Below, in pieces: positions 1 through 64,000 of a stretch of DNA of 64,000 nt. The notes under the pieces are model-generated. The model saw only the letters and a list, made by a program, of their open reading frames with translations. It was not told where the DNA came from and did not search any database. Where the stretch lies: contig CAZPAV010000009.1 in the NCBI GenBank assembly GCA_964584755.1, positions 358 through 64,357 on the forward strand, written 5' to 3'. The stretch comes from an uncultured Acidimicrobiaceae bacterium. Its GTDB lineage: Bacteria > Actinomycetota > Acidimicrobiia > Spongiisociales > UBA5794. Made by a program: the position numbers and the translations under genes. Numbering within the stretch: the stretch's first letter is position 1; each line of letters starts with the position of its first letter.

Positions 1-393
1 CTCCCGGAGCCGGCGATCCTCCGGGAAAGGGCGGCGCCGGCCCTCCTCACCCCCCATGCCGGGGAGTTCCGGCGTCTCACCGGTCGGGACGCCGCCCCGG
101 ACGCCGCCGCGGACCTCGCCGCGACGACCGGCGCCGCCGTCCTCCTCAAGGGCAACCCCACCTTCGTCGTGGGCCGGGAACGGTGGATCGTCACCTCCGG
201 GGGACCCGAGCTCGCCACGATCGGGACCGGCGACGTCCTCGCCGGGATGATCGGCGCCCTCGCCGCCGGCGGGATCGATCTCGAAGTGGCGGCCCGCTCC
301 GGGGCCTACCACCACGGCGTCGCGGGACGGAGACTGGCGGCTCGTCGAACCGTCACCGCCGAGGCGCTCGTCGCCGAGGTGGCCCGCCGCTGA
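1..393 (+). CDS. nnr: NAD(P)H-hydrate dehydratase (YjeF C-terminal carbohydrate-kinase domain), 5'-partial
   Basis: Frame 1 reads LLTPHAGEFRRL...VLLKG...ELATIGTGDVLAGMIGAL, i.e. the TPHxGEF and GTGDVLAG motifs; typical position upstream of alr. Confidence 0.9.
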   Translation, partial: LPEPAILRERAAPALLTPHAGEFRRLTGRDAAPDAAADLAATTGAAVLLKGNPTFVVGRERWIVTSGGPELATIGTGDVLAGMIGALAAGGIDLEVAARSGAYHHGVAGRRLAARRTVTAEALVAEVARR

Positions 394-430
394 GCGAGGT
401 GGATTCCGTCGCGGCGTGCCCCCACGGACG

Positions 431-460
431 CGCAGCGACCGCCCGAAGGCGGTCGCTGCG
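431..460. terminator. Perfect 13-bp GC-rich hairpin after nnr, probable terminator
   Basis: CGCAGCGACCGCC-CGAA-GGCGGTCGCTGCG; no U-tract, which is common in actinobacteria. Confidence 0.6.
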
Positions 461-483
461 TCGACCGGTCGTTCCCGTCCCGG

Positions 484-607
484 GGAGGGGGACTGCTACA
501 GGATGCGGAGATAGGCGACGATGCCCTGCAGCTCCTGATCCGATGGGAACCGGATCCAACGCGGGACGACCGGTCACGACTGTCTCGGTGCGAGTGCGGT
601 TGCCTCC
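484..607 (+). ncRNA. Candidate structured RNA (rod-like), family unknown
   Basis: Nested pairings 484-488/603-607, 492-496/596-600, 508-514/580-586, 525-529/561-565, 537-542/551-556; three G-U pairs favour the + strand. Confidence 0.3.
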
Positions 608-746
608 TCCTGATCCGCGACGATCCCCGGTAGGGTACGTCGCCGTCGCCGTCCCCCCTAGGGCCTTCCGGCCCTACCGAGGCGCCCTTCGGTCATCGGA
701 GGAGGCGGACCTCGTCGCCGCCGTGCGGGGCGGGTACCCTGCCGCC

Positions 747-1871
747 ATGCGCCCGTCGTGGATCGAGGTGGACGTCGCGGCGATCGCGGCGAACGTGGCG
801 GCGATCGCCGCCACGGTGGCGCCGGCTCGACTGTGCGCCGTCGTGAAGGCCGACGCCTACGGGCACGGCGACGTTCCCGTGGCCGACGTGGCCCTGGCGA
901 ACGGCGCCGACCGGCTGGCCGTGGCCCTCGTGGAGGAGGGGGCCCGCCTGCGGGACGCCGGCATTCGGGCACCGATCCTCCTCCTCTCGGAGCCGATCCT
1001 CGAGGATCTCGACGCCGTCGTCGAGCTCGACCTCACCCCCACGCTCTCCCGACGCGACTCCTGCGAGACGCTGGCGCGGAGCGCCGCCCGGCGGCGGCGG
1101 ACCCCCTACGCCGTGCACGTCAAGCTCGACACCGGGATGCATCGGGCCGGCGTCGCCGAGGAGGAGGCGCTCACCCTCGCCCGGATCGTCCACGACGACC
1201 CCCGGCTCACCCTCGAGGGCGTCTGGACGCACTTCCCGGTCGCGGAGGAGGATCCTGCCTTCACCGCCGGCCAGACGCGGGCCCTCCTCGCCTTCCGGGA
1301 ACGCCTGACGCGGGCGGGGATCGCGGTCCCGCTGCTGCATGCCGCCAACACCGCGGCCGCCCTCGGCGACCCGGCGACCCGTCTCGACATGGTGCGGGTC
1401 GGACTCGGCCTGTACGGGCTCCGGCCGGCCCCGGGGATCGCCGCCGACCTTTCGCTGCGCCCCGCCATGCGGGTCGTGTCCCACGTCTCGCACCTGCGGC
1501 GCCTCCCCGCGGGGGCCCGGCCCTCCTACGGGCGGCGCCGGCCGCTGCCGCGGCCGAGCACGGTCGCCACCGTGCCGATCGGGTACGCCGACGGCATGAC
1601 CCGGCGACTCTCGGCGGTCGGTGGCGAGGTCCTCATCGGGGGGCGGCGCCGGCCGCTGGCCGGGACCGTGACCATGGATCAGATCGTCGTCGACGTCGGC
1701 GACGATCCCGTCGGCCTCGGTGACGAGGTCGTCGTCCTCGGGACCCAGGGCGAGGGCCGCATCGACGCCGAGGAGTGGGCGCGCCGGCTCGACACGATCA
1801 CCTACGAGGTCGTGTGTCGCTTCGGCGCGCGGCTCCCGCGACGGCACCTCCCCGGTACGGACGATGGCTGA
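747..1871 (+). CDS. alr: Alanine racemase
   Basis: AVVKADAYGHG PLP-lysine motif, KLDTGMHR, PIGYADG, GTVTMDQ; ATG 6 nt after a TACCCT -10-like hexamer (leaderless start). Confidence 0.97.
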   Translation: MRPSWIEVDVAAIAANVAAIAATVAPARLCAVVKADAYGHGDVPVADVALANGADRLAVALVEEGARLRDAGIRAPILLLSEPILEDLDAVVELDLTPTLSRRDSCETLARSAARRRRTPYAVHVKLDTGMHRAGVAEEEALTLARIVHDDPRLTLEGVWTHFPVAEEDPAFTAGQTRALLAFRERLTRAGIAVPLLHAANTAAALGDPATRLDMVRVGLGLYGLRPAPGIAADLSLRPAMRVVSHVSHLRRLPAGARPSYGRRRPLPRPSTVATVPIGYADGMTRRLSAVGGEVLIGGRRRPLAGTVTMDQIVVDVGDDPVGLGDEVVVLGTQGEGRIDAEEWARRLDTITYEVVCRFGARLPRRHLPGTDDG

Positions 1872-2757
1872 GGGGACGATCACCGACGTCGCCGGCGTCG
1901 CCGTCGGACACCGCACGCTCGCGGCGGGCCGTACCGGGGTGACCGTGATCACGTTCCCGGTCCCCAACCGGGCCGTCGCCGACGTGCGCGGCGGCGCGCC
2001 GGGGACGCGAGAGCTCGGACTCCTCGGCGACGCGGCGCGCGGCGTTCCCGTCGACGCCGTCGTCTTCGCCGGAGGGTCGGCCTTCGGGCTCGCCGCCGCC
2101 GACGGCGTCGTCGCCGCGCTCGCCGCCGAGGGACGCGGCGTTCCCACGCCGGCCGGTCCGGTGCCGATCGTCCCGGCCGCGATCGTGTTCGACCTCGCCA
2201 CGGGGGAGGCGGCACGTCCCGGACCCGACGACGGGGCGGCGGCGTACCGGGCGCGCTCGCGGGAGGCGGTCCCGCTCGGCGCGGTCGGCGCCGGCACCGG
2301 CGCCACCGTGGGGAACTGGCGGGGCCCGGCCGCGGTGCGGTCCGGCGGCGTCGGGTCCGCCGCGCTCCGGGTGGGCGAGGCCACGGTGGGCGCCCTCGTC
2401 GTCGTGAACGCCGCCGGTGACGTCTTCACCCTCGAGGGAGCGTCCCTGAGCGGCGGCGCGCCGGCCGCCCTGGCGCCGTTCGGCGGGGAGCGGGCCGCCG
2501 GGAACACGACCCTCGTGTGCGTCGCCACGGACGGGACCGTGGCCGACCGCAACGAGCTGCGGCGGGCCGCGATCCGCGCCCACGACGCCATCGGCGCGTG
2601 CATCCGCCCCGCCCACACCCGCTACGACGGCGACACCGTCCTTGTCGTCTCCTGCGGGACCCGGGACCTCGACCCCGATCTCCTCCAGCAGGCGGCGTTC
2701 CTCGTGGTGGGACGGGCCATCGAACGGGCGCTCCGCGCCGGGGAGGAGGTGGGGTGA
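1864..2757 (+). CDS. P1/S58 family peptidase (DmpA-like L-aminopeptidase/D-esterase)
   Basis: ITDVAGVAVGH, GGAPGTRE, GGSAFGL, GAGTGA, NTTL, PAHTRYDGD motifs. Confidence 0.88.
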   Translation: MAEGTITDVAGVAVGHRTLAAGRTGVTVITFPVPNRAVADVRGGAPGTRELGLLGDAARGVPVDAVVFAGGSAFGLAAADGVVAALAAEGRGVPTPAGPVPIVPAAIVFDLATGEAARPGPDDGAAAYRARSREAVPLGAVGAGTGATVGNWRGPAAVRSGGVGSAALRVGEATVGALVVVNAAGDVFTLEGASLSGGAPAALAPFGGERAAGNTTLVCVATDGTVADRNELRRAAIRAHDAIGACIRPAHTRYDGDTVLVVSCGTRDLDPDLLQQAAFLVVGRAIERALRAGEEVG

Positions 2758-3425
2758 GCGGGGACCGGGACCGGGCGACGGGGGCGGAGGCGCTCGCCGC
2801 CCTCGAACGCGAGGCCCTGGCGTGTACCGCCTGCCGGCTCGCCGAGCATCGCACCCAGGTCGTCTTCGGCAGCGGCTCCCCCGACGCGGACGTCATGTTC
2901 GTGGGCGAGGGTCCCGGGCTCCGCGAGGACGAGCAGGGCCTGCCGTTCGTGGGCCCGTCGGGTCGACTCCTCGATCGGCTCCTCGGCGAGATCGGGCTGC
3001 GGCGGGCGGAGGTGTACATCGCCAACGTCGTCAAGTGCCGGCCGCCCCGCAACCGTGATCCGCGGCCCGACGAGATCGACGCTTGCAAGGGGTACCTCCG
3101 CGAGCAGATCCGGCTCGTCGATCCGCAGGTCGTCGTCACGTTGGGGAACTTCGCCAGCAAGCTCCTGCTGCGGACCGAGCTGGGGATCACCCGACTCCGG
3201 GGCCGCGTCTACGAGTGGTGGGGGCGGTATCTCGTGCCGACGTTCCACCCCGCCGCGGCGCTGCGGGGAGGGGAGCGGGTCCTCGGTGAGCTGCGTACCG
3301 ATCTCGCGCTCGTGCGGGCCGTCCTCGACGGTAACCTCGGTACGTCCCCGCCGGAGGAGGATCCGGCGCCGCCCACCGATCCCGTCGCGCCGTCCGATCC
3401 GGAACAGCTCGATCTCTTCCGATGA
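2754..3425 (+). CDS. Uracil-DNA glycosylase, family 4 (Fe-S)
   Basis: CTACRL, MFVGEGPG, FVGPSG, NVVKCRPPRNRDP, TFHPAA; GTGA overlap with upstream stop. Confidence 0.93.
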   Translation: MSGDRDRATGAEALAALEREALACTACRLAEHRTQVVFGSGSPDADVMFVGEGPGLREDEQGLPFVGPSGRLLDRLLGEIGLRRAEVYIANVVKCRPPRNRDPRPDEIDACKGYLREQIRLVDPQVVVTLGNFASKLLLRTELGITRLRGRVYEWWGRYLVPTFHPAAALRGGERVLGELRTDLALVRAVLDGNLGTSPPEEDPAPPTDPVAPSDPEQLDLFR

Positions 3426-3886
3426 CCTGCTCGTCGCTCACCGTCACCACCCACGCCCCCGCCGAGACGCTCGCGCTGGGGCGCCGCTTCGCGTCGCTCC
3501 TCACCGCAGGCGACGTCGTGCTCCTCGGGGGGCGCCTCGGGGCCGGGAAGACCCTCTTCGTCGGCGGCGTGGCCGAGGGACTCGGGATCTCCACGCCGGT
3601 CACGAGCCCCACCTTCGTCCTCGTCCGCCGTTACGAGGACGGCTTCCTGCCCCTCGTCCACGCCGACGTCTACCGGCTCGGGACGGTGACCGAGTTCGCC
3701 GATCTCGAGCTCGTCGACGCCGCCGTCGACGGCGTCCTCGTCGTGGAGTGGGGGGAGGCGGTCGCCGACGCGCTGCCGCGGGACCGTATCGTGGTCCGCA
3801 TTGAGATCGTCGACGAACGGACCCGCCGTTTCCGCTTCACCCCCTCGGGCGGCTGGTGCGACCGGTCCCTGGAGGTCGTGGCGTGA
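3422..3886 (+). CDS. tsaE: t6A biosynthesis ATPase TsaE
   Basis: LGAGKT Walker A, VTSPTF, HADVYRL, VVEWG. Confidence 0.96.
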   Translation: MTCSSLTVTTHAPAETLALGRRFASLLTAGDVVLLGGRLGAGKTLFVGGVAEGLGISTPVTSPTFVLVRRYEDGFLPLVHADVYRLGTVTEFADLELVDAAVDGVLVVEWGEAVADALPRDRIVVRIEIVDERTRRFRFTPSGGWCDRSLEVVA

Positions 3887-4587
3887 GGATCCTCGCCGTG
3901 GAGACCGCCACCGCCGCCTCCTCGGTGGCGCTGGGGGAGGGGGCCGCGCTCCGGGCCATGGCGGTGAACGTCCATTCCCGGGGGCACGTCGGTTTCCTCC
4001 TGCCCGCGATCGCCTTCTGCTTCGAACGGACGGGCTGGCGTCGCGAGGACGTGGACGTCGTCGCGGTCGACGTGGGTCCCGGACCCTTCACCGGCATCCG
4101 GGCCGGGATCGCCACCGCCCAGGCCTTCGCCGCGGCGGTGGGCGCCCCGATCGTCGTCGTCGGCTCCCTCACGGTGCTCGCCGTCCGGGCCGCCACGGGG
4201 CGACGTCGCATCTGGCCGGTCGTCGACGTGCGGCGCGGCCAGGTGGTGACCGCGCCCTTCCGGCCCCTCCCCGGCGGTGTCGCCCCCGACGGGGAGGCCG
4301 AGGTCGTGGGACCCGATGAGTTCCACGGGCTCATCGAGTGCGACCCCACCGACACGCTCGTCGTGGGCGACTGGCAGGTCCTGCCCGAGGGCGTCTGGAC
4401 CGGTCTCCATCGGGTCCGCCGCGGCCGGCCCCGTTACCCGTCGGCGGACACCATCCTCGAGATCGCCACGATGAAGGCCGACCAGGGGGAGTTCCGCCGT
4501 CCCGAGGACGTCCGGCCGGAGTACCTGCGGGAGCCCGACGCCCGCATCAACTGGCAGGCGTTCCGCTCCGAGGGGCTGTGGCCGTGA
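3883..4587 (+). CDS. tsaB: t6A biosynthesis protein TsaB
   Basis: ILAVETAT, VDVGPGPFTGIRAG, C-terminal PEYLREPDA. Confidence 0.95.
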   Translation: MRILAVETATAASSVALGEGAALRAMAVNVHSRGHVGFLLPAIAFCFERTGWRREDVDVVAVDVGPGPFTGIRAGIATAQAFAAAVGAPIVVVGSLTVLAVRAATGRRRIWPVVDVRRGQVVTAPFRPLPGGVAPDGEAEVVGPDEFHGLIECDPTDTLVVGDWQVLPEGVWTGLHRVRRGRPRYPSADTILEIATMKADQGEFRRPEDVRPEYLREPDARINWQAFRSEGLWP

Positions 4588-5087
4588 TCACCGTGCGCGC
4601 CATGCGTCGCTCCGACATCCCCGCGGTGGCGGCGCTCGAGCGGATCGTGTACCCCAAGCCGTGGTCGGCTCGGGTCTTCTTCGACGAGCTCGCCCAAGGA
4701 AACCGGACGTACCTCCTCCTCGAGGACGCCGGCGGCGCGCTCGTCGGGTACGGCGGGTTCCTCCTCGTGGAGGAGGACGCCCACATCACCACCCTGGCCG
4801 TGGCTCCCGAGGCCCGGCGACGGCACCTCGGCACGCGGCTGCTCCTCGCGCTCGTGGAACGGGCCGTCGCCCGCGGTGCGCGTCACCTCACCCTCGAGGT
4901 CCGGGCGTCGAACGTCAACGCCCAGCAGCTCTATGAGCGCTTCGGTTTCCAGCGGGTGGGGCGACGGAAGGGGTACTACGAGGACGAGGACGCGTTCGTC
5001 ATGTGGGCGCTCGACGTCGACACCGAGCCCTACGCGGCCCGGCTCGCCGCGATCCGGGCCGGCCTCGAGGCGGAGGACGGCGCGTGA
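4584..5087 (+). CDS. rimI: Ribosomal protein S18 alanine N-acetyltransferase
   Basis: PWS, AHITTLAV, TLEVRASN, LYERFGF, RRKGYY; position between tsaB and tsaD. Confidence 0.93.
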   Translation: MITVRAMRRSDIPAVAALERIVYPKPWSARVFFDELAQGNRTYLLLEDAGGALVGYGGFLLVEEDAHITTLAVAPEARRRHLGTRLLLALVERAVARGARHLTLEVRASNVNAQQLYERFGFQRVGRRKGYYEDEDAFVMWALDVDTEPYAARLAAIRAGLEAEDGA

Positions 5088-6097
5088 GCGGCCCCCTCGT
5101 CCTCGGCATCGAGACGAGCTGTGACGAGACGGGCGTCGGCGTGGTCGCCGGCACCACGGTGCGCAGCAGCCTGCTCGCCTCCCAGGTCGAGCTCCACGCG
5201 CGTTTCGGCGGCGTCGTGCCCGAGGTCGCGGCCCGTGCCCACGTGGAGGCGATCCGGCCGCTCGTCCACGAGGCGTTGCGGGAGGCGGGAGTCCACCCCG
5301 GTGAGCTGGACGCGGTGGCCGCCACCCGGGGGCCCGGACTCGCCGGAGCCCTCATGGTCGGCTTCGCCTTCGGGAAGACCCTCGCCTGGAGCCTGGGGCG
5401 ACCGTTCTACGGGATCGACCACATGGAAGGTCACCTCTTCGCCCCCCGCCTCGAGTTCCCCGAGTTCACGCCGCCCGCCGTCGTGCTCCTCGCCTCGGGG
5501 GGACACAGCCAGGTCGTCCACCTCCGGGCGTGGGGGACGTACGCGACGTTGGGGGGCACCATCGACGACGCCGCCGGCGAGGCGTTCGACAAGCTGGCCC
5601 GGTTCCTCGGACTCGGGTACCCGGGCGGTCCCGCCATCGATCGGGAGTCTGCGGGGGGTGATCCGGAGGCGATCCGATTCCCGCGAGCGCTGCGTGACCG
5701 GCGCTACGACCTCTCTTTCTCGGGGCTGAAGACCGCGGTCGTCACCTACCTCGAGCAGGCCCGATCCCGGGGCGAGCTGCCCTCCCGGGCCGACGTCGCC
5801 GCCTCGGTCCAGGAGGCCATCGTCGACGTCCTCGTCGAGAAGACGTTCCACGCCGTCGACGATCTCGTGGTTGGCGCGGTGGCCGGCGGTGGGGGTGTCC
5901 TGGCGAACCGCCGCCTGCGCAGCCGGTTCCGGGAGGAGGCGGAACGCCGCGGGGTGCGTTGCTTCCTCCCCTCCGCGACCTTGTGTACCGACAACGGGGC
6001 GATGGTCGCCGCGGTGGGCGCGGCGCGGCTCGCCGCCGGCGAGCCGGCCGACCCGTGGGACGGCGACGTCGATCCCGGCCTCGTCCTCGGGACATGA
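5084..6097 (+). CDS. tsaD: t6A transferase TsaD
   Basis: LGIETSCDETG, GGVVPEVAARAH, DHMEGH, DDAAGEAFDK, LGYPGG, CTDNGAM. Confidence 0.97.
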   Translation: MSGPLVLGIETSCDETGVGVVAGTTVRSSLLASQVELHARFGGVVPEVAARAHVEAIRPLVHEALREAGVHPGELDAVAATRGPGLAGALMVGFAFGKTLAWSLGRPFYGIDHMEGHLFAPRLEFPEFTPPAVVLLASGGHSQVVHLRAWGTYATLGGTIDDAAGEAFDKLARFLGLGYPGGPAIDRESAGGDPEAIRFPRALRDRRYDLSFSGLKTAVVTYLEQARSRGELPSRADVAASVQEAIVDVLVEKTFHAVDDLVVGAVAGGGGVLANRRLRSRFREEAERRGVRCFLPSATLCTDNGAMVAAVGAARLAAGEPADPWDGDVDPGLVLGT

Positions 6098-7224
6098 GGG
6101 CCGGGATCCGGATCGCCCGGATCGCGGGAATCGACGTGGTCGTGGACGTCTCGGTCGTCCTGTTGGCGGCGGCGCTCGCCTGGGCGCTGGACCTCGACGT
6201 CTCCCTCGCCCTCCCCGGGGTGTCGCCGACCCGGGCGCTCGCCGTGGGGATCATCGGAGGCCTCCTCTTCCTCGGTGGCGTCCTCGTCCACGAGCTCAGC
6301 CACTCCCTCGTGGCCCTCCGGCACGGCCTCGTGGTACGGGGCATCCGGCTCTTCGTGTTCGGTGGATACTCGATCATCGAGCCGGAGGCGGGGCGGCCCG
6401 AGGACGAGTTCGTGGTCGCCGCCGCCGGCCCGGTCGCCTCCCTGGCGCTCGCCGCCCTCTTCTTCGCCGCCTCCCTCCTCGGGGGCACGTTCCCCGCGCT
6501 GGGTCGCGTCTTCCTCTCCCTCGCGGTGGCGAACCTCGCCATCGGCGTCTTCAACCTCCTCCCGGGGTTCCCCCTCGACGGCGGTCGCGTGCTGCGCGCC
6601 TTCCTGTGGCGCCGGAGCGGCGATCGGGTCGGGGCGACCCACCGGGCGATCCTCCTCGGGCGCGTCATCGGCGTCGTCGTGGCCGCCGTCGGCGTGTTCC
6701 TCGTGGTCGGGTTCCTCGAGGCGGCGGGACTGTGGTGGGCGGCCGTCGGGTGGTTCCTCTTCCGCGGCGCCGAGGCCGCGGGCCGGCGGGAGCGGCTCCT
6801 CGCCCGGGTCGGCGGACTGCGCGTGCGGGACGTCATGCGACCGGTGCGCGCGGCGGTTCCGGGAGCCATGGCCGTCACCCACGTGGAGGACCGGTACGGA
6901 ACGGGTTCCTCGTGGGGCCCGCTCCCGGTCGAGGTGGAGGGTCGGGTCGTGGGTCTCATCGGCGCCGAGGAGGTCGAGGACCTCTCCCCGGCCCGACGGG
7001 CCACCACGCCGGCGAGGGCGGCCATGACGCCGATCGGGCCCGAGGACGTGACGGCGGCGGAGGCCCCCCTCGACGAGGTGTTGCCGAGGTTCGCGGGGGG
7101 CAGGGAGCGCATGGTCGTCGTGTCGGGCGCTCGGGTCGTGGGCGTCCTCACCGTCGCCGACGTGGGTCGCGTGCTCGGCGCGACGGGGGATCGGGACCCC
7201 GGCGGGGACCTCGCCGGGGGTTAG
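6094..7224 (+). CDS. Site-2 (M50) zinc metalloprotease with C-terminal CBS pair
   Basis: HELSH, AAAGP, FNLLPGFPLDGGRV; CBS-like VRDVM...VVGVLTVAD. Confidence 0.9.
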   Translation: MRAGIRIARIAGIDVVVDVSVVLLAAALAWALDLDVSLALPGVSPTRALAVGIIGGLLFLGGVLVHELSHSLVALRHGLVVRGIRLFVFGGYSIIEPEAGRPEDEFVVAAAGPVASLALAALFFAASLLGGTFPALGRVFLSLAVANLAIGVFNLLPGFPLDGGRVLRAFLWRRSGDRVGATHRAILLGRVIGVVVAAVGVFLVVGFLEAAGLWWAAVGWFLFRGAEAAGRRERLLARVGGLRVRDVMRPVRAAVPGAMAVTHVEDRYGTGSSWGPLPVEVEGRVVGLIGAEEVEDLSPARRATTPARAAMTPIGPEDVTAAEAPLDEVLPRFAGGRERMVVVSGARVVGVLTVADVGRVLGATGDRDPGGDLAGG

Positions 7225-7276
7225 CAGTCACTCCGAAAGAGTGCTAATGTTGGCACTCGCAAGGACCGACTGCTAA
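7221..7276. promoter_or_regulatory. Tandem CIRCE elements (HrcA operators)
   Basis: TTAGCAGTC-N9-GAGTGCTAA at 7221-7247 and TTGGCACTC-N9-GACTGCTAA at 7250-7276, directly upstream of groES. Confidence 0.92.
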
Positions 7277-7296
7277 CCCCGAGAAGGAGGAGTCGG

Positions 7297-7584
7297 ATGA
7301 AGCTGAAGCCCCTGGGCGATCGCATCGTCGTCAAGCCCAAGGAAGAGGACGAGGTCCGGACGCCCACCGGTCTCGTGATCCCCGACACGGCGAAGGAGAA
7401 GCCCCAGTTGGGCGAGGTCATCGCCGTCGGGCCCGGCGAGTACCAGGACGGGGAGCGCATCCCCATGGACGTCAAGGTCGGCGACCTCGTGTTCTACTCG
7501 AAGTACGGGGGTACCGAGGTCAAGTACGAGGGCGAGGAGTACCTCATCCTCTCGGCCCGCGACGTGCTCGCCGTTCTCGAATAG
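7297..7584 (+). CDS. groES: Co-chaperonin GroES
   Basis: [32 protein letters not shown]. Confidence 0.98.
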
Positions 7585-9234
<1,650 letters not shown>

Positions 9235-9250
9235 CCACGCCCGAGCACGG

Positions 9251-9282
9251 ACGAGGGGCGGCCCCGGTGGGCCGCCCCTCGT
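9251..9282. terminator. 14-bp hairpin between convergent groEL and ATP-grasp genes
   Basis: ACGAGGGGCGGCCC-CGGT-GGGCCGCCCCTCGT. Confidence 0.75.
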
Positions 9283-9331
9283 CGCGTCCCGGGGGTCGCC
9301 GCCCTCGGGGCGGCGGTCGGGCCTGCGGCGG

Positions 9332-10558
9332 TCAGCAGCGAGGCGGGAGGTCGCCGGCAGGTTCGACCCGCACCGTGATGCGGCGCCACGCCTCGCGCAG
9401 GGCGGTCTCCACCGCGGCCGGGTCGGGGCCCTCGGCGAAGAGGAAGGCGAGGTAGCGGTCCCCCTCCGGGAGCGGGACGAGGGGGCGTCCGGTCGGGATC
9501 GTCGGTTCGAAGGCGGTGATCCCCCGGACCGCGAGCGCCGCGGCGACCCCGGCGAACCCGGCGAGACGTCCCGCGGCGGGGACGGGGAGCATGAGGACCC
9601 CCGAGGCGCGCCGCGCCGGACGGTGGTCCGCGCCCGGGAGTCCGAGCGCGCCGCGGAGGATCACCGACTCGAGGGTCTCCGCGAGGAGACCGAAGAGGAG
9701 GGAGCGGCCGCAGAGACCCCCGATGGGCCGGGCGGCGACCTCGATGAGGACCGGCCCCTCCGGACCCACCCGCAGCTCGGCGTGGATCGGGCCGGCGACG
9801 AGTCCGAGCGCGGCGACGGCGCGCCGGGTCACGTCCGCCAGCGCCGCCCGGACGGCCGCGGGGTGACGGGAGGGGGTCACGAGGAGCGTCTCGGGGAACG
9901 TCGGCCCCTCCATGGGATCCGGCTTGTCGAGGACGGCGAGGATCTCGAGCTCGCCGTGGACGACGAGCCCCTCGAGGACGACCTCGGCACCGGGGACGTA
10001 CTCCTCCACGACGAGGGGTCGATCCGGGTCCGCCCCTGCGGCTCGCACGACGCGACGGATGCGCGCCTCGGCGGCGGCGGCCTGCGCCGGGTCGTCGACC
10101 CGGAGCACCCCCCGACTCGCCGCGAGCATGGCGGGCTTCACGACGCAGGGGTACCCGAGCCGGCCGGCCACGGCCGCCACCGTCCCCGGCGGTGCGACCG
10201 CGAACCGCGGTTGGGGGACCCCCGCCGCCTCGAGCCGGCGGCGCAGGAGCACCTTGTCGCAGGTGGCGGCGACCGCGTCGAGCGGGTTGTGGGCGAGCCC
10301 GAGCTCGGCGGCGGCCCGGGCTGCGATCCCCACGCCCCGATCGTCGACGGCGACGACCGCCTGCGGGGTGGGCCGCAGTCGGGCGATGCGGGCTGCGGAC
10401 CACTCCGGTCGGAGGAAGTCGACGAGGACACGACGGGCCCGACCCACCTGGGCGATGGGGGCGGTGGCGTCGGAGGCCACGACGACATCGAGGCGCAGAC
10501 CAGCGGCCGCCGCGACGAAGTCGGCCAGCCGGTAGCTCTCGGCCGGTGCCACGAGCAC
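9332..10558 (-). CDS. ATP-grasp domain protein (start uncertain)
   Basis: CDKVLLRRRL, YPCVVKP...ASRGV, VEEYVPG.EV..EG, IHAELR, IEVAARPIGG. Confidence 0.85.
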   Translation of the reverse strand: MLVAPAESYRLADFVAAAAGLRLDVVVASDATAPIAQVGRARRVLVDFLRPEWSAARIARLRPTPQAVVAVDDRGVGIAARAAAELGLAHNPLDAVAATCDKVLLRRRLEAAGVPQPRFAVAPPGTVAAVAGRLGYPCVVKPAMLAASRGVLRVDDPAQAAAAEARIRRVVRAAGADPDRPLVVEEYVPGAEVVLEGLVVHGELEILAVLDKPDPMEGPTFPETLLVTPSRHPAAVRAALADVTRRAVAALGLVAGPIHAELRVGPEGPVLIEVAARPIGGLCGRSLLFGLLAETLESVILRGALGLPGADHRPARRASGVLMLPVPAAGRLAGFAGVAAALAVRGITAFEPTIPTGRPLVPLPEGDRYLAFLFAEGPDPAAVETALREAWRRITVRVEPAGDLPPRC

Positions 10559-10631
10559 GACGCGGTCGCGCCCGGAGCGACGCGGATCGTGGGAGAATGT
10601 CGTCCGTTCGATCGCCGACGAGGTGGAGCCC

Positions 10632-11264
10632 ATGCCCGAAGAGTCTCGCGTCCTGCACGTCACCGACCAAGCCCTTCGGAAGCTCCTCGACGTTCGGGCG
10701 ACCGAACCCGACGCCGAGGAGCTGGCGCTCGTCATCCAGGTGACCGGGGTCCGGGGAGCCTCCTACGCCTACGGGATGCACCTCGTGCGTCTCGACGCCG
10801 TCACCGACGGCGACCACCTCGAGCGTCACGGCGACCTCCCGGTCGTCGTCCCGGCGGGGAGCGTCTCCCAGCTCCGTGGGGCCACGCTCCGGATGTCCCG
10901 GGACCTCCTCAACCCCGGTCTCGAGATCGACAACCCCAACTCCCCCTCCCCGACGATCCTCGGGGACGGGCCCCGGCCGCAGCTCGAGGGCCCGGTGGCG
11001 CAGCGTGTGGAGCAGGTCATCACCGGACAGATCAACCCGGCGATCGCCTCCCACGGCGGATGGGTGGAGCTCGTCGCGGTCGAGGACGACGTCGTCTACG
11101 TCCGCCTCGGCGGCGGGTGCCAGGGATGCGGTCTGGCGCCGGTGACGCTCTCGCAGGGGATCGAGACGACCATCCTCGCCATGGTGCCGGAGGTGTCCCG
11201 GGTGATGGACGTCACCGACCACGCCGCGGGGACGAATCCCTACTACGAGCAGGCGAAGAAGTAG
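10632..11264 (+). CDS. nfuA: Fe-S cluster carrier NfuA (degenerate A-type domain plus Nfu domain)
   Basis: INPAIASHGGWVEL, GGGCQGC CxxC motif; HesB-like N-terminus. Confidence 0.9.
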   Translation: MPEESRVLHVTDQALRKLLDVRATEPDAEELALVIQVTGVRGASYAYGMHLVRLDAVTDGDHLERHGDLPVVVPAGSVSQLRGATLRMSRDLLNPGLEIDNPNSPSPTILGDGPRPQLEGPVAQRVEQVITGQINPAIASHGGWVELVAVEDDVVYVRLGGGCQGCGLAPVTLSQGIETTILAMVPEVSRVMDVTDHAAGTNPYYEQAKK

Positions 11265-11273
11265 GGACGCGGC

Positions 11274-12188
11274 TCACCCCGCCGTGAGGAGCCGGATCAC
11301 CACCGGGAGGGTCACGACCGAGGCGAGCGTTCCGGTGAGGACGGTGGTGGTGACGAGGTCGGGGACCAGGTCGTGCTCGAGGGCGATGAGCGCGGTGAAG
11401 ACCGCCGGAGGCATGGCGAGCTGAAGGACGACGACGCCGAAGGGGATCCCGGTGAGTCCGACCACTCCGGCGGTCGCGGCGGCGAGCAGCGGGGCGACGA
11501 GGAGCTTGGCGAGCAACGCCGGTGCCACGCGGAGGTCGGGTCGACGACGGCGCATGCCGGCGAGCTGGATCCCGAGGGTGAGGAGCATCATGGGGATGAG
11601 GGCCGCGGCGACGAGGTCGACGGGACGGGCCAGCCACAGCGGCAGGGTGACGTTCCCGGCGTTGACGACCAGCGCGGGGAGGACCGCCAGGGTCAGGGGC
11701 GCGGTGACGGCGCGCCGCAGCGCCGCGGCGGCGCCGTGTTCGTTCCAGCGGGCCGCCGCCACGCCGACGACGATGCCGGTGAGGTTGACCGAGACGAGGA
11801 CGATCCCGGCGAGGGGGAGGGCGTCCGCGCCGAAGGTGAAGGCCACGATGGCGAGACCGAAGTTGCCCACGTTGCCGTACACCGACGTGCTCAGGGTGGC
11901 GGCGACGACCTGCGGCTCCCGGCCGCTCGCTCGGGCGATGAGCCAACCGACGAGACCGGCGCCGGCGACGGCGAGCAGGGTGGCGAGGACGAGACGTCCC
12001 ACGAGGCCGGCGGCGAGGTCGGCGCGGGCCAGGATGTCGAAGACGAAGACGGGGCCGAGGATCCAGTAGGCGACCCGGGAGAGGGTCCTGGCGTCGAGGT
12101 CGAGCCGGCGACCGGCGACGATGCCGATCCCCACGACGAGGAACACCGGGAGGAGGATGTCGGCGAAGATCCGGAGGAGCGCGGCCAC
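11274..12188 (-). CDS. AEC (auxin efflux carrier) family transporter
   Basis: Many hydrophobic segments, YGNVGNFGL, AALIPMMLLTLG, LAMPPAV. Confidence 0.88.
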   Translation of the reverse strand: MAALLRIFADILLPVFLVVGIGIVAGRRLDLDARTLSRVAYWILGPVFVFDILARADLAAGLVGRLVLATLLAVAGAGLVGWLIARASGREPQVVAATLSTSVYGNVGNFGLAIVAFTFGADALPLAGIVLVSVNLTGIVVGVAAARWNEHGAAAALRRAVTAPLTLAVLPALVVNAGNVTLPLWLARPVDLVAAALIPMMLLTLGIQLAGMRRRRPDLRVAPALLAKLLVAPLLAAATAGVVGLTGIPFGVVVLQLAMPPAVFTALIALEHDLVPDLVTTTVLTGTLASVVTLPVVIRLLTAG

Positions 12189-12221
12189 GGCCGGCGGCAG
12201 GCTAGTGGTCGACCCGCGGGA

Positions 12222-12845
12222 TCAGATCGGTCCCGGGGGCGAGATCCGCCCCTCCGCCTCGAGGCGTCGCCGCTCGACCCGCCACTCGCGTTCGAGGATG
12301 CTCCAGATCGTGTGATCGAGCCACGTCGAGCCGACACGGACCTCGTCGCGCAGGATGCCCTCGTGGAGGAAGCCGAGCTTGCGCGCCACGTGCTCGGAGG
12401 CGACGTTGCCGACGGCGATGCGGAGCACGATCTTGTGCGCGGCGAGCTCCTCGAACCCGATCTCGACGACCCGGGCCGCGGCCTCGGTGGCGATCCCCGC
12501 CCCGGCCGCGTCGGAGCGGACCCAGTACCCGATCTCGGCGACGAGGTTCTGTCGGGAGACCCACCAGATGGAGACGTTCCCGAGGTGCCGGTCGGGATCG
12601 TCGTGGGCGCGGATGGCGAAGTCGAAGGCTCGTCCCTCGGCCCAGGCCGCCGCCGACTCCCGGATGAAGCGCTGCGCCACGCCACGGTCGTACCCGTTCG
12701 CCCAGGGGAGCCACGGCTGGAGGTCGGCGAGGGAGCTGCGCACGGCCTCGTCGAGCGCCGCCGCGTCGCGACGGCGGAACGGCCGGAGGAGGAGTCGCGG
12801 GGTGGCCCGGGGACGGGTGGGGAGGTGACGCGCCATGCCGGTCAT
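12222..12845 (-). CDS. RimJ/RimL-type GNAT N-acetyltransferase
   Basis: TPRLLLRP, LQPWLPW, AEIGYW, GNVASEHVARKLGF. Confidence 0.9.
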   Translation of the reverse strand: MTGMARHLPTRPRATPRLLLRPFRRRDAAALDEAVRSSLADLQPWLPWANGYDRGVAQRFIRESAAAWAEGRAFDFAIRAHDDPDRHLGNVSIWWVSRQNLVAEIGYWVRSDAAGAGIATEAAARVVEIGFEELAAHKIVLRIAVGNVASEHVARKLGFLHEGILRDEVRVGSTWLDHTIWSILEREWRVERRRLEAEGRISPPGPI

Positions 12846-12866
12846 GGTACGGCGTATCATCGGCCG

Positions 12867-13400
12867 GTGGACCCCTGGACCCGTCTCGCCGCCCTCCCGC
12901 CGGTCGTCGACCCCGAGGAGGGGAAGGCCGCGGTCCTCGTTCCCCTGTACGGGGACGGCGCAGGGAGCGTCCGGCTCATCCTCACGAAACGACCCGAGGC
13001 GATGCGGACGCACCCCGGGGACGTCGTGTTCCCCGGCGGCGCCATCGAGGACGGCGAGGGGCCCATCGAGGCCGCGCTCCGGGAGGCGGGCGAGGAGATC
13101 GCCCTCCCGCCCACCGCGGTGGAGGCGATCCTCGGCGGGCTCACCCCGGTGACGACCCGGGAACGCACCCGGCTCATCGTCCCGGTGGTGGCGCGGATCC
13201 GTCGCCCGGCCCGCCTCGTGCCGGATCCCGCCGAGGTGGCGGCCATCATCGAGCCGACCCTCGACGAGCTGCTCGACGAGTCGCGGTGGCGACGATCGAC
13301 GTGGCGGGGCCGGGAGCTGTGGTTCTACGAGTTCGCCGAGGGGACCCTGTGGGGGGCGACGGCGTTCGTCGTGCGCGAGCTGTTGGGGTATCTGCGGTGA
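12867..13400 (+). CDS. NUDIX hydrolase (CoA pyrophosphatase-like)
   Basis: AAVLVPL, HPGDVVFPGG, AALREAGEEIAL, LWGATA; GTG 6 nt after TATCAT (leaderless). Confidence 0.88.
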   Translation: MDPWTRLAALPPVVDPEEGKAAVLVPLYGDGAGSVRLILTKRPEAMRTHPGDVVFPGGAIEDGEGPIEAALREAGEEIALPPTAVEAILGGLTPVTTRERTRLIVPVVARIRRPARLVPDPAEVAAIIEPTLDELLDESRWRRSTWRGRELWFYEFAEGTLWGATAFVVRELLGYLR

Positions 13401-13408
13401 CGCTGGGG

Positions 13409-14794
13409 ATGACCCCCGAGGAGTTCCGACGGCACGGCCACGCGCTCGTGGACTGGGTGGCCCACTACCTCGAGCACGTCGAGGAGGAGCCGATCCTCGC
13501 CCGCGTCCCCCCCGGCGAGATCCGCTCCCGGCTCCCCGCCACCGCCCCCGAGGAGCCGGAGCCGTTCGCCGCGGTCCTGCGCGACCTCGACGAGATCATC
13601 ATGCCGGGCATCAGCCACTGGCAGCACCCGGGGTGGTTCGCGTACTTCCCCGCCAACGCCGCCCCGGCGGCGATCCTCGGGGAGCTCGCCGCGGCGGGCC
13701 TCGGGGTCCAGGGCATGTTGTGGTCGACGAGTCCGGCCTGCACCGAGCTCGAGTCGCACGTGCTCGACTGGCTGGTGGACCTGCTCGGCCTGCCCGGCTC
13801 CTGGAAGACGACCGGCCCCGGCGGCGGCGTCATCCAGATGAGCGCGTCCGACTCGACCCACACCGCCCTCGTCGTGGCCCGGCGCCTCGCCGAGGAGCGG
13901 AGGGAGGGCGCGCCGGTCGTGTACGCCTCGGAGCAGTCCCACTCCTCGGTGGAGAAGGGCGCCCGAGTGGCGGGGTACCGCCACGTGCGGGTGATCCCGG
14001 TCGACGGCTCCTTCGCCCTCCGACCCGACGCGCTCGCCACGGCGGTGACCGCGGACGTGGCCGCGGGGCGGGTCCCGGCCGTGGTGGTGAGCACGGTCGG
14101 CACGACCGGAACCACCGCCGTGGACCCGGTGCGGGCCGTCGGCGAGATCGCCCGGGAGCGGGGGATGTGGCACCACGTGGACGCCGCGTACGCCGGCACC
14201 GCCATGATCTGTCCCGAGTTCCGACACCACCAGGACGGGCTCGAGCTCGTGGACTCCTACGTGTTCAACCCCCACAAGTGGATGGGGGCGAACTTCGACT
14301 GCTCGGTGTTCTACGTCGCCGATCGCCGACCGCTGCTCGAGACGTTGCGCATCCTCCCCCCGTACCTGCGGAACGCGGCGAGCGAGTCGGGGGAGGTGAT
14401 CGACTACCGCGACTGGCACGTCCCCTTGGGGCGGCGGTTCCGGGCCCTGAAGCTGTGGTTCCTCCTGCGCAGCGCGGGAGCTCGAGGCATTCGGGAGATG
14501 GTGCGCGAGCACGTGCGGCTCGCCCGGGAGCTCGCCGGACGTCTCGAGGCCGATCCGCGGTTCGTCCTCGTCGCCCCCGTGCCCTTCGCCCTCGTGACGT
14601 TCCGTCACGTCGGCGGGGACGAGGCGACCGAGCGGCTCGCCGCCGCGCTCAACGCGACCGGTGAGGTGGCGGTCACCCCCTCATACGGCGGGGGTCACGC
14701 CTACATCCGCGTGTCCGTCGGGCAGCTCGGTACGCGACGGCGACACGTGGAGCGGCTCTGGGAGCTCCTCGACGGGCTCGCCCCGGCCGGGTGA
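13409..14794 (+). CDS. PLP-dependent group II decarboxylase (aromatic L-amino acid decarboxylase-like)
   Basis: HWQHP, SPACTELE, HSSVEK, HVDAAYAG, NPHKW, LGRRFRALKLW. Confidence 0.92.
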   Translation: MTPEEFRRHGHALVDWVAHYLEHVEEEPILARVPPGEIRSRLPATAPEEPEPFAAVLRDLDEIIMPGISHWQHPGWFAYFPANAAPAAILGELAAAGLGVQGMLWSTSPACTELESHVLDWLVDLLGLPGSWKTTGPGGGVIQMSASDSTHTALVVARRLAEERREGAPVVYASEQSHSSVEKGARVAGYRHVRVIPVDGSFALRPDALATAVTADVAAGRVPAVVVSTVGTTGTTAVDPVRAVGEIARERGMWHHVDAAYAGTAMICPEFRHHQDGLELVDSYVFNPHKWMGANFDCSVFYVADRRPLLETLRILPPYLRNAASESGEVIDYRDWHVPLGRRFRALKLWFLLRSAGARGIREMVREHVRLARELAGRLEADPRFVLVAPVPFALVTFRHVGGDEATERLAAALNATGEVAVTPSYGGGHAYIRVSVGQLGTRRRHVERLWELLDGLAPAG

Positions 14795-14796
14795 GG

Positions 14797-15438
14797 TCAC
14801 CCGGCCGGGAGGGCGCGCAGGAAGGTGAGGACCGCCCGACGGGTCGCCTCGCGGTAGCGGGGATGGGCCGCCTTCCAGTCCGTCTCCTGGAGCCAGAGGA
14901 GGAACATCCCGTCGATGATGGCCCGCACCACGTCGGCGGTCTCCTCCACGTCCCCGTCCGGGAAGACCCCTCGCGTCATCCCGAGACGGACGACGTCCCC
15001 GTACGTCGAGTTGACGATGGAGCGGAACGTGGCGTTGAGCTCGCCGAAGCGGTCCATCCGGGAGGCGTAGTCGAGGAGATCGAGGTAGAGCAGGTAGAAA
15101 CGACGGTTCGCGTCGGCGTCGAAGAAGATGGCGTCGATCATCGCCTCCACCTGCGCCTCGGGGGAGTCGGCGGTCGCCACCGCCCGGCGGATCCGCTCCG
15201 CGGTGCGCGAGAGCGCCCAGTGCATGGTGGCGAGGATGAAGCGGTCCCGCGTGGCGAAGTGGTAGAGGATGACCCCCTTGCTCACCCCGGCGCGATCGGC
15301 GATCTCCTGCAGGGAGACGCGGTGCACCCCGTCCTCGGTGAACGCCTGGTAGGCGGTGCGGACGAGACGGACCTGCTTGGGCGTCAGCTCACCGGGGCGG
15401 GCGACGTCGGCGTTGGGTTCGGTCGTGGTCGTGGCCAT
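14797..15438 (-). CDS. TetR/AcrR family transcriptional regulator
   Basis: HTH SLQEIADRAGVSKGVILYHF; GGAGG SD before ATG 15438. Confidence 0.92.
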   Translation of the reverse strand: MATTTTEPNADVARPGELTPKQVRLVRTAYQAFTEDGVHRVSLQEIADRAGVSKGVILYHFATRDRFILATMHWALSRTAERIRRAVATADSPEAQVEAMIDAIFFDADANRRFYLLYLDLLDYASRMDRFGELNATFRSIVNSTYGDVVRLGMTRGVFPDGDVEETADVVRAIIDGMFLLWLQETDWKAAHPRYREATRRAVLTFLRALPAG

Positions 15439-15455
15439 GTCGGCCTCCAAGCTAG

Positions 15456-16199
15456 CTAGCCCATCACGAGTCCGCCGCTCACCCCGAGGGTCTGGCCCGT
15501 GATGAAGCTCGCCCGATCCGAGGCGAGGAACACCATGGCCGCGGCGACCTCCTCGGGCGTGCCGAAGCGGCGGATGGGGGTGGCGCGGACGATGGCCTCC
15601 ATGAGCTTGCCGTGCCCGGCGTCGATCATGCCCTGGAGGAGCGGGGTCTCGACGAGTCCGGGGGCGACGACGTTGACCCTGATGCCGTGGCGGGCCACCT
15701 CACGGGCGATGGCCTTGGAGAAGGCGATGACGCCACCCTTCGCCCCGGAGTAGACGGCCTCGCCGGAGGAGCCGTTCCGGCCCGCCTCGGACGCGGTGTT
15801 CACCACGACGCCGCGACCCCGCTCGATCATGTGGGGTAGGACGGCGTGACACGTGGAGAGCACGCCCTTGAGGTTGATGCCGAGCACCCGATCCCAGAAC
15901 TCGGGGGTCGTCTCGAGGAAGGGCTTGATGCGGTCCCATCCGGCGACGTTCACCAGGACGTCGATGCCACCCGTCTCGGCGATCACCTCGCTCACCCCGG
16001 CGGCGACCGCCTCCGGATCGGAGACGTCCATGGGGACGGCGAAGGCGCCGGCGTGGGCGGCCGCCGCCGCGGCGGCCCCCTCGGCGTTGAGGTCGGCGAT
16101 CGCCACCCGGGCCCCTTCGGCGGCGAAGGCGGCCACCGCGGCCCGGCCGATCCCGCTGGCGCCGCCGGTGACGAGCACGACCCGATCTGTGAACTCCAT
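15456..16199 (-). CDS. badH: SDR, BadH-like 2-hydroxycyclohexanecarboxyl-CoA dehydrogenase family
   Basis: TGGASGIG, VNVAGWD..KPFLET, GSSGEAVYSGAKGG, ITGQTLGVSGGL; last enzyme gene of the bcr operon. Confidence 0.75.
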   Translation of the reverse strand: MEFTDRVVLVTGGASGIGRAAVAAFAAEGARVAIADLNAEGAAAAAAAHAGAFAVPMDVSDPEAVAAGVSEVIAETGGIDVLVNVAGWDRIKPFLETTPEFWDRVLGINLKGVLSTCHAVLPHMIERGRGVVVNTASEAGRNGSSGEAVYSGAKGGVIAFSKAIAREVARHGIRVNVVAPGLVETPLLQGMIDAGHGKLMEAIVRATPIRRFGTPEEVAAAMVFLASDRASFITGQTLGVSGGLVMG

Positions 16200-16210
16200 C
16201 GTCGATCCTC

Positions 16211-16972
16211 CTATCGCGCGAGTGCCCCGTCGGGGTCGAGCCGGCGGAGCGTCGTGAGCTCTTCGGTGGTGGGCGGGGGTGTGGTGGGGACGTCCTCCTC
16301 GGCAGGGAGGGGGAAGCCGGTCGCCTCCCGTACCGCGGCCACGGTCACCCCGGGATGGACGCTGCGCAGGCGCATCCGGCGGGTCGCCGGGTCGAAGTCC
16401 ATCGTGGCGAGCGGGGTGACGACGAGGCTCGGTCCCTCCTTGCGGTAGGGCCGGTCCTGGGACGGATCCGCCGGGTGGCCCGGTCCGCTGACGAAGTCGA
16501 CGCGCTCGACGAACGTTCGCGGCGTGTGGGCCTCGGTGTAGATGATGGAACGGCGGGTGTTGGGGAGGAAGGGAAGGCCCACGGTGCCCGGGCCCCGCAG
16601 ACGGGGGTGCGCCCAGTCGCCCACGACGATGAGGTTGCAGTTCCCGTAGGCGTCGATCTGGAGACCCCCGGCGCAGAAGACGTCGAAGGCGTCGCCGCGG
16701 CCCTCGAGGAGCACCACGTCCGGGAGGGGGAGGGTCGTCGCCGCCGGTGCCAGTCCCGGGTCGCAGGAGGAGGTGAGGAGCGTGGGCGGCTCGGGGCTCA
16801 CCGTACCGCTCCCGCCGACGATGAACTCGAGGGAGGGGGCGTGTCGGGCCCGGGCGAGTCGACACGCCGCCATGGGGAGCGCCGGCACCGCGCCCATGAC
16901 GACGACCTCGCCGTCGCGGAACGCCCTCGCCATGACCACGGCCATGAGCTCGGCGGGGGACCAGTCGCTCAC
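16211..16972 (-). CDS. CoA-transferase-fold beta subunit (GctB/IpdB-like)
   Basis: ELMAVVMARAF, GGLQIDAYGNCN, FVERVDFVSGPG, LRSVHPGVT; GTGA overlap. Confidence 0.85.
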   Translation of the reverse strand: MSDWSPAELMAVVMARAFRDGEVVVMGAVPALPMAACRLARARHAPSLEFIVGGSGTVSPEPPTLLTSSCDPGLAPAATTLPLPDVVLLEGRGDAFDVFCAGGLQIDAYGNCNLIVVGDWAHPRLRGPGTVGLPFLPNTRRSIIYTEAHTPRTFVERVDFVSGPGHPADPSQDRPYRKEGPSLVVTPLATMDFDPATRRMRLRSVHPGVTVAAVREATGFPLPAEEDVPTTPPPTTEELTTLRRLDPDGALAR

Positions 16973-17826
16973 CTTCCACCTCCGGGGATCGCGGCACGGT
17001 ACGACGCCTCGTCGCTTCCGACGTGCGCCACGGCCCAGGCGGCGACGTCGTCGACCTGCCGGTGGGCGCCGAGGTAGCGGCGGATCGCCTTCTCGTCCCG
17101 GTCGTACCGGCCCGGGGCCGCGGTGGGATGGCACCCTCCCGGGCTGACCACCACGGCGGAGACGAGGAAGGCGGGGAGGGTCTCCGCGGGGGAGCGATCA
17201 GCGAGGCTCCCGGTGGGGACCACCTCCTCCACCTGGACGACGAGGCGCCGCGCCGCCAGGGCCATGAGCCGGTCGGTGAAGGGGAACCGGTCGAACGCCA
17301 CGTTCCCCGCCTCGTCGGCGAGCGAGCAGGCGACGAACGTCACGTCGGGACGCAGTCCCGGGATGGCCCAGCGCGTCTCGCCCGTGAAGGGGTCGGTCAC
17401 CTCGCGGTAGAGCTCCGGGTCGACCTTCGGGATGTCGGTGAGGTCGATCCCGGGAGGGCACGGCAGGAACGGGATCCCACCCGCTCCCGCGTAGAGGGCG
17501 TGGGTGAGGGACCCCTCGTCGCACTCGAGGACCCGGAGCCGGCCCTGCTCCACCGCCCGGCGGAACGCCGGGGCGAGGCCGAGATGCTCGAACCCGACGT
17601 ACGGGCTGAGGATCTCGGTGACGAGACCCGCGGCGATGGGCAGGTCCGCCTGGAGCGAGGCCGACGGGCTGGTGACGAGCCGGCCGACGCGCGCGCCCTG
17701 CCGGACGAGGGCGCGGACGAGCGCCATGGGCGCCGCCGTCATGTGCATGCCGCCGACGGCGAGCACCGCGTCGGCGGGAACGAGCTCGGCGACGGCGGTG
17801 TCCGGGTCGAGGAAGCGGGTGGTCAC
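16969..17826 (-). CDS. CoA-transferase-fold alpha subunit (GctA/IpdA-like)
   Basis: VGG.H..AAPMALVRAL, ECDEG, GIPFLP, DPFTG, ADEAGN, GGCHP. Confidence 0.85.
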   Translation of the reverse strand: MTTRFLDPDTAVAELVPADAVLAVGGMHMTAAPMALVRALVRQGARVGRLVTSPSASLQADLPIAAGLVTEILSPYVGFEHLGLAPAFRRAVEQGRLRVLECDEGSLTHALYAGAGGIPFLPCPPGIDLTDIPKVDPELYREVTDPFTGETRWAIPGLRPDVTFVACSLADEAGNVAFDRFPFTDRLMALAARRLVVQVEEVVPTGSLADRSPAETLPAFLVSAVVVSPGGCHPTAAPGRYDRDEKAIRRYLGAHRQVDDVAAWAVAHVGSDEASYRAAIPGGGR

Positions 17827-17830
17827 GGGA

Positions 17831-18796
17831 TCAGAGCGCGGCGCCGCAGTTGCCGCAGAAGCTCGTCGCCGCGGGAAGGCCCTTGGCGCCGCACGCGGCG
17901 CAGGTCTTCGCCGGGGGTCCCCAGATGAACTCGGACGAGCCGCCGTCACGCGCCCGCTCCCGGACCCCCCGGTAGTCGGGGGGACGCTTCTCGACGAAGG
18001 CCGTCATGCCCTCCCAGGGCTCGAGGGACGTGTAGTGGAGGGTCAACCAGTCCCGGGCGTGACCGATCGTCATGTGCCAGGCGAAGTCCTTCCAGAAGTT
18101 CGTCTGCTCCTTCGTGTAGCGCATGCACTCGGGGAACTTGTCGATGAGCCGCCGGCAGAGGTCGTCGACCTCGGCGTCGAGCCGGTCCCGGGGAACGACC
18201 CGGTTGACGAGTCCCCACTCGAGGGCCTGCTGGGCGGAGATGGGCTCCGAGAGGAGGAGCATCTCGCGGGCGCGACGGTCCCCCACCATGATGGGGAGGA
18301 ACTGCGTCGCGCCACCGGCGGCCACGCTCCCGACGCGGGTACCGACCTGGCGGATCGTGACGTCGTCCGCGGCGACGGCGAGATCGCAGGCCATGTTGAA
18401 CTCGTTGCCGCCGCCGGCGACGATGCCGTTGAGGCGGGCGATCGTCGGCTTCCCCATGCCGCGCAGCGCGTCGTGGCACGCGGCGAAGAGCGTCATGTAC
18501 TTCCAGTACTCGTGGGGTCGCTGGGTGTACACCGAGGCATACTCCTTGACGTCCCCGCCGGTGCAGAAGGCCTTGTCTCCGGCGCCGGTGAGGACGAGGA
18601 CGGCGACGCCGTCGTCGAACGCGGCGTCGCGGAACGCCTCGAGCATCTCGCCCAGGGTGTTCGTGCTGTAGGCGTTGTAGTTGTGGGGGCGGTTGATCGT
18701 GACCCGGGCGACCCAGTCCTGCTTCTCGTAGATGATGTCCTGGAATCCGAAGCTGTCGGGGTCGCGTCCGGTCAGGACGCTCGACTCGTCGGTCAT
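17831..18796 (-). CDS. oah: Crotonase-family ring-opening hydrolase, Oah/BamA-like, with C-terminal zinc ribbon
   Basis: AFCTGGDVKEYASVYTQRPHEYWKYMTLF and KFPECM resemble 6-oxocyclohex-1-ene-1-carbonyl-CoA hydrolase; tail CAAC...CGNC. Confidence 0.75.
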   Translation of the reverse strand: MTDESSVLTGRDPDSFGFQDIIYEKQDWVARVTINRPHNYNAYSTNTLGEMLEAFRDAAFDDGVAVLVLTGAGDKAFCTGGDVKEYASVYTQRPHEYWKYMTLFAACHDALRGMGKPTIARLNGIVAGGGNEFNMACDLAVAADDVTIRQVGTRVGSVAAGGATQFLPIMVGDRRAREMLLLSEPISAQQALEWGLVNRVVPRDRLDAEVDDLCRRLIDKFPECMRYTKEQTNFWKDFAWHMTIGHARDWLTLHYTSLEPWEGMTAFVEKRPPDYRGVRERARDGGSSEFIWGPPAKTCAACGAKGLPAATSFCGNCGAAL

Positions 18797-18880
18797 TCCT
18801 CCTCCTCGCTCGTTCCGGTCCTCTTCACGAAGCCGTGTCTCCCGGGAACGGGGCGGGTAGGCCCGGTCCGTTCCCGCGCC

Positions 18881-19696
18881 TCACACCGCGGCCGGTTGCT
18901 TGCGGTCCACCTTCTGGAGCCGCAGGTGGGCGAGGAGCGCCGCGCCGTACGCTCCCGCGTAGTTTCCCATGTCGTCGGGGGGGACGAGGAATCCGAACCC
19001 GAGCTTCTCCTCGAGCACCTCGGCGACGAGGGGCACCCGGGTGAGGCCGCCGGTGAGGGCGCACGGCGGCTCGGGCCGAACCCGCTTGACGAGCTGGGCC
19101 GCCCGCCCCGCGAGCGCGGCCACCGCCCCGGCGCAGACGTCCTCGGCGCTCTCGCCGGCGGCGAGATGGTTGATGATCTCCGACTCGGCGAAGACGGCGC
19201 AGACGCTCGAGACGGGCACCGGCTTCTGCGCGGCTCCCGAGAGCTCGGCGATGGCTCCCACCTCGTGACCCATGTACCGGACCGTCTTCTGGAGGAAGGC
19301 GCCGGCGCCGGCGGCGCACTTGTCGTTGAGACGGAAGGCCCGCACCCGGCCGGTCTCGTCGAGCCGGATGGCCTTGACCGTCTGGCCGCCGGCGTCGAGC
19401 ACCGTCCGGACCTCGGGCAGGAGTCGGTGCACCGCGTAGGCGTGACAGGTGAGCTCGGTGACCGCGAGGTCTCGTTCGGGGACGGCGTGCCTCCCGAAGC
19501 CGGTCGTCGCGACGTAGGCGATGGCGGAGCGGTCGAGACCGGCGATCTCGAGGGTCTCGCTCAGGGCCTGCTCGGCGGCGCGGGGGAAGTTGTACCCGGT
19601 GAGTCGGCTCGAGCGGGCGACGATCGTCCCGTCCTCGTCGGCGATGACGGTCTTCGTGTAGCTCGATCCGAGGTCGATCCCTGCCGTGAGTGTCAT
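18881..19696 (-). CDS. bcrD: Class I benzoyl-CoA reductase ATPase subunit (BcrD/BadG-like)
   Basis: AGIDLGSSYTK, ATTGFGR, LNDKCAAGAG, SSVCAVFAESE, AGAYGAAL; ATGA overlap. Confidence 0.8.
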   Translation of the reverse strand: MTLTAGIDLGSSYTKTVIADEDGTIVARSSRLTGYNFPRAAEQALSETLEIAGLDRSAIAYVATTGFGRHAVPERDLAVTELTCHAYAVHRLLPEVRTVLDAGGQTVKAIRLDETGRVRAFRLNDKCAAGAGAFLQKTVRYMGHEVGAIAELSGAAQKPVPVSSVCAVFAESEIINHLAAGESAEDVCAGAVAALAGRAAQLVKRVRPEPPCALTGGLTRVPLVAEVLEEKLGFGFLVPPDDMGNYAGAYGAALLAHLRLQKVDRKQPAAV

Positions 19697-20511
19697 GACG
19701 TCCTTCCCCTCTCTGCCGAGGCACCGGTGAGGACCTGGTCGAGGGCGAACAGGGCCGCTCCGATGGCGCCGCAGTGCTGCGATTCCTCGCTCGTGTTCAC
19801 CGGGGAGTCGGTGAGCTCGGCGATGAGCTCGACCATGGCCGCGTTCCTCGCCACTCCACCGGTGAAGGTGATCTCCGGCTCGATGCCGACCCGCCGCAGC
19901 AGCGAGACGCTGCGGGAGGCGATGGCCCGATGCACGCCGAGGATGACGTCCTCCTGCTTGCGGCCTCGGGCGAGCCAGCCGAGGATCTCGGACTCGGCGA
20001 AGACGGTGCAGGTGGTGCTCATACGCACCGGGTGGGTGGCGGTGAGGGCGAGGGGTCCCAGCTCGTCGAGGGGCACCTCGAGGGCGTCGGAGGCGGCGCC
20101 GAGGAAGCGTCCGGTACCGGCGGCGCACTTGTCGTTCATGCAGAAGTCGACGACGCCGCCGTTCTCGTCGACCTTGATGGCCTTCGTGTCCTGTCCTCCG
20201 ACGTCGAGGACGGTTCGGGTCCCCGGGAAGAGGTACACCGCACCGCGGGCGTGGCAGGAGATCTCGGTGACCTGGGCGTCGCCGAACTCGATCCGGTACC
20301 GGCCGTATCCGGTGCCGACGATGAACCCCACCTCCTCGGTGGTGCGGCCCGCGTCGGCGAGCGCCATCTGGAACGCCCGCTCGCCGGACTCGTCGAGCCG
20401 CACCCCGGTGTCGGTGAGGGCTCGGCCGAGCACCCGCCGACTCCCGTCCATGATCACGGCCTTCGTCTGGGTGGAGCCGACGTCGACGCCGGCGACCAAC
20501 ATCTCGCTCAT
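19693..20511 (-). CDS. bcrA: Class I benzoyl-CoA reductase ATPase subunit (BcrA/BadF-like, short form)
   Basis: GVDVGSTQTK, GTGYGR, EISCHARG, DVGGQDTK, MNDKCAAGTG, TTCTVFAESE, FTGGVARN. Confidence 0.82.
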   Translation of the reverse strand: MSEMLVAGVDVGSTQTKAVIMDGSRRVLGRALTDTGVRLDESGERAFQMALADAGRTTEEVGFIVGTGYGRYRIEFGDAQVTEISCHARGAVYLFPGTRTVLDVGGQDTKAIKVDENGGVVDFCMNDKCAAGTGRFLGAASDALEVPLDELGPLALTATHPVRMSTTCTVFAESEILGWLARGRKQEDVILGVHRAIASRSVSLLRRVGIEPEITFTGGVARNAAMVELIAELTDSPVNTSEESQHCGAIGAALFALDQVLTGASAERGRTS

Positions 20512-20518
20512 GTCGCTC

Positions 20519-21823
20519 TCACCTCCCCGCCGTCACGCGGCGGCTCTCGAGGGACTCGAAGAACGCGTCGATCCGGTTCTTGAGCTGTGCCTCGGCCCAG
20601 AGTCGCGAGTCGACGAGATCGGACTGGATGAAGAGTCCGGGGGTGTCGTCGGCGCCCATGAGCCACTCTCGGGTGTCGGGCAGGCCCGTCGAGGTCGTCC
20701 GGCAGGACTTCACCCCGTGGTAGCAGATCCCGTCGATCGACCAGTCCCGGACCGCCTCGCGCTGCCACTCCTGGGAGAAGAAGATCCCGCTGAAAGACGG
20801 CTGGGCCGTGAGCACGATCTGCTCGGCGAGGCTCTCGATGGGACGCTCGAGGTCGTAGTGGATCCCACGATCGATGCCACCACCGGCGTACGACATGTAC
20901 TCGCTGGCGACGAAGACGCCGTTCCAGTCCTCGAAGAGGCCGACGAAGTCGCGGAAGTGCGAGTAGCAGGCGGTGCCGATGAGGAGGAGGCGGAACCGCT
21001 CGTCGGGAACGGCCCCGACGCCGTGGGCCACCCGCTCATCGAGCTCGGCGAGGGCGGTCTCCATGAATCGGGTCCCGCGGGGGTCGCCGCGGTAGATGTT
21101 GGCGATGCCCTGGTAGTTGATCCCCTCGGTGAGGGCGTTGAAGGGCGCAGGCCGGTGCTGGTTCGTCTTCATGATGGCCTGGTAGAGCTCCGACATGCGG
21201 TTGACCTCGCCCATGACGGCGCGCAGCTTGTCGATGTCGAAGCGTTGGCCTGTCTGCTCCTCGCAGAAGGTGATGAGCTCCCGCATCTGCTGCTCGACGT
21301 ACGCCTTGTCCTCGGCGAAGGTCCGGGTACCGGATCCGTACGCGAACCCCGAGCCGCGCCAGCCCGGGATGTCGAGGACGAACGTGGGCGTCCCGTACAT
21401 GCGCTCCCAGATCTCCGCCCACTTGATGTACGTGTTGCACATGTTCGTGGCGACCGTGAAGGCGGGTTGCGGGTACGTGCCCATGGGGTGGGCCCGGTCG
21501 GTGACGTGGAGGCCGACGTCGACCTTCACGTAGCCGCAGATGTCGGGGGAGTAGCCGTAGTCCTCGGCGGCCTCGAGGTACTGCATGGCCTTCCCCTTCA
21601 CCGCGGTCTGGAGGGCGGCGATCTCGGGGAAGCTCATGGGGATGTCGAAGGTGCTGAGGATCTCGGCCATGGATCCCATGACGAAGACGTTGGCCACGGG
21701 CCGGCCGCTCGTGGCGGCCTCGCTGAGCTCCTTCCACCACTCCTCGATGAGCTGGCGGCTCGCCCTCCGGGTGGTCCCGGCGAGCGCCAGAGGGGGACGA
21801 ATGGCGACGCGGCGTTCTTTCAT
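20519..21823 (-). CDS. bcrB: Class I benzoyl-CoA reductase beta subunit (BcrB/BadE-like)
   Basis: YSPDICGYVKVD, NMCNTYIKW, FDIDKLR, VKSC, SDLVDSR...KNRIDAFF. Confidence 0.82.
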   Translation of the reverse strand: MKERRVAIRPPLALAGTTRRASRQLIEEWWKELSEAATSGRPVANVFVMGSMAEILSTFDIPMSFPEIAALQTAVKGKAMQYLEAAEDYGYSPDICGYVKVDVGLHVTDRAHPMGTYPQPAFTVATNMCNTYIKWAEIWERMYGTPTFVLDIPGWRGSGFAYGSGTRTFAEDKAYVEQQMRELITFCEEQTGQRFDIDKLRAVMGEVNRMSELYQAIMKTNQHRPAPFNALTEGINYQGIANIYRGDPRGTRFMETALAELDERVAHGVGAVPDERFRLLLIGTACYSHFRDFVGLFEDWNGVFVASEYMSYAGGGIDRGIHYDLERPIESLAEQIVLTAQPSFSGIFFSQEWQREAVRDWSIDGICYHGVKSCRTTSTGLPDTREWLMGADDTPGLFIQSDLVDSRLWAEAQLKNRIDAFFESLESRRVTAGR

Positions 21824-21834
21824 GGTGCTCCTCC

Positions 21835-22998
21835 TCAGGCGAACTCGAACATCAGGGACTCGGCGAAGGTCTCGACCTCCATCTGGAACTGCTCGAAGAC
21901 GGTGGTCTTCTCCTCGAACTCGAGGACGAGGTGCGGGATCCCGGCCTCGTCGAGGGCCCGGCTGTACCCGACCTGCTCCTCGAGTCCCGGTTCGCACATC
22001 TTGGCGGCGGAGACGATGGCGGCCTCGGCCCCCGACTCCTCGATACGGCGGAGGAGCATCTCCTCCTTCGGCTTGCGGGGATCGCGCTGCACCGGGCTGT
22101 AGCTGGAGGTCTCCACGTAGGCACGGGCGAGGTCGGCGACCGGGTCGCCGTCGACGGGGACGTCCTCGGTGAGCCAGCGCAGGCCGATGAGGAGGTCGTC
22201 GTCGACGACGTAGCACACGTTCTGCAGGACGGCGAGCATGTCGATGGGGGGCTGCTCGCAGAAGCCGCCCTCGATGACGACCCGGATCTTGTCCTGGGGT
22301 CTGCGGTCCCGCTCCCGGATGAGGGGGAGGGCCCGGCGCAGGATCTCGTTGTGCTCCTCGCGCGGCATGACCCCGGCGGCCCGGGTGAGCGCGTACGCCT
22401 CCACGGCGTCGATGAGCCACGGCTGCTCCCGCTTGATCTGGTACAGCTCGCGGAGGAGGCGGCGGTTCTCGTTGAACACCGCGATGCTGTGGCGGAGGTC
22501 GTCGTCGGTGACCTTCCGACCGGCGAGGTCCTCGATGATCCCGAGGATGCGGCGGTACTCGTCGGTGAGGTACGGCAGGGCCTGGCGGGAGGTCGGGTTG
22601 TGGGGGTAGTAGAGGATCTGGCACTCCATCTCGGGGAAGTTGCGTGCCCAGACGCCGAGCGAGTGGCGGGCGGCGTCGCAGATGGGGTGGGTGACGAACA
22701 TGTCGAGGAAGTCGAGGCTCCCCGAGAGGGCGAGCTCGAGCCCGGAGCGGATGATGGAGCAGACGAACGCGGCGAACCGGGCGTCGGCCTGCCGGATCTG
22801 GACGGTGCTGTCGGCCCCCATGACCTTCACCGGGAGCACGCCGGCGGCGTGGGCGAGCTCCTCGGGGAAGTACACCTGGAAGTGCCCGAGGACCTTCCCG
22901 TCGGGATGCTCCTCGAGCCAGCGCCGGGCGGCGGGGTAGCGAGGGTCCTCCACGAGCACCCGGCAGTCGTCGATGATCCTCTCGAGTTCACTGGTCAT
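21835..22998 (-). CDS. bcrC: Class I benzoyl-CoA reductase gamma subunit (BcrC/BadD-like)
   Basis: AARRW, FVCSI, PICDA, EQPW, GGFCEQPP, CYVVDDD, KMCEPGL. Confidence 0.85.
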   Translation of the reverse strand: MTSELERIIDDCRVLVEDPRYPAARRWLEEHPDGKVLGHFQVYFPEELAHAAGVLPVKVMGADSTVQIRQADARFAAFVCSIIRSGLELALSGSLDFLDMFVTHPICDAARHSLGVWARNFPEMECQILYYPHNPTSRQALPYLTDEYRRILGIIEDLAGRKVTDDDLRHSIAVFNENRRLLRELYQIKREQPWLIDAVEAYALTRAAGVMPREEHNEILRRALPLIRERDRRPQDKIRVVIEGGFCEQPPIDMLAVLQNVCYVVDDDLLIGLRWLTEDVPVDGDPVADLARAYVETSSYSPVQRDPRKPKEEMLLRRIEESGAEAAIVSAAKMCEPGLEEQVGYSRALDEAGIPHLVLEFEEKTTVFEQFQMEVETFAESLMFEFA

Positions 22999-23012
22999 GG
23001 TGCCTCGCTTCT

Positions 23013-23061
23013 TGACTAACCGGTCAGTCAGAATCATGCCACGGGCATCCGCCGGCGACAA
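23013..23061 (-). promoter_or_regulatory. bcr operon promoter with overlapping palindromic (TetR-type) operator
   Basis: Minus strand TTGTCG(23061-56)-N17-CATGAT(23038-33); near-perfect palindrome TGACTAACCGGTCAGTCA at 23013-23030 covers the predicted start site. Confidence 0.75.
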
Positions 23062-23152
23062 TGCTCCGGGCGTCTCAGTTCTCTGATGCAGACGCGTCAT
23101 TGGTGGGGAACGGTTTGGCGGCGATCCGGCGCGAGGGGCAGACTGCCCCGCC

Positions 23153-24448
23153 ATGGAGACGACCTACTTCGCGCGTGAGACGGAGACGGCACCCGTCGAG
23201 CGCCTGCGCGAGATCCAGCTCACGAAGCTCAGGACGCTGCTGGAGACGATCCTGGGACGCAACCGGTTCTACACCGGGAAGCTCGCCGGCCTGGAGCCGG
23301 GGGACGTGCGTCGCGTGGAGGACCTGCGGGACCTCCCCTTCACCACGAAGGCCGAGCTCCTCGCGGCCCAGGAGGAGGGCGGAGGCTTCTCGACGAACGC
23401 CACCTTCTCCGAGAGGGCGTACACCCGCTTCCATCAGACCTCGGGCACCACCGGACGGCCCCTCCGCGTCTACGACACCGCGGAGAGCTGGGACTGGTGG
23501 GGGCGCTGTTGGGGCTACGTGCTCGCGGGCGCGGGACTCACCGCCGCGGATCGCCTCTTCGTGCCCTTCTCCTTCGGTCCGTTCATCGGGTTCTGGGCCG
23601 CGCTCGGCGGGGCCGAGAAGATCGGGGCCCTCATGATCCCCGGCGGAGGGCGCAGCTCCGTCCAGCGACTCGCCCTCATGGCCGAGCTCGGCGCGACCGC
23701 CATGTGCTGCACCCCCACCTACGCGCTCCGGCTCGCCGAGGTGGCTCGTGAGGAGGGGTTCGACCTGGACCGCATCCCCATGCGCCTCACCGTCCATGCC
23801 GGAGAGCCGGGGGCGAACGTCCCGGCGACGAAGGCCCGCATCGAGGCCGAGTGGGGGGCGAAGTGCTACGACCACGCCGGAGCCTCCGAGGTGGGCGCCC
23901 ACAGCTTCGAGTGCGAGGCCCAGCCGGGGGGGACCCACGCCATCGACAGCGAGTTCATCGTCGAGGTCGTCGATCCGACGAGCGGGGAGGCCGTGTCGCC
24001 GGGGGAGGAGGGGGAGCTCGTCGTGACCAACCTCGGTCGGGCGGGGTTCCCGGTGATCCGCTACCGCACCGGGGACGTGGTGCGGGTCGATGCGACGCCG
24101 TGCCCCTGCGGGCGGACCTTCACCCGGTTCGCCGGGGGGGTCATCGGCCGGGCCGACGACATGGTCGTGGTGCGAGGCGTCAACGTGTATCCGGGGGCCG
24201 TCGAGAACCTCGTCCGCGAGCACGAGGGGATCGACGAGTTCCGGGTGCGGGTGGTGCGGCACCGGGAGATGGCCGAGCTCGTCGTCGAGATCGAGTGCGC
24301 CCAGGGCGTCGACGCCACGGCGTCGTGCGCCGCGGTGACCGCCGCCTTCCGGGACCGTCTCGGGCTCACCCCGCGGGTGACGGCGGTGCCGCGGGACACG
24401 CTGCCGCGCTTCGAGCTCAAGGCGAAGCGATTCATCGTCGAGGGGTGA
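23153..24448 (+). CDS. paaK: Phenylacetate-CoA ligase (PaaK) family aryl-CoA ligase
   Basis: LPFTTK, QTSGTTG, YDHAGASEVG, RYRTGD, GRADDM...RGVNVYP. Confidence 0.85.
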   Translation: METTYFARETETAPVERLREIQLTKLRTLLETILGRNRFYTGKLAGLEPGDVRRVEDLRDLPFTTKAELLAAQEEGGGFSTNATFSERAYTRFHQTSGTTGRPLRVYDTAESWDWWGRCWGYVLAGAGLTAADRLFVPFSFGPFIGFWAALGGAEKIGALMIPGGGRSSVQRLALMAELGATAMCCTPTYALRLAEVAREEGFDLDRIPMRLTVHAGEPGANVPATKARIEAEWGAKCYDHAGASEVGAHSFECEAQPGGTHAIDSEFIVEVVDPTSGEAVSPGEEGELVVTNLGRAGFPVIRYRTGDVVRVDATPCPCGRTFTRFAGGVIGRADDMVVVRGVNVYPGAVENLVREHEGIDEFRVRVVRHREMAELVVEIECAQGVDATASCAAVTAAFRDRLGLTPRVTAVPRDTLPRFELKAKRFIVEG

Positions 24449-24464
24449 CGGGGCCCTCGGGCCG

Positions 24465-24941
24465 TCACTCGAGTGGGATCTCGTCGCGGTGGCCGAAGGC
24501 GACGGTGTTGTCCACGAAGAGGACACGGGTCGGGACGAGCTCGTACCACGCCACCTTCCCCAGGGCGCGGGCGATCGCGGCCGGGCCACGGGCGGCGGCG
24601 GCGACGATGGGGAACTTGCGGGCGTAGCGCGCCATCGCCGCCGCCGCGGCGGCTCCGACGAGTCGCCGGGCGGTGCCCTCGAGTTGGATACCCTGGATGG
24701 GTCGCCAGTCGGCGTAGTCCTCGTGGATCGTCCCGGCGACGTGCGGGTTCGCGGCGAGGTTCCGGGCATGCCGGGTCGTCTCCGCCGAGAGGAAGACGAG
24801 CCGGAAGTCGTCGCTGGCGTAGAAGACGGCCGCCGCCCACGGGCCGGCGGGTCCCACGGTGGCGAGCGTCAGGACGTGGTGTGCCGCGAGGTAGGCGAGC
24901 GCCCGCGTCCGGGGATCGTGCGGTGCCGCTCCCTGCTCCAC
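24465..24941 (-). CDS. Pyridoxamine 5'-phosphate oxidase-like flavin-binding protein (YhbP-like)
   Basis: HVLTLAT, WAAAVFY, TRHARNL..NP.VAGTI, IQGIQLEG; GTG 7 nt after TACCCT. Confidence 0.8.
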   Translation of the reverse strand: MEQGAAPHDPRTRALAYLAAHHVLTLATVGPAGPWAAAVFYASDDFRLVFLSAETTRHARNLAANPHVAGTIHEDYADWRPIQGIQLEGTARRLVGAAAAAAMARYARKFPIVAAAARGPAAIARALGKVAWYELVPTRVLFVDNTVAFGHRDEIPLE

Positions 24942-24988
24942 GGGCGGCAGGGTAGCCTGCGCACGACGGCGGGGAAGGAGGCGCGGGC

Positions 24989-25552
24989 GTGGAACGCATC
25001 GTCGTGGGGATCTCGGGCGCGAGCGGCGCTGTCTACGGGATTCGGCTCCTGGAGGTCCTGCGGGACGTCCCGGAGGTGGAGACCCACCTCGTGGTCAGCG
25101 GAGGTGCCCGTCGCACCATCGAGCTCGAGACGGACCTGACCCCGGAGGCGGTGGAGGGCCTCGCCGACCACGTCTACCCGCTCCGCGACCTGGCGGCGCC
25201 CATCTCCTCGGGATCCTTCCGGACGGCGGGCATGGTGGTGGCCCCCTGCTCGATGAAGACCCTCTCCGGCATCGCCAACTCCTACACGGACACCCTCTTG
25301 ACCCGGGCCGCCGACGTGACGCTGAAGGAGCGGCGGCGGCTGGTCCTCCTGCCCCGGGAGACGCCGCTCCATCTCGGGCACGCCCGTCTCATCGTCCACG
25401 CCATCGAGCTGGGTGCCATCGTCATGCCGCCGACACCCGCCTTCTACCACCACCCCCGGAGCATCGAGGACATCGTCGATCACACGGTGAGTCGGGTCCT
25501 CGACCTCTTCGGCATCGACAACGACCTCGTGGAGCGCTGGCAGGGCGCTTGA
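24989..25552 (+). CDS. ubiX: Flavin prenyltransferase UbiX
   Basis: VGISGASG, APISSGS, APCSMKTL, RAADVTLKERR, RETP, MPPTPAFY. Confidence 0.96.
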   Translation: MERIVVGISGASGAVYGIRLLEVLRDVPEVETHLVVSGGARRTIELETDLTPEAVEGLADHVYPLRDLAAPISSGSFRTAGMVVAPCSMKTLSGIANSYTDTLLTRAADVTLKERRRLVLLPRETPLHLGHARLIVHAIELGAIVMPPTPAFYHHPRSIEDIVDHTVSRVLDLFGIDNDLVERWQGA

Positions 25553-25566
25553 CGTCCCGCGATCCG

Positions 25567-25613
25567 GTTCGCTACGGTGTTCGCTATCACGAACGAGGTT
25601 CTCTATAGCGAAA
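25567..25613. promoter_or_regulatory. IclR-type operator repeats upstream of the IclR-ubiD-HAD-pps operon
   Basis: GTTCGCTATCACGAAC (25579-94), GTTCTCTATAGCGAAA (25598-613), plus half-site GTTCGCTAC (25567-75). Confidence 0.65.
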
Positions 25614-25704
25614 CCATTGGAGGACCGTCGACGGCCCCGGTCGTCGATCCACCGGGCCCGGGGAGGGACCGGTCAGGACCCCGAGGGGAGGAGGGGAGGA
25701 GCGC

Positions 25705-26481
25705 ATGTCGGCACGGGCGTCGGCCGTGGAACGGGCCATCCAGATCCTTCGCTCCTTCGAGGAGCAGGACGAGTTCTCCCTGACCGAGCTCGTCGAGCGG
25801 CTCGACCTCAACAAGAGCACCGCCCACGGGATCCTCCGCACCCTCACCGACCACCGCTTCCTCAGCCGCGACGAGGGGACCCTGCGGTACCGGCTCGGTC
25901 CGGCGCTCATCCGGCTCGGCCACCTCGCCCACGAGCAGATCGACGTGCGCCGCGTGGCGCGACCCTTCATGGAGTCCCTCATGGAGGAGACCCGCAAGTC
26001 GGTCCTCCTCGGCACCTTCCACGACGGCCGGATCACGATCATCGACAAGGTGGACCCGGTGGGCACGCTCCACGTCTCGGCCGCCATCGGCCAGCAGATC
26101 CCACTGTCGGCCGGCTCCTTCGGACGCGTGTTCCTCGCCTGGCTCCCCGAGGAGGAGGTCGACGCCCTCCTCGAGGAGCACGGCCTCGAGGCCTTCACCC
26201 CGTCCTCGATCGTCGACCCCGAGGCGTACAAGCGCGAGCTCGAGCGGGTGCGACGCCTCGGATACGCCGTCGACGACCAGGAGGAGTACCTCCTCGGCGT
26301 GCGGGCGGTCTCGGTGCCGCTCATGGACCATCGCGAGGTGGTCGCCGCGCTGACGATCGTGGGTTTCACCTCCCGCCGCGACGATCAGCCCAGCGGCGTG
26401 ACGATCAAGGCCATCACCCGGGCGGGGTGTGAGATCTCGAAGCGGCTCGGTGCCGAGACCGACGCCCGCGAAGGACCCTGA
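25705..26481 (+). CDS. IclR family transcriptional regulator
   Basis: SAVERAIQIL, LNKSTAHGILRTL, YRLGP, GYAVDDQE, AVSVP. Confidence 0.95.
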   Translation: MSARASAVERAIQILRSFEEQDEFSLTELVERLDLNKSTAHGILRTLTDHRFLSRDEGTLRYRLGPALIRLGHLAHEQIDVRRVARPFMESLMEETRKSVLLGTFHDGRITIIDKVDPVGTLHVSAAIGQQIPLSAGSFGRVFLAWLPEEEVDALLEEHGLEAFTPSSIVDPEAYKRELERVRRLGYAVDDQEEYLLGVRAVSVPLMDHREVVAALTIVGFTSRRDDQPSGVTIKAITRAGCEISKRLGAETDAREGP

Positions 26482-26509
26482 ACGACGACCCGAGAGGAGA
26501 GGGGAGCGC

Positions 26510-27946
26510 ATGCCGTTCGACGACCTGCGGTCGTTCATCGACCGACTCGACGAGGAGGGCCAGCTGGAGCGGATCCGCCGCGAGGTGGACTGGAACCTCG
26601 AGCTGAGCCACGTCGCCAAGCTCAACGAGGAGCGCCAGGGTGGTGGCTCGGCCCTCCTGTTCGAGAACGTCAAGGAGTACCCGGGGCACCGGGTCTTCAT
26701 CAGCGCCCTCACCGCGCGGGAGCGACTCGCCCTCGCGCTCGACATGCCTCAGGACACGAGCCTCATGCACCTCTCCCAGGAGTGGGTGGAGCGCATCCAC
26801 GACAACAGGGTCCCCCCCAAGGAGGTCGCCACCGGCCCGTGCAAGGAGAACGTCCTCCGCGGCGAGGACGCGGACATCACCCGCCTGCCCAGCCCGTGGT
26901 TCTACCCGGGCGACGGGGGGCGGTACCTGGGCACCGCCGGGTACCTCATCACCCGCAACCTCGAGACGGGGCGCCTCAACCTCGGCACGTACCGCGCCAT
27001 GGTCGGCTCGGCGCACGAGCTCTGCATCTACATGATCAAGGCCAAGGACGGCGAGATCGACTTCCGGGCGTACCAGGAGGCCGGCATCCCCATGCCGGTG
27101 GCGTACGTCTCCGGGTGCGACCCGACGCTCTTCCTCTGCTCGAGCACCCTCTTCGGACTCGACGAGAGCGAGTACGACGTCGCCGGGGCGCTGCGCGGCG
27201 CCCCCGTGGAGGTCGTCCGCGCGGAGACCTCCGACCTCCTCGTCCCGGCCGCCGCGGAGTGGGTCGTGGAGGGGGAGATCGTCCCCGGCGAGACCCGCCC
27301 GGAGGGCCCCTTCGGCGAGTACACCGGCCACTACTCGGGGAAGGGCGACGAGGAGCAGTACTTCATCCGGGTGAAGGCGATCACCCACCGCGACGACCCG
27401 ATCCTCTGGTCGACGACGGTGGGCCGGCCCACGACCGACACCCATATGATCATGAGCGTCAACCGCACCGCGTCCCTGTGGAACGACCTCCGGCGCATGC
27501 AGATCCCCGGCATCAGGGCCGTCTACGGTCCGCCGGCCTCGGCGGGGAGGATGCTCGTCATCATCTCCATGAAGCCCATGTACCACGGTCACTCCACGCA
27601 GGTCGGCCTGGCGGCGTTCGCCTCCACGACGGGGAACTACGGCCTGAAGACGGTCATCCTCGTCGACGAGGACATCGACCCGGAGAACATGGATCAGGTC
27701 CTCTACGCGCTGAGCTTCAAGTACCAGCCGGAGTTCGGCACCCAGATCCTCCGCCGGGGGCGCTCCACGCCGCTCGACCCCTCCCTGCCCCGATCGGACC
27801 GGTTCATGACCTCGCGCATCATCATCGACTGCACCACGCCGTACGAGTGGGGCGAGGAGGACCGGCCGCGCAAGATCGAGCTCGACGAGGCGATGGCGGC
27901 GTACGTCCGCGAGCACTGGGACGAGTACTTCGCCGGGGGGAGGTGA
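26510..27946 (+). CDS. ubiD: UbiD-family (de)carboxylase, phenylphosphate carboxylase beta (PpcB)-like
   Basis: EVDWNLELSHVAKL, DGGRYLGT, EGPFGEYTG, GRPTTDTHM, RGRSTPLDP, TSRIIID..PYEW. Confidence 0.88.
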   Translation: MPFDDLRSFIDRLDEEGQLERIRREVDWNLELSHVAKLNEERQGGGSALLFENVKEYPGHRVFISALTARERLALALDMPQDTSLMHLSQEWVERIHDNRVPPKEVATGPCKENVLRGEDADITRLPSPWFYPGDGGRYLGTAGYLITRNLETGRLNLGTYRAMVGSAHELCIYMIKAKDGEIDFRAYQEAGIPMPVAYVSGCDPTLFLCSSTLFGLDESEYDVAGALRGAPVEVVRAETSDLLVPAAAEWVVEGEIVPGETRPEGPFGEYTGHYSGKGDEEQYFIRVKAITHRDDPILWSTTVGRPTTDTHMIMSVNRTASLWNDLRRMQIPGIRAVYGPPASAGRMLVIISMKPMYHGHSTQVGLAAFASTTGNYGLKTVILVDEDIDPENMDQVLYALSFKYQPEFGTQILRRGRSTPLDPSLPRSDRFMTSRIIIDCTTPYEWGEEDRPRKIELDEAMAAYVREHWDEYFAGGR

Positions 27947-28803
27947 GCGCCACGAGGACCGGCGGCATGGAGCGGGTCGAGGGCATCGTCTTCGACATCG
28001 ACGGAACGGTGGCCCGCGGCCGCTCCGTCCTCCCCGGCGTGCTCGAGACGCTCGCCGAGCTGCGTCGGCGCGGCATCCGCTACGCCTTCCTCACCAACGA
28101 CAACACCCACCGGGTGGGGTTCTGGGTGGAGCGCCTCGCCGCCATGGGGATCGCCGCGACCCCCGAGGAGGTCGTGACCGCCGCCCTCGTCGCCGCCGAG
28201 GCGACCGCCCAGCTCCATCCCGGCAGGAGGGTCCTCCCGGTCGGGGACGTGGGGCTCCGGGAGGCGCTCGCCGCCAAGGGTCTCGAGCTCGTGGGGTACG
28301 ACGACGCCGAGCGGGCCGAGGTCGTGGTGATGGGGAAGGACCCGGAGTTCGACCAGCGGCGGCTCGCCGTCGTCTGCCGGGCCATCTGGAACGGCGCCGA
28401 GTTCCTCGCCACCAACCGGGATCCGCGCGTCCCCACCGCGGACGGCTTCGCGCCGGGGACGGGGCCCATGGTCGAGGCGGTGGCGTACGCCACGGGTCGG
28501 GAGCCCCTCGTCACCGGCAAGCCCTCGGCGTGGGCGGGGAGGATGGCCATGGAGCTCATCGGCGTGGCACCCGAACGTGGCGCCGTGGTCGGCGACCAGC
28601 TCGCCACCGACATCGCCATGGGGCGCCACGCCGGTCTGTGGACGGTGCTCGTCCTCTCCGGCGCGACTCGGGCCGGGGAGGTGGACGCCGTCCCGGAGGA
28701 CCTCCGTCCCCACGTCGTGCTCGACGACGTGACGGGCCTCGTCCCGTTGCTCGACGGGAGCACGGCGGTGGCGGAGGGATCGCGCAGGAGAGGGAGGGAG
28801 TGA
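27943..28803 (+). CDS. HAD-IIA (NagD-like) phosphatase
   Basis: FDIDGT, FLTND, ATNRD, GKPS, VGDQLATDI; overlaps both neighbours. Confidence 0.9.
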   Translation: MSATRTGGMERVEGIVFDIDGTVARGRSVLPGVLETLAELRRRGIRYAFLTNDNTHRVGFWVERLAAMGIAATPEEVVTAALVAAEATAQLHPGRRVLPVGDVGLREALAAKGLELVGYDDAERAEVVVMGKDPEFDQRRLAVVCRAIWNGAEFLATNRDPRVPTADGFAPGTGPMVEAVAYATGREPLVTGKPSAWAGRMAMELIGVAPERGAVVGDQLATDIAMGRHAGLWTVLVLSGATRAGEVDAVPEDLRPHVVLDDVTGLVPLLDGSTAVAEGSRRRGRE

Positions 28804-29891
28804 TGGAGCGGTACATCATCGACTTCGCACGCTGCGACGACTCGTGCCTGAGCCGGGTCGGCGGCAAGAGCGTCGGTCTCGGCACCATGATCCGCGCCGG
28901 CGTACCGGTCCCGCCGGGCTTCGCGGTGACGACGAACGCGTACCTCGCCGCGATCCGCGACGCGGGGATCGAGGCGGCCATCGCCGACCTCCTCGCCGGT
29001 GTGCACCCGGAGGACGTCGACGCCCTCGAGGAGATCAGCGTCGGCATCCGGGAACGGATCGAAGCGTCGGCCATCCCCTCCGAGGTCGAGGCCGCGGTGC
29101 GCGACGCCTACGAGGAGCTCTCCGGCCGGTGTGGGTATCCCGACGGGGACCTCCCCGTAGCGGTCCGCTCCTCGGCGACCGCCGAGGATCTCCCCGGCGC
29201 GAGCTTCGCCGGCCAGCAGGACACCTACCTCTGGATCGTCGGCGCCGACGCGGTGCTGACCCACGTGCGGCGCTGCTGGTCGAGCCTGTACACGGCACGC
29301 GCCATCGCCTACCGGATCGAGCAGGGGTTCGCCCACACCCAGGTGGCGATGAGCGTCTGTGTGCAGAAGATGGTGAACGCCCGGGCCGCGGGAGTGATGT
29401 TCACCCTGAACCCCTCCAACGGCGACCGGTCCAAGGTGGCCATCGACGCCGCCTGGGGACTCGGGGAGGCGGTGGCGTCCGGTGAGGTGACGCCCGACAA
29501 CTACCTCGTCGACAAGATCGTGCTCGAGATCGTGCGCAAGACGGTCTCCCCCAAGGCCGTGGAGTACCGGCCCGACGTCGCGGAGCGGCGGATGGTCCGG
29601 CGCGAGGTGGAACCGGCGCGTCGTGAGGCGCCCTGTCTCACCGACGAGGAGGTGCTCGCCCTGGCTCGCTACGGGCGGCTCATCGAGGGCCACCACGGTC
29701 GTCCCCAGGATCTCGAGTGGGCCGTGGACGCCGACCTCGAGCCGCCCGAGAACATCGTGCTGCTCCAGGCCCGACCCGAGACGGTGTGGAGCACCCGGCA
29801 GCGGGAGAACGTGACCTCCGCGGAGGGCTCGACGCTCGATCACATCGTCGCCAACCTCCTCACCGGGGTGCGACTGCGGGGAGGCGGGTGA
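28803..29891 (+). CDS. ppsB: Phenylphosphate synthase subunit B-like (ATP-binding, PEP-synthase N-terminal domain)
   Basis: VGGKS, VPPGF, AVRSSATAEDLPGASFAGQQDTYL, GEVTPD, LQARPETVWS, C-terminal IVANLLTG; no His or PEP domain. Confidence 0.85.
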   Translation: MERYIIDFARCDDSCLSRVGGKSVGLGTMIRAGVPVPPGFAVTTNAYLAAIRDAGIEAAIADLLAGVHPEDVDALEEISVGIRERIEASAIPSEVEAAVRDAYEELSGRCGYPDGDLPVAVRSSATAEDLPGASFAGQQDTYLWIVGADAVLTHVRRCWSSLYTARAIAYRIEQGFAHTQVAMSVCVQKMVNARAAGVMFTLNPSNGDRSKVAIDAAWGLGEAVASGEVTPDNYLVDKIVLEIVRKTVSPKAVEYRPDVAERRMVRREVEPARREAPCLTDEEVLALARYGRLIEGHHGRPQDLEWAVDADLEPPENIVLLQARPETVWSTRQRENVTSAEGSTLDHIVANLLTGVRLRGGG

Positions 29892-30040
29892 CCGACCACG
29901 GCCGGGTCCCCCGGAGGACCCGAGGAGCGAAGGACGCGGCGAGAGGGAGGACGCGATGAGCTGACCGGGGGGAACGAGGAGAGGAGCGGGCCCGGAGCGC
30001 CCGCGCGGCAGACAGGAACAGCGATCGTGAGGAGAGGGCG

Positions 30041-31861
30041 ATGAGCGACACCAGGTTCCCCAGTCCCTTCGAGGTGCCGACCCCCGAGGGATGCGAGGGG
30101 TGGCAGGACCTGTATCCGTACTACTACCTGTTCAGCGAGGAGCGTCGCGAGTTCGAGGAATCGAAGTTCTGGTTCTTCGACGGCATGCACCACCCGGAGG
30201 TGCTCTACCCGTTCGACACCATCACCGCGGAGAGCTGGTGGGTGGCGCTCGGAGAGATGAACTCCCGGGTGTACATCGTGCCCCCGGCTCTCGGCATCGA
30301 CCAGCGCGTCCTCAACGGCCGGCTCTACATCAGCGCCAACGCCATCATGGACGAGGAGGTCGTCGGGGCGCGCGTCCAGCACTTCATGGAGCGCGCCGGG
30401 TACTACTACGAGCACTGGGACGAGCTGTACGAGCGCTGGCAGGAGAAGGCGCGCCAGACCGTCGAGGAGCTCAAGGCCGTCGAGGTGAGGCCCCTCCCCG
30501 AGATGGAGGACCTCGAGACGGTTCGGGCCGGACGGGGACTCACCTCGGCGTACGACCTGCTCGTGGCGTACAACCGGGTCATCGAGAACATGCACAAGAT
30601 GTGGCATCTCCACTTCGAGTTCCTCAACCTGGGGTACGCCGCCTACCTGACCTTCTTCGGGCTCTGCAAGCAGCTCTTCCCCGACATCCCCGACCAGACG
30701 GTGGCGCGGATGGTGGCGGGGATCGACGTGTTGCTCTTCCGCCCCGACGCCGAGCTGAAGAAGCTCGCGAAGAAGGCGGTCGAGCTGGGCGTCGCCGACG
30801 CCTTCAAGCAGCACACCGATCCGGCGGAGGTCATCGACGTCCTGGAGCAGAGCGAGGCGGGACGGCGGTGGATCGCCGAGCTCGAACGGGTGCGGGACCC
30901 CTGGTTCTACTTCTCGACGGGCTCCGGCTTCTACCACCACCACAAGACGTGGATCAACGACGAGACCTACCCCTTCAGCGGCATCGCCGACTACATCGGG
31001 CGCATCGAGGCCGGGGAGAGCATCGAGCGGCCGCTCGAGGAGGTGAAGGCGGAGCGGGACCGGATCTCGGCGGAGTACGCGGCGCTGCTCGACGGCGACG
31101 ACCTGAAGAACTTCGAGCAGCAGCTCGCCCTGGCCCGGACGGTGTTCCCCTTCATCGAGGACCACAACTTCTACGTGGAGCACTGGCACCACGCGGTGTT
31201 CTGGAACAAGATGCGGGAGTTCGGGCAGATCTTCGTCGACGCCGGCTTCTTCGAGGAGGTGGACGACATGTTCTACCTCCATCGCTACGAGGTGCAGGCC
31301 GCGCTGTACGACCTCATCTCCTCCTGGGGGGTGGGGACGCCGGCACGCGGCCCGGGGTACTGGCCCAAGGAGATCACCCGGCGTAAGGAGCTCTTCGAGC
31401 GCCTCTCCCGGTGGACGCCGGTCCCGGCCCTCGGGGAGCCGCCGGAGGTCGTCACCGAGCCGTTCACGATCATGCTCTGGGGGATCACCACCGACTCCAT
31501 CCAGAACTGGTTGGGGATCGGCGGCGACGAGGACGCCGAGTACGACCTGAAGGGGTTCGCCGGGTCGCCGGGGACCGTCGAGGGCCCGGCCCGGGTCATC
31601 CTCAGCGCCGACGAGCTGCACCAGGTCCAGGAGGGCGAGGTCCTCGTCTGCCCGATCACGAACCCGAGCTGGGGCCCCGCGTTCTCGAAGATCGCGGCCG
31701 CGGTCACCGACATCGGGGGCATGATGTCCCATGCCTCGATCGTCTGCCGCGAGTACGGCGTCCCCGCCGTCGTCGGGACCGGGTTCGCCACCCAGCGGAT
31801 CCAGACCGGCCGGCGGGTCCGGGTCGACGGCTCCGCGGGGACGGTGACGATCCTCGACTGA
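30041..31861 (+). CDS. ppsA: Phenylphosphate synthase subunit A-like (phospho-His)
   Basis: GWQDLYPYYY, HFEFLNLGYAAY, HNFYVEHW, EPFTIMLWG, TDIGGMMSHASIVCREYG. Confidence 0.87.
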   Translation: MSDTRFPSPFEVPTPEGCEGWQDLYPYYYLFSEERREFEESKFWFFDGMHHPEVLYPFDTITAESWWVALGEMNSRVYIVPPALGIDQRVLNGRLYISANAIMDEEVVGARVQHFMERAGYYYEHWDELYERWQEKARQTVEELKAVEVRPLPEMEDLETVRAGRGLTSAYDLLVAYNRVIENMHKMWHLHFEFLNLGYAAYLTFFGLCKQLFPDIPDQTVARMVAGIDVLLFRPDAELKKLAKKAVELGVADAFKQHTDPAEVIDVLEQSEAGRRWIAELERVRDPWFYFSTGSGFYHHHKTWINDETYPFSGIADYIGRIEAGESIERPLEEVKAERDRISAEYAALLDGDDLKNFEQQLALARTVFPFIEDHNFYVEHWHHAVFWNKMREFGQIFVDAGFFEEVDDMFYLHRYEVQAALYDLISSWGVGTPARGPGYWPKEITRRKELFERLSRWTPVPALGEPPEVVTEPFTIMLWGITTDSIQNWLGIGGDEDAEYDLKGFAGSPGTVEGPARVILSADELHQVQEGEVLVCPITNPSWGPAFSKIAAAVTDIGGMMSHASIVCREYGVPAVVGTGFATQRIQTGRRVRVDGSAGTVTILD

Positions 31862-31865
31862 GGGG

Positions 31866-32339
31866 GTGCGGCGCGTGGGCGGGATCCGGGCGCGACTCGG
31901 CGGTGTCACCGACGCGGTGCTCGAGGCCGCGCTGGCGGCGGCGGGCTGGACGCCCGGATCCCCCGCCGACGGGGTCGTCTTCGACGCCCGGCGTCCCCCG
32001 GGACCGGGTTGGAAGGAGACCGCCCCGTTCCTGCGGGAGGCCTTCCTCCTCACCCGGGACGCGCTGCGGGGCGCGGCTCCGGTGGTGTACGTCGTGGCGC
32101 TCGACGACTGCTACGGGCGGGGCTCCCGCAGCGGGGCGGTGATCGCCTGCGGCCTCCTGTCGGCGGCCCGCACCGCGGCCCTCGAGGCCCGTGACGTCCC
32201 GGTGAACGTGCTCGCCGTCGGCGCGGCGGAGGACACGGCCCGGATCGCCCGTTGGGTCGTGCGCCTCCTCGAGGGCGACGGGCTCCACGGCGAGCTCGTT
32301 CGCCTCGGCGGCGGGCACCTGGGAGACGTGCAGCCATGA
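31866..32339 (+). CDS. Hypothetical protein, degenerate SDR-like C-terminal half (start uncertain)
   Basis: GLLSAARTAALE...VNVLAVG resembles the SDR helix F/strand F; no TGxxxGxG or YxxxK; ATGA-coupled to the next SDR. Confidence 0.55.
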   Translation: MRRVGGIRARLGGVTDAVLEAALAAAGWTPGSPADGVVFDARRPPGPGWKETAPFLREAFLLTRDALRGAAPVVYVVALDDCYGRGSRSGAVIACGLLSAARTAALEARDVPVNVLAVGAAEDTARIARWVVRLLEGDGLHGELVRLGGGHLGDVQP

Positions 32340-33049
32340 CCGCGGTCGTGACCGGCGCCGCCCGCGGGATCGGGTACGCCGTCGCCCGGCGCCTCGCCCG
32401 GGAGGGACCCGTGGTGCTCGTCGACGTCGCCCCCGGCGTCGCGGAGGCGGCGGCCGAGCTGGCGGGGACGGGGGCGACGGTGCGGGCGGTCCGCGCCGAC
32501 CTCACCGAGGCCTCGGGACGCGACGCGGTGCGACGGGCCGTGGAGACGACCGGGACCGGATTGCGCACGCTGGTGAACAACGCCGGGATCACCCGGGACG
32601 CCCGGCTCGTCAAGCTCACCGAGGAGGCTTTCACCGCCGTCCTGGAGGTGAACCTCGGGGCGGCGTGGCGGCTCACCGAGCTCCTCCTGCCAGCGATGGT
32701 CGACGGCGGGGCGGTCGTGAGCCTCGCCTCCCGCACCTACCTGGGGAACTTCGGTCAGTTCAACTACACGATGTCGAAGGGCGGTCTCGTCGGGCTCACC
32801 CGGGCGCTGGCGCTCGCGCTCGCCCCCCGCATCCGGGTGAACGCGGTGGCGCCGGGTCCGATCGATACCGAGATGGTCCGGGCGATCCCCGACGAGATTC
32901 GGGGGAGGATCCTCGGCATGGTCCCGGCGGCCCGCTTCGGCGCCCCCGAGGAGGTGGCCGAGCTCGTGGCCTTCCTCGCCGACGGCGCCCGCAGCGGCTT
33001 CGTCACCGGGCAGGTGATCGTCGTCGACGGCGGCCGGACGCTGCGCTGA
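32336..33049 (+). CDS. SDR oxidoreductase (FabG-like)
   Basis: VTGAARGIG, NNAGITRD, ASRTYLGNFGQFNYTMSK, VNAVAPG. Confidence 0.9.
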   Translation: MTAVVTGAARGIGYAVARRLAREGPVVLVDVAPGVAEAAAELAGTGATVRAVRADLTEASGRDAVRRAVETTGTGLRTLVNNAGITRDARLVKLTEEAFTAVLEVNLGAAWRLTELLLPAMVDGGAVVSLASRTYLGNFGQFNYTMSKGGLVGLTRALALALAPRIRVNAVAPGPIDTEMVRAIPDEIRGRILGMVPAARFGAPEEVAELVAFLADGARSGFVTGQVIVVDGGRTLR

Positions 33050-33058
33050 GGGCGCCGC

Positions 33059-34033
33059 TCAGCGGGCCCCGGCGAGGTCGGTGAGGAGGCGGCGGACGTA
33101 GACGGGGATCATGCGCTTGCGGTACCGCGAGGTGAGGTCGGTGTTCCCCATGGGTCGCACCGCCTTGCCGGCGAGCGCTCCCGCCTCCTCCACGAGCTCC
33201 GCGGACCAGGGGTGGGCGGTGAGGAGCTCCTCGGCGGCGGTGGCCCGCACCGGGGCGGAGGCGACCGCTCCGAGGACGATCCGGGCCTCCCGACAGCGGT
33301 CCCTGGCGAAGCGCAGGGCGGCGGCGACGCCGAGGATGGGGAAGTCGATCGAGCCTCGGCGGCGGAGCTTGCGATAGCCGGCGCGACGGTCGCCGAGGGA
33401 TGGGACGACGACCTCGACGAGGATCTCCTCGGGCTCCTTGGCGAGGTGGGCCATGCCGTCGTCGCGATAGAGCTCCGCCACCGGGAGGGTCCGTGTTCCG
33501 TCGGGTCCGGCGAGCCGGACGGTCGCCTCGAGGGCGACGAGGACCGGGGCGAGATCGGAGGAGAGGACCGCCCAGCACTGCCGCTTCGCCGGCGCCACCC
33601 AGCACGTCTCGCCCCCGGCCTTCAGGCAGGGCTCCGCCGCCTGCCGCCACAGGTCGGTGACGTTGAGCCAGTGGCAGCGGGTGTCGACGCAGAGGTTCCC
33701 ACCGACCGTTCCCCGGTTGCGGAGCTGCGGGGAGGCGACGAGGGCGGCGGCCGCGGCGAGGGCCTCGGGGACGTCGGGGGAGGAGGCGACGGTCGCCAGG
33801 GTGGTGAGCGTCCCGAGACGGACCGTGCCGTCCTCCGCGGTGGTGATGCCGGCGAGCCCGGGGACCGCGGCGAGGGAGACGACGGTGCCGGCGGGGAACT
33901 GGCGGCGCTTGAGGTTGGGGTAGAGGTCGGTGCCGCCGGAGACGACGACGGCGTCGTCGTGCGCGGCGAGGAGGGCGAACACCTCGGCGAGCCCCGTCGG
34001 CCGGTGGTAGGCGAAGGCGGGGAGGCGCATCAT
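33059..34033 (-). CDS. hcrB: 4-hydroxybenzoyl-CoA reductase beta-like subunit (FAD plus [4Fe-4S] insert)
   Basis: GGTDLYPNLKR, GTVGGNLCVDTRC-x15-CLK-x5-C-x8-C four-Cys insert, SIDFP. Confidence 0.82.
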   Translation of the reverse strand: MMRLPAFAYHRPTGLAEVFALLAAHDDAVVVSGGTDLYPNLKRRQFPAGTVVSLAAVPGLAGITTAEDGTVRLGTLTTLATVASSPDVPEALAAAAALVASPQLRNRGTVGGNLCVDTRCHWLNVTDLWRQAAEPCLKAGGETCWVAPAKRQCWAVLSSDLAPVLVALEATVRLAGPDGTRTLPVAELYRDDGMAHLAKEPEEILVEVVVPSLGDRRAGYRKLRRRGSIDFPILGVAAALRFARDRCREARIVLGAVASAPVRATAAEELLTAHPWSAELVEEAGALAGKAVRPMGNTDLTSRYRKRMIPVYVRRLLTDLAGAR

Positions 34034-36423
34034 CGGGCCACGGCTCCCGGGGAGTGCTCCGGGGGCGCGACCCGCCGCACCGGCCGGAAGCGATGATCGG
34101 GGATCCCCGCCGGCCCGAAGCGGCCCGGGCCGCCGCGCGCCCGGTCACGCAGCGCGGCGACGACCTTGTCGGGGCGGATGGGGGTCTCGTCGACGCGGAT
34201 CCCCAGGGCGTCGTACACGGCGTTCGCCACCGCCGGGATGACCGGGAGGAGCGGGCCCTGGCCGACCTCCTTCGCCCCGAAGGGCCCCTCGGGGTCGATG
34301 CTCTCGACGAGGATCGACTCCACCGGGGGCATCTCGAGGATGGTCGGGATCTTGTAGTCGAGGAGCGACGGTCCGTCGTGGAGGGCGCCGCGGAAGGCCT
34401 GCTCCTCCATGAGCACCTCGCCCAGGGCCATGTGCACGCTGCCCTCGATCTGGCCGACGACGAGGAGCTCGTTGATGGCCCGGCCGATGTCGTGGGCCAG
34501 CCACACCCGTTCCACGGTCACGAACCCGGTCTCCTCGTCGCAGGAGACCTCGGCCACGCACGCCGAGTACGAGTAGGCGGGGGAGGGGCCGACACCGGCG
34601 CCCCGGTACTCCCCGGAGATGCCCTTCGGGGGACGGTACGAGCCGGAGGTCACGAGCGGGCCCCAGCGAGCCTCGGCCATCCGCACCGCCTCGGCCCAGG
34701 GGATGGCGCGGTGGGGGTCGGCGGTCACCACGACGTGGCCGTCGCGGGTCGCCAGGGCGTCGGGATCGACCCCGAGCTCCTCGGCGGCGGCGACGAGGAC
34801 GAGGTCCTGGAGCTTCAACGCGGCGTCGAGGGCGGCGTTGCCGGCCATGAAGGTCACCCGGCTCGAGTAGCTCCCGAGGTCGATGGGGGTGAGGTCGGTG
34901 TCGGCGGTCACCATCGCGAGATCGGAGGCCGCGAGGCCGAGGACCTCGCCGACGATCGTGGCGAGCATCGTCGTGGAGCCCTGGCCGACGTCGGCGGCCA
35001 TGGAGGAGACGGTGACGCCGCCGCCGCGGTCCACCTTGAGCACGACCTCGGACTGGGGCATGTCGTTGAAGTAGATGGGGAACCCGGCACCCGACATGTA
35101 CGCCCCCACGGCGAGACCCACGCCCCGGCCCCGGGGGAGCGCCCCGTGGCGGCTGCGGAAGTCGGAGGCGGTCACGACGCGCTCGAGGCACTCGGCGAGC
35201 CCGCAGCTCGTGATACGGAGGTGGTTCACGGTGGCGCTGAAGGGCTCGACGAGGTTCCGCTCCCGGATCGTCACCGGGTCGAGACCGAGGTCTTCGGCGG
35301 CCTTGTCGAGGTGGCACTCGAGGGCGAAGCGGGGCTGGGGGGTCCCGTGGCCGCGCTTGGGGCCGCAGGCGGGCTTGTTCGTGTAGCAGCGGACCCCCTC
35401 CCAGCGGTAGGCGGGGATCCGGTACGTCGTCGTCTGGAGCTGTCCCGTGTAGAGGAGGCTGGCCGCGCCGTAGCTGCCGTAGGCGCCACCGTCGAGGAAG
35501 GTCTTGAACCACATGGCGGTGATGCGCCCGTCCGCGGTGAACCCCGTCCTCACCCACATGAGGACGGGATGCCGGCCGCGGTGCGCGTAGAAGACGTCCT
35601 CGCGGGTGAGGGTGATCTTCACCGGCCGGCCGGTGACGAGCGCCAGCTTGGCGGCGACGAGCTCGTGGGAGAAGACGTCGGTCTTGGCTCCGAAGCCGCC
35701 GCCCATGGGGCTCGCCACGACCCGGATGCGGGCCTCGGGGACCTCGAGCACCCGGGCGAGGATGCGGTGGAGGTAGTGGGGGACCTGGGTGGAGGACCAG
35801 ACGGTGAGCCGGCCGTCCCCCCCGACGCGGGCCACCGCGCCGTGCTCCTCGAGCGCGGCGTGGTTCGTCCCCTGGAAGAAGAAGACGTCCTCCCGGACGT
35901 GATCCGCCCGGTCGAAGCCGTCGTCGACGTCTCCGAACTCGAGCGCCATCTCGCGGTGGACGTTGCTGCGGGGACCCTCGCCGTGGATGGGCTCCTCGGT
36001 CTCCTCGAGGGCGTCGGCGATGGTGGTGACCTCGGGGAGGGGCTCGTACGTCACCTCGATGAGCGACAGGGCCCGCTCCGCGGTCTCGGGGTCCGTCGCC
36101 GCGACCGCGGCCACCGGCTCGCCGACGTGGCGGACCTTGCCCACGGCGAGGGCGTGCTCGTCCTGGTCGACGGGGAGGAGGCCGTAGGGGACGGGGAAGT
36201 CGGCCCCGGTGAGGACGGCGTGAACGCCGGGGAGCGCCGCGGCGGCGGTCGTGTCGATGGAGACGATCCGGGCGTGGGCTCGAGTGGAGCGGAGCAGGCG
36301 GCCGGTGAGCATCCGGGGGAAGGCGAGGTCGTCGACGTAGACGGTGCCGCCGGTGGCGTGGGCGAGGGCGTCGACCCGGGGAGCGGACCCGCCGACGATG
36401 CGGTTCGTGGGCTCGATCCTCAT
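34030..36423 (-). CDS. hcrA: 4-hydroxybenzoyl-CoA reductase alpha-like subunit (molybdopterin, XDH family)
   Basis: STQVPHY, GGGFG, HRGRHP, GPKRGHG, DLGSYSSRVTFMAGNA, DPEGPFGAKE. Confidence 0.82.
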   Translation of the reverse strand: MRIEPTNRIVGGSAPRVDALAHATGGTVYVDDLAFPRMLTGRLLRSTRAHARIVSIDTTAAAALPGVHAVLTGADFPVPYGLLPVDQDEHALAVGKVRHVGEPVAAVAATDPETAERALSLIEVTYEPLPEVTTIADALEETEEPIHGEGPRSNVHREMALEFGDVDDGFDRADHVREDVFFFQGTNHAALEEHGAVARVGGDGRLTVWSSTQVPHYLHRILARVLEVPEARIRVVASPMGGGFGAKTDVFSHELVAAKLALVTGRPVKITLTREDVFYAHRGRHPVLMWVRTGFTADGRITAMWFKTFLDGGAYGSYGAASLLYTGQLQTTTYRIPAYRWEGVRCYTNKPACGPKRGHGTPQPRFALECHLDKAAEDLGLDPVTIRERNLVEPFSATVNHLRITSCGLAECLERVVTASDFRSRHGALPRGRGVGLAVGAYMSGAGFPIYFNDMPQSEVVLKVDRGGGVTVSSMAADVGQGSTTMLATIVGEVLGLAASDLAMVTADTDLTPIDLGSYSSRVTFMAGNAALDAALKLQDLVLVAAAEELGVDPDALATRDGHVVVTADPHRAIPWAEAVRMAEARWGPLVTSGSYRPPKGISGEYRGAGVGPSPAYSYSACVAEVSCDEETGFVTVERVWLAHDIGRAINELLVVGQIEGSVHMALGEVLMEEQAFRGALHDGPSLLDYKIPTILEMPPVESILVESIDPEGPFGAKEVGQGPLLPVIPAVANAVYDALGIRVDETPIRPDKVVAALRDRARGGPGRFGPAGIPDHRFRPVRRVAPPEHSPGAVAR

Positions 36424-36884
36424 GCGCCGCTCCCCGCCGCCGCCGCCACGGCGCGGACGATGCTGAGGTATCCGGTGCAGCGACACATGTTCCCGGCGAG
36501 CGCCTCCCGGATCTCCGTCTCGGACGGATGGGGGACGCGGTCGAGGAGAGCCTTGGCGGTGAGGATCATCGCCGGGGTGCAGTAGCCGCACTGGGAGGCG
36601 CCGAAGGCGGCGAAGCTCTCCTGGAGCGGGTGGGGGTGGGCGATCGTGCCGAGCCCCTCGATGGTGGTGACCTCGTGGTCGGCGGCGTCGACGGCGAGGA
36701 GGAGGCAGGAGAGCTGGGGGACGCCATCGACGAGGACGGTGCAGGCGCCGCACTCCCCGAGCTCGCAGCCGTGCTTCGTGCCGGTGAGTTCGAGGTCCTC
36801 ACGGAGCACCTCGAGGAGCGTCCGGTGGGGGGGAGCGACGAGCTCGTAGCGATCTCCGTTGACCACCAACGCCAGCGGCTCCAT
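36420..36884 (-). CDS. hcrC: 4-hydroxybenzoyl-CoA reductase gamma-like subunit (2x[2Fe-2S])
   Basis: GTKHGCELGECGACTV, SCL, QCGYCTP, GNMCRCTGY; order C-A-B. Confidence 0.82.
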   Translation of the reverse strand: MEPLALVVNGDRYELVAPPHRTLLEVLREDLELTGTKHGCELGECGACTVLVDGVPQLSCLLLAVDAADHEVTTIEGLGTIAHPHPLQESFAAFGASQCGYCTPAMILTAKALLDRVPHPSETEIREALAGNMCRCTGYLSIVRAVAAAAGSGA

Positions 36885-36909
36885 CGGGCTCCCCTCCTTC
36901 CTGCGGGCG

Positions 36910-36940
36910 ATTGTAGGCACGCGTTTCGACCGCTCGGTCA
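36910..36940 (-). promoter_or_regulatory. hcrCAB promoter (-10 TACAAT) with TetR-type operator
   Basis: Minus-strand TACAAT at 36915-36910; CGACCGCTCGGTCA at 36927-36940 overlaps the -35 zone. Confidence 0.6.
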
Positions 36941-37035
36941 GGTCAGGATCCGGTGGGCTCCCACCCTCGGGATGGGCGACCGCTCCGCGGCGCCGTGGCC
37001 TCGGCCGGCCGGGACACGGCCTCGCCGGCCACGAG

Positions 37036-38139
37036 TCACGCCGGGACGTAGGCGACGCCGGCGGCGAGGCGGCGGGCGGTTCGCAGGTAGGTGGCCTCCA
37101 CGACGATGCCCGTGGCCGGGTCGATGCGGGCGGTGGCCTCCATGATGCCGCTGGGGTGTCCGATCCGGAGCCGCCCGGAACGAGCCCCGCCGACGGCCTC
37201 GGCGACGACGCTCCCCGGGAGGGCCGCGGCGACCGCGGTCGTTGCCGACACGGTGCCCGGGTACGCCTTGTGGAGGGTCGAGGGCCGGCCGCCGATCACC
37301 CGGGCGCAGAGGTCGGCGTCGGTGATCTCCTCTCCGGCGATGGTCCGGTACGGTGCCGGAGGGGCGACGGCCACGGGCACGGGGACGAGCCCGTCGCCGG
37401 CGATGCCGACGAGGCTCGCCGCGGCGGCCTTGATCGCCTCGACGGCGGCGACGTGCTCGGGGGTGATGTCGCCGGGCCCCTCGGTGCCGGTCAGGCCGGC
37501 GGCCTGGGCCGGGAAGAACACCGAGAGGTTGGCGAGGTCGACGATCGTGGCCTCGACCGGGCCCAGGTCCGTCTCGAGGACGTCCTCGGCGCGTCCCGTC
37601 GGCAGGAGCGCCCCCGTCACCCCTCCCGCCGTGTCGTGGAAGTCGAGGGCGATCGGCGCTCCGGTCCCCGGGACCCCGTCGATGGCCAGGTCGCCCCGCA
37701 CGGCGGCGCGGCCGTCTGCGACGGGCACGCGGGCGACGAGGATCCTCCCGGTGTTCGTGTTGTGGATGCGCACCGTCGTCGCCGGCTCCGTCACCGCGAC
37801 GAGAGCCTCGTCGACGGCGTAGGAGCCCACCGCCGCGGAGATGTTCCCACAGTTGATGTCGTAGTCGACCACCGGCTCGGTGATGGACACCTGCCCGAAG
37901 GTGTAGTCGAGGTCGGCGTCCTCCCGGGAGGCGGGGTCGATGATGGCGAGCTTGCTCGTGAGCAGGTCGGCCCCACCCAGCCCGTCGATCTGGCGGGGGT
38001 CGGGGCTGCCGAACAGCGCCAGGACGAGACGGTCCCGGCGGGGTCCGGGCGGGGGGAGGTCGGCGCCGCGCAGGAACACGGCCTTGCTCGTGCCCCCCCG
38101 CATGAGCACGAAGGGGATGCCGACCTGCTCGGTCGTCAA
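37036..38139 (-). CDS. PrpF/Mii family delta-isomerase
   Basis: MRGGTSKA, QIDGLGGA..LTSK, NCGNISAA, RIHNTNT, RIGHPSG, RTARRL; TTGA overlap with thiolase stop. Confidence 0.9.
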   Translation of the reverse strand: MTTEQVGIPFVLMRGGTSKAVFLRGADLPPPGPRRDRLVLALFGSPDPRQIDGLGGADLLTSKLAIIDPASREDADLDYTFGQVSITEPVVDYDINCGNISAAVGSYAVDEALVAVTEPATTVRIHNTNTGRILVARVPVADGRAAVRGDLAIDGVPGTGAPIALDFHDTAGGVTGALLPTGRAEDVLETDLGPVEATIVDLANLSVFFPAQAAGLTGTEGPGDITPEHVAAVEAIKAAAASLVGIAGDGLVPVPVAVAPPAPYRTIAGEEITDADLCARVIGGRPSTLHKAYPGTVSATTAVAAALPGSVVAEAVGGARSGRLRIGHPSGIMEATARIDPATGIVVEATYLRTARRLAAGVAYVPA

Positions 38140-39278
38140 CGGGTCAGGATCTGCACCGTGCACGCCGCTCCCTCGATCCCCGCGGCCTTGCCGCCCCGGC
38201 AGTGGGCCATCCCGACCTTGGCGTCGGGGATCTGCCGGTTGCCGGCCTCGCCGCGGAGCTGCTTGACCACCTCCACGACCTGGGCCACGCCGGTGGCGCC
38301 GAGGGGATGACCCTTGCCGAGGAGCCCCCCGCTGGGGTTCACCGGGAGGCGGCCGCCGATGTCGGCCTCGCCACGGGCGACGGCCTCGCCGTACCCGCCG
38401 CGGGGGAAGAGCCCGAGCCCCTCGACGCGCAGCGCCTCGGCGATGGTGAAGCAGTCGTGGACCTCGGTGAAGCGGATGTCCTCCGGACCCACGCCGGCTC
38501 GCTCGTACGCGTCCTGGGCGGTGTTCCAGGTGAGCGGCTCGAAGGTCATCGAGGTCGGCTCGGGGTCCACCGTCCCGCTGCGCAGGGCGGAGGCCGCCAG
38601 GCGGATGGCCCGGCCGTTGCCGTGCCGCTTGACGTACTCGCCGCTGGCGAGGATGACCGCGGCGGCCCCGTCGGAGACCGGCGAGCAGTCGAGGAGGTTG
38701 AACGGCTCCGCGATGGGCCGTGAGGAGAGGACGTCCTCGACGGTGATCTCCTTCTTGAACTGGGCGAGGGGGTTGAGGGCCGCGTTCCGCTTGTTCTTCA
38801 CCGAGATGAGCGCGAGCTGCTCGCGGGTCATCCCGAACTCCTCCATGTAGCGGCGGGCCCGCATGGCGTACACCGCGGGCATGGTGGCGCCCACCGCCGC
38901 CTCGGGGTCGTCGTCGCCGGGGGTGAAGGCCCCGCGGAACTTGCCGGTGAGGTGCTCGACGCCGACGGCGAGCGCAACGTCGAACTCGGCGGCGCGGATG
39001 CCGATGTACGCCTCACGGATGGCGGTCGCGCCGCTCGAGCAGGCGTTCTCCACGTTGGCGAGCGGGATGCCGGCGAGGCCGACCTGGGCGAGGATGCGCT
39101 GGCCCGTCACCATGGGCTGGAAGACGTGTCCGGCGTAGGCGGCCTGGATCTCGCGGGGGTCGATCTCGGCGTCGTGCATGGCGGCGCGCACCGCCTCCGA
39201 GCCGAGATCCGGTGCGTTGCGGTCGGGGTGCTTCCCGAAGGGGGTCATCCCGATCCCGATGACGTAGACGTCGGTCAT
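38136..39278 (-). CDS. bbsB: SCP2-type thiolase, benzoylsuccinyl-CoA thiolase BbsB-like
   Basis: ENACSSG, YAMRARRYM, EVHDCF, GHPLGATG, and C-terminal GGKAAGIEGAACT resembling the recalled BbsB tail. Confidence 0.72.
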   Translation of the reverse strand: MTDVYVIGIGMTPFGKHPDRNAPDLGSEAVRAAMHDAEIDPREIQAAYAGHVFQPMVTGQRILAQVGLAGIPLANVENACSSGATAIREAYIGIRAAEFDVALAVGVEHLTGKFRGAFTPGDDDPEAAVGATMPAVYAMRARRYMEEFGMTREQLALISVKNKRNAALNPLAQFKKEITVEDVLSSRPIAEPFNLLDCSPVSDGAAAVILASGEYVKRHGNGRAIRLAASALRSGTVDPEPTSMTFEPLTWNTAQDAYERAGVGPEDIRFTEVHDCFTIAEALRVEGLGLFPRGGYGEAVARGEADIGGRLPVNPSGGLLGKGHPLGATGVAQVVEVVKQLRGEAGNRQIPDAKVGMAHCRGGKAAGIEGAACTVQILTR

Positions 39279-39279
39279 G

Positions 39280-39720
39280 TCACTCCTCGTCGTCGTTCAC
39301 GGGCCGGAAGCGGTAGCCGACGAGCTGCCGTCCGGCGTCGTCCTCGCCCCAGGGCTCCAGGGAGAGCTCAACGGGCATGCCGATGTGGACGTCCTCCGGG
39401 TCGCACCCGGCGATCTGGCCCATCACCCGGAGCTTCTCGGGGAGATCGACGTACCCCAGGACGTAGGGCACCGCGAACTCCGGGGTCGACTGGCGGACGA
39501 TCGTGAAGGTGTACAGGGTGCCGCGGCGCGAGAGGGGAACGGTCTCGACGTCCTCGGTGAGACACCGGGCGCAGAGCTCGCGCTTGGGGAAGTAGTGGGC
39601 GCCGCAGGAACGGCAGCGGCTGCCGATGAGGTAGCCGGTGCCGTCGCCCTCGACGGCGAGCTCGCCGGGTCGGAAGGACACGGGGCGGGCCGCGGCGTCG
39701 ATCGTGCTGGTCTGGCTCAC
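39280..39720 (-). CDS. bbsA: Zn-ribbon/OB-fold (DUF35) thiolase partner, BbsA-like
   Basis: CRSC...CARC, VPLSRRGTLY, PYVLGYVDLPEKLRV; immediately upstream of the thiolase. Confidence 0.72.
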   Translation of the reverse strand: MSQTSTIDAAARPVSFRPGELAVEGDGTGYLIGSRCRSCGAHYFPKRELCARCLTEDVETVPLSRRGTLYTFTIVRQSTPEFAVPYVLGYVDLPEKLRVMGQIAGCDPEDVHIGMPVELSLEPWGEDDAGRQLVGYRFRPVNDDEE

Positions 39721-39809
39721 AGGGTATCGCCTCCCTCTCTCGATGCGTGGGGGAGCCGTCCGGCCGTTCGGTCGAACAGGGACATCGTCTCGCCCCCGCC
39801 CGGGCGGCG

Positions 39810-39990
39810 TCAATGAGGCAAGCGCACCATTTTACCGATGTATCGGGATCAGCGCATGGCACGATCGGAGGCGACGTCCTGCGGCACCACCGACTCCTGA
39901 TGCAATGGTACCACCGAAATGATGCCGTTCGCGGATTGACCGGACGGTGAGGGGCGACGACGCTGATAACCAACCGACCGGCCGGACGGT
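39810..39990. promoter_or_regulatory. Divergent promoter region with operator-like palindromes
   Basis: Minus-strand TAAAAT (39834-29); CCGATGTATCGG palindrome (39835-46); TGACCGGACGGTGA (39937-50). Confidence 0.5.
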
Positions 39991-40015
39991 AGAGGAGCTC
40001 ACGGGAGGTGACACC

Positions 40016-41266
40016 ATGACGGGCGAGACCGAGGCGGGCCGGGAGCGGCGCCTGCTCCACGACTGGAACGTGGTGGGCGGTGGCCCCGAGCCGGGCGTTC
40101 CCGAGGTGGAGCTCGACGACGAGACGTTGCGGGACGGCCTGCAGAGCCCGTCGGTGCGCTGTCCCAGCCTCGAGGAGAAGATCGAGATCCTCCACCGCAT
40201 GGAGGACCTCGGCATCCAGGCGGTCGACATCGGGTACGCCGGCGCCGGGGAGGCGGTCCTCGCCGACGTGGTCGGCCTCGCCGCGGAGATCGACCGCAAC
40301 GGGATGCGCATCGAGCCGAACTGCGCCGGGCGGACCCACCCCGCCGACATCGACCCCATCGCCGAGGCCCAGCAGCGCGCCGGCGTTCGCATCGAGGCGG
40401 CCCTCTTCCTCGGCTCGAGCCCCATCCGCCAGTACGCCGAGGGCTGGGACCTCGACTTCCTCCTCGAAACCACCGAGAAGGCCGTCGCCCACGCCCGGGC
40501 GCTCGACCTCGACGTCATGTACGTCACCGAGGACACGACCCGGGCCCAACCCGAGGTGCTCCGGCGTCTCTACACGACGGCCATCGAGGCGGGTGCCCGC
40601 CGCATCTGCCTCTCCGACACCGTCGGGCACGCCACCCCGTGGGGCGTGCGAAACCTCGTCCGCTTCGCCCGGGAGATCGTCGACGACACCGGCGAGCCGG
40701 TGAAGATCGACTTCCACGGTCACCGGGACCGTGGGCTCGACATCTCCAACGCGCTCGCCGCTCTCGAGGCCGGCGCCAACCGGGTCCACGGCTGCGCCCT
40801 CGGGATCGGCGAACGGGTCGGCAACGCGGCCATGGACGTCCTCCTCGTGAACCTCCGACTCCTCGGCTGGATCGACGCCGACCTCGCCGCCCTCCCCGCC
40901 TACTGCGAGGCGGTCTCCCGGGCCACCGACACCCCCATCCCCCACAACTACCCGGCGGTGGGGAAGGACGCCTTCGAGACGAGCACCGGGGTGCACGCCG
41001 CCGCGGTCCTCAAGGCCCTCCGTCGGGGCGACACGTGGCTCGCCAACCGGGTGTACAGCGGGGTTCCCGCCGACCTCCTCGGCCGCTCCCAGGTCATCAC
41101 GGTGGGTCCCATGAGCGGCCAGGCCAACGCCGAGGCCTGGCTCTTCCAACACGACATCTCCCCGGAGCCGGACCTCGTGCGGCGCATCGTCGCCGCGGCG
41201 AAGGCCTCCGACACGGTCCTCACCGAGGAGCAGATGATGGAGATCGTGGGAGGCGCCCATGCCTGA
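40016..41266 (+). CDS. DRE-TIM acyltransferase, LeuA/homocitrate-synthase-like, without regulatory domain
   Basis: DETLRDGLQ, EDTTRA, LSDTVG, HGHRDRG, GIGERVGN, GVHAAA. Confidence 0.85.
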   Translation: MTGETEAGRERRLLHDWNVVGGGPEPGVPEVELDDETLRDGLQSPSVRCPSLEEKIEILHRMEDLGIQAVDIGYAGAGEAVLADVVGLAAEIDRNGMRIEPNCAGRTHPADIDPIAEAQQRAGVRIEAALFLGSSPIRQYAEGWDLDFLLETTEKAVAHARALDLDVMYVTEDTTRAQPEVLRRLYTTAIEAGARRICLSDTVGHATPWGVRNLVRFAREIVDDTGEPVKIDFHGHRDRGLDISNALAALEAGANRVHGCALGIGERVGNAAMDVLLVNLRLLGWIDADLAALPAYCEAVSRATDTPIPHNYPAVGKDAFETSTGVHAAAVLKALRRGDTWLANRVYSGVPADLLGRSQVITVGPMSGQANAEAWLFQHDISPEPDLVRRIVAAAKASDTVLTEEQMMEIVGGAHA

Positions 41267-43070
41267 GGTCACCGAGGCGCCGACCGCCGTCACCCGGCTC
41301 CTCCTCTCCGGGAACGAAGCCATCGCCCGGGGCGCCTACGAGGCCGGGGTCCGGGTGGCCTCCGGGTACCCGGGCACGCCGAGCACCGAGATCCTCCAGA
41401 CCCTCGGCCGCGAGGAGGCGGTCGACGTCCGCTGGTCCCCCAACGAGAAGGTGGCGCTCGACGTCGCCCTCGGCGCCTCCTTCGGCGGGGCCCGCGCCCT
41501 CGCCACGATGAAGCACGTCGGCCTCAACGTGGCCGCCGACACCTTCATGACCGCGGCGTACACCGGGGTCGGGGCCGGGCTCGTGATCGTCTCCGCCGAC
41601 GACCCCGGGATGCACAGCTCCCAGAACGAGCAGGACAACCGGTACTACGCCCGCTTCGCCGGGGTGCCCCTCCTCGAGCCGTCCGACAGCGCCGAGGCGA
41701 AGGCCGCCACCAAGCTCGCCTTCGCCATCTCGGAGGAGTTCGACACCCCCGTCCTCGTGCGCACGACGACGCGGGTCTCCCACAACCGCGGCGTCGTCGC
41801 CATCGAGCCCCCCGAGGATCCCCCCGCGGGCGGCTTCCGGCGCAACCCCCAGAAGTACGTCATGCTGCCCGGGCACGCCCGCCGCCGTCACCCCGTCCTG
41901 CTCGACCGCCTCGAGCGGCTCACCCGGTACGTCGAGGAGAGCCCCCTCACCGTCGCGGTGGGCACCGACGACCGGGTCGGGGTCGTCACCGCCGGGATTC
42001 CGTACCACTACGTGCGGGAGGTGCTCCCCGACGCCCGCATCCTCAAGCTGGGGATGAGCTTCCCCCTCCCCGTGGAGCGGATCCGGGAGTTCGCCGCCTC
42101 CGTGGAGCGACTCTTCGTCGTCGAGGAGCTCGAGCCCTTCCTCGAGGACGCGATCCGGGCCGCCGGCATCGCCGTGGAGGGCAAGGCCTTCTTCCCCCGC
42201 ATCGGGGAGCTCACACCCGACATCGTCCACGACGGCTTCGCCCTCGCCGGCGTCCTCCCGCCCCGCACCGCGGTCGACCCAGGGCCGGACACGGTGGTCC
42301 GTCCGCCGCTGCTGTGTCCCGGATGTCCCCACACGGTGCCGTTCCTCGCCCTCAAGCGTCTCGAGGCCACGGTCACCGGCGACATCGGCTGCTACACGCT
42401 CGCCGCGCTCGAGCCGCTCGCCTCCATGGACACCTGTGTCGCCATGGGCGCCAGCATCGGCGCCGCCATCGGCCTCGACGCCAGTGGAGGCGTCGACGGT
42501 CCCATCGTCGCCACGATCGGAGACTCGACGTTCCTCCACGGCGGGATCCAGGGGCTCATGGACGCGGTGTACGCCGACGCCGACATCACCGTGGTCATCC
42601 TCGACAACGGGACGGTGGCGATGACCGGCGGCCAGCCCCACCCCGGGACGGGGGTGACGCTCAAGGGCGATCCGGCCCGGCCGGTCGACATCCCGGCCCT
42701 CTGCCGGGCGCTGGGGGTGGAGGACGTCCACACCGTCGATCCCTACGACGTGGCGGCGACGTTCCGGGCCCTCGAGGCGGCGATCGCCCACCCCGGTCCC
42801 TCGGTCGTCATCACGAACCGGCCCTGCGTCGAGGCGCCTCGGAAGGTGCGGGATCTCCCCTACCGGGTCGAGCTCGCCGACTGCATCGCCTGTCAGGCGT
42901 GCACGACCCTGGGATGCCCCTCCATCGTCTGGGCCGAGGAGACGTACGAGGGACGCCGCAAGGTCGTCATCGACTCGACCACCTGCACCGGCTGCACGCT
43001 CTGCGCCCAGCTCTGCGCGCCGCGGGCCATCGTCCCGGTCGAGCCCGAGGAAGGAGGAGATCGTGGCTGA
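41259..43070 (+). CDS. iorA: Indolepyruvate/arylpyruvate:ferredoxin oxidoreductase alpha
   Basis: LSGNEAIARG, YPGTPSTEI, MKHVGLNVA, SSQNEQD, LCPGCPH, GDIGCY, IGDSTF, two C-terminal 4Fe-4S motifs. Confidence 0.95.
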   Translation: MPEVTEAPTAVTRLLLSGNEAIARGAYEAGVRVASGYPGTPSTEILQTLGREEAVDVRWSPNEKVALDVALGASFGGARALATMKHVGLNVAADTFMTAAYTGVGAGLVIVSADDPGMHSSQNEQDNRYYARFAGVPLLEPSDSAEAKAATKLAFAISEEFDTPVLVRTTTRVSHNRGVVAIEPPEDPPAGGFRRNPQKYVMLPGHARRRHPVLLDRLERLTRYVEESPLTVAVGTDDRVGVVTAGIPYHYVREVLPDARILKLGMSFPLPVERIREFAASVERLFVVEELEPFLEDAIRAAGIAVEGKAFFPRIGELTPDIVHDGFALAGVLPPRTAVDPGPDTVVRPPLLCPGCPHTVPFLALKRLEATVTGDIGCYTLAALEPLASMDTCVAMGASIGAAIGLDASGGVDGPIVATIGDSTFLHGGIQGLMDAVYADADITVVILDNGTVAMTGGQPHPGTGVTLKGDPARPVDIPALCRALGVEDVHTVDPYDVAATFRALEAAIAHPGPSVVITNRPCVEAPRKVRDLPYRVELADCIACQACTTLGCPSIVWAEETYEGRRKVVIDSTTCTGCTLCAQLCAPRAIVPVEPEEGGDRG

Positions 43071-43923
43071 GGACGTGCGGGGGATCCTCCTCGCCGGCGT
43101 CGGTGGGCAGGGGGTCATCATGGCGAGCATGGTGGTCGCCGAGGCGTGCCTCCAGGCCGGCTACGACGTCAAGCAGAGCGAGGTCCACGGCATGGCCCAG
43201 CGGGGCGGATCCGTGTTCAGCCACCTGCGCTTCGGGCCCGAGGTCTCCAGCCCGCTCGTTCCCCTCGGCTCGGCCACCGTCCTGGCGGCCTTCGAGTGGG
43301 CCGAGGGGCTCCGCTGGCTCCCGTACGTCTCCCCCGAGGGGGCGGTCGTCGCCGACGTGCGACGCATCGTGCCCCCCGGCGCCTGCCGGGACCACCGCAC
43401 CTGGGTGGAGACGTACCCCGCCCGCTACGAGCAGGTCCTGCGGGAGCGAGCCGCGGCGGTGCGGCTCCTCGACGCCAGCGCCATGGCGCGTGAGCTCGGG
43501 AACGTCCGGGCGGCGAACAGCGTCGTCCTCGGTGCCGTCGCCAACTTCCTCGACCTCCCCGAGGTGTGCTGGGAGAAGGCGATCGCCCGTCGGGTCCCGC
43601 CGCACACCGTCGACGTGAACCTCGAGGCGTTCCATCTCGGCCGGGAGGCCCCCTCCCTCACGCTGCCCGAGCCGGAGCCACTCCCGCCCGTCCCCACGGG
43701 CTCGCCCCGGATCCATCTCGACCGGTCCTGGTGCAAGGACTGCGGGATCTGCCCCCGGGTCTGCCCCGAGTACTGCCTCGCCATGGACGAGCACGGGCGC
43801 CTGGCGATCGTGGCGCCGGAGGCCTGCACCGGCTGCCGGCTCTGCGAGCTGCTGTGTCCCGACTTCGCCATCACCATCGATCGGGACCCCGTCCCGGTCC
43901 CTGCCGGGAAAGGGGAGCGATGA
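43063..43923 (+). CDS. iorB: IOR beta subunit fused to a C-terminal 2x[4Fe-4S] ferredoxin (KorD-like)
   Basis: GVGGQG, SEVHGMAQRGGSV, NSVVLG, NLEAF..G; then CKDCGICPRVCP and CTGCRLCELLCP. Confidence 0.9.
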   Translation: MAEDVRGILLAGVGGQGVIMASMVVAEACLQAGYDVKQSEVHGMAQRGGSVFSHLRFGPEVSSPLVPLGSATVLAAFEWAEGLRWLPYVSPEGAVVADVRRIVPPGACRDHRTWVETYPARYEQVLRERAAAVRLLDASAMARELGNVRAANSVVLGAVANFLDLPEVCWEKAIARRVPPHTVDVNLEAFHLGREAPSLTLPEPEPLPPVPTGSPRIHLDRSWCKDCGICPRVCPEYCLAMDEHGRLAIVAPEACTGCRLCELLCPDFAITIDRDPVPVPAGKGER

Positions 43924-45068
43924 GCACACCACGGCTCGTTCAGGGCAACGAGGCCTGCGTCCTCGGGGCGCTCGCCGCCGGGTGCCGCTTCTTCGCGGGG
44001 TACCCGATCACCCCCTCGTCGGAGATCGCCGAGCTCATGTCCCGCGAGCTGCCCCGTCGCGGCGGCGCGTTCATCCAGATGGAGGACGAGATCGGATCGC
44101 TCGCCGCCGTCCTCGGCGCCTCTCTCGCCGGGACCAAGGCGATGACCGCCACCAGCGGGCCCGGCTTCTCCCTCATGCAGGAGCACATCGGGTTCGGCGC
44201 CATCGCCGAGATCCCCTGCGTGGTCGTCGACGTCATGCGCGGCGGGCCCAGCACGGGACGGCCCACCTCCCCCTCCCAGGGCGACGTCATGCAGGCCCGG
44301 TGGGGGACGCACGGCGACCACCCCGCCATCGTGCTCGCCCCCGCGACGGTGCGCGAGGTCTTCGACCTGACGGTGCGCGCCTTCGACCTCGCCGAGCGGT
44401 TCCGGATGCCGATCATCCTCCTCTACGACGAGATCCTCGGCCACACCCGGGAGGGGGTGACCCTCCCGAGCGAGGTCGAGACCGTCGAGCGGGTCCGGCC
44501 CACGGTGCCTCCCGAGGAGTTCTGGCCGAAGGCGGCGCCACCCGACGGCGTCCCGCCCCTGCCCGCCTTCGGCGACGGGTACCGCTTCCACGTCACGGGC
44601 CTCACCCACGACGAGCGGGGCTTCCCGACGAACGACGCCGCCGAGGCGGGCGCGCTCATGGAGCGGCTCCGGCGCAAGGTCGAGGACCACCTCGACGAGG
44701 TCCGCGACGTCGAGACCTTCCACACCGAGGACGCCGACGTGGTGGTCTTCGCCTACGGCACGGTGGGCCGGGCGGCACGGGAGGCGGTGGTGCGAGCCCG
44801 GGCCCGCGGCGTGCGGGCCGGGCTGCTGCGGCCCCGCACCCTCTGGCCCTTCCCCGAGGAGGAGGTGGCCGCGCTCGCGGCGCGGACCGGCGCCATCCTC
44901 GTGGCGGAGATGAACCAGGGTCAGCTCCTCCGCGAGGTGGAACGGGCGGCGGGCGGTCGGTGCGAGATCGCCACCCACCTGCGCGCCGACGGGGAGGCCA
45001 TCGTGCCCGCCGAGCTGCTCGAGGTGCTGTCGGCGCGGATCCCGGTCTCGGGAGGAGGTGGCGCATGA
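43920..45068 (+). CDS. korA: 2-oxoacid:ferredoxin oxidoreductase alpha (KorA-like)
   Basis: QGNEAC, FAGYPITPSSEIAE, QMEDEIGS, TATSGPGFSLMQE, RGGPSTG, EMNQGQ. Confidence 0.93.
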   Translation: MSTPRLVQGNEACVLGALAAGCRFFAGYPITPSSEIAELMSRELPRRGGAFIQMEDEIGSLAAVLGASLAGTKAMTATSGPGFSLMQEHIGFGAIAEIPCVVVDVMRGGPSTGRPTSPSQGDVMQARWGTHGDHPAIVLAPATVREVFDLTVRAFDLAERFRMPIILLYDEILGHTREGVTLPSEVETVERVRPTVPPEEFWPKAAPPDGVPPLPAFGDGYRFHVTGLTHDERGFPTNDAAEAGALMERLRRKVEDHLDEVRDVETFHTEDADVVVFAYGTVGRAAREAVVRARARGVRAGLLRPRTLWPFPEEEVAALAARTGAILVAEMNQGQLLREVERAAGGRCEIATHLRADGEAIVPAELLEVLSARIPVSGGGGA

Positions 45069-45886
45069 TCGACGTTCGAACCTACCTGCGCGAGTGGGCG
45101 ATGCCTCACGTCCTCTGTCCCGGGTGCGCCCACGGCATCGTCCTCCACGGGCTCCTCGAGGCCATCGACCGACGCGGGCTCGACCGCGACGAGGTGGCGA
45201 TGGTCGCCGGGATCGGGTGCAGCAGCCGGCTCGTCGGCTACGTCGACTTCTGCACGCTGCACACCACCCACGGGCGGGCTCCCGCGTTCGCCACCGGCCT
45301 GAAGCTCGCCCGTCCCGAGCTCACCGTCATCGTCATCTCCGGGGACGGGGACGGGCTCGCCATCGGGGGCAACCACCTCATCCACGCCGCGCGCCGCAAC
45401 GTGGACATCACGGTCCTCCTCTTCAACAACGCCATCTACGGGATGACCGGAGGGCAGGTGGCGCCGACGACCCCCCGCGGCGCCATCGCCACCACGGCCC
45501 GCGCCGGCAACACCGAGCCACCCTTCGACCCCTGCCGGCTCCTCGTGGGTGCCGGTGCCTCCTTCGTGGCTCGCGCCATGGCCGCCGAGCCCCTGAAGAT
45601 GGCCGACATCGTGGAGCAGGCCCTCGCCCACCGTGGGTTCTCCTTCATCGAGGTCGTCAGCGACTGCCCCGAGTACTTCGGTCGCTACAACAAGCTGGGT
45701 CGCGGCGCGGAGCTCCTCTCCCTCATGACCCGGCGCGACGAGCGGATCGCCGGACCGCTCGCCGCCAAGGCGTCGGTGCCGCACGTGCCGGCGCCCGAGC
45801 TCCTCGACGGCCTCGAGCTGGGGATCCTCCATCGGGAGGAACGGCCGGTCTTCACCGGGCGAGGGGCGGGAGGAGGCGGACGATGA
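45065..45886 (+). CDS. korB: 2-oxoacid:ferredoxin oxidoreductase beta (KorB-like)
   Basis: CPGCAHG, GIGCSSR, HGRAPAFATG, GDGDGLAIGGNH, NNAIYGMTGGQ. Confidence 0.93.
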   Translation: MIDVRTYLREWAMPHVLCPGCAHGIVLHGLLEAIDRRGLDRDEVAMVAGIGCSSRLVGYVDFCTLHTTHGRAPAFATGLKLARPELTVIVISGDGDGLAIGGNHLIHAARRNVDITVLLFNNAIYGMTGGQVAPTTPRGAIATTARAGNTEPPFDPCRLLVGAGASFVARAMAAEPLKMADIVEQALAHRGFSFIEVVSDCPEYFGRYNKLGRGAELLSLMTRRDERIAGPLAAKASVPHVPAPELLDGLELGILHREERPVFTGRGAGGGGR

Positions 45887-46425
45887 GCCGCCGCCTCGAC
45901 CTGCGTCTCGCCGGGGCCGGCGGCCAGGGCGTCGCCCTCGCCGGCCGCATCCTCGCCGAGGCGGCGTTGCGCTCAGGGCGCGAGGCCGCCTACTCGCAGG
46001 CGTACGGGCCCGCCTCCCGGGGCGGGGCCAGCCACGCCGACGTCGTGATCGCCGCAGGCGAGATCGGCTGGCCCCTCGCCGAGTCCATCGGCGTGCTCGT
46101 CGCGGTTTCGGGGGCGGCGTACGCGAAGTACGCTCCCGGGGTGGAAGCCGGGACGACGGTCGTCGCCGACACCGAGGCGATCGACCCCGAGACCCCCACC
46201 GCGGGGACCCTCCGCTCCTTCCCGATCGTGGCCACGGCCCGGCGGATCGGCGGGGGGCCGATCCTCAGCGGCGTGGTCGCCCTCGGGGTCCTCCAGGGCC
46301 TCGTCGGCCTCGTCGACGAGGCCGCCCTCGAGGAGGCGCTCGCCTCTCGGGTCCCGTCCGACCGGCGCGAGATGAACCTGCGCGCCCTGGCCGAGGGGCG
46401 CCTGCTGGCGAACGGAGGTCGATGA
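45883..46425 (+). CDS. korC: 2-oxoacid:ferredoxin oxidoreductase gamma (KorC-like)
   Basis: AGAGGQGV, SQAYGPASRGG, MNLRALAEG. Confidence 0.88.
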   Translation: MSRRLDLRLAGAGGQGVALAGRILAEAALRSGREAAYSQAYGPASRGGASHADVVIAAGEIGWPLAESIGVLVAVSGAAYAKYAPGVEAGTTVVADTEAIDPETPTAGTLRSFPIVATARRIGGGPILSGVVALGVLQGLVGLVDEAALEEALASRVPSDRREMNLRALAEGRLLANGGR

Positions 46426-47036
46426 TGACCGTCGAGGCGACCGAGGCCACCGCGGACGTCGGGACGGGCGAGCGCATCCGGCGTGCCGCCGCCGCGCTCT
46501 TCCGGGAGAAGGGCTTCAACGGGACGAGCATGGCCGACCTCGCCGCCGCGGTCGGCATCACGAAGTCGAGCCTGTACCACCACTTCTCCTCGAAGCAGGC
46601 GCTGCTCCTCGAGATCCTCGAGCTCACCGTCGACCGGGTGACCCCGGCGTTGCGGGCCGTAGCCGAATCGGAACGACCCGCCACCGAGCGGCTCCGCCGG
46701 GCGGTCGTCATGCACGTCGTCGAAGGGCTCCGCGACCGGGACAACCTCGCCTGCTTCGTCGAGGAGGGCCGGTACCTCGAACCGGCGTACATGGAGGCGT
46801 ACGTCGCCAAGCGCGACCGCTACGAGCACTACGTGCGCCGCATCATCCGCGACGGCATCGCCTCGGGCGAGTTCCGTCCCGTCGATCCCCGCCTCACCGC
46901 GATGGCCATTCTCGGCATGGCGAACTCGGCGGTTCGCTGGTACCGGCCGGAGGGCGACTACACGCCGGAGGAGATCGGGGCGTCGTTCGCCGAGCTCGTC
47001 GTCGACGGGCTCCTCGCCGGAGGCGCCCCCACATGA
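46422..47036 (+). CDS. TetR/AcrR family transcriptional regulator
   Basis: [33 protein letters not shown]; C-terminal WYRP. Confidence 0.93.
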
Positions 47037-48256
47037 GCGGCGCGCTGGCGGGCATCCGGATCCTGGATCTCTCCCAGGGCGCGGCCGGGCCCATCGCCAC
47101 CATGTTCCTCGGCGACCTCGGTGCCGAGGTCGTCAAGGTGGAACCACCGGGAGGGGAGTGGGGCCGGGGACTCGGTCCGCCCTTCCTCGGGGGGACCGCG
47201 GCGGCCTTCGTGGGGATGAACCGCAACAAGCGGGGCATCGTCGTCGACCTGAAGCGCCCCGGTGGCAGCGAGGTGGTGGCCCGCCTCGCCGAGGGGTGCG
47301 ACGCCATGCTGGAGAGCTTCCGTCCCGGCGTCGCCGACCGGCTCGGCGTCGGGTACGCCGCGCTCTCCCCGCGCAACCCTCGCCTCGTCTACGCGACGAT
47401 CTCGGCCTTCGGTCAGGAGGGCCCGTGGCGGAACCGCCCCGGGGTCGACGGCATCGTGCAGGCGGTCGGGGGGATCATGAGCGTCACCGGGACCGAGGAC
47501 GGGACCCCCGTCAAGGTGGGGGTGCCCGCCGCCGACATGGTCGCCGGGATCTTCGCCTCCCAGGCGATCGTCGCCGCCCTCTACGCCCGGGAGCGGACCG
47601 GCGCCGGCCAGCGCGTCGACCTCTCCCTCCTCGAGTCGCTCCTCGCCTTCCAGGTCGTGCCCCTCTCCATGTACCTCGCCTCGGGACGGCCGCCTCGTCG
47701 CATGGGGAGCGCCGCGCCGTACTCGGCGCCCAACGAGGCCTTCCGCACCGCCGACGGGTGGATCCAGGTCGCCGCCTACACGCCCCGTCGCTGGCCGGCC
47801 CTGTGCGCCGTCCTGGGGCGTCCCGAGCTCGCCACCGATCCCCGCTTCGACACGAACGCCGGGCGCGTCGAGCGACGGGGGGAGCTCCACGCCGAGCTGG
47901 AGGCGGCGTTCGCGACCCGCACGACGAAGGAGTGGCTCGCCGAGCTCGAGGCGGTCGACGTCCTCTGCGGGCCGATCCTCTCCTACCCGGAGCTCCTCGC
48001 CGAGGACCACCTCGCCCGGATCGACGCCCTCCCGACCTTCACCCAGCCCGGCGTGGGGGAGCTGCGGGCGGTGCGGAACCCGGCCCGCTTCTCCGATACC
48101 GGGGCGGTGCACCGGCGGCCCGCGCCGTTGCGTCCCGGGGAGGACACCCGCGAGGTGCTCGCCGCCGCCGGGTTCGCCGCCGACGAGATCGCCGAGCTCG
48201 TGGCCCGGGGCGTCGTCTCCGCGCCCGAGGAACCGAACGGAAAGGAGGAGCCGTGA
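47033..48256 (+). CDS. Family III CoA-transferase (CaiB/BaiF)
   Basis: [39 protein letters not shown] with catalytic Asp, APNEAFRT. Confidence 0.93.
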
Positions 48257-49068
48257 CGACCGCCGGCACCAGCTCGAACGCCCCCGAGGCGCCGGTCCTG
48301 TGGGAACGGGACGGCGCGGTGGGGATCATCACCCTCAATCGTCCGCAGGCGCTCAACGCCCTCACCGTCGAGATGCTCGAGACGATGGAGCGGATCGTCG
48401 CCGACGCGGAGGGGGACCCCGACCTGCGGGTGCTCGTGCTCACCGCCTCGGGCGAGAAGGCGTTCTGCGTCGGCGCCGACCTCAAGGCCCGCGCCGCCGA
48501 GTACGAGGCGGGTACGGTGCACGACCCGCTCGGGGACCTCATCCGCCGGGTCCAGCGACGGTTCGAGACGAGCGACAAGCCGATCATCGCCGCCCTCTTC
48601 GGCTACGTCCTCGGCGGGGGCCTCGAGATGGCCCTCGCCTGTGACCTGCGAGTGGCCACCGAGGGGGCCCAGCTCGGCTTCCCGGAGGCGCGGGTGGGGA
48701 GCATGCCGGGGGTGGGGGGCACTCAGCGGACGACGCGACTCGTCGGCGCGTCCCGGGCGAAGGAGCTCATGTTCACCGGGGAGCGGATCCGCGCCGAGCA
48801 GGCCCTGCAGTGGGGGCTCGTCAACCGGGTCGTGCCCGAGGGCACGCTCATGGAGGCGACCCGGGAGCTCGCCGGGAAGGTCGCGGCGAACGCGCCGCTG
48901 TCGCTGGGGCGCATCAAGGCGGCGGTGAACCGGGCGGCGGACGTCGATCTCGACACCGGGCTCGCGTTCGAGGCGATGTGTCACGCCGTGCTCAGGCACA
49001 GCGAGGACCGCAAGGAGGGTATCCAGGCCTTCGTGGACAAGCGGAAGCCCGTGTTCAAGGGTCGTTGA
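48253..49068 (+). CDS. Enoyl-CoA hydratase (two catalytic Glu)
   Basis: [40 protein letters not shown]. Confidence 0.92.
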
Positions 49069-49081
49069 GGAGGTCGAGAAG

Positions 49082-49816
49082 GTGAACGTCAGCAATCGGG
49101 TCGCGATCGTGACCGGGGCCGGCCAGGGGATCGGCGAGGGGATCGCGCGCGCCTTCGCGGCGCGCGGGGCGAAGGTCGTCGTCAACGACGTGGTCGCCGA
49201 CCGTGCCGCGGCGGTGGCCGAGGACCTCGGGGGGAACGGGGTGGCGATCCCCGCCGACATCTCGGTGGCGGAGGGGGCGAACGAGCTCGTGGCGAAGGCC
49301 ACCGAGGCCTTCGGCCAGGTGGACGTGCTCGTGAACAACGCCGGGATCTCCCGCCCCGGGTACGTGGCGAAGATGAGCGACGAGGACTGGGAGAGCGTCC
49401 TCAAGGTGAACCTCACCGCCCAGTTCCTCACCTGCCGGGCCGTCATCCCCCAGATGATGGAGCGGAAGTGGGGCCGGATCGTCAACATCTCCTCCCGGGC
49501 GTGGCTCGGGGGGGCGGGACAGGCGAACTACTCGGCGTCGAAGGGCGGCGTCGTCAGCCTCACCCGCAGCCTCGCGCTCGAGCTCGCCCGCTTCGGGATC
49601 ACGGTGAACGCCGTCGCCCCCGCGCTCGTCGACACCCCGCTCTTCCAGGGCCTCAAGGACGAGATCAAGGAGAAGCTGGTGAAGACGATCCCGATGCGCC
49701 GGGTGGGGACGCCAGACGACATCGCCAACGCGGTGCTCTTCTTCGCGGCCGAGGAGTCGGCGTACGTCACCGGCCAGCTCCTGTACGTCTGCGGCGGCCG
49801 TAGCCTCGGGGCGTGA
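49082..49816 (+). CDS. SDR, resembling BbsD (2-[hydroxy(phenyl)methyl]succinyl-CoA dehydrogenase)
   Basis: NRVAIVTG, GRIVNISSRAWLGGAGQANYS, PDDIAN, VTGQLLYVCGGRSL. Confidence 0.85.
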   Translation: MNVSNRVAIVTGAGQGIGEGIARAFAARGAKVVVNDVVADRAAAVAEDLGGNGVAIPADISVAEGANELVAKATEAFGQVDVLVNNAGISRPGYVAKMSDEDWESVLKVNLTAQFLTCRAVIPQMMERKWGRIVNISSRAWLGGAGQANYSASKGGVVSLTRSLALELARFGITVNAVAPALVDTPLFQGLKDEIKEKLVKTIPMRRVGTPDDIANAVLFFAAEESAYVTGQLLYVCGGRSLGA

Positions 49817-49832
49817 CCACGGGGACGACGCC

Positions 49833-51092
49833 ATGGGCATGACCGTCGCGGAGAAGATCCTCGCCCGGGCCTCGGGCCGGGCGTCCGTGCGCGCCGGGGA
49901 GTTCGTCGTCGCCGAGATCGATCTGGCGATGACCCACGACATCTTCGCGGCGACGGTCTTCGACGCCCTGCTCGACCTCGGCCGGGAGAAGGTGTTCGAC
50001 CCGGCGAAGGTCGCGGTCGTCATCGACCACCTCGTCCCCGCGCCGTCCGCCCAGGCGGCGGCGATCCACCATCGCATCCGGGAGCACGTCGAGCGGTTCG
50101 GGATCGGGATCTTCTACGACGCCGGGGAGGGCATCTCGCACCAGCTCCTCCCGGAGCGGGGCCACATCCGACCCGGGATGCTCGTGGTCGGAACGGACTC
50201 CCACACCACCACCTACGGTGCGCTCGGTGCCGCGGGGACGGGCGTGGGCACGTCCGACATGGTGTACGCGCTCGCCACCGGGCGGCTCTGGTTCCGGGTT
50301 CCCGAGACCATCCGCTTCGAGCTCGCCGGCGCCCTCGAGCCGCTCGTCTCCTGGAAGGACGTCGTGCTCGCCATCGCGGGGCGGATCGGGAGCGACGGTG
50401 CCCAGTACCGGGCCCTCGAGTTCGGTGGGCCCGGCGTGGCGTCGGCGCCGGTCTCGGGCCGTCTCACGGTGGCGAACATGGCCGTCGAGCTGGGGGCGAA
50501 GTTCGGGATCTTCCCCGCCGACGAGTGCACCTTCGCGTACCTCGGGGAGGAGACCCCGGGGGCGCCACGGCCCGATCCGGACGCGGCGTACCTCACCGTC
50601 GAGGAGCTCGAACTCGCCACGCTCGGACCGCAGGTGGCGCTCCCCTCCGACGTCGACCGGGTGACGGCGGTGCGGGACGCGGAGCCGGTACGGATCGACC
50701 AGGCGTTCCTCGGGTCCTGCACCAACGGGCGGCTCGACGACCTCCAGGCCGCCGCCGCCATCCTCCGGGGGCGGAAGGTCGCCCCGGGGGTGCGACTCCT
50801 CGTGGCCCCGGCGTCCCGCCGCGTCCTCGAGGCGGCGCTCGCCGACGGGACCGTCGCCACGCTCGTCGCGGCGGGCGCCACGCTCCTCGCCGCGGGGTGC
50901 GGGCCCTGCTTCGGCGGCCACGGCGGGCTCCTCGCTCCCGGCGAGCGATGCGTCTCGACGAGCAATCGGAACTTCGTGGGACGCATGGGATCCCCCGCGG
51001 CCGAGATCTACCTCGCCTCGCCCGCCACCGTGGCCGCCTCGGCGGTGGCGGGGCGGCTCGTCGACCCCAGGGAGGTGCAGGATGGCCGCTGA
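49833..51092 (+). CDS. leuC: LeuC/HacA-family hydro-lyase large subunit
   Basis: DHLVP, GTDSHT, FLGSCTNGR, GCGPCFG, STSNRNFVGRMG. Confidence 0.92.
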   Translation: MGMTVAEKILARASGRASVRAGEFVVAEIDLAMTHDIFAATVFDALLDLGREKVFDPAKVAVVIDHLVPAPSAQAAAIHHRIREHVERFGIGIFYDAGEGISHQLLPERGHIRPGMLVVGTDSHTTTYGALGAAGTGVGTSDMVYALATGRLWFRVPETIRFELAGALEPLVSWKDVVLAIAGRIGSDGAQYRALEFGGPGVASAPVSGRLTVANMAVELGAKFGIFPADECTFAYLGEETPGAPRPDPDAAYLTVEELELATLGPQVALPSDVDRVTAVRDAEPVRIDQAFLGSCTNGRLDDLQAAAAILRGRKVAPGVRLLVAPASRRVLEAALADGTVATLVAAGATLLAAGCGPCFGGHGGLLAPGERCVSTSNRNFVGRMGSPAAEIYLASPATVAASAVAGRLVDPREVQDGR

Positions 51093-51579
51093 CGTCGTGC
51101 GGGGCCGGGCCTGGTGCTTCGGTGACGACATCAGCACCGACCTGCTCTCGCCGGGGGCGTACGCGGTCGATCCCGTCGAGGTCCGGAAGCTCCACGTCCT
51201 CGAGTCGGTGAACCCGTCCTTCGCCGCCGAGGTCCGACCCGGGGACGTGGTGGTGGCCGGGAGGAACTTCGGCTGTGGCTCGAGCCGGGAGACGGCGCCG
51301 GAGAACCTCGCCGCGCTCGGCGTCTCGTGCGTGGTCGCCTCGTCGCTGGCCCGCATCTTCCTGCGCAACGCCGTGGCGATCGGTCTCCCCGTGCTCATCT
51401 GCCCCGGCGTCGACGCCGCGGTCCACGACGGAGACGAGGTGGAGGTCGACCTGGGCGCGGGGACCGTCCGGGTGCTGCCCGACGGCCCGACGCTCCGAGG
51501 GGAGGGTCTCCCCGAGGCGATGCGGGAGATCCTCGCCGCCGGCGGCATCCTCGCCGTGCTCCGCTCCGGAGAGGGGTGA
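51082..51579 (+). CDS. leuD: LeuD/HacB-family hydro-lyase small subunit
   Basis: FGDDISTD, AGRNFGCGSSRE, ARIFLRNAVAIGLP. Confidence 0.92.
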   Translation: MAADVVRGRAWCFGDDISTDLLSPGAYAVDPVEVRKLHVLESVNPSFAAEVRPGDVVVAGRNFGCGSSRETAPENLAALGVSCVVASSLARIFLRNAVAIGLPVLICPGVDAAVHDGDEVEVDLGAGTVRVLPDGPTLRGEGLPEAMREILAAGGILAVLRSGEG

Positions 51580-51603
51580 GGGCGGGTCGCGTCGCGAAAG
51601 GGG

Positions 51604-51637
51604 TTGACGCGCGAGTATTCTGACCGTATGGTCAGAA
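51604..51637 (+). promoter_or_regulatory. Sigma70-type promoter with overlapping palindromic operator
   Basis: TTGACG(51604-09)-N17-TATGGT(51627-32); palindrome TTCTGACC-GTAT-GGTCAGAA (51618-37). Confidence 0.8.
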
Positions 51638-51677
51638 CGAGCGCCTCACCCGAGGCCGTGGCGAAGCGGAGTCGTGC

Positions 51678-52349
51678 ATGGCGGTGACCCTCCCCGGGGA
51701 CGGGACCCTGACGGATCTCCTCGAGGTCCTCGGTCGCACCGCGGACGCGATGATCGCCGTCGACGGCGATCTGCGCATCGTGGCCTGGAACGACGCGGCG
51801 ACCGAGCTGCTCGGGTTCAGGCCCGAGGAGGCGCTCGGCCGGCCCTGCCACGAGGTCCTCGCCTGGGTCGACCGGTGCGGGGATCCGGTCTGCGACGCCG
51901 ACTGTCCCGCCTCCTGCCCCGGCGAGCCCGACGAGCTGGTGCGGACCCGCGACGTCATGGGTCGTTCCCGGACGGGCCGGCGTCTCTGGCTGAGCGCCAC
52001 GACGATCGTGCCCCCGCCGGAGCTCCGGGACCGGTGCCGCCTCATCCACCTCGTCCGTGAGGTGGGCCTCCCCCCCGAGCTCGAGCGGCTCCTCGCCGAG
52101 CGGCTCGGTGGTCTCCTGGAGCCGCCGGAGCGTCCCCGCGACGAGTTCGCCGAACGGCTCGCCCGCCTCACGCCACGTGAGCGGGAGGTGCTCGGCCTCC
52201 TCACCGAGGGCCTCGACGGTGCCACGATCGCCGAGCGCCTCTATCTGTCACGCACCACGGTGCGCAACCACGTCCAGCACATCCTCAACAAGCTCGAGGT
52301 CCACAGCCGGGTCGAGGCGGTCGCGCTCGCCCTCCGCTCCACCTCCTGA
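51678..52349 (+). CDS. PAS-domain plus LuxR-HTH transcriptional regulator, Cys-rich PAS
   Basis: AMIAVD...WNDAATELLG PAS start; LTPREREVL...TTVRNHVQHILNKL. Confidence 0.9.
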   Translation: MAVTLPGDGTLTDLLEVLGRTADAMIAVDGDLRIVAWNDAATELLGFRPEEALGRPCHEVLAWVDRCGDPVCDADCPASCPGEPDELVRTRDVMGRSRTGRRLWLSATTIVPPPELRDRCRLIHLVREVGLPPELERLLAERLGGLLEPPERPRDEFAERLARLTPREREVLGLLTEGLDGATIAERLYLSRTTVRNHVQHILNKLEVHSRVEAVALALRSTS

Positions 52350-52368
52350 GCGGGCCCGTCTCCCGGCC

Positions 52369-52395
52369 GTAATCCGCCCGTAACACGCCGGAAAC
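52369..52395 (+). promoter_or_regulatory. GlnR-box-like repeat upstream of amtB
   Basis: GTAAT-N6-GTAAC-N6-GAAAC, matching the actinobacterial gTnAc-N6-GaAAc pattern. Confidence 0.7.
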
Positions 52396-52439
52396 ACTCG
52401 GCGGCGACCATGGGCGCTCGTCGAGCGAGGAGGGGATCG

Positions 52440-53636
52440 GTGAGCGCCGGAGACATCGCCTGGGTGCTCGTGAGCTGCGCCCTCGTGCTCTTCATGACCC
52501 CGGGTCTCGCCCTCTTCTACGGGGGCATGGTCCGTTCGAAGAACGTCCTCGGCATGCTCCTCAAGAACTTCTTCACGATCTCCATCGTGACGGTGATCTG
52601 GGTGCTCGTGGGGTTCACCCTCGCCTTCGGACCGGACTGGGGCGGGATCGTCGGCGGGCTCCAGTACGCGGGTCTCGTCGGTCTGGAGCCTCGACTCCTC
52701 CTCTTCGCGCTCTTCCAGATGATGTTCGCCATCATCACGCCGGCGCTCATCACCGGCGCCGTGGCGGAGCGCATGCGGTTCTCGGCGTGGGTCCTCTTCA
52801 CCACGCTCTGGGCGATCCTCGTCTACCCGCTCGTGGCCCACTGGGCGTTCTCCGCCGACGGCTGGCTCTACGCCTGGGGGGTCCGGGACTTCGCCGGCGG
52901 TCTCGTCGTGCACGTCAACGCGGGCATCGCCGCGCTCGCCCTCGTCTTCGTCCTCGGGCCGCGCCGAGGATTCCGACGGGAGGCGATCCGTCCCCACTCC
53001 CTCCCCCTCACCCTCCTGGGCACCGGCATCCTCTGGTTCGGATGGTTCGGGTTCAACGCCGGCTCGGCCTTCGCCGCCGACGCCGGGGCCATCACCGCCT
53101 TCGCCTCGACCCAGATCGCGGCCGCGGTGGCGGCCTTGGGATGGGTCGTCGTCGAGTGGTGGCGCACCGGGAAGCCCACCACCCTCGGCGCCGCCTCCGG
53201 GGCGGTGGCCGGGCTCGTCGCCATCACCCCCGGAGCGGGGTACGTGGATCCCCTCTCGGCCATGGCGATCGGCTTCATCGCCGGGGTGGTGTGCTTCTGG
53301 GCGGTGAGCCTGAAGTTCCGCTTCGGCTACGACGACTCCCTCGACGTCGTCGGCGTGCACCTCGTGGGTGGGATCGTCGGCTCGGTCCTCGTCGGCGTCT
53401 TCGCCCGCACCGCGGTCTCCGGCGCCGTACCCGACGGACTGCTGTTCGGCGGGGTGGCGTTCTTCGGGAAGCAGGTCGCCGCGGTCGCGGTCGTCCTCGT
53501 CTTCGGCTTCGTCGCCTCGTACGTGCTCGCTCGGGTCGTGAAGGCGATCACCGGACTTCGGGTCGAGGAGCGGGAGGAGATCGACGGGCTCGACATCTCG
53601 CTCCACGAGGAACGGGCATATGTGCTCGCCGAGTAG
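52440..53636 (+). CDS. amtB: Ammonium transporter
   Basis: FMTPGLALFYGG, DFAGGLVVH, LWFGWFGFNAGS, AITPGAG, DDSLDVVGVH. Confidence 0.97.
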   Translation: MSAGDIAWVLVSCALVLFMTPGLALFYGGMVRSKNVLGMLLKNFFTISIVTVIWVLVGFTLAFGPDWGGIVGGLQYAGLVGLEPRLLLFALFQMMFAIITPALITGAVAERMRFSAWVLFTTLWAILVYPLVAHWAFSADGWLYAWGVRDFAGGLVVHVNAGIAALALVFVLGPRRGFRREAIRPHSLPLTLLGTGILWFGWFGFNAGSAFAADAGAITAFASTQIAAAVAALGWVVVEWWRTGKPTTLGAASGAVAGLVAITPGAGYVDPLSAMAIGFIAGVVCFWAVSLKFRFGYDDSLDVVGVHLVGGIVGSVLVGVFARTAVSGAVPDGLLFGGVAFFGKQVAAVAVVLVFGFVASYVLARVVKAITGLRVEEREEIDGLDISLHEERAYVLAE

Positions 53637-53660
53637 GGTCGGCGGGAGGAGGGAGCAACG

Positions 53661-53999
53661 GTGAAGCTCGTCGTCGCGTTCATCAAGCCGTTCAAGCTCG
53701 AGGAGGTCAAGGCCGGACTCAAGGAGGTCGGCGTCTCCGGGATGTCGGTCACGGAGGTGCGGGGCTTCGGTCGCCAGGCCGGCCAGACCGAGATCTACCG
53801 GGGCGCCGAGTATCAGGTGGAGTTCCTCCCCAAGGTGCGTGTCGAGGTGGCGGTCCCGGCGGCGCTCGTCGACGACGCGGTGGCGACCATCGAACGGGCG
53901 GCGCGCAGCGGCGAGATCGGGGACGGGAAGATCCTCGTCCTGCCCCTCGAGGAGGTCGTGCGGATCCGAACCGGAGAGCGCGGCGAGGGGGCGATCTGA
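53661..53999 (+). CDS. glnB: PII nitrogen regulatory protein (GlnB/GlnK)
   Basis: IKPFKLEEV, GFGRQ, YRGAEY, FLPKV, GEIGDGKI. Confidence 0.97.
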   Translation: MKLVVAFIKPFKLEEVKAGLKEVGVSGMSVTEVRGFGRQAGQTEIYRGAEYQVEFLPKVRVEVAVPAALVDDAVATIERAARSGEIGDGKILVLPLEEVVRIRTGERGEGAI

Positions 54000-56344
54000 C
54001 GGGCGCGCCGGACCGGCCGCTCGCCCGCGTCCTGGCCACCCTGGCGCGTTGGCGGGAGGGTCCACCCGCCGGGCGCGACCCCGACGACCTGGGGGACGAG
54101 CTCGCCACGATGCTCGACACGGAGCTGGCCGGGTGCTTCGCCCCGTTGCGCGAGCACGGCTGTCTCGTCGCGGTCGGGGGGTACGGGCGTCGCGATCTCT
54201 CCCTCGCCTCCGACGTCGACCTCGTCCTCCTCCACGACGGATCCATCGCCGGGGAGGCCGTCCACGCCGTCCTCTACCCGCTGTGGGACGCGGGCCTTCG
54301 GGTGGGGCACGCCACCGGGACCCCCCGCGAGGTGATCGGGATGGCTCGCGACCATCTCGACCGGTGCTGCGCCCTCCTCACGGCCCGTCCCGTGACGGGC
54401 CGTGAGGCGCTCTGGCACGACCTGGAGGGCCGGCTCGTGAAGCTCCTGCGGCGGGAGCGGGCCGGACTGGGCGACCTCCTCGCCGCGGAGCAGGAGACGG
54501 TGTGGGAGGAGGAGCCGTTCGCCCGGCAGGAGCTCGACCTCAAGGCCGGTCGCGGTGGTCTGCGGACCCTCCACCGGATCTGGTGGGATCGGCGCCGGGC
54601 GGAGCTCGCGGGGGAGCCGGCCGCCGCGCCGCCGCCGGAGGTCCTCGCCGCGGCCGCGACGTTGCGACGGGTCCGCACCGCCCTCCACGCCGTGGCCGGT
54701 CGTCCGCTCGACCGGTACGTCATCGACCTGCGGGGACCGGTGGCACGCTGGCTGCGACGGGATCCGCTCGCAGTCGCCGCCGACGTGTACGGTGCGGCCC
54801 GGCGACTCGACGCCTACGCGGTGGCGTGGTGGGAGGGCCGGCGGCGCGCGACGGACCCGGTGGGCGCCGCGGGGCGGGCGCTGCGGCGGCGCCTCGGCCG
54901 CTGGCGGGGTCGCGGTGATCCCCCTGCGGACCCGACCCCGGGGTGCGACCGGCCCCCGGCGCGGGGATCGGTCGCACCGGCGTGGAGCGCCGCGGACCGG
55001 GCGGCGTTCGTGGAGGCGCTCGCCGCCGGCCGTGCCGGATGGGAGCGTCTCCTGCGTCGCGGCTACGGCGGATGGTTCCACGAGTGGCTCCCGGAGCTCG
55101 ACCACGTGTGGGGTCGACCCCAGGCGGCCCCGTTCCACGAGCATCCGGTGGGTGCCCATCTGGGGCGGACGGCCGTCGAGATGGTCCGGTTCACCGAGCG
55201 CGAGACCTTCGGCCGGGAGCTCGCCGCGGGCGTCGGCTCCCCGGCGACGCTCCTCCTCGCCGCCTTCCTCCACGACGTCGGCAAGGGACGACCCGGGGAC
55301 CACGCCGTCGCCGGCGCCCGGATCGCCGCGGCGCTGCTCCACCGGATCGGGTTCGTCGCGCCGGCTCCGGTGGTGACGCGTGCCGTCCGGGACCACCTCC
55401 TCCTCCCCGAGGTCGCCTTCCGGCGGGACCTCACCGACCGGGCCGTCGTCGCCCAGGTGGCCGCCGCGGTGGAGGACCGGGCCATGCTCGACCTGCTCAC
55501 CGCCCTCGCCGTCGCCGACGGTCGCGCCACCGGGGACCTGTCCTGGTCGAGCTGGAAGGAGGCGCTGCTCCGCGAGCTCCACGCCAAGGTGGCGGCGCAC
55601 CTCGCCGGACGTCCCGCCGGCGTCGCCCGGGAGCGTTTCGCCGCGGTGGTGGCCCTGGTGGGGCGCCACGCCGCCGACGAGCTCGCCGGTCACGTCCTCT
55701 CCATGCCCGCCGGTTACCTCGACCGGTACTCCGCCGACGAGGTCGCCACGCACCTGCGACTGGCCACCGTCGTCTCGGGTTCCGGCGGGGTGCGTCTGGC
55801 GTCACGCCGCGACGGTCCGCTCGACGTCATCGTCCTCGTCGCCGTCGACCGTCCCGGGCTACTGGCGACGATCTCGGGGGTGCTCGCCGTCCATCGGATC
55901 TCCGTGGTGGACGCCCGCATCGCCACCCGCGCCGACGGCGTCGCCATCGACACCTTCCGCGTCGTCGCCGAGCACGGCGGGCACCTCGACGAGGAGCGGA
56001 TCGGCCGTCTCCGCCGCGACCTCGACGCCGCCATCGGGGGGATCCTCGACGTGGCGGCCCGGCTGGCCGCGCTCCGCGCCGGTCCGGTCCCCACGTCGGC
56101 CGCCGGCGGGGACGTCCGCCTCCGCGACGAGCACGGCGCCCTCGTCGTCGAGGTGCGAGGCGCCGACCGACCGAGGTTCCTCCACGACTGTGCCGCGGCG
56201 CTCGCCGCGGCGGGCGCCGAGATCCGGGTGGCGAAGATCGACACCCGCCGGGGTCGGGCACTTGACGTGTTCGTCCTCGACGGCGACCTACCGCCCGAGG
56301 GACGGGATCGCCTGCGTCGGGAGCTCCTCGCCGTGCTCGGGTGA
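53996..56344 (+). CDS. glnD: PII nucleotidyltransferase GlnD (start uncertain)
   Basis: VAVGGYGR...SDVDL, LYPLWD, DLKAGRGGLR, HD domain LHDVGKG, ACT domains DRPGLL and DRPRFL; amtB-glnB-glnD order. Confidence 0.9.
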   Translation: MTGAPDRPLARVLATLARWREGPPAGRDPDDLGDELATMLDTELAGCFAPLREHGCLVAVGGYGRRDLSLASDVDLVLLHDGSIAGEAVHAVLYPLWDAGLRVGHATGTPREVIGMARDHLDRCCALLTARPVTGREALWHDLEGRLVKLLRRERAGLGDLLAAEQETVWEEEPFARQELDLKAGRGGLRTLHRIWWDRRRAELAGEPAAAPPPEVLAAAATLRRVRTALHAVAGRPLDRYVIDLRGPVARWLRRDPLAVAADVYGAARRLDAYAVAWWEGRRRATDPVGAAGRALRRRLGRWRGRGDPPADPTPGCDRPPARGSVAPAWSAADRAAFVEALAAGRAGWERLLRRGYGGWFHEWLPELDHVWGRPQAAPFHEHPVGAHLGRTAVEMVRFTERETFGRELAAGVGSPATLLLAAFLHDVGKGRPGDHAVAGARIAAALLHRIGFVAPAPVVTRAVRDHLLLPEVAFRRDLTDRAVVAQVAAAVEDRAMLDLLTALAVADGRATGDLSWSSWKEALLRELHAKVAAHLAGRPAGVARERFAAVVALVGRHAADELAGHVLSMPAGYLDRYSADEVATHLRLATVVSGSGGVRLASRRDGPLDVIVLVAVDRPGLLATISGVLAVHRISVVDARIATRADGVAIDTFRVVAEHGGHLDEERIGRLRRDLDAAIGGILDVAARLAALRAGPVPTSAAGGDVRLRDEHGALVVEVRGADRPRFLHDCAAALAAAGAEIRVAKIDTRRGRALDVFVLDGDLPPEGRDRLRRELLAVLG

Positions 56345-56349
56345 GCCGG

Positions 56350-57963
56350 TCAGGCCGGTCGTACCCCAGGGAGGGGGGTGACGCATCGTCCCGCCCGCTC
56401 CGGCACGCCGGCGCGCAGGAGCCCGACGACGAGCCCGTCGCTCACGGCCTTCCACGAGGCGTCGATGATGTTCTGGTGGACACCGATCGTTCCCCAGCCA
56501 TGCACGCCGTCCGCGTGCCGGCAGAGGACCCGCACCCGGGCGCTCGTACCGTCCGAGGAGTCGAGGTCCCGCACCCGGTAGGCGGTGAGGCGGATCCGGT
56601 CGAGCTCGGGGTACGCGTCGCGGAGGGCGGCACGCAGGGCGCGGTCGAGCGCGCTGACGGGTCCGTCCCCCTCGCGGGTGGCGACGACCCGGCTCCCGTC
56701 GACGTGGACCTTCACGGTGGCCTCGGCGACGACGGCGTCGTCGCGGCGCTCGACGAAGATGCGGTACGACTCGAGGGCGAAGAACGCCTGCTCCCAGCCC
56801 CGGGCCCGCCGGACGAGGAGCTCGAAGCTCCCGTCGGCCGCCTCGAACTGGTACCCCTCGTGCTCCAGCTCCTTGATGCGATCCACCACCACCTGGGCCT
56901 CCTCGCCGCTGAGCTCGAGGCCCGACTCCCGGGCCTTGGCGAGCACCGTGGAGCGTCCGGCGAGCTCGGAGACGACGACCCGGGTGGCGTTCCCCACCCT
57001 GGCCGGGGGAAGGTGCTCGTAGGCGTCGGAGCGCCGGGCGAGGGCCGAGGTGTGGAGGCCGGCCTTGTGGGTGAACGCCGAGGCCCCCACGTAGGGGAGG
57101 TGCGGGTCGAGGGTGAGGTTCACCACCTCGGCGACGTGATGGGACACCGTGGTCAGTCGGGGGAGACGCTCCTCGGGGATGGTTGCCACCCCCATCTTCA
57201 GGGAGAGGTTGGGGATGATCGAGCAGAGGTCGGCGTTGCCGGTGCGCTCGCCGTACCCGTTCACGCACCCCTGGACCTGGGTGACGCCCAGGCGGACGGC
57301 GACGAGGGAGTTCCCCACCGCCAGCCCGGAGTCGTTGTGGAAGTGGCATCCGAACACGGCCTCGGGCAGGGCGTCGGTGACGGCGCCGACGATGCGCTCC
57401 ACGTCGTGGGGGAGGAAACCGCCGTTCGTGTCGCAGAGGACGAGCCGCTCGGCGCCGCTCTCGTGGGCGGCCCGGAGGACGGCGAGGGCGAACGCCGGGT
57501 TCGAGCGGTAGCCGTCGAAGAAGTGCTCGGCGTCGAAGAAGACCCGGCGGCCCAGGGAGCGGAGGTGGGCGACGGAGTCGGCGACCATCGCCACCGCCTC
57601 CTCGGGCGTGGTGCGGAGGGCGTGCTCGACGTGGTAGTCCCACGCCTTCCCCACCAGGCACACCACCTCGGTCCCGGCGGCGGCGAGCGCGGCGAGCTGC
57701 TCGTCCTCCGCGGCGGGTCGGTGGGCGCGGCGGGTCGCGCCGAACGCGACGAGCGTCGCCGTCTCGAGGTGGAGCTCGTCGCGGGCCCGGGCGAAGAACT
57801 CGTCGTCCTTGGGGTTGGCCCCGGGCCAGCCGCCCTCCACGAACGGGACCCCGAGGTCGTCGAGGAGACGGCACACCGTCAGCTTCTCGGCGACGGTGAG
57901 GGAGATGCCCTCCTGCTGGGTGCCGTCGCGCAGGGTGGTGTCGTAGATCTCGACGCTCGTCAT
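56350..57963 (-). CDS. cimA: Citramalate synthase
   Basis: YDTTLRDGTQQEG, GGWPGANPKD, FFDAEHFFDG, CDTNGG, GERTGNA, HKAGLH, SELAGRS. Confidence 0.93.
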   Translation of the reverse strand: MTSVEIYDTTLRDGTQQEGISLTVAEKLTVCRLLDDLGVPFVEGGWPGANPKDDEFFARARDELHLETATLVAFGATRRAHRPAAEDEQLAALAAAGTEVVCLVGKAWDYHVEHALRTTPEEAVAMVADSVAHLRSLGRRVFFDAEHFFDGYRSNPAFALAVLRAAHESGAERLVLCDTNGGFLPHDVERIVGAVTDALPEAVFGCHFHNDSGLAVGNSLVAVRLGVTQVQGCVNGYGERTGNADLCSIIPNLSLKMGVATIPEERLPRLTTVSHHVAEVVNLTLDPHLPYVGASAFTHKAGLHTSALARRSDAYEHLPPARVGNATRVVVSELAGRSTVLAKARESGLELSGEEAQVVVDRIKELEHEGYQFEAADGSFELLVRRARGWEQAFFALESYRIFVERRDDAVVAEATVKVHVDGSRVVATREGDGPVSALDRALRAALRDAYPELDRIRLTAYRVRDLDSSDGTSARVRVLCRHADGVHGWGTIGVHQNIIDASWKAVSDGLVVGLLRAGVPERAGRCVTPLPGVRPA

Positions 57964-57987
57964 GGTTGGGATCCTCCCCGGGATAGG

Positions 57988-58043
57988 AAAGACCCCCCGC
58001 TGGGCGGAGGGTCGTCAGCGCACACGCCGGGCGGCGTGTGCGC
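57988..58043 (-). terminator. Attenuator hairpins upstream of cimA
   Basis: Minus strand GCGCACACGCC-GCCC-GGCGTGTGCGC, then GACCCTCCGC-CCA-GCGGGGGGTC-TTT. Confidence 0.8.
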
Positions 58044-58079
58044 CTAGGTGATGATGATCGTCGTGGCGAGGTGGGCCAT
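58044..58079 (-). CDS. Ile/Thr-rich leader peptide MAHLATTIIIT
   Basis: ATG GCC CAC CTC GCC ACG ACG ATC ATC ATC ACC TAG immediately before the hairpins and cimA. Confidence 0.8.
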   Translation of the reverse strand: MAHLATTIIIT

Positions 58080-58186
58080 GGGAGGCGAGTATCCCCGGGG
58101 GGCCGGGCGGTGTCAAGCCGGGGCCCGTGGCGGGGCGTCGCGCCGCGGGCCTTGCCGGGGGTGGGGGTTCCCGGTAACCTCGGCCC

Positions 58187-58228
58187 ATGCGCACGGGACG
58201 CTCCTGGTGGTGGTCGCGGGAGAGTTGA
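58187..58228 (+). CDS. Trp-rich leader peptide MRTGRSWWWSRES
   Basis: ATG 6 nt after TAACCT (leaderless); three tandem TGG codons; upstream of trpS. Confidence 0.85.
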   Translation: MRTGRSWWWSRES

Positions 58229-58254
58229 GGCCGCGGCGCGCCAGGAACGAGACG

Positions 58255-58284
58255 AACGCCGGTGGCCTCCCGCCCCGGCGTTTT
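58255..58284 (+). terminator. trpS attenuator terminator
   Basis: AACGCCGG-TGGCCTCCCGCC-CCGGCGTT-TT; antiterminator GAGGCCGC(58227-34)/GTGGCCTC(58262-69) overlaps it. Confidence 0.8.
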
Positions 58285-58307
58285 CCCTTGGACGAAGGAG
58301 CATCGAC

Positions 58308-59297
58308 GTGGACGGACGCAAGAAGGTGTTCTCGGGGGTCCAGCCCACCGGGAGCGTGCATCTGGGCAACTACCTGGGCGCGTTCCGCAACTGGGTGGCC
58401 CTCCAGGATCGGTACGACCCCATCTACTGCATCGTCGACCTCCACGGGATGACCGTGCCCTACGACCCCGTCGAGTACCGCCGGGCGCGCCTGGCGACCG
58501 CCAAGGTGCTCCTCGCCGTGGGGATCGACCCGGAGCGGTCCTTGTTCTACATGCAGTCCCAGGTCCCCCAGCACGCCGAGCTGGCGTGGATCCTCGGGAC
58601 GCTCACCCCCACCGGCGTCCTCAACCGGATGACCCAGTACAAGGACAAGCTCGCCACCGGCGCCCCGGCCAACCTCGGCCTGTACTCGTACCCGGTCCTC
58701 ATGGCCGCCGACATCCTCCTCTTCCGGGCCCACCTCGTTCCGGTGGGGGAGGACCAGAAGCAGCACCTCGAGATGACGCGGGACCTCGCCGAGCGGTTCA
58801 ATCGCCGGTACGGCGACGTGTTCCCGATCCCGGAGCCCCTCATCCCCGAGACGGCGGCCCGCGTCATGTCCCTCACCGAGCCCACCGCGAAGATGTCCAA
58901 GAGCGACCCCGCCGAACGCTCCCGCATCCTCGTGCTCGACTCCCCCGACGCGATCCGCAAGAAGATCCGCAGCGCCGTGACCGACTCGGAGCCGACGGTG
59001 CGCTACGACCTCGAGGAGAAGCCGGGCATCTCGAACCTCCTCGAGATCATGGCGGCGTGCACCGGCCGTACGATCGACGACCTCGTGGCCGAGTACCACG
59101 ACGGCGGGTACGGTCGGTTCAAGGAGGCCGTCGCCGAGGCGGTGACCACGACGCTGGCCCCGGTTCGGGCCGCCTACCGGGAGCTCGAGGACGGCGACGT
59201 CGCCCGCATCCTCCAGAAGGGGGCCCTCGACGCCCGCACCCAGGCGGAGGGGTTTCAGGCCGAGGTGCGCCGGGCGGTGGGGCTCGACCGTTTCTGA
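58308..59297 (+). CDS. trpS: Tryptophan-tRNA ligase
   Basis: FSGVQPTG, HLGNY, YPVLMAADIL, VPVGEDQKQH, KMSKS. Confidence 0.98.
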   Translation: MDGRKKVFSGVQPTGSVHLGNYLGAFRNWVALQDRYDPIYCIVDLHGMTVPYDPVEYRRARLATAKVLLAVGIDPERSLFYMQSQVPQHAELAWILGTLTPTGVLNRMTQYKDKLATGAPANLGLYSYPVLMAADILLFRAHLVPVGEDQKQHLEMTRDLAERFNRRYGDVFPIPEPLIPETAARVMSLTEPTAKMSKSDPAERSRILVLDSPDAIRKKIRSAVTDSEPTVRYDLEEKPGISNLLEIMAACTGRTIDDLVAEYHDGGYGRFKEAVAEAVTTTLAPVRAAYRELEDGDVARILQKGALDARTQAEGFQAEVRRAVGLDRF

Positions 59298-59397
59298 GGT
59301 CGTGACGTCCGCCGGGTCGCCGGTCGCCCGAGCGGGCGGGGGGCGGCGCGCCGTCACCGGGACGGTGCGCCGGGCGCGACTCCCTATCCTCCCGGAG

Positions 59398-60600
59398 ATG
59401 GAGCTCGGAGGCGTACCGCGTCAGGGGGGAGCGATCCTCGTTCGGGTCTCCGGCGCCGACCGTCCCGGCATCACCGCCGGTCTCCTGGAGATCATCGCCG
59501 ACGCCGGCGGCATGGTCCTCGACATGGAGCAGGTCCGGATTCGGAACCGCCTCACCCTCGGGGTCCTCGTCGAGCTCGACGAGGCGGACCGGGCGCTCAA
59601 GGAGCTCCTCTACTACGGGTGGGCGCGGGGACTCGCCGTCGACTTCGAGGTCGTCGAGGAGGAGCCTCTGCCGCTGCGTCGCCGTTGGGTGGCGACGATC
59701 ATCGGCAAGGAGCTCCCCGCGGCGGCCCTCGCCGCCGCGGCGGGGGCCATCGCCGCCGCGGGGACGAACATCGACCGCATCGTGCGGCTCTCCACCTACC
59801 CCGTCGTGTCCTTCCAGCTCGAGGTGTCGGGCGGCGACGGGGAACGGCTCCGTGCCGGGCTCATGGGGGTGGCGGCCGATCACGGGATCGACGTCGCCCT
59901 GCAACGGGAGGGACTGCAACGTCGCGCCAAGCGACTCGTCGTCCTCGACGTGGACTCCACCCTCGTCCAGGACGAGATCATCGACCTCCTCGCCGACGAG
60001 GTCGGGGTGCGGGCCGAGGTCGAGGCCCTCACCGCCGCCGCGATGCGCGGCGACGCCGACTTCGGAGAGACGCTGCGGGCCCGGGTGCGTCTCCTCGCCG
60101 GAACCGCGGAGGAGGTGCTGGAGCGGGTGGCGGGACGGATCCGCCTCACCCCCGGAGCGCGCACCTTCGTCCGCACCCTGCAGCGACTCGGGTACGAGGT
60201 CGCCATCGTCTCGGGCGGGTTCTCGTTCTTCACCGACCGTCTCGCCGCCCAGCTCGGCATCGCCCACGCCTACGCCAACCGGCTCGAGACCGACGCCACG
60301 GGCCGGCTCACCGGCGCGGTCGTCGAGCCGCTCGTCGACCGGGCGGCGAAGGCGGCGCTGCTGCGACGGATCGCCGCCGAGGTGGGCGTGCCCCTCGAGC
60401 AGGTCGTCGCGGTCGGCGACGGGGCGAACGACCTCGACATGCTCGCCGCGGCCGGGCTGGGCATCGCCTTCAACGCCAAGCCGTCGGTGCGGGCGGCGGC
60501 CGACACCGCCCTGTCGGTCCCCTACCTCGACGCGGTCCTCTTCGTGCTCGGGATCCGGCGCGAGGACGTGGAGGTGGCCGATCTCGAGAGCGGCATCTGA
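59398..60600 (+). CDS. serB: Phosphoserine phosphatase with N-terminal ACT domains
   Basis: [34 protein letters not shown]; ATG 7 nt after TATCCT. Confidence 0.95.
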
Positions 60601-60683
60601 GCCGGGAGGCGGCAGGGCCGGAACGCACCCCCGGACGACTACCCTCGGGGCATCGCCGGCGCCGAAGCGGAGGTGGTCGCCTC

Positions 60684-61841
60684 GTGGAGATCGAGATCGG
60701 AATGGCGAAGACCGGGCGCAGGGCCTGGGGCTTCGACGACATCGCCATCGTCCCCTCCCGACGGACCCGCGATCCCGACGACATCGACCTGACCTGGGAG
60801 ATCGACGCCTTCACCTTCGCCCTGCCGATGATGGCCTCGGCCATGGACTCGGCGGTGAGCCCGGCCACCGCCGTCGCCATCGGGCGACTCGGTGGACTGG
60901 GGGTCCTCAACCTCGAGGGTCTGTGGACCCGGTACGAGGATCCCACGCCGGTGTACGAGGAGATCGCCGCCCTCCCCAAGGAGAAGGCCACCCGGCGCAT
61001 GCAGGAGCTGTACCGGGAGCCGGTGAAGCCCGAGCTGGTGGGCCGGCGCGTCGAGGAGATGAAGCAGGGGGGTGTCGTCGCCGCCGGGAGCCTCACTCCC
61101 CAGCACGTCGCCGAGTACGTCGGTCACGCCAAGGCGGCCGGCCTCGACGTGCTCGTCATCCAGGGAACGGTCGTCTCCGCCGAGCACGTCTCGAGCCGCG
61201 CCGAGCCCCTGGACCTCTTCCGCTTCATCCGGGACATCGAGATGCCGGTCATCGTGGGCGGCTGTGCCTCGTACCCGGGCGCGCTCCACCTCATGCGCAC
61301 CGGCGCGGTCGGCGTGCTCGTCGGCGTCGGTCCCGGGGCGGCGTGCACCACCCGGGGCGTCCTCGGCGTCGGGGTGCCGCAGGCCACCGCCATCGCCGAC
61401 GCGGCCGGGGCCCGCACCCGGTATCTCGAGGAGACGGGCCGGTACGTGCACGTCATCGCCGACGGCGGCATGCGCACCGGCGGCGACGTGGCCAAGGCCA
61501 TCGCCTGCGGCGCGGACGCGGTGATGCTCGGGTCGCCGATCGCGGCGGCGGAGGAGGCGCCGGCGGGCGGGTACCACTGGGGGATGGCGACGTTCCATCC
61601 GACCCTCCCCCGAGGCTCCCGGGTGCACGTCGGGACGCTGGGCACCCTCGAGGAGATCCTCGTCGGTCCCGCCCACGAGAACGACGGCCGGCGCAACCTC
61701 TTCGGCGGGTTGCGTGGCGCCATGGCCCTGACGGGGTACGCCTCGGTGAAGGAGTTCCAGAAGGCCGAGGTGATGGTGGCCCCCTCCCTCCAGACGGAGG
61801 GGAAGGCGCTGCAGCGCTCCCAGGGCGTGGGGATGGGGTGA
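60684..61841 (+). CDS. GuaB3-family IMP dehydrogenase-related protein
   Basis: EIEIG...[46 protein letters not shown]. Confidence 0.92.
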
Positions 61842-63409
61842 TGCCGGCGGCGGGACCGGGGGGGCAGGCGTCCTCGAGGGAGTTCGACCGGGTCCTCGTC
61901 GTCGATCTCGGTGCCCAGTACGCGCAGCTCATCGCCCGGCGGATCCGGGAGGCCCACGTCCTCTCGGAGATCGTCCCCCGGGACGTCACGGCCGCCGCGG
62001 CGGCGGCGCGCCGTCCGGTGGGGATCGTGCTCTCGGGTGGTCCCGCCTCGGTGTACGCCGACGGCGCCTACGACGTCGATCCCGGGCTCCTCGCCCTCGA
62101 CGTGCCGATCCTCGGGATCTGCTACGGACACCAGCTCCTCGCCCGGGACCTGGGCGGGACGGTTCGGCGCAACGACGTCGCCGAGTACGGCGGCACCGAC
62201 CTGACGGTGGCGGGTCCGTCGGTCCTCTTCCGGGACCTGCCGGAGCGGCAACGCGTCTGGATGAGTCATCGCGACGCGGTCACGACCCCGCCGCCCGGCT
62301 TCCGGGTCACGGCGGGGACGGAGGCGGTACCGGTGGCGGCCATGGAGGATCCCGAGCGGCGTCGCTACGGCGTCCAGTTTCATCCCGAGGTGGCCCACAC
62401 GGCGTGGGGCCGGGAGGTGCTCAAGCGGTTCCTCCTCGACGTCTGCGGCGCCCGACCCACGTGGACGCCGGTGAACGTCATCGAGCGGTCGGTGGAGGCG
62501 ATCCGGGAGGCCGTCGGACCCGGGACGGTCCTCTGCGGTCTCTCCGGGGGCGTCGACTCGGCGGTGGCGGCCGCGCTGGTGCACCGCGCCGTGGGGGACC
62601 AGCTCGTGTGCGTCTTCGTCGACCACGGGCTGCTGCGGGCGGGCGAGGCGGAGCAGGTCGACGAGACCTTCCGCCGGATCTTCGACGTTCGCCTCGTGCA
62701 CGTGAAGGCCCAGGACCGCTTCCTCGACGCCCTCGCCGGGGTCACCGATCCCGAGGAGAAGCGGAAGATCATCGGCGAGACGTTCATCCGGGTCTTCGAG
62801 GAGGTCGCCGCCGGCGTGGCCGACGCCCGGTACCTCGTCCAGGGAACGCTGTACCCCGACGTCATCGAGTCGGGCACGAAGGACGCGGCGAGGATCAAGT
62901 CACACCACAACGTGGGCGGGTTGCCCGACGACATGGCGTTCGATCTCGTGGAGCCCCTCCGCGACCTCTTCAAGGACGAGGTGCGGGCCATCGGCGAGGA
63001 GCTCGGGCTCCCCGAGGAGATCGTGTGGCGCCAGCCGTTCCCGGGTCCGGGCCTGGCGGTGCGGATCATCGGGGAGGTGACCCGGGAGCGCCTCGAGATC
63101 CTGCGCCGGGCCGACGCCATCGTCCTGGAGGAGATCCGCCGGGCCGGTCTCGCCCGGGAGTTGTGGCAGTACTTCGGGGTGCTGCCGGCGATCCGCAGCG
63201 TCGGCGTGCAGGGCGACGGCCGTACCTACGCCCATCCGCTGATCGTTCGGGCGGTCACCTCCGACGACGCCATGACCGCCGACTGGGCCCGGCTCCCCTA
63301 CGAGGTGCTCGAGCGGATCTCGTCGCGGGTGATCAACGAGGTTCCCGGCATCAACCGGGTGGCGTACGACGTCTCGTCGAAGCCCCCGGCGACGATCGAG
63401 TGGGAGTGA
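61841..63409 (+). CDS. guaA: GMP synthase (glutamine-hydrolysing)
   Basis: [47 protein letters not shown]. Confidence 0.98.
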
Positions 63410-63465
63410 CGGCCGCGACGACGGCGACCTCGTCCCCACCGTGCTCCGAGGCGGAGGCGGACCGC

Positions 63466-64000
63466 TCAACCCACGGCGTGGCGGAGGCCGGCAGCGGCCG
63501 CGGCGTCGAAGCGGCGCCGCCACGTCGAGCGGCGCGCCATCCGGGCCACATAGGCGTGGCGGGCCCGTTTCCCGGGGAGATGGTCGGGAACGGCCGGTAC
63601 GTCGTCGTAGATGGCGGCGAACCAGGCCCGGATGGCGTTGAGGGCTTCGGTGCGGATCTGGGACACCCGAGCCTCGGTGACCCCCAGCTCCGCGGCGATG
63701 TCCTGGAGGAGCTCCCCGGCGAAGTACGAGCGCCGGATGACCTCGCCGTGCACCCCCGGGAGGTTCGCCACCGCCTCCTGCAGGGTGCCGAGCAGCTCAC
63801 GCTCCTCGACGGCGAGGTCGGGGCGGGTGTCGGTCGCCTCGTCGGGGATCGAGTCGCGCAGGGCCGGCCCCTCCCCCTCGTGGTCGAGGGAGAGGACCGT
63901 GCCGCGCTGCGATCCGGCGCGGATCTCCTCGAGGGCGGCGACGGTGACCCCGAGGCGGCCGGCGAGCTCGGCGTCGGTGGGTCCCCGTCCCGTCGCCTCG
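63466..64000 (-). CDS. FliA/WhiG-family sigma factor, 5'-partial, with C-terminal extension
   Basis: Region 3 GRGPTDAELAGRLG...VLSLD; region 4 LQDIAAELGVTEARVSQIR. Confidence 0.85.
   Translation of the reverse strand, partial: EATGRGPTDAELAGRLGVTVAALEEIRAGSQRGTVLSLDHEGEGPALRDSIPDEATDTRPDLAVEERELLGTLQEAVANLPGVHGEVIRRSYFAGELLQDIAAELGVTEARVSQIRTEALNAIRAWFAAIYDDVPAVPDHLPGKRARHAYVARMARRSTWRRRFDAAAAAGLRHAVG

Follow-up and report, generated by a model that had tools for sequence, protein, structure and literature searches.

Predicted unusual versions of enzymes for anaerobic phenol-type aromatic breakdown in a gene block of an uncultured actinobacterium

RESULTS

Gene content of the block

The window, by which we mean the whole 64,000-nucleotide stretch of DNA analyzed here, contains 63 genes by codon-statistics gene calling. 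Positions 14797 to 52349 form a block of 38 genes, all intact, whose limits fall exactly on two stop codons, that of a TetR gene at 14797 and that of a PAS-LuxR gene at 52349. Housekeeping genes flank the block on the left (alr, UDG, tsaE, tsaB, rimI, tsaD, groES, and groEL) and on the right (amt, glnB, glnD, cimA, trpS, serB, guaB3, and guaA; guaB3 scored 538 bits; cut-off, 342). When gene families were assigned with Pfam and NCBIfam models, every class that the original prediction had placed in one block between housekeeping regions (Pps, UbiD/UbiX, Hcr, Bcr, Oah-like, and Kor genes) was recovered, and none of the block proteins reached the NCBIfam equivalog cut-offs for Bcr, Hcr, or Ppc.

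14797-15450, minus strand, TetR-family regulator, last gene of the reductase operon (Pfam TetR_N, TetR_C_6)
15456-16199, minus strand, BadH-like SDR (best NCBIfam model BadH, 269 bits; cut-off, 431)
16211-16972, minus strand, IpdB-like subunit (Pfam CoA_trans)
16969-17826, minus strand, IpdA-like subunit (Pfam CoA_trans)
17831-18796, minus strand, MenB/BadI/Oah-like crotonase (NCBIfam Oah 205, BadI 203, MenB 192 bits, all below cut-off)
18881-19696, minus strand, MbdP-like ATPase delta subunit (Pfam BcrAD_BadFG; best PDB match MbdP, 241 bits)
19693-20511, minus strand, MbdQ-like ATPase alpha subunit (Pfam BcrAD_BadFG; best PDB match MbdQ, 345 bits)
20519-21823, minus strand, MbdO-like reductase beta subunit (Pfam HGD-D; PDB 9G87 MbdO, 375 bits)
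21835-23037, minus strand, MbdN-like reductase gamma subunit (Pfam HGD-D; PDB 9G87 MbdN, 470 bits)
23153-24448, plus strand, PaaK-type aromatic acid-CoA ligase (Pfam AMP-binding, AMP-binding_C_2; NCBIfam PaaK 223-263 bits, below cut-off)
24465-24941, minus strand, PNPOx-like flavoprotein (family models)
24989-25552, plus strand, UbiX prenyl-FMN synthase (271 bits; cut-off, 188)
25726-26481, plus strand, IclR regulator (family models)
26510-27946, plus strand, PpcB-like UbiD-family (de)carboxylase (NCBIfam phenyl_P_beta 426 bits; cut-off, 469)
27943-28803, plus strand, HAD-IIA phosphatase (Pfam Hydrolase_6, Hydrolase_like; TIGR01460 134 bits; cut-off, 100)
28800-29891, plus strand, PpsB-like ATP-binding subunit (PPDK_N, 379 bits)
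30041-31861, plus strand, PpsA-like phospho-histidine subunit (PEP-utilizers domain; PRK08296.1-5 910 bits; cut-off, 578)
31866-32339, plus strand, 157-aa ORF, no family match
32336-33049, plus strand, FabG-like SDR (family models)
33059-34033, minus strand, HcrB-like subunit (NCBIfam HcrB 277 bits, next 157; below cut-off)
34030-36423, minus strand, HcrA-like subunit (NCBIfam HcrA 863 bits, next XdhA 535; below cut-off)
36420-36884, minus strand, HcrC-like subunit (NCBIfam, below cut-off)
37036-38139, minus strand, PrpF-family isomerase (family models)
38136-39278, minus strand, SCP-x/BbsB-type thiolase (family models)
39280-39720, minus strand, DUF35/ChsH2-OB protein (family models)
40016-41266, plus strand, homocitrate/isopropylmalate-synthase-like gene (family models)
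41259-43070, plus strand, IorA (IOR_alpha 683 bits; cut-off, 651)
43063-43923, plus strand, IorB with a fused C-terminal 2x[4Fe-4S] domain (family models)
43920-46425, plus strand, KorA/B/C-type 2-oxoacid:acceptor oxidoreductase (OFOR alpha 555 bits; cut-off, 411)
46422-51579, plus strand, TetR, family III CoA-transferase, crotonase, SDR, and homoaconitase-type large and small subunits (family models)
51678-52349, plus strand, PAS-LuxR (GerE) regulator at the right end of the block

Reductase operon

The four reductase subunits (g22-g25) pair one-to-one with MbdNOQP as their best PDB matches, the beta subunit being 44% identical to MbdO. The beta and gamma subunits scored 80 and 149 bits against HadB and HadC, and 102 and 132 bits against BzdO and BzdN. 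The NCBIfam scores of the reductase core were 185 bits for BcrB and 293 bits for BcrC, both under the cut-offs; a control, MbdO, also fell under the cut-off of TIGR02260 (221 versus 486 bits). HadB and HadC models were secondary matches (126 and 190 bits). Two distinct ATPase subunits are encoded, both short (approximately 270 aa against the 432-position BcrA model). A 2-hydroxyacyl-CoA dehydratase identity was rejected because the one-to-one MbdNOQP matches lie far above HadBC and the two ATPases differ. By its PDB scores, the enzyme belongs with MbdNOQP and not with the BcrCBAD type of Thauera; of the BcrCBAD assignment made originally, the four-subunit class I reductase stands and the type does not. 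NCBI records label close homologues of the reductase "2-hydroxyacyl-CoA dehydratase."

The TetR regulator at the end of the operon has a weak PDB match to MbdR (4UDS, 42 bits), and its homologue follows the Bcr-like module in four related loci (L085, L087, L089, and L117). The BadH-like SDR may serve the ring pathway as a hydroxyacyl-CoA dehydrogenase; an SDR gene lies within the Bcr-like module in L085, L089, L117, L118, and L119 and is missing from it in L087/L088. The crotonase, 79% identical to its homologue in an Acidobacteria metagenome-assembled genome (MAG) (L089), is a candidate ring hydrolase or hydratase.

The IpdA-like subunit matched AibA (112 bits), IpdA (96-101 bits), and GctA (60 bits) in the PDB, and the IpdB-like subunit matched GctB (83 bits), AibB (82 bits), and IpdB (75 bits); AibAB we take to be a 3-methylglutaconyl-CoA decarboxylase. 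The pair has the glutaconate-CoA-transferase fold, but Glu54 of GctB aligns with a glycine of the IpdB-like subunit in the conserved motif IVGGSGTV. The catalytic glutamate is likewise glycine (Gly57) in IpdB (PMC5380842).

Phenol cassette and HcrCAB

The PpsA-like protein has the histidine motif GGMMSHASIV. For the UbiD protein, the next NCBIfam models after phenyl_P_beta were VdcC (350 bits) and PpcA (222 bits), and NCBI records give relatives at 53 to 55% identity the name "phenylphosphate carboxylase subunit beta." The HAD-IIA protein has DIDGT and GDxxxTD motifs, its start and stop overlap the neighboring UbiD and PpsB genes, and its gene comes next after UbiD in every related locus of sufficient length; we propose that it is the aryl-phosphate-cleaving partner of the carboxylase. 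The PNPOx-like, UbiX, and IclR genes all accompany the UbiD cassette in L091-L097, L106, and L115, and the 157-aa ORF showed no conservation in the related loci. PpsC, PpcA, PpcC, and a KdsC-type PpcD are absent from the window. The PaaK-type ligase gene is transcribed divergently from the reductase operon; in Desulfatiglans anilini, 4-hydroxybenzoate-CoA ligase activity has been proposed for a PaaK-type enzyme of the phenol cluster (PMC6114531).

The HcrB-like protein aligned over its full length with Thauera aromatica 1RM6_B (37% identity), and all four cysteines of its inserted [4Fe-4S] loop align with the loop cysteines of that protein; relatives of the CO dehydrogenase type align with the sequence before and after the loop but not with the loop itself, which we take to be specific to 4-hydroxybenzoyl-CoA reductase. 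A generic xanthine dehydrogenase identity was rejected on the retained loop and on the HcrA over XdhA score.

Right part of the block

The PrpF/thiolase/DUF35 trio recurs in L089, after the Bcr-like module, and in L096, where it flanks the phenol cassette. The approximately 12 kb from 40016 to 51579 is one operon, with start/stop overlaps of 4 to 8 nt from 41259 to 48256; its tie to aromatics is by co-location only. CxxCxxCxxxC motifs lie at 42984, 43732, and 43825, and genes g42-g46 directly follow PpsA in L096 and L105. The window lacks a stand-alone ferredoxin, a canonical Dch/Had pair (with a Zn-ADH-type Had), and glutaryl-CoA dehydrogenase.

Assembly integrity and host

The block was recovered in four independent metagenome assemblies at 99.9 to 100% identity with even depth, and its tetranucleotide profile matches that of the flanks (r = 0.995); on this agreement, a misassembly or chimera, which the original prediction had wanted excluded by such a check, was rejected. 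The flank order is actinobacterial (alr-tsaEB-rimI-tsaD-groESL ... guaB3-guaA), and flank proteins are 70 to 86% identical to those of Acidimicrobiia MAGs. From this synteny and these best matches, the host is actinobacterial and most likely belongs to the class Acidimicrobiia, and the actinobacterial host foreseen earlier is borne out. In the matching MAGs, the two flanks lie 0 to 4 kb apart; this organism therefore carries approximately 41.5 kb extra. The organism, a high-GC uncultured actinobacterium, was sampled at hydrothermal vents and in microbial mats. A single metatranscriptome comes from a sample that bears it; this data set is tiny and yielded no signal. Nothing in the window points to an anaerobic respiration.

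Related modules in other genomes

The UbiD-HAD-PpsB-PpsA cassette is kept, whole or in part, in approximately 17 related metagenome loci and is up to 83% identical in MAGs labelled as other phyla, a spread that is new. L097 has the same arrangement of Bcr and cassette as the window. In L085 and L117, the Bcr-like modules adjoin Hcr genes, benzoate-CoA-type ligases, and box genes; PAS-GerE regulators adjoin those of L117 and L119, and hemerythrin genes also lie next to such modules. L116, from an Ardenticatenaceae genome, has the cassette with neither Bcr nor Hcr nearby; such a cassette therefore need not feed an anaerobic pathway.

DISCUSSION

From homology and context, we infer the following pathway. 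Phenol would be phosphorylated by the PpsA/PpsB-like dikinase at the expense of ATP, and phenylphosphate would be converted to 4-hydroxybenzoate by a two-part carboxylase consisting of one prenyl-FMN UbiD protein, with its cofactor from UbiX, and the coupled HAD-IIA protein, which would cleave the aryl phosphate. The PaaK-type ligase would make 4-hydroxybenzoyl-CoA, from which HcrCAB would reductively strip the para-hydroxyl group to give benzoyl-CoA. The ring would then be dearomatized by the MbdNOQP-type class I reductase, which would consume ATP and draw its electrons from ferredoxin-type clusters; the 2-oxoacid oxidoreductases IorAB and/or KorABC would reduce these clusters. The dienoyl-CoA would be hydrated and then oxidized by the BadH-like SDR, and hydrolytic ring opening may fall to the MenB/BadI-like crotonase and/or the IpdAB-like pair; the C7 dicarboxyl-CoA would be shortened by the thiolase/DUF35 pair with the second crotonase and SDR. 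The substrates, with phenol as the presumed starting point of anaerobic growth, the direction of the carboxylase, the electron donor, and the ring-opening protein are predicted on these same grounds.

The same reaction sequence and protein families are found in T. aromatica and Aromatoleum (PpsABC, PpcABCD, 4-hydroxybenzoate-CoA ligase, HcrCAB, BcrCBAD, KorAB, and ferredoxin). The block shares with T. aromatica the HcrB four-Cys loop and a nearby 2-oxoacid:ferredoxin oxidoreductase; however, its ligase is PaaK-type, its HcrB is 37% identical, and its reductase is nearer to MbdNOQP than to the Thauera/Rhodopseudomonas models. The earlier description of the cluster as "near-complete" goes too far, since PpsC, PpcA, PpcC, the KdsC-type PpcD, a separate ferredoxin, canonical Dch/Had, and glutaryl-CoA dehydrogenase are missing. 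A precedent is the phenol-induced cluster of D. anilini, with ppsAB, ppcB as the only ppc gene, a PaaK-type ligase, and Hcr-like genes; Geobacter metallireducens likewise lacks ppc-gamma (PMC6114531). Like the block, these organisms have, within one cluster, genes for both dikinase subunits, for one PpcB-like UbiD with no gamma subunit, and for a CoA ligase of the PaaK type, together with Hcr-like genes. They are, however, strict anaerobes with a tungsten class II reductase (BamB-I), whereas the block encodes an ATP-dependent class I enzyme. In addition, a HAD-IIA gene is translationally coupled to UbiD in the block, whereas none is listed for the D. anilini cluster; in that species, the protein closest to PpcD is a KDO-8-P phosphatase whose gene lies in another part of the genome (PMC6114531). 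The proposed carboxylase of one UbiD and such a phosphatase is new.

MbdONQP (PDB 9G87/9GAI) resembles the block enzyme in its four subunits of corresponding sizes, short ATPases, and a TetR regulator in the cluster. The block differs in its beta-subunit divergence, its gene order (N-O-Q-P), its actinobacterial host, and its downstream genes (IpdAB-like pair, BadH-like SDR, PrpF, and DUF35/thiolase). The IpdAB-like pair recalls the EchA20-IpdAB system of the actinobacterial KstR2 regulon, where a MenB-like crotonase also precedes a GCT-like alpha/beta pair, SDR and TetR genes lie nearby, and the beta-subunit catalytic glutamate is replaced by glycine. Similarity to IpdAB is nevertheless low (75 to 101 bits), AibAB scores equally well, other steroid genes (ipdC, ipdF, and fadE30-33) are absent from the block, and the block pair follows a benzoyl-CoA reductase. 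What is new is a "CoA-transferase" pair that comes after such a reductase and, judged by alignment, has no catalytic glutamate, a feature it shares with the steroid ring hydrolase IpdAB.

It is conceivable, though unlikely, that the entry substrate is another phenolic or aniline, processed by the same pathway logic: a substituted phenol, for example, or aniline via phenylphosphoamidate to 4-aminobenzoate, with the MbdNOQP-like reductase and IpdAB-like hydrolase adapted to substituted benzoyl-CoA esters. The reductase is indeed nearest to 3-methylbenzoyl-CoA reductase, the UbiD protein is slightly under the PpcB cut-off, and IpdAB naturally acts on a substituted 6-oxocyclohexene-carboxyl-CoA (PMC5380842). 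Pps-like dikinases also act on other phenolics and aniline (PMC9618137; PMC7500099): Rhodococcus Pps homologues phosphorylate acetovanillone-type phenols (PMC9618137), and D. anilini activates aniline with synthases and carboxylases from non-phenol clusters (PMC7500099). Against this, PpcB and no other carboxylase is the best UbiD model, Hcr, which removes a para-hydroxyl group, belongs to the block and is found again beside relatives of each of the two modules, and the acetovanillone systems use biotin carboxylases, of which the block has none.

An improbable alternative is that the cassette decarboxylates or detoxifies, UbiD/UbiX acting on hydroxybenzoates while the Bcr and Hcr genes are little used or cryptic, or that the lifestyle is aerobic or facultative, without anaerobic growth on phenol. 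UbiD enzymes are reversible, the cassette occurs in genomes without adjacent Bcr or Hcr, aerobic box genes adjoin the Bcr-like module of a relative, and hemerythrin genes adjoin such modules; but an ATP-consuming phenol dikinase and a UbiD-coupled aryl-phosphatase make sense for carboxylation only, and none of the 38 genes is disrupted, their codon usage resembling that of the host (GC3, 0.91 to 0.98). We regard as very remote, and already largely refuted, the reading in which the Bcr-like proteins make up a 2-hydroxyacyl-CoA dehydratase plus activator, while those resembling Hcr are generic members of the xanthine/CO-dehydrogenase family, serving amino-acid or purine metabolism. The Pfam name HGD-D, the NCBI naming of close homologues, and the secondary HadB/HadC matches speak for it, and HadBC/HgdAB with activator do share the HGD-D/BcrAD superfamily and the principle of ATP-driven electron injection. 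Those systems, however, have one homodimeric activator rather than two different ATPase subunits, all four block subunits are far nearer to MbdNOQP than to HadBC or its activator, the HcrB loop is unaligned in CO dehydrogenase-type relatives, and, across several phyla, the neighboring genes are those for aromatic-acid CoA ligases as well as box and Hcr genes. The key proteins thus group, by the Mbd scores, the HcrA score, and the HcrB loop, with aromatic-pathway enzymes and not with the nonaromatic paralogues that the original prediction had named among the outcomes that would refute it.

That prediction knew of no demonstration of the trait in Acidimicrobiia. The trait had not gone wholly unnoticed: bcrBC and bbsA were reported in some marine-sediment MAGs of the order UBA5794 (Acidimicrobiia), in one sentence and with no experiments (PMC12008989, 2025).

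In conclusion, the enzymes of the block appear, from their sequences, to be unusual versions of known enzymes for anaerobic phenol-type aromatic breakdown. We consider it probable that the block is a chromosomal catabolic island through which a member of the Acidimicrobiia would turn phenol or, less likely, another phenolic compound into aliphatic CoA esters independently of oxygen.

Results

The block is an intact piece of one genome

Raw lists of open reading frames (ORFs) are useless at the 72% G+C of the window, and genes were called by codon log-odds, which gave 63 nonoverlapping genes, 38 of them inside the block. The limits of the block coincide exactly with gene ends, those of a TetR gene at 14797 and a PAS-LuxR gene at 52349. 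In Pfam and NCBIfam scans all of the block genes were full length against their family models, and every gene class listed in the original prediction was recovered. Housekeeping genes lie on both sides:

Left flank: alr, UDG, tsaE, tsaB, rimI, tsaD, groES, groEL
Right flank: amt, glnB, glnD, cimA, trpS, serB, guaB3, guaA

The JGI gene calls on an identical contig (L001) contain a 177-amino-acid NUDIX gene at 12867-13400 (plus strand) that is absent from the codon-based calls, beside a shortened acetyltransferase gene at 12222-12860.

The block is a real part of one genome. A misassembly or chimera, the danger against which the original prediction had proposed coverage and tetranucleotide continuity as checks, is ruled out by independent contigs and by even depth and composition; both measures are continuous across the block. 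Contig breaks do recur near 31.45, 38.45, 41.6, and 46.9 kb, all of them within full-length ORFs that match their families. Four contigs, each from an independent sample, encode the identical MbdO-like protein: the 25-kb contig L001 equals window positions 10519-31823 at 99.995% identity and spans the left junction, and three other contigs from different samples are 99.9 to 100% identical to the window. A single 25.7-kb contig runs from 46887 to the window end and crosses the right junction. Sampled window words were present at 79 to 100% in four public metagenome runs, two from hydrothermal vents and two from microbial mats, whose Logan contigs tiled 26 to 64 kb with a depth that was even inside each run (about 17 to 22x in run X1 and about 8 to 14x in run X2). 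The tetranucleotide correlation between block and flanks was 0.995, and GC3 was 0.91 to 0.98 for every gene.

The host and the site of the extra 41.5 kb

The order alr-tsaE-tsaB-rimI-tsaD-groES-groEL ... guaB3-guaA is the classic actinobacterial order, as in mycobacterial and streptomycete genomes. Comparison loci were fetched with the decarboxylase gene that adjoins the block (13397-14794), using one genome per GTDB species, and were then searched by local tblastn with all window proteins. Among loci fetched through this one gene, the best-matching genomes for housekeeping genes and their order were Acidimicrobiia; the decarboxylase matches were themselves mainly in Acidimicrobiia metagenome-assembled genomes (MAGs), the closest at 70% identity, and this species-level scan held no near-identical genome. 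GroEL (79 to 86% identity) and GuaB3 (79 to 84%) matched Acidimicrobiia/Actinomycetota MAG loci that have tsaE-tsaB-rimI-tsaD-groESL and cimA-trpS-guaB3-guaA in common with the window, and the whole left-flank order is common to several such MAGs. GuaB3 scored above its equivalog cutoff. The predicted actinobacterial host is upheld by this synteny and these matches, and so is the predicted GlnR box: the three-site element GTAAT-n6-GTAAC-n6-GAAAC at 52369-52395, upstream of amt-glnB-glnD, fits the actinobacterial GlnR-box pattern (GTnAC-n6-GAAAC).

In five of these loci (L013, L061, L067, L050, and L049), the decarboxylase gene is followed within 0 to 4 kb by cimA, trpS, guaB3, and guaA, the genes of the window's right flank, and tblastn with all window proteins found no block genes there. 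In the window the corresponding distance is about 41.5 kb (about 14797-56344), amt-glnB-glnD included; because the flanks of the relatives are only 0 to 4 kb apart, about 41.5 kb is extra at this position in the lineage. By gene order, this stretch is an insertion or rearrangement. No tRNA gene, Rfam match, or integrase or transposase domain was detected, and the block boundaries have no direct repeats beyond GC-rich chance matches.

A predicted benzoyl-CoA reductase most similar to MbdNOQP

One operon encodes two HGD-D-type core subunits and two nonidentical BcrAD_BadFG ATPases:

21835-23037, minus strand, reductase core subunit
20519-21823, minus strand, reductase core subunit
19693-20511, minus strand, reductase ATPase subunit
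18881-19696, minus strand, reductase ATPase subunit

The ATPase genes are paralogous, with about 71% DNA identity across a 132-nucleotide stretch. For each subunit the best match among solved structures was 3-methylbenzoyl-CoA reductase (MbdN, 470 bits; MbdO, 375; MbdQ, 345; MbdP, 241), and the beta subunit is 44% identical to MbdO. Grouping with 2-hydroxyacyl-CoA dehydratases, which the original prediction had recognized as a threat to its reading, was not observed: the dehydratases scored lower (149 and 80 bits for HadC and HadB; 162 to 220 bits for the Had and Hgd activators), and the BzdN and BzdO structures gave 132 and 102 bits against the core subunits. In NCBIfam, the Thauera-type BcrC and BcrB models ranked first but far under their cutoffs, and no subunit reached an equivalog cutoff of the benz_CoA_red_A-D or bzd-type models (C, 293 bits against 421; B, 185 against 487; A, 224 against 578; D, 140 against 313). 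As a control, characterized MbdO itself scored 221 bits against the BcrB cutoff of 487; since it fails as well, the subthreshold scores are no argument against reductase function. The enzyme is a putative class I (ATP-dependent) aryl-CoA reductase, which would reduce benzoyl-CoA by two electrons to the 1,5-dienoyl-CoA with ATP and ferredoxin.

The MbdO-like family comprises more than 100 clusters at ≥56% identity (that is, at least 56%). Among NCBI records, the closest taxon-named clusters are from Acidimicrobiia MAGs (70 to 76%), followed by Actinobacteria, Acidobacteria, and Armatimonadota. The neighbors of the module in three other loci favor an aromatic role and lend it support: HcrA/B-like and boxB/boxC-like genes and a benzoate-CoA-type ligase gene precede it in L085, whose MbdO-like protein is 75% identical; in an Armatimonadota MAG (L117) it comes after HcrCAB, a ligase gene, and a gene for a PAS-LuxR regulator that resembles the one in the window; and a 242-kb contig (L097) carries the module and the phenol cassette arranged as in the window.

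Other surroundings were also seen. Methylmalonyl-CoA-mutase-like, acyl-CoA dehydrogenase, hydantoinase A/B, and B12-binding genes precede the module in L087/L088 (1108-8706), where the hydantoinase genes are of the acetone/acetophenone-carboxylase-like kind, and the MbdNOQP-like clade therefore sits in several catabolic contexts. Hemerythrin genes adjoin modules from Armatimonadota and other uncultured lineages (L117, 14598-15137; L118, 16368-16799; L119, 5963-6463); they may serve in oxygen sensing or in protection of an oxygen-labile reductase in facultative organisms.

A predicted 4-hydroxybenzoyl-CoA reductase

The three subunits belong to the xanthine-oxidase family (2Fe-2S, Mo-pterin, and FAD):

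36420-36884, HcrC-like subunit
34030-36423, HcrA-like subunit
33059-34033, HcrB-like subunit

All three fall under the NCBIfam equivalog cutoffs, but A and B lie far above the next family. HcrA gave 863 bits (cutoff, 995) on the 4-hydroxybenzoyl-CoA reductase alpha model versus 535 for xanthine dehydrogenase, HcrB gave 277 bits (cutoff, 405) versus 157 for the next family, and HcrC gave 168 bits against a cutoff of 258. HcrB aligned end to end with the Thauera aromatica subunit (1RM6_B) at 37% identity, including the inserted loop, whereas CO dehydrogenase-type FAD subunits aligned only on either side of that loop. The four loop cysteines (122, 138, 146, and 155 by count) all align with cysteines of 1RM6_B, which we take to be the ligands of an extra [4Fe-4S] cluster peculiar to this enzyme. 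Given the HcrA and HcrB scores and the four-cysteine loop, the concern that these proteins might be generic xanthine dehydrogenases was not borne out.

Predicted phenol activation and a proposed minimal carboxylase

The cassette at 23153-31861 encodes a PaaK-type ligase, a PNPOx-like flavoprotein, UbiX, IclR, UbiD, a HAD-IIA phosphatase, and PpsB-like and PpsA-like subunits. Both halves of a split phosphoenolpyruvate-synthase-like enzyme are present: PpsB is the ATP-binding subunit (PPDK_N, 379 bits), and PpsA is the phospho-histidine subunit, with 910 bits on PRK08296.1-5 (cutoff, 578) and the motif GGMMSHASIV. The best model for UbiD was phenyl_P_beta (PpcB), at 426 bits against a cutoff of 469, followed by VdcC at 350; NCBI records named phenylphosphate carboxylase subunit beta are 53 to 55% identical to it.

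To call the pathway near-complete, as the original prediction did, goes too far. A scan of 57 called window proteins found no CBS-domain protein, and hence no candidate for the stimulating subunit PpsC, and the window, with a single UbiD gene, contains no PpcA (the second UbiD), 10-kDa PpcC, or KdsC-type PpcD. In place of those Ppc subunits, the HAD-IIA phosphatase gene adjoins UbiD; its catalytic motifs are intact, and it overlaps the stop codon of UbiD at one end and the start codon of PpsB at the other. Whole or partial copies of the unit ligase-PNPOx-UbiX-IclR-UbiD-HAD-PpsB-PpsA occur at 55 to 89% identity in about 17 related loci, always with the HAD gene next to the UbiD gene. The nearest described precedents are the phenol cluster of D. 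anilini, which combines ppsAB with ppcB only, a PaaK-type ligase, and Hcr-like genes and in which PpsC is also encoded outside the cluster, and G. metallireducens, from which ppc-gamma is likewise missing (PMC6114531).

The PNPOx-like gene (24465-24941), between the ligase and UbiX genes, is kept with the cassette in most related loci (L091 to L097, L105, L106, and L115), and its product may take part in redox chemistry or in the handling of prenyl-FMN. An additional 157-amino-acid ORF (31866-32339) separates ppsA from an SDR gene. Its codon usage is coding-like, but it matched nothing in Pfam or NCBIfam and is not conserved in related loci; it looks like a degenerate SDR half.

Named UbiD relatives at 64 to 83% identity come from MAGs labeled Anaerolineae, Chloroflexi, Gammaproteobacteria, Gaiellaceae, and Ardenticatenaceae. 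Transfer of the cassette between phyla is proposed because these close relatives carry other phylum labels, and the identity of the cassette to MAGs of other phyla (64 to 83%; L115 and L116) is about that of the window's housekeeping genes to other Acidimicrobiia. These data suggest that the cassette moves between phyla or that binning errors explain the labels. Some of the MAGs hold the cassette with no Bcr or Hcr genes nearby, and the anaerobic pathway therefore need not always be its destination.

Proposed ring opening and lower pathway

Downstream of the reductase genes come those for a MenB/BadI/Oah-like crotonase, an alpha/beta pair that has the glutaconate CoA-transferase fold and is annotated as a coenzyme A (CoA) transferase, a BadH-like SDR, and a TetR protein. 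An MbdR-like identity for this last protein was considered and rejected, the PDB match being weak and unspecific. The alpha subunit of the pair matched AibA (112 bits) and IpdA (101 bits), well ahead of glutaconate CoA-transferase, and the beta subunit matched AibB (82 bits) and IpdB (75 bits). Catalytic Glu54 of GctB aligns with a glycine in the conserved sequence IVGGSGTV of the window protein, and the homologues from three other loci likewise have this glycine. With its nearby SDR and TetR genes, the crotonase-alpha-beta arrangement resembles echA20-ipdA-ipdB of the KstR2 regulon. Oah of the benzoyl-CoA pathway opens an intermediate that shares the scaffold of the IpdAB substrate. The 3-methylglutaconyl-CoA decarboxylase AibAB matches the window pair no less well than IpdAB does. 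A Glu-to-Gly replacement like that opposite GctB Glu54 is reported for IpdB (PMC5380842). On the strength of the missing glutamate, the AibAB/IpdAB kinship, and the gene order, we tentatively regard the pair not as a transferase but as a decarboxylase or hydrolase, with a ring hydrolase as the most attractive option.

Only some members of the clade carry the pair (the window, L085, L089, L097, and L118); in L119 just the crotonase and SDR genes occur, and L117 encodes an Amidohydro_2 protein and an SDR instead. In an Acidobacteria MAG (L089), the module continues as DUF35-thiolase-PrpF, which ties the same trio in the window (37036-39720) to the reductase module.

Possible electron supply and the right-hand operon

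Most genes of the right-hand operon overlap by 4 to 8 nucleotides at their start and stop codons:

40016-51579, plus strand, twelve-gene operon: homocitrate-synthase-like, IorAB, KorABC-type 2-oxoacid:acceptor oxidoreductase, TetR, family III CoA-transferase, crotonase, SDR, and homoaconitase-type large and small subunits

IorA scored above its equivalog cutoff, and the three-subunit oxidoreductase is encoded downstream of IorB. The IorB-like protein (43063-43923) ends in a fused 2x[4Fe-4S] ferredoxin domain whose CxxCxxCxxxC motifs lie at 43732 and 43825, and this domain and the IorA cluster domain (motif at 42984) account for all ferredoxin-type motifs in the window; there is no separate ferredoxin gene within it. 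The first five operon genes lie directly after PpsA in L096, and the L105 contig has room for the first gene only; because operon genes follow PpsA directly in both loci, the association with the cassette is not accidental. We speculate that the operon encodes a 2-oxoadipate/homocitrate-type route for glutaryl-CoA; it includes no isocitrate-dehydrogenase-type gene.

Discussion

Most knowledge of anaerobic aromatic degradation comes from Proteobacteria, with a handful of Firmicutes and a single archaeon besides. Acidimicrobiia, which abound in marine sediments, sponges, vents, and mats, tend to be regarded as aerobic heterotrophs. A one-sentence mention of bcrBC and bbsA in some marine-sediment MAGs of the Acidimicrobiia order UBA5794 appeared in 2025 (PMC12008989); otherwise, literature searches combining Acidimicrobiia or Actinobacteriota with benzoyl-CoA reductase returned passing, survey-type mentions. 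A search at the broader level of Actinobacteria found no report of a phenol pathway in Acidimicrobiia, and the phenylphosphate literature that we came across does not mention a UbiD-HAD-IIA carboxylase. The literature found to join IpdAB with benzoyl-CoA concerns oestrogen degradation. The only metatranscriptome from a sample that holds the organism (15 Mb) gave spurious 18- to 21-nucleotide matches only.

The pathway itself is well known; judged from the genes, what appears to be new is the lineage, the minimal carboxylase, and a clade of MbdNOQP-like reductases that has accessory genes of its own. It is possible, although we consider it rather doubtful as a whole, that these loci represent a branch of the anaerobic benzoyl-CoA pathway not described before, spread over Actinomycetota, Acidobacteriota, and related uncultured phyla. 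In such a branch, an MbdNOQP-type reductase would be coupled to IpdAB/EchA20-type ring opening in place of the canonical Oah/BamA, by a module either borrowed from steroid ring catabolism or held in common with it, and phenol would enter through a minimal UbiD and HAD-IIA carboxylase encoded by an interphylum cassette. If this is true, surveys based on bamA and curated Bcr and Ppc models would overlook such organisms.

The variant parts, namely, the carboxylase with one UbiD and a HAD-IIA protein, the MbdNOQP-like clade with its hundreds of environmental members, and the IpdAB-like pair that lacks the glutamate, offer testable enzymology, and they could explain an undercounting of anaerobic aromatic degraders by marker genes such as bamA and the curated bcr models. 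An intact chromosomal island leading from phenol through benzoyl-CoA to ring cleavage would mean that Acidimicrobiia, too, remove phenolics in places with no oxygen or with changing oxygen levels.

Follow-up and report, generated by a model that had tools for sequence, protein, structure and literature searches.

A gene pair with the CoA-transferase fold, encoded in an aryl-CoA reductase operon of an uncultured Acidimicrobiaceae bacterium, probably adds water to the reduced benzene ring or opens it, in a pathway variant not yet described, because the catalytic glutamate of the transferases is missing, the glutamate of the hydrolase IpdAB is present and the genes occur in reductase operons of many phyla. 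We infer that the pair no longer transfers CoA and acts after the reductase of the same operon on a dearomatised ring CoA-ester, and the substrate, reaction and division of labour set out below are derived in the same way. More specifically, and tentatively, we hypothesize that the pair is an IpdAB-like hydratase/retro-Claisen hydrolase that opens 6-oxocyclohex-1-ene-1-carbonyl-CoA and so does the job of Oah/BamA. The ring enzymes that follow reduction are regarded as settled, being either Dch/Had/Oah or BadK/BadH/BadI, and the standard functional marker for anaerobic degradation of aromatic compounds is oah/bamA. A conserved, uncharacterised pair in reductase operons points to the non-orthologous replacement of a known step or to an extra step. 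Literature searches on benzoyl-CoA reductases of Acidimicrobiia, and on any link of an IpdAB- or glutaconate CoA-transferase-like pair with bamA or benzoyl-CoA, returned nothing relevant.

Within the window, that is, the whole stretch of 64,000 nucleotides that was analysed, positions 16,211 to 17,826 correspond exactly to two minus-strand genes (Table 1). The alpha gene has a GTG start 4 nt past the stop codon of the crotonase gene, and the GTG start of the beta gene, preceded by GGAGG, overlaps the alpha TGA as a 4-nt GTGA. The junctions are tight or overlapping along the operon, which runs from the class I aryl-CoA reductase through the zinc-ribbon crotonase, alpha, beta and a BadH-like short-chain dehydrogenase (SDR) to a TetR gene. 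Both subunits match the Pfam family CoA_trans (PF01144), giving the pair the two-subunit fold of class I CoA-transferases. In phmmer searches of the PDB, alpha matches AibA (2.6e-31), IpdA (5e-28) and GctA (1.7e-15), and it is 34% identical to Nocardia farcinica IpdA over the full length. The AF2 model of alpha (pLDDT 85.8) has a C-terminal helical extension as in IpdA, to which it aligns in Foldseek with a TMq of 0.85–0.86, compared with 0.77 for AibA. The beta model (pLDDT 80.6), built with database homologues, matches AibB, GctB and IpdB, and both models match GctA/GctB with a probability of 1.0 and a TMq of 0.82–0.84. In the one metatranscriptome from a sample containing the sequence, none of the sequence's words was found. 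An apparent fusion of the crotonase to alpha, P0038, was considered as evidence of a complex and rejected; its linker is the zinc-ribbon region read through in the wrong frame, and the fusion is therefore a frameshift artefact that lends no support to a complex.

Table 1. Genes of the operon and other features referred to in the text (positions in the window).
Feature	Position	Strand	Remarks
TetR-family regulator	14797..15450	-	operon end; Pfam TetR_N + TetR_C_6
BadH-like short-chain dehydrogenase	15456..16199	-	247 aa; start 11 nt after beta stop
Beta subunit	16211..16972	-	253 aa; PF01144, PDB + family alignments, AF2, Foldseek
Alpha subunit, GctA/IpdA/AibA-fold pair	16969..17826	-	285 aa; PF01144, PDB phmmer, AF2, Foldseek
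MenB/BadI/Oah-like crotonase, C-terminal CxxC...CxxC zinc ribbon	17831..18796	-	directly upstream of alpha; Pfam ECH_1
Class I (Thauera/Mbd-type) ATP-dependent aryl-CoA reductase, four subunits	18881..23000	-	Pfam BcrAD_BadFG x2, HGD-D x2
Two BcrAD-type ATPases	18881-19696, 19693-20511	-	reductase subunits
B-like reductase subunit	20519-21823	-	
C-like reductase subunit	21835-22998	-	
PaaK-like aryl-acid CoA ligase	23153..24448	+	divergent; Pfam + NCBIfam
Classical crotonase	48259-49062		within window

An earlier note, made from the letters of the sequence, had claimed that beta lacks the catalytic glutamate of the glutaconate CoA-transferase GctB, and this was borne out. In phmmer and profile alignments (E 3e-22 to 1POI_B; 2e-40 with the family profile), the 'FIVGGSG' of beta stands opposite 'IIV-ESG' of GctB, a motif that the note had given correctly as IIVESG, and Gly53-Gly54 therefore occupy the position of GctB Glu54, which forms the glutamyl-CoA thioester in the transferases. 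No acidic residue lies within two positions of this column in the alignments of beta with GctB. The same note had proposed an alignment to GctAB and IpdAB as a check for an acidic residue at the Glu54 position, and it revealed none: neither Asp nor Glu occurs in this column in 73 genome-locus and 120 protein-database orthologues (about 190), all of which read GGS[GA] or GG[ST][GC]. The column is also glycine in the alignment with N. farcinica IpdB; in IpdB, Gly57beta replaces the transferase glutamate, and no CoA-transferase activity was detected for IpdAB (PMC5380842). A further feature of beta is Cys70-Asp71, which is invariant in the family.

The alpha motif ECDEG had been likened to EMDEG of IpdA, and the two indeed align, with alpha Glu104 in the column of IpdA Glu105. 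The motif glutamate can be equated with Glu105 because the sequence of the IpdA E105A variant (PDB 6COJ) reads 'EMDAG' at this column. Glu105 reportedly serves as the catalytic base in IpdAB, in keeping with the 6COJ E105A sequence and the PDB entry titles. The same column holds Gln in GctA, and Glu104 is kept in every locus in which the pair has crotonase, SDR or reductase neighbours. The homology of the alignment columns is supported by E-values of 1e-20 to 1e-40, and on these alignments the beta and alpha correspondences are homologous columns, not chance matches.

IpdAB (Rv3551/Rv3552; PDB 6CO6, 6COJ, 6CON) is the COCHEA-CoA hydrolase of steroid ring C/D catabolism, and its substrate shares its reactive core with that of Oah. 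It is a GctAB-fold heterodimer, as the pair is by predicted fold, and the two have in common the beta Gly at the Glu54 position, the alpha Glu (Glu105 and Glu104, respectively) in an E-x-D-E-G motif, the alpha C-terminal extension and the order MenB-like crotonase-alpha-beta with SDR and TetR genes adjoining. This order mirrors echA20-ipdA-ipdB of the steroid cluster (PMC5380842). However, the Cys70-Asp71 of the pair is missing from IpdB, and the pair is found beside class I or class II benzoyl-CoA reductases, also in strict anaerobes and archaea, rather than in the KstR2 steroid regulon (HIP genes ipdC, ipdF, fadD3 and fadE30-33); ipdC, fadD3 and fadE30 are absent from its context, in which only the crotonase-alpha-beta order and the nearby SDR and TetR genes are similar. 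Neighbour-joining distances from the pair family are 0.75–0.80 to Ipd, 0.70–0.77 to Aib and 0.75–0.77 to Gct, and the family does not cluster with IpdA/IpdB to the exclusion of the other GctAB-fold families. Judged by sequence, the pair forms its own deep clade, about equidistant from IpdAB, AibAB and GctAB, and is no IpdAB orthologue. The closest relative varies with the measure: AibA and AibB give the best E-values, GctB exceeds AibB by family profile (142 and 108 bits, with IpdB lowest at 94 bits), and alpha scores 112 bits with AibA against 101 with IpdA, which gives the higher TM-score. Hence, of the suggestion that the pair is IpdAB-like and not a transferase, the chemistry stands, with IpdAB-like water addition or C-C cleavage as our best guess at a function drawn from motifs and context, whereas membership of the IpdAB family by descent does not, given the separate clade, the identity of 33–34% to IpdAB and Cys70.

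The neighbouring genes place the pair in aromatic degradation. The best NCBIfam matches of the reductase subunits are BCR A/B/C/D, and the C-like subunit matches MbdN, the gamma subunit of 3-methylbenzoyl-CoA reductase (9G87_B), with 470 bits (E 7e-140). The operon is adjoined by genes for the activation of phenol and 4-hydroxybenzoate, its neighbours including Hcr-like, UbiD/UbiX and Pps-like genes. The pair had been described as lying between Oah-like and BadH-like genes, which holds in so far as a MenB/BadI/Oah-like crotonase and a BadH-like SDR flank it downstream of the class I reductase. The SDR has TIGR03206 BadH as its best NCBIfam match (269 bits, under the cut-off of 431), and the crotonase scores 205 bits with Oah, 203 with BadI and 192 with MenB, all under cut-off, and 176 bits with MenB in the PDB; no protein encoded in the window passes the curated Oah or BadI threshold.

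This context is conserved among 80 non-redundant loci from Actinomycetota, Acidobacteriota, Armatimonadota, Dormibacterota, Chloroflexota, Bacillota and archaea. An SDR gene is found near the pair in 55 of them (within 4 kb of alpha), a zinc-ribbon crotonase in 42 and a class I reductase in 35, and crotonase orthologues that are 66–86% identical adjoin alpha in 35. The order crotonase-alpha-beta-SDR recurs in at least eight phyla, a TetR gene adjoins the SDR in many loci, and the divergent PaaK-like ligase arrangement is repeated in loci L001, L004, L008 and L010; about a dozen Acidimicrobiia loci have the operon without the crotonase. In Firmicutes and archaea, the order is found beside genes for class II (Bam-type) reductases. 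In Desulfosporosinus sp. I2 and Peptococcaceae CEB3, class II Bam-type modules immediately precede the pair, and in a Methanomassiliicoccales MAG a BamB-like AFOR gene is close to it.

In the mechanism that we tentatively favour, the reductase would form cyclohexa-1,5-diene-1-carbonyl-CoA, which the zinc-ribbon crotonase would hydrate to 6-hydroxycyclohex-1-ene-1-carbonyl-CoA and the BadH-like SDR would oxidise to 6-oxocyclohex-1-ene-1-carbonyl-CoA. The pair would then hydrate the C1=C2 double bond, with alpha Glu104 as the base as in IpdAB, and cleave C1-C6 by a retro-Claisen reaction to yield 3-hydroxypimelyl-CoA, the resulting enolate possibly being protonated by the invariant beta Cys70. 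The same hydration and retro-Claisen ring opening is catalysed by Oah/BamA (6-oxocyclohex-1-ene-1-carbonyl-CoA hydrolase) and BadI (2-ketocyclohexanecarboxyl-CoA hydrolase), which are likewise encoded in reductase gene clusters. However, these enzymes belong to the crotonase superfamily, whose fold is unrelated, and equivalence would amount to non-orthologous replacement, with a member of that same superfamily encoded immediately upstream of the pair. Compared with annotated BadI, MenB and classical hydratases, this crotonase has the hydratase-type Glu (GGGNE) and lacks the Asp that is kept in MenB and BadI, and it therefore fits a hydratase rather than a C-C hydrolase role; a search of plasmid records for a bona fide Oah/BamA reference found only BadI-annotated and generic crotonases. 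Several points speak against the pair as ring opener. Overall similarity, as far as these scores go, does not favour IpdAB, GctB and AibB scoring higher for beta and AibA for alpha, and Cys70, missing from IpdB, aligns with Glu72 of AibB, the proposed proton source of a decarboxylase. Because Oah is the NCBIfam model that the crotonase matches best, the operon may already have its ring opener, and in the Firmicutes loci a Zn-ADH, a classical crotonase, the zinc-ribbon crotonase, an SDR and a thiolase could suffice for the whole canonical sequence even if the pair were absent. The lack of the crotonase in the operon of about a dozen Acidimicrobiia loci also counts against this reading.

In an unlikely alternative, the pair would carry out only the first half-reaction of IpdAB, hydrating a cyclic dienoyl- or enoyl-CoA (as a Dch or BadK equivalent) or 6-oxocyclohex-1-ene-1-carbonyl-CoA, while the SDR would oxidise the product and the crotonase would perform the retro-Claisen opening. 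Going by their best family matches, the crotonase (Oah, BadI) would be the hydrolase and the SDR (BadH) the dehydrogenase, which leaves the hydratase step over. Alpha-beta-SDR is the most constant triad, as expected for a hydratase followed by a dehydrogenase, and a base of the type of the alpha Glu is what a hydratase requires. On the other hand, it is the crotonase itself that gained the hydratase-type Glu and lost the MenB/BadI Asp, and crotonases for hydration are abundant, including the classical one in the window. To our knowledge, no CoA-transferase-fold enzyme acts as a simple hydratase. As for the earlier description of the pair as a 'second' ring-opening enzyme, the pair may instead be the main opener, or a hydratase only.

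Less probable still is an AibAB-like decarboxylase that converts glutaconyl-CoA to crotonyl-CoA, with Cys70 protonating the dienolate, in a soluble lower benzoyl-CoA route after 3-oxopimelyl-CoA thiolysis and glutaryl-CoA dehydrogenation. AibA/AibB, the 3-methylglutaconyl-CoA decarboxylase of Myxococcus xanthus (PDB 5MZW), shares the fold and likewise has no beta Glu. Ranked by E-value, it heads the sequence and Foldseek matches, both for alpha and for the modelled beta structure. GctB, which binds glutaconyl-CoA, is the nearest relative of beta in profile score as well as in TM-score (0.84). In AibB, Cys56 takes the former Glu position and Glu72beta is proposed to relay a proton (PMC7756340). 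The pair has an invariant ionisable residue, Cys70, in place of Glu72, and in several loci a thiolase gene follows the SDR gene. Yet both AibB hallmarks are missing, the pair family having Gly for Cys56 and Cys for Glu72, and the conserved alpha Glu would be without a role in AibAB, where AibA has Gly. In addition, AibA lacks the C-terminal extension, and AibAB belongs to an isovaleryl-CoA biosynthesis operon rather than an aromatic-degradation operon. An acyl-CoA dehydrogenase gene, which the formation of glutaconyl-CoA requires, lies close to the pair in only 8 of 85 loci; far commoner neighbours are the reductase, Hcr-like genes and ligases.

It is rather improbable that the pair is an isomerase or proton shuffler acting on a cyclic dienoyl-CoA, for example in a double-bond shift with Glu104 and Cys70 as an acid/base pair, or a thioesterase. 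The prediction puts two conserved ionisable residues close to the acyl-binding site and the pair is tightly linked to the reductase, but we know of no isomerase precedent for the fold. That the fold can hydrolyse thioesters is shown by a Glu-to-Asp mutant of CtfAB deposited as a hydrolase (9CQ2), although in that case an acidic residue, absent in the pair, is required at the Glu position, and a thioesterase in mid-pathway would waste the activation energy of a CoA-dependent pathway. Finally, a genuine class I CoA-transferase with another nucleophile, activating for example benzoate, glutarate or pimelate, would agree with the Pfam family, with the fold and with annotations in databases (for example, 'glutaconate CoA-transferase subunit A/B') but is very unlikely and hardly credible because of the missing beta Glu, with no acidic residue at or beside its position in the orthologues, the IpdAB-type alpha Glu and the crotonase/SDR/reductase context. 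IpdAB, with the same substitution, showed no such activity, and genes for dedicated CoA ligases as well as for a class III CoA-transferase are already present in the vicinity. With Glu54beta of GctAB (Acidaminococcus fermentans; PDB 1POI), the founding member of the fold and Pfam family, missing and Gln in GctA opposite Glu104, a glutamyl-CoA intermediate is therefore not expected for the pair.

It is possible, if doubtful, that the pair, the zinc-ribbon crotonase and the BadH-like SDR jointly constitute an unrecognised, widespread alternative to the Dch/Had/Oah (BamA) steps, one that would serve both class I and class II reductases in Actinomycetota, Dormibacterota, Chloroflexota, Acidobacteriota, Desulfosporosinus-type Firmicutes and Thermoplasmata-type archaea. 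Surveys based on the bamA/oah marker would then overlook a large proportion of the anaerobic degraders of aromatics, and the opening of 6-oxocyclohexene-carboxyl-CoA rings would have been taken on by the CoA-transferase fold on two occasions, once for steroids and once for benzoyl-CoA. The search with beta yielded 2145 proteins (E <= 0.001), and that with the profile gave 259 clusters at 50% identity (E <= 1e-30). The catalytic Glu is missing from most of the 150 best representative clusters, and the group of Glu-less GctAB-fold enzymes thus appears large. Among these enzymes, the pair would represent a third characterised function, or a second hydrolase, and its function is directly testable, the substrates being already produced by groups that study the benzoyl-CoA pathway.

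The alpha and beta genes of the GctAB-fold pair belong to a run of densely packed genes that extends from a TetR regulator to two HGD-D/BCR-type reductase subunits, in a window with a G+C content of approximately 73%. Gene limits and junction sequences agree exactly with the interval 16211-17826 that the earlier note assigned to the pair, and the minus-strand order SDR, beta, alpha, crotonase places it, as described there, between the Oah-like and BadH-like genes. The stop codon of alpha overlaps the start of beta in GTGA, with GGAGG in front, while 4 nt separate the crotonase stop from the alpha start and 11 nt the beta stop from the SDR start. Neither subunit was given a naming model in an NCBIfam search.

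Locations of the features discussed (window positions unless a homologous locus, L, is named)
Feature	Location	Strand	Pfam
TetR regulator	14797-15450	minus	
BadH-like SDR	15456-16199	minus	
Beta subunit	16211-16972	minus	CoA_trans
Alpha subunit	16969-17826	minus	CoA_trans
Crotonase	17831-18796	minus	
Two BcrAD-type ATPases	18881-19696 and 19693-20511	minus	
Two HGD-D/BCR-type subunits	20519-21823 and 21835-22998	minus	
UbiX, IclR, UbiD, PPDK_N and PEP-utiliser pair, three-subunit Hcr-like molybdenum enzyme	24989-31861 and 33059-36920		
PrpF/4-oxalomesaconate-tautomerase-like isomerase	37036-38163; L002 11158-12291; L004 1-320		
SCP-x-type thiolase with DUF35 (ChsH2-like zinc-ribbon/OB) partner; indolepyruvate/2-oxoacid:ferredoxin oxidoreductase	38136-39831 and 41259-43923		
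Second module: class III CoA-transferase, classical crotonase (enoyl-CoA hydratase), FabG-like SDR, LeuCD-like (aconitase-family) hydratase	47033-51579		
LeuCD-like pair, Actinomycetes clade	L041 12521-14340		
Divergent HGD-D pair and single BcrAD-type ATPase	L040 16890-20336		

Among solved structures, beta matches GctB (1POI_B, 3e-22), AibB (5MZW_D, 3e-22) and IpdB (6CO6_B, 5e-20). Pairwise alignments place its 'FIVGGSG' opposite 'IIV-ESG' of GctB and 'YLA-CVG' of AibB, and a 17-member family profile of beta, which matches GctB at 2e-40, returns the same register, so that a Gly stands for Glu54 in beta. The proposed loss of the GctB catalytic Glu is thus borne out by structure, profile and orthologue alignments, and the comparison with GctAB and IpdAB, inspected for an acidic residue in the Glu54 column, has Gly there. 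The motif is GG[ST/G][GC] in all 73 beta sequences drawn from 85 fetched loci and GGS[GA] in 120/120 of the best database homologues. GCT Glu54beta corresponds to Gly57beta of IpdB, and IpdAB did not show CoA-transferase activity (Crowe et al. 2017, PMC5380842); in agreement, our own alignment has Gly at this position in Nocardia farcinica IpdB too. A feature beyond those in the earlier note is Cys70 of beta, which is invariant, mostly as Cys-Asp, and absent from IpdB and GctB; its column holds Glu72 in AibB, the proposed proton source of the AibAB decarboxylase (PMC7756340).

Alpha matches AibA (2.6e-31), IpdA (5e-28) and GctA (1.7e-15). Its 'ECDEG', likened earlier to 'EMDEG' of IpdA, indeed aligns with it. 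In 6COJ, the deposited E105A variant, the same stretch is 'EMDAG', so Glu104 of alpha is the equivalent of IpdA Glu105. This column is Gly in AibA and Gln in GctA. Glu104 is unchanged in 20/20 close orthologues, and D-E-[GA] is found in 114/120 database homologues and in all fetched loci except one Chloroflexota subclade with EADAP or EVDAP. Members of this subclade (L037, L058, L062, L063 and L065) have Ala for Glu104 and the beta motif GGGGG, keep Cys70 and lack crotonase, SDR and reductase neighbours, and hence probably have a different function.

Based on sequence and predicted models, the pair carries the IpdAB catalytic signature without being an IpdAB orthologue, as the residues match but clade and scores set it apart. 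Identity is 34% between alpha and IpdA and 33% between beta and IpdB. In a neighbour-joining analysis of reference fragments from HMMER alignments plus N. farcinica IpdAB, the pair's family forms its own clade, with distances of <=0.66 inside the family and of 0.75-0.80 to Ipd, 0.70-0.77 to Aib and 0.75-0.77 to Gct. The AF2 model of alpha is confident, at pLDDT 85.8, and that of beta, at 80.6 and with two disordered loops, is acceptable. Foldseek ranked AibA first by E-value for alpha, the highest query-normalised TM-score (0.85-0.86) going to IpdA because the two share C-terminal helices; for beta, AibB led by E-value and GctB by TM-score (0.84). When 1.84 billion representative proteins were searched with a profile, 3548 relatives reached E <= 0.001, of which 259 passed E <= 1e-30. 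The xE[SA]G transferase motif survives in only about a dozen of the 150 top-ranked GctB-like representative clusters (50% identity; P0241-P0389), most of which have no acidic residue at the catalytic position, indicating that Glu-less GctAB-fold proteins are a large, mostly unstudied group. Alpha and beta are naturally fused in about a dozen of these clusters (540-606 aa), two of which (P0247 and P0248) fall in the pair's GGSG/SSCD clade. A clade of Glu-less GctAB-fold enzymes with an IpdAB-like catalytic Glu and its own invariant Cys appears to be new, as does the apparent uptake of such a pair into anaerobic aromatic degradation; a literature search found no paper in which a pair resembling IpdAB or Gct is linked with the benzoyl-CoA pathway.

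The neighbouring crotonase scores about equally against Oah, BadI and MenB models, far under each cut-off; its identity to MenB, as to PGAP-annotated BadI, is approximately 40%. The first hydratase Glu is present (GGGNE; GGGNV in BadI, GGGHV in MenB), the second Glu position is Gly, as in MenB and BadI, and Ala (GSVAAG) occupies the column of the Asp that both keep (GSVDPG, GSFDGG). The crotonase carries a conserved C-terminal CxxC...CxxC zinc ribbon and, at 66-86% identity across phyla, varies less than alpha and beta. This pattern fits a hydratase on a MenB scaffold, although the residue alignment covered BadI, MenB and classical hydratases, and the crotonase may instead be an Oah-like bifunctional enzyme. 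Three steps are required after the reductase, namely hydration, oxidation, and hydration with ring cleavage, and the operon encodes three enzymes for them. We favour the assignment of the crotonase as a putative Dch-type hydratase, the SDR as a Had-type dehydrogenase and alpha/beta as the ring-opening hydrolase, because of the IpdAB-type residues, the crotonase residue pattern and the identical reactive core of 6-oxocyclohex-1-ene-1-carbonyl-CoA and the substrate of IpdAB. The steroid cluster echA20-ipdA-ipdB parallels the crotonase-alpha-beta order, with SDR and TetR genes nearby. The main rival would swap the roles, with alpha/beta as hydratase and the crotonase as hydrolase. A glutaconyl-CoA decarboxylase of the AibAB kind is a possible but weak candidate, as neither the context nor the hallmark residues support it well. 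A CoA-transferase is effectively excluded by sequence.

Homologues (628 from the alpha search, 2145 from the beta search) are named only 'glutaconate CoA-transferase subunit A/B', 'CoA synthetase' or 'hypothetical' at source. The 80 non-redundant loci from species-representative genomes come from Acidimicrobiia, Thermoleophilia/Gaiellales, Acidobacteriota, Armatimonadota, Dormibacterota, Chloroflexota, Bacillota (Desulfosporosinus sp. I2, Acididesulfobacillus, Paradesulfitobacterium, Peptococcaceae CEB3) and Thermoplasmata/Methanomassiliicoccales archaea. Beta lies <=3 kb from alpha in 74/80 loci and an SDR <=4 kb in 55/80, while the zinc-ribbon crotonase is found <=7 kb away in 42/80 (directly upstream in 35/80) and class I reductase subunits <=11 kb away in 35/80, or 27/54 where upstream sequence suffices. 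Precomputed annotations show the same cassette on three long contigs, one with adjoining Hcr-like genes. The pair in Desulfosporosinus sp. I2 and in Peptococcaceae CEB3 lies directly behind HdrA-, MvhD-, NuoF- and ferredoxin-like genes of the kind that marks class II (Bam) reductases, and ahead of SDR and thiolase genes; a Methanomassiliicoccales MAG combines the pair with crotonase, thiolase, SDR, Zn-ADH, acyl-CoA dehydrogenase and BamB-like AFOR genes. The link to both reductase classes suggests that the pair is tied to the dearomatised ring and not to one reductase. Acyl-CoA dehydrogenase genes occur near it in only 8/85 loci. Besides Bam-type modules, Peptococcaceae loci L040 and L052 hold a second, divergent HGD-D pair (23-28% identity to the window reductase subunits) with a single BcrAD-type ATPase, adjoining the zinc-ribbon crotonase.

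The C-like reductase subunit of the window matches MbdN of the solved 3-methylbenzoyl-CoA reductase with 470 bits (7e-140), identifying the enzyme as a genuine aryl-CoA reductase of class I. The UbiX, UbiD, PPDK_N and PEP-utiliser set is phenylphosphate synthase/carboxylase-like. Together with the Hcr-like enzyme, the reductase and a PaaK-like ligase that the window also encodes, it seems to make up a complete anaerobic pathway that converts phenol or 4-hydroxybenzoate to benzoyl-CoA. Its host is high-GC and actinobacterium-like, and metagenomes with the window sequence are of hydrothermal-vent and microbial-mat origin. The 2-oxoacid:ferredoxin oxidoreductase could supply reduced ferredoxin to the reductase. 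The SCP-x-type thiolase and its DUF35 partner are also found in L002, L009 and L013. In an Actinomycetes clade with the beta motif GGTC/SCCD and no reductase within 10 kb, a LeuCD-like pair lies directly 3' of alpha-beta-SDR. Genes for the PrpF-like isomerase also turn up close to the cassette in phyla unrelated to one another.

Follow-up and report, generated by a model that had tools for sequence, protein, structure and literature searches.

Introduction

Three types of class I aryl-CoA reductase, BCR, MBR and BZD, are distinguished by Fuchs et al. 2025 (PMC11971306), who describe their mechanism and the residues involved and, for the MBR enzyme of Thauera chlorobenzoica, refer to Tiedt et al. 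2018. The Thauera-type BCR (BcrCBAD/BadDEFG) is covered by the NCBIfam equivalog models TIGR02263, TIGR02260, TIGR02259 and TIGR02261, and the BZD type by BzdNOPQ from Aromatoleum sp. CIB (PDB 8S02), for which only a transient association of the dimers is assumed (PMC11971306). The closest system to the locus described here is the 3-methylbenzoyl-CoA reductase MbdNOPQ (PDB 9G87, 9GAI, 9GAL, 9GBA) of a denitrifying betaproteobacterium, whose mbd genes are under the control of the TetR-type repressor MbdR (PMC4424350).

The present work deals with a 64,000-nucleotide stretch of DNA (the window) from an uncultured Acidimicrobiia-like actinobacterium of vent/mat metagenomes. It describes a probable MBR-type enzyme in such an organism, beside a putative phenol/4-hydroxybenzoate pathway.

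Results

Organisation of the reductase operon

Because the window has 72 % GC and ~95 % GC3, raw ORF lists are cluttered, and the four reductase genes were resolved by codon-position GC and start-site inspection (Table 1). Each has an ATG start codon preceded by a purine-rich, Shine-Dalgarno-like stretch; the gaps measure 11 and 7 nt, and the alpha stop overlaps the delta start by 4 nt. The Pfam domain HGD-D is found in gamma (230 bits) and beta (225 bits), and BcrAD_BadFG in alpha (230 bits) and delta (176 bits). The operon consists of four intact, tightly packed genes for two HGD-D catalytic subunits and two different BcrAD/BadFG ATPases, which bears out the original prediction of a class I benzoyl-CoA reductase with two distinct ATPase subunits. 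The predicted order C-B-A-D and the two ATPase lengths are exactly as claimed, the best matches of alpha being BcrA/MbdQ and those of delta BcrD/MbdP. This order is that of the Thauera-type BCR and is a difference from MbdNOPQ. The palindrome upstream of the operon occurs once in the window, with 0.04 copies expected by chance, and is a candidate operator.

Table 1. Features of the reductase locus and its surroundings (window coordinates).
Feature	Coordinates	Strand	Length	Remarks
Gamma (BcrC-like)	22998..21835	minus	387 aa	
Beta (BcrB-like)	21823..20519	minus	434 aa	
ATPase 1 (alpha)	20511..19693	minus	272 aa	
ATPase 2 (delta)	19696..18881	minus	271 aa	
Palindrome TGACTAACCGGTCAGTCA	23013..23030		18 bp	Putative operator; divergent intergenic region, 15-32 nt upstream of gamma start
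MenB/BadI/Oah-like crotonase	17831..18796	minus	321 aa	
Family I CoA-transferase	16211..17826	minus	285 + 253 aa	Two subunits; Pfam CoA_trans
BadH-like SDR dehydrogenase	15456..16199	minus	247 aa	
TetR-family regulator	14797..15450	minus		Operon end; Pfam TetR_N + TetR_C_6
PaaK-family aryl-carboxylate-CoA ligase	23153..24448	plus	431 aa	Divergent; AMP-binding + AMP-binding_C_2
Phenol-activation/carboxylation-like genes	24989..31861	plus		UbiX, IclR regulator, UbiD (phenylphosphate carboxylase beta-like), HAD-IIA phosphatase, PpsB-like, PpsA-like
4-Hydroxybenzoyl-CoA reductase (4-HBCR)-like Mo enzyme	33059..36884	minus		Gamma 36884..36420, alpha 36423..34030, beta 34033..33059
Two 2-oxoacid:ferredoxin oxidoreductase systems	41259..46425	plus		IOR-like alpha + beta with fused 2x[4Fe-4S] domain; three-subunit OFOR
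Second catabolic module	46422..49816	plus		TetR, family III CoA-transferase, enoyl-CoA hydratase, SDR

Relationship to the MBR type

For all four subunits the closest solved proteins, matched at full length, are those of 3-methylbenzoyl-CoA reductase (PDB 9G87/9GAI): MbdN for gamma (9g87_B; 469 bits, 54 % identity over 381 aa), MbdO for beta (9g87_A; 375 bits, 44 % over 416 aa), MbdQ for alpha (9gai_D, 269 aa; 345 bits, 59 %) and MbdP for delta (9gai_C, 273 aa; 241 bits, 47 % over 263 aa). MbdN and MbdO, with 388 and 445 aa, are also similar in length to their window counterparts. Among NCBIfam models, those of the Thauera type score best for gamma and beta; however, the four scores (294/185/224/140 bits for gamma, beta, alpha and delta) lie far under the equivalog cut-offs (421/487/578/313), and the bzd-type cut-offs were likewise failed. 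Identity of gamma is only 33-37 % to the Thauera type and 29 % to the BZD type. Moreover, alpha aligns only with positions 220-432, the C-terminal half, of the BcrA model (432 positions), and so is without the ~220-residue N-terminal part of BcrA; the BzdQ model has 293 positions, in agreement with the earlier statement that both proteins are longer.

A neighbour-joining tree was built from 131 gamma-type sequences, that is from a single subunit and without tetrahydronaphthoyl-CoA (THNCoA) or 4-methylbenzoyl-CoA reductase references. The window family forms a monophyletic group (100/100), which joins the Mbd clade with moderate support (bootstrap 77/100) and is separate from BzdN, HadC and the Thauera-type clade (99/100), the last being labelled by three representatives that pass TIGR02263 (P0144, P0155, P0150). 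Of the representatives at 50 % identity, the top one, P0121, shares 63 % identity with MbdN and 53 % with the window protein, and many loci from metagenome-assembled genomes are equally close to both.

On these comparisons we consider it likely, with good confidence, that the products of the four genes form a class I aryl-CoA (benzoyl-CoA) reductase of the MBR type, which belongs to the BCR/HAD family of radical enzymes. The distinct subclass proposed originally thus holds insofar as the enzyme is of neither the Thauera nor the BZD type, but it corresponds to the already named MBR type. Nor are the compact ATPases a novelty: this ~270-aa design, without N-terminal extension, is already known from the characterised and crystallised 3-methylbenzoyl-CoA reductase, MbdQ and MbdP both being plain.

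Conserved residues in the four subunits

The ligand cysteines of gamma and beta follow the same pattern as in MbdNOPQ. In gamma, Cys80, Cys107 and Cys335 are universal, while Cys247, within FCEQPP, is common to the MBR and Thauera types. The BzdN [8Fe-9S] ligands Cys36, Cys263 and Cys293 are not conserved (Gln41, for example, replaces Cys36), and the pattern is that of MbdN rather than of the BzdN double cubane. All three motifs announced by the original prediction are present: FCEQPP (gamma 246), CYVVDDD (gamma 262) and DLVD.R, as DLVDSR (beta 402). The first two are shared with P0144, and MbdN carries FCETPP and CYVVDDD, whereas neither FCEQPP nor CYVVDDD is present in BzdN or HadC. Within the catalytic dimer, gamma would by homology be the subunit that transfers electrons.

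Beta is predicted from its sequence to be the substrate-binding, active-site subunit. Its Cys96, Cys129 and Cys374 align with Cys95/128/380 of BzdO, the thioester-binding Tyr residues of BzdO are conserved, and Glu67, Tyr98 and Tyr309 are unchanged in 67 environmental homologues, MbdO and HadB. A Tyr stands where BzdO has His131. Beside the active-site cluster, Tyr132 and Met128 differ from the Phe and Tyr of MbdO; these differences, together with the 44 % identity, mean that the substrate preference of Mbd cannot be transferred to the window enzyme. Tyr132 is invariant across phyla in all 67 environmental beta subunits, and so the Phe of MbdO looks like a specialised state.

The nucleotide-binding motif reads VDVGSTQTK in alpha and IDLGSSYTK in delta. 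Alpha carries Cys129 (in DKCAAGTG) and Cys168 (in TTCTVFAESE), and delta Cys127 and Cys166.

Downstream genes and distribution

More than 560 genome loci carry the four-gene reductase block; all of the 80 best lie in metagenome-assembled genomes, of Actinomycetota, Gemmatimonadota, Chloroflexota, Dormibacterota and others, and the close relatives of the window reductase are derived from such genomes without exception. Synteny of the reductase with the crotonase, SDR and TetR genes extends across phyla. As in the mbd cluster (PMC4424350), a TetR-family regulator accompanies hydratase, dehydrogenase and hydrolase genes; it adjoins the reductase genes in 19 loci, and MbdR (4uds) is its third-best PDB match, with only 42 bits.

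The crotonase, which adjoins the reductase in 50 of the 80 related loci (identity up to 87 %), is a candidate ring-opening beta-oxoacyl-CoA hydrolase; the NCBIfam models that score best for it are Oah, at 205 bits but partial, and BadI, full length at 203 bits, neither of which reaches its cut-off, and its best PDB matches are MenB enzymes. For the SDR, found in 32 related loci, the best model is BadH (2-hydroxycyclohexanecarboxyl-CoA dehydrogenase; 269 bits, cut-off 431). The enzymes downstream of dearomatisation look BadH/BadI-like rather than Had/Oah-like. The family I CoA-transferase matched no NCBIfam family at E<=1e-10 and stands beside the reductase in 14 loci of Actinomycetota and Dormibacterota clades.

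Putative phenol and 4-hydroxybenzoate genes, and candidate electron supply

The divergent CoA ligase scores 263 and 223 bits against PaaK models, far under the cut-offs, and keeps its position in three related loci (L005, L010, L016) at 69-71 % identity. L016 repeats the whole ligase-UbiX-IclR-UbiD-HAD arrangement. UbiX is above its family cut-off, UbiD reaches 426 bits against phenyl_P_beta (cut-off 469), and this group also encodes a 363-aa PPDK_N protein and a 606-aa PEP-utiliser protein (910 bits against PRK08296). Compared with the Thauera enzyme, the phenylphosphate carboxylase-like set is incomplete: UbiD is represented by one subunit, and the HAD-IIA phosphatase belongs to another kind.

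The 4-HBCR models are the best for alpha (863 bits, cut-off 995) and beta (277 bits, cut-off 405) of the Mo enzyme, and gamma scores 168 bits; beta has a Cys-rich insertion within its FAD domain. These genes are linked to the reductase in 8-9 loci.

The 2-oxoacid:ferredoxin oxidoreductases, whose IOR alpha (683 bits) and OFOR alpha (555 bits) are above cut-off, are a candidate low-potential electron source; in several loci of Gemmatimonadota and Chloroflexota, IOR-like genes come after the reductase. CxxCxxCxxxCP motifs occur in the window only at 43732 and 43825, and no stand-alone ferredoxin gene was found within it. Homologues of the second-module hydratase, a candidate dienoyl-CoA hydratase, flank the reductase in 50 related loci and those of the SDR in 34; the whole module is present in L011 and L014 at 57-66 % identity.

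Discussion

The locus could in principle encode a 2-hydroxyacyl-CoA dehydratase with its activator(s), like HadBC/HadI or HgdAB/HgdC, which share the superfamily, the fold, the ~270-aa ATPase and the three Cys, Glu and Tyr of the active-site subunit. Such enzymes catalyse a dehydration with a recycled electron, as opposed to a stoichiometric reduction. Many homologues are labelled "2-hydroxyacyl-CoA dehydratase family protein" by NCBI, the Pfam domain bears the name HGD-D, and the ATPases equal HgdC/HadI in length and score 213-220 bits against them. Nevertheless, we regard this reading as scarcely credible: identities are 22-27 %, the scores of 149 bits for HadC and 80 bits for HadB compare with 469 for MbdN and 375 for MbdO, and the HadB/HadC equivalog models give 126/190 bits against cut-offs of 750/700. 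HadC is distant in the gamma tree, where the window enzyme does not branch with the dehydratases; an amino-acid fermentation context is absent; and two different genes for the ATPases are a fixed part of the operon, in at least 67 loci, whereas one activator gene gives a homodimer in dehydratase systems. It is also very unlikely, if somewhat less so, that the enzyme is a BCR-like ATP-dependent reductase of a non-benzoyl CoA ester (such as a partly reduced bicyclic or alicyclic acyl-CoA, cf. tetrahydronaphthoyl-CoA reductases) or has another radical function, without relation to monoaromatic ring reduction. All BCR equivalog models stay under cut-off, the family occurs very widely in phyla that are not known to degrade aromatics anaerobically, and the tree holds no THNCoA or 4-methylbenzoyl-CoA reductase; but all four subunits are 44-59 % identical to a methylbenzoyl-CoA reductase whose structure has been characterised, ring-opening crotonase, hydratase and dehydrogenase genes show consistent synteny with the reductase, and genes for phenol and 4-hydroxybenzoate lie next to it.

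More weight, while still rather improbable, is due to a class I reductase whose specific substrate is a substituted benzoyl-CoA (the 3-methyl, the 3-hydroxy, a halo or some other analogue) rather than benzoyl-CoA itself. The nearest characterised enzyme is named for 3-methylbenzoyl-CoA, residues next to the pocket are unlike those of MbdO, some of them being more polar (Tyr132, Thr377), and nearby genes for a BbsB-like thiolase with a DUF35 partner and for PrpF-, homocitrate-synthase- and homoaconitase-like proteins could serve a branched or substituted lower pathway. However, the neighbouring 4-HBCR-like enzyme would yield unsubstituted benzoyl-CoA, neither bss/bbs-type genes of m-xylene degradation nor any methyl-specific marker was identified in the neighbourhood, and the conserved Tyr132 makes MbdO look like the specialised case. 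Thus, unlike that of Mbd, the neighbourhood suggests phenol/4-hydroxybenzoate and benzoyl-CoA, not 3-methylbenzoate or m-xylene. The pps-like, UbiD/UbiX, CoA ligase, 4-HBCR-like, crotonase, SDR and oxidoreductase neighbours make benzoyl-CoA from phenol or 4-hydroxybenzoate the most likely physiological substrate; the original statement that the substrate range is unknown is literally true, but is narrowed by this context.

The analysis establishes the gene structure, the family membership by sequence, the conserved cluster ligands and the synteny; for an MBR-type reductase acting on benzoyl-CoA, we infer cofactors, ATP coupling, substrate and pathway order as follows. Phenol would be converted through phenylphosphate, 4-hydroxybenzoate and 4-hydroxybenzoyl-CoA to benzoyl-CoA, and the reductase would serve to break the aromaticity of benzoyl-CoA-type compounds without oxygen, driven by ATP. 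By homology, alpha and delta may form a heterodimer holding a bridging [4Fe-4S] cluster, which would be loaded by reduced ferredoxin, itself probably regenerated by the neighbouring oxidoreductases. ATP hydrolysis would lower the potential of the electron, which would pass to a [4Fe-4S] cluster in gamma and on to the three-Cys, water-ligated [4Fe-4S] cluster in beta, where the CoA-bound ring would be reduced to cyclohexa-1,5-diene-1-carbonyl-CoA. The adjacent crotonases and SDRs could then carry out the hydration, oxidation and ring opening of this dienoyl product.

Results

Organisation of the reductase operon

The GC content of the window is 72 %, with ~95 % at third codon positions, so that mechanical lists of open reading frames are crowded with spurious overlapping frames. 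Gene calls with a codon-position GC filter and start-site inspection gave four minus-strand genes, named gamma (BcrC/MbdN-like), beta (BcrB/MbdO-like), alpha (MbdQ/BcrA-like) and delta (MbdP/BcrD-like), each with an ATG start and a purine-rich ribosome-binding stretch on its 5' side. The genes are spaced by 11 nt and 7 nt, and the last two, alpha and delta, share a 4-nt overlap that suggests translational coupling. From Pfam and the coordinates, two paralogous HGD-D catalytic subunits and two different BcrAD/BadFG ATPases are encoded together. The gene order C-B-A-D and the ATPases of 272 and 271 aa, as given in the original prediction, were thereby borne out in every detail, and the motifs quoted with them (FCEQPP, CYVVDDD and DLVD.R) are all present.

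Table. Features of the aromatic island and its surroundings; bits and identities refer to the best match among proteins of known structure.
Feature	Position	Strand	Description	Closest structure
gamma	22998..21835	-	387 aa; HGD-D (Pfam)	MbdN, 388 aa; 469 bits, 54 %
beta	21823..20519	-	434 aa; HGD-D (Pfam)	MbdO, 445 aa; 375 bits, 44 %
beta residues 128 and 132	about 21428-21442	-	located by alignment	
alpha ATPase	20511..19693	-	272 aa; BcrAD_BadFG (Pfam)	MbdQ, 269 aa; 345 bits, 59 %, end-to-end
delta ATPase	19696..18881	-	271 aa; BcrAD_BadFG (Pfam)	MbdP, 273 aa; 241 bits, 47 %, end-to-end
Genes downstream of the reductase		-	MenB/BadI/Oah-like crotonase, two-subunit CoA-transferase, BadH-like SDR, TetR regulator	
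Palindrome TGACTAACCGGTCAGTCA	23013-23030		18 bp, perfect arms; divergent promoter region of the reductase operon and the CoA-ligase gene	
Divergent genes			PaaK-family CoA ligase, PNPOx-like, UbiX, IclR regulator, UbiD, HAD-IIA phosphatase, PpsB-like, PpsA-like	
Phenol-activation/carboxylation-like cluster	24989-31861	+	single UbiD-type subunit; 286-aa HAD-IIA (NagD/PGP-like) phosphatase	
157-aa ORF	31866-32339	+	directly 3' of the PpsA-like gene	
Three-subunit Mo/FAD/[2Fe-2S] enzyme	33059-36884	-	alpha and beta subunits: best model 4-hydroxybenzoyl-CoA reductase	
HMGL/IOR-like set	39947-43923	+	HMGL-like (homocitrate/isopropylmalate synthase-like), IOR-like alpha, IOR-like beta with fused 2x[4Fe-4S] ferredoxin domain	
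Putative lower-pathway genes	37036-39720; 47033-51579	-; +	PrpF-like isomerase, BbsB-like thiolase with DUF35/OB-fold partner, family III CoA-transferase (succinate-glutarate-like), homoaconitase-like large/small pair	
Further island genes			three-subunit 2-oxoacid:ferredoxin oxidoreductase	
Further island genes			second TetR, enoyl-CoA hydratase, SDR	
Genes just outside the island	9332-14794		ATP-grasp L-amino-acid-ligase-like, auxin-efflux-family transporter, GNAT acetyltransferase, PLP-dependent decarboxylase	

The reductase belongs to the MBR type

Class I benzoyl-CoA reductases (BCRs) comprise the BCR, MBR (methyl-BCR) and BZD types, of which the first two are permanent heterotetramers (Fuchs et al. 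2025, PMC11971306); for the Thauera chlorobenzoica MBR that article refers to Tiedt et al. 2018. The best NCBIfam models for gamma and beta are those of the Thauera-type (BCR-type) BcrC and BcrB. A Thauera-type equivalog was nevertheless ruled out by scores of 294/185/224/140 bits against the BcrC/B/A/D cut-offs of 421/487/578/313, and whereas BcrA has ~430 aa, the window alpha of 272 aa covers only positions 220-432 of the 432-position model and thus lacks the N-terminal half. A BZD-type equivalog was likewise discarded: the scores against the BzdN/O/Q models are 132/106/203 bits for cut-offs of 454/449/380, and while the BZD-type N subunit has six cysteine ligands for an [8Fe-9S] double cubane, Cys36, Cys263 and Cys293 are replaced in the window gamma. 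Scores, tree and operon structure together speak against a 2-hydroxyacyl-CoA dehydratase and for the class I BCR of the original prediction: the HadB- and HadC-type equivalog models give 126 and 190 bits for cut-offs of 750 and 700, and dehydratases have a single activator gene, in contrast to the two distinct ATPase genes found here.

At the level of sequence, the decisive result for the family assignment was the PDB search, in which the top match of every subunit was MbdNOPQ, the 3-methylbenzoyl-CoA reductase (entries 9G87, 9GAI, 9GAL and 9GBA); BzdN (132 bits), BzdO (102), HadC (149) and HadB (80) followed lower down. The window enzyme is therefore assigned to the MBR type, which is already described biochemically and by solved structures, and of which it is a new, moderately divergent member from an uncultured and unusual host. 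The MBR type has no NCBIfam equivalog model, and our literature search found no paper on the 9G87/9GAI structures. The proposal that compact ATPases set this enzyme apart as a distinct and uncharacterised subclass did not hold, since the solved MbdQ and MbdP, of 269 and 273 residues, make paired ATPases of ~270 aa a known trait of the MBR type; as in these proteins, neither window ATPase has an N-terminal extension. Using the MBR label instead of a new subclass avoids a false claim of novelty, and 9GAI/9G87 can at once serve as a structural template for the enzyme.

Phylogeny of the gamma subunit

A search with gamma among 1.84 billion representatives at 50 % identity returned 326 proteins at E<=1e-30. 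The best representative, P0121, is 53 % identical to the window protein and 63 % to MbdN. Clades were labelled by NCBIfam cut-offs, the Thauera-type clade being marked by anonymous sequences that pass TIGR02263: the BcrC cut-off was reached by none of the ten best representatives, and by P0144 (640 bits), P0155 (518) and P0150 (421). A neighbour-joining tree of 131 gamma sequences was built with Kimura distances, with 100 bootstraps on a 62-sequence subset. The window family was monophyletic (100), grouped with the Mbd clade (77), and the Thauera-type clade was recovered at 99, with BzdN and HadC distant from the window family. Tree, bootstraps and bit scores thus agree that the window enzyme branches with the reductases, and not within the 2-hydroxyacyl-CoA dehydratases, the outcome named beforehand as fatal to the prediction.

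The phylogeny called for in that prediction was realised in part: Mbd, BzdN, HadC and the TIGR02263-passing sequences are represented, while MbrCBAD (4-methylbenzoyl-CoA reductase), the THNCoA reductases, 3-hydroxybenzoyl-CoA reductase, T. aromatica BcrCBAD and R. palustris BadDEFG lie outside the sampling. Against MbdN and P0121 the window family shows 48-54 % identity, and against the Thauera-type clade 28-38 %; as members of the latter average only 43 % among themselves, the distance between window and Mbd is no greater than that within one accepted type. A tblastn search with gamma against the PLSDB plasmids gave only nine records, at 25-32 % identity and all with generic annotations.

Cofactor ligands and active site

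The structural reference is BzdNO, in which BzdO Cys95, Cys128 and Cys380 hold a water-bearing [4Fe-4S] cluster, Tyr97 and Tyr298 bind the thioester and His131 is catalytic (PMC11971306). In the window beta, the invariant Cys96, Cys129 and Cys374 align with the three cluster ligands, and Tyr98 and Tyr309 with the two tyrosines. Glu67 of the FPE motif does not vary among the 67 environmental beta subunits, MbdO and HadB, and is presumably the equivalent of BzdO Glu65, the aligned part of BzdO stopping short of the Glu65 region. Gamma has the universal cysteines Cys80, Cys107 and Cys335 and, in common with the MBR and Thauera types only, Cys247 (FCEQPP). Exactly as in MbdN, other residues take the place of Cys36, Cys263 and Cys293, the further double-cubane ligands found in BzdN. 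Each ATPase keeps the DxGS(T/S)xxK nucleotide-binding motif and two cysteines assigned from sequence to the bridging cluster (alpha Cys129/168, delta Cys127/166). The catalytic features of all subunits fit a functional MBR-type enzyme, with the activity predicted for a class I BCR, in which an aryl-CoA is reduced by two electrons to a dienoyl-CoA at the expense of ATP.

The Cys/Glu/Tyr core of the beta active site is identical to that of MbdO. At position 132, aligned with BzdO His131, the window beta and all 67 environmental beta subunits have Tyr, and the crystallised MbdO has Phe. Four residues upstream, position 128 is Met or Ala in the environmental sequences (Met in the window) and Tyr in MbdO, while at position 377, which corresponds to BzdO Leu383, either Thr or Val occurs (Thr in the window, Val in MbdO). 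The differences Tyr132/Phe and Met128/Tyr, which offer the only hint of a different specificity, resemble a swapped pair and could be a basis of specialisation for methyl substrates. Tiedt and co-workers are said to have found the MBR active with 3-methylbenzoyl-CoA and other analogues.

Neighbouring genes and proposed pathway

The flanks of the window hold housekeeping genes, which delimits an aromatic island at ~14.8-51.6 kb. The genes at 9332-14794 resemble a small and unrelated cluster for the modification of amines or peptides. Within the island, the UbiD protein reaches 426 bits with the beta model of phenylphosphate carboxylase (phenyl_P_beta; cut-off 469). In Thauera, this carboxylase comprises two subunits of the UbiD type along with a small KdsC-like one; the cluster in the window is possibly a variant carboxylase, and an Acidimicrobiia MAG (L016) has the same arrangement of one UbiD and a HAD-IIA protein. 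The 157-aa ORF that follows the PpsA-like gene has a gene-like codon bias, had no match among Pfam, NCBIfam or CBS domains, and has a position that a PpsC-type accessory protein might be thought to take.

The subunits resembling 4-hydroxybenzoyl-CoA reductase (4-HBCR) scored below the cut-off for both alpha (863 bits, cut-off 995) and beta (277 bits); adjacent genes share 4-nt overlaps, and the FAD subunit carries a Cys-rich insertion of ~40 residues (CVDTRCHW...C...C...C) within its FAD_binding_5 domain. The HMGL/IOR-like set recurs just downstream of the reductase in five Gemmatimonadota/Chloroflexota MAGs (L050, L067, L068, L049 and L064) and is a candidate for a dedicated low-potential electron-donor system. 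The window has no stand-alone ferredoxin gene; a search for one turned up only the Fer4 domain that is fused to the IOR-like beta subunit. Several genes at 37036-39720 and 47033-51579 are co-conserved with the reductase in four related loci (L001, L005, L011 and L014), and these genes may form a lower pathway of the dicarboxylate (pimelate/glutarate) type. Among the 80 related loci, the reductase is accompanied by a BadI/Oah-like crotonase in 50, a hydratase in 50, an SDR in 34, a TetR regulator in 19, a CoA-transferase in 14 and 4-HBCR-like genes in 8-9. The palindrome in the divergent promoter region has a single copy in the window, against a chance expectation of 0.04; it is a candidate operator for a TetR or IclR regulator. 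The TetR regulator was considered as an orthologue of MbdR; the MbdR match, third in the list at 42 bits, was too weak.

As judged from this neighbourhood, the substrate is suggested to be benzoyl-CoA derived from phenol or 4-hydroxybenzoate. The PpsAB-like proteins would convert phenol to phenylphosphate, which UbiD/UbiX and the phosphatase-like protein would carboxylate to 4-hydroxybenzoate; the CoA ligase would then form 4-hydroxybenzoyl-CoA, and the Mo enzyme would strip its hydroxyl group to yield benzoyl-CoA. The MBR-type reductase, supplied with reduced ferredoxin by the 2-oxoacid:ferredoxin oxidoreductases, would produce the dienoyl-CoA, to be hydrated, oxidised and opened hydrolytically. 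This route is the most economical reading, each step being deduced from family assignments, and none of the peripheral enzymes reaches an equivalog cut-off. Since the downstream enzymes are BadH/BadI-like, a Thauera-like and a Rhodopseudomonas-like route are both possible.

Distribution and significance

In facultative anaerobes, class I BCRs guard the entry to aromatic degradation without oxygen; they also attract interest as biological Birch reductants. To our knowledge, the MBR type has been known only from a few denitrifying betaproteobacteria. At least 6245 gamma homologues were found at E<=1e-10 (8000 candidates scored), the best 120 of which, at 69-77 % identity, all come from metagenomes or MAGs. 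Their annotation is inconsistent, from 'benzoyl-CoA reductase subunit C' at JGI to '2-hydroxyacyl-CoA dehydratase family protein' or 'hypothetical protein' at NCBI. An identical gamma gene lies on a 4.5-kb JGI contig, and the reductase DNA is present in hydrothermal-vent and microbial-mat metagenome runs. The window GroEL is 84-92 % identical to that of Actinomycetota and Acidimicrobiia MAGs.

The species-representative genome set held 564 stretches with relatives, the best 80 of which are all from MAGs: Acidimicrobiia, Gaiellales and other Actinomycetota at 68-76 %, and Armatimonadota, Clostridia, Dormibacterota, Gemmatimonadota, Chloroflexota, Planctomycetota, Terriglobia and Bacteroidota at 58-65 %. 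In 67-80 of these best 80, the four reductase genes form a colinear block. Each of them was compared with both the window and Mbd. The window's own subclade comprises 19 loci (L001-L019), and most Gemmatimonadota/Chloroflexota loci resemble Mbd at least as closely as they do the window (with Mbd, gamma 59-70 %, alpha 65-77 %, delta <=65 %). The environmental loci thus bridge the window and Mbd, so that MbdNOPQ is embedded in one large environmental family, of which the window represents one actinobacterial branch.

The chief interest of the finding is ecological and evolutionary: uncultivated phyla abound in MBR-type operons, and the Mbd enzymes characterised so far may represent a specialised branch of the family. 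Among MAGs from soil, sediment, mat and vent phyla the four-gene block is extremely widespread, and frequently its only label there is '2-hydroxyacyl-CoA dehydratase family'. In the window it lies within a coherent phenol/4-hydroxybenzoate island, and this setting yields a hypothesis on the substrate that can be tested for the environmental clade as a whole. We propose, tentatively and with rather less than even confidence, that MBR could be the main class I aryl-CoA reductase in uncultivated Actinomycetota, Gemmatimonadota, Chloroflexota and Dormibacterota, that its environmental form with Tyr132 would be a plain benzoyl-CoA reductase, and that MbdO, with Phe132 and Tyr128, would be a derived offshoot specialised for methyl substrates. 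If so, the window would hold a complete ATP-dependent anaerobic pathway from phenol to ring cleavage in an actinobacterium; we know of no cultured actinobacterial representative shown to use one.

In some Gemmatimonadota/Planctomycetota loci (L033 at 2785-7000, L070 at 2622-7000 and L045 at 733-2900), the MBR-type operon is preceded, a few kb upstream, by a second and far more divergent BCR/HAD-like set, with a gamma-like gene at 30-32 % identity and a pair of ATPase-like genes at 37-44 %; such loci may encode, side by side, two distinct radical enzymes that depend on ATP.
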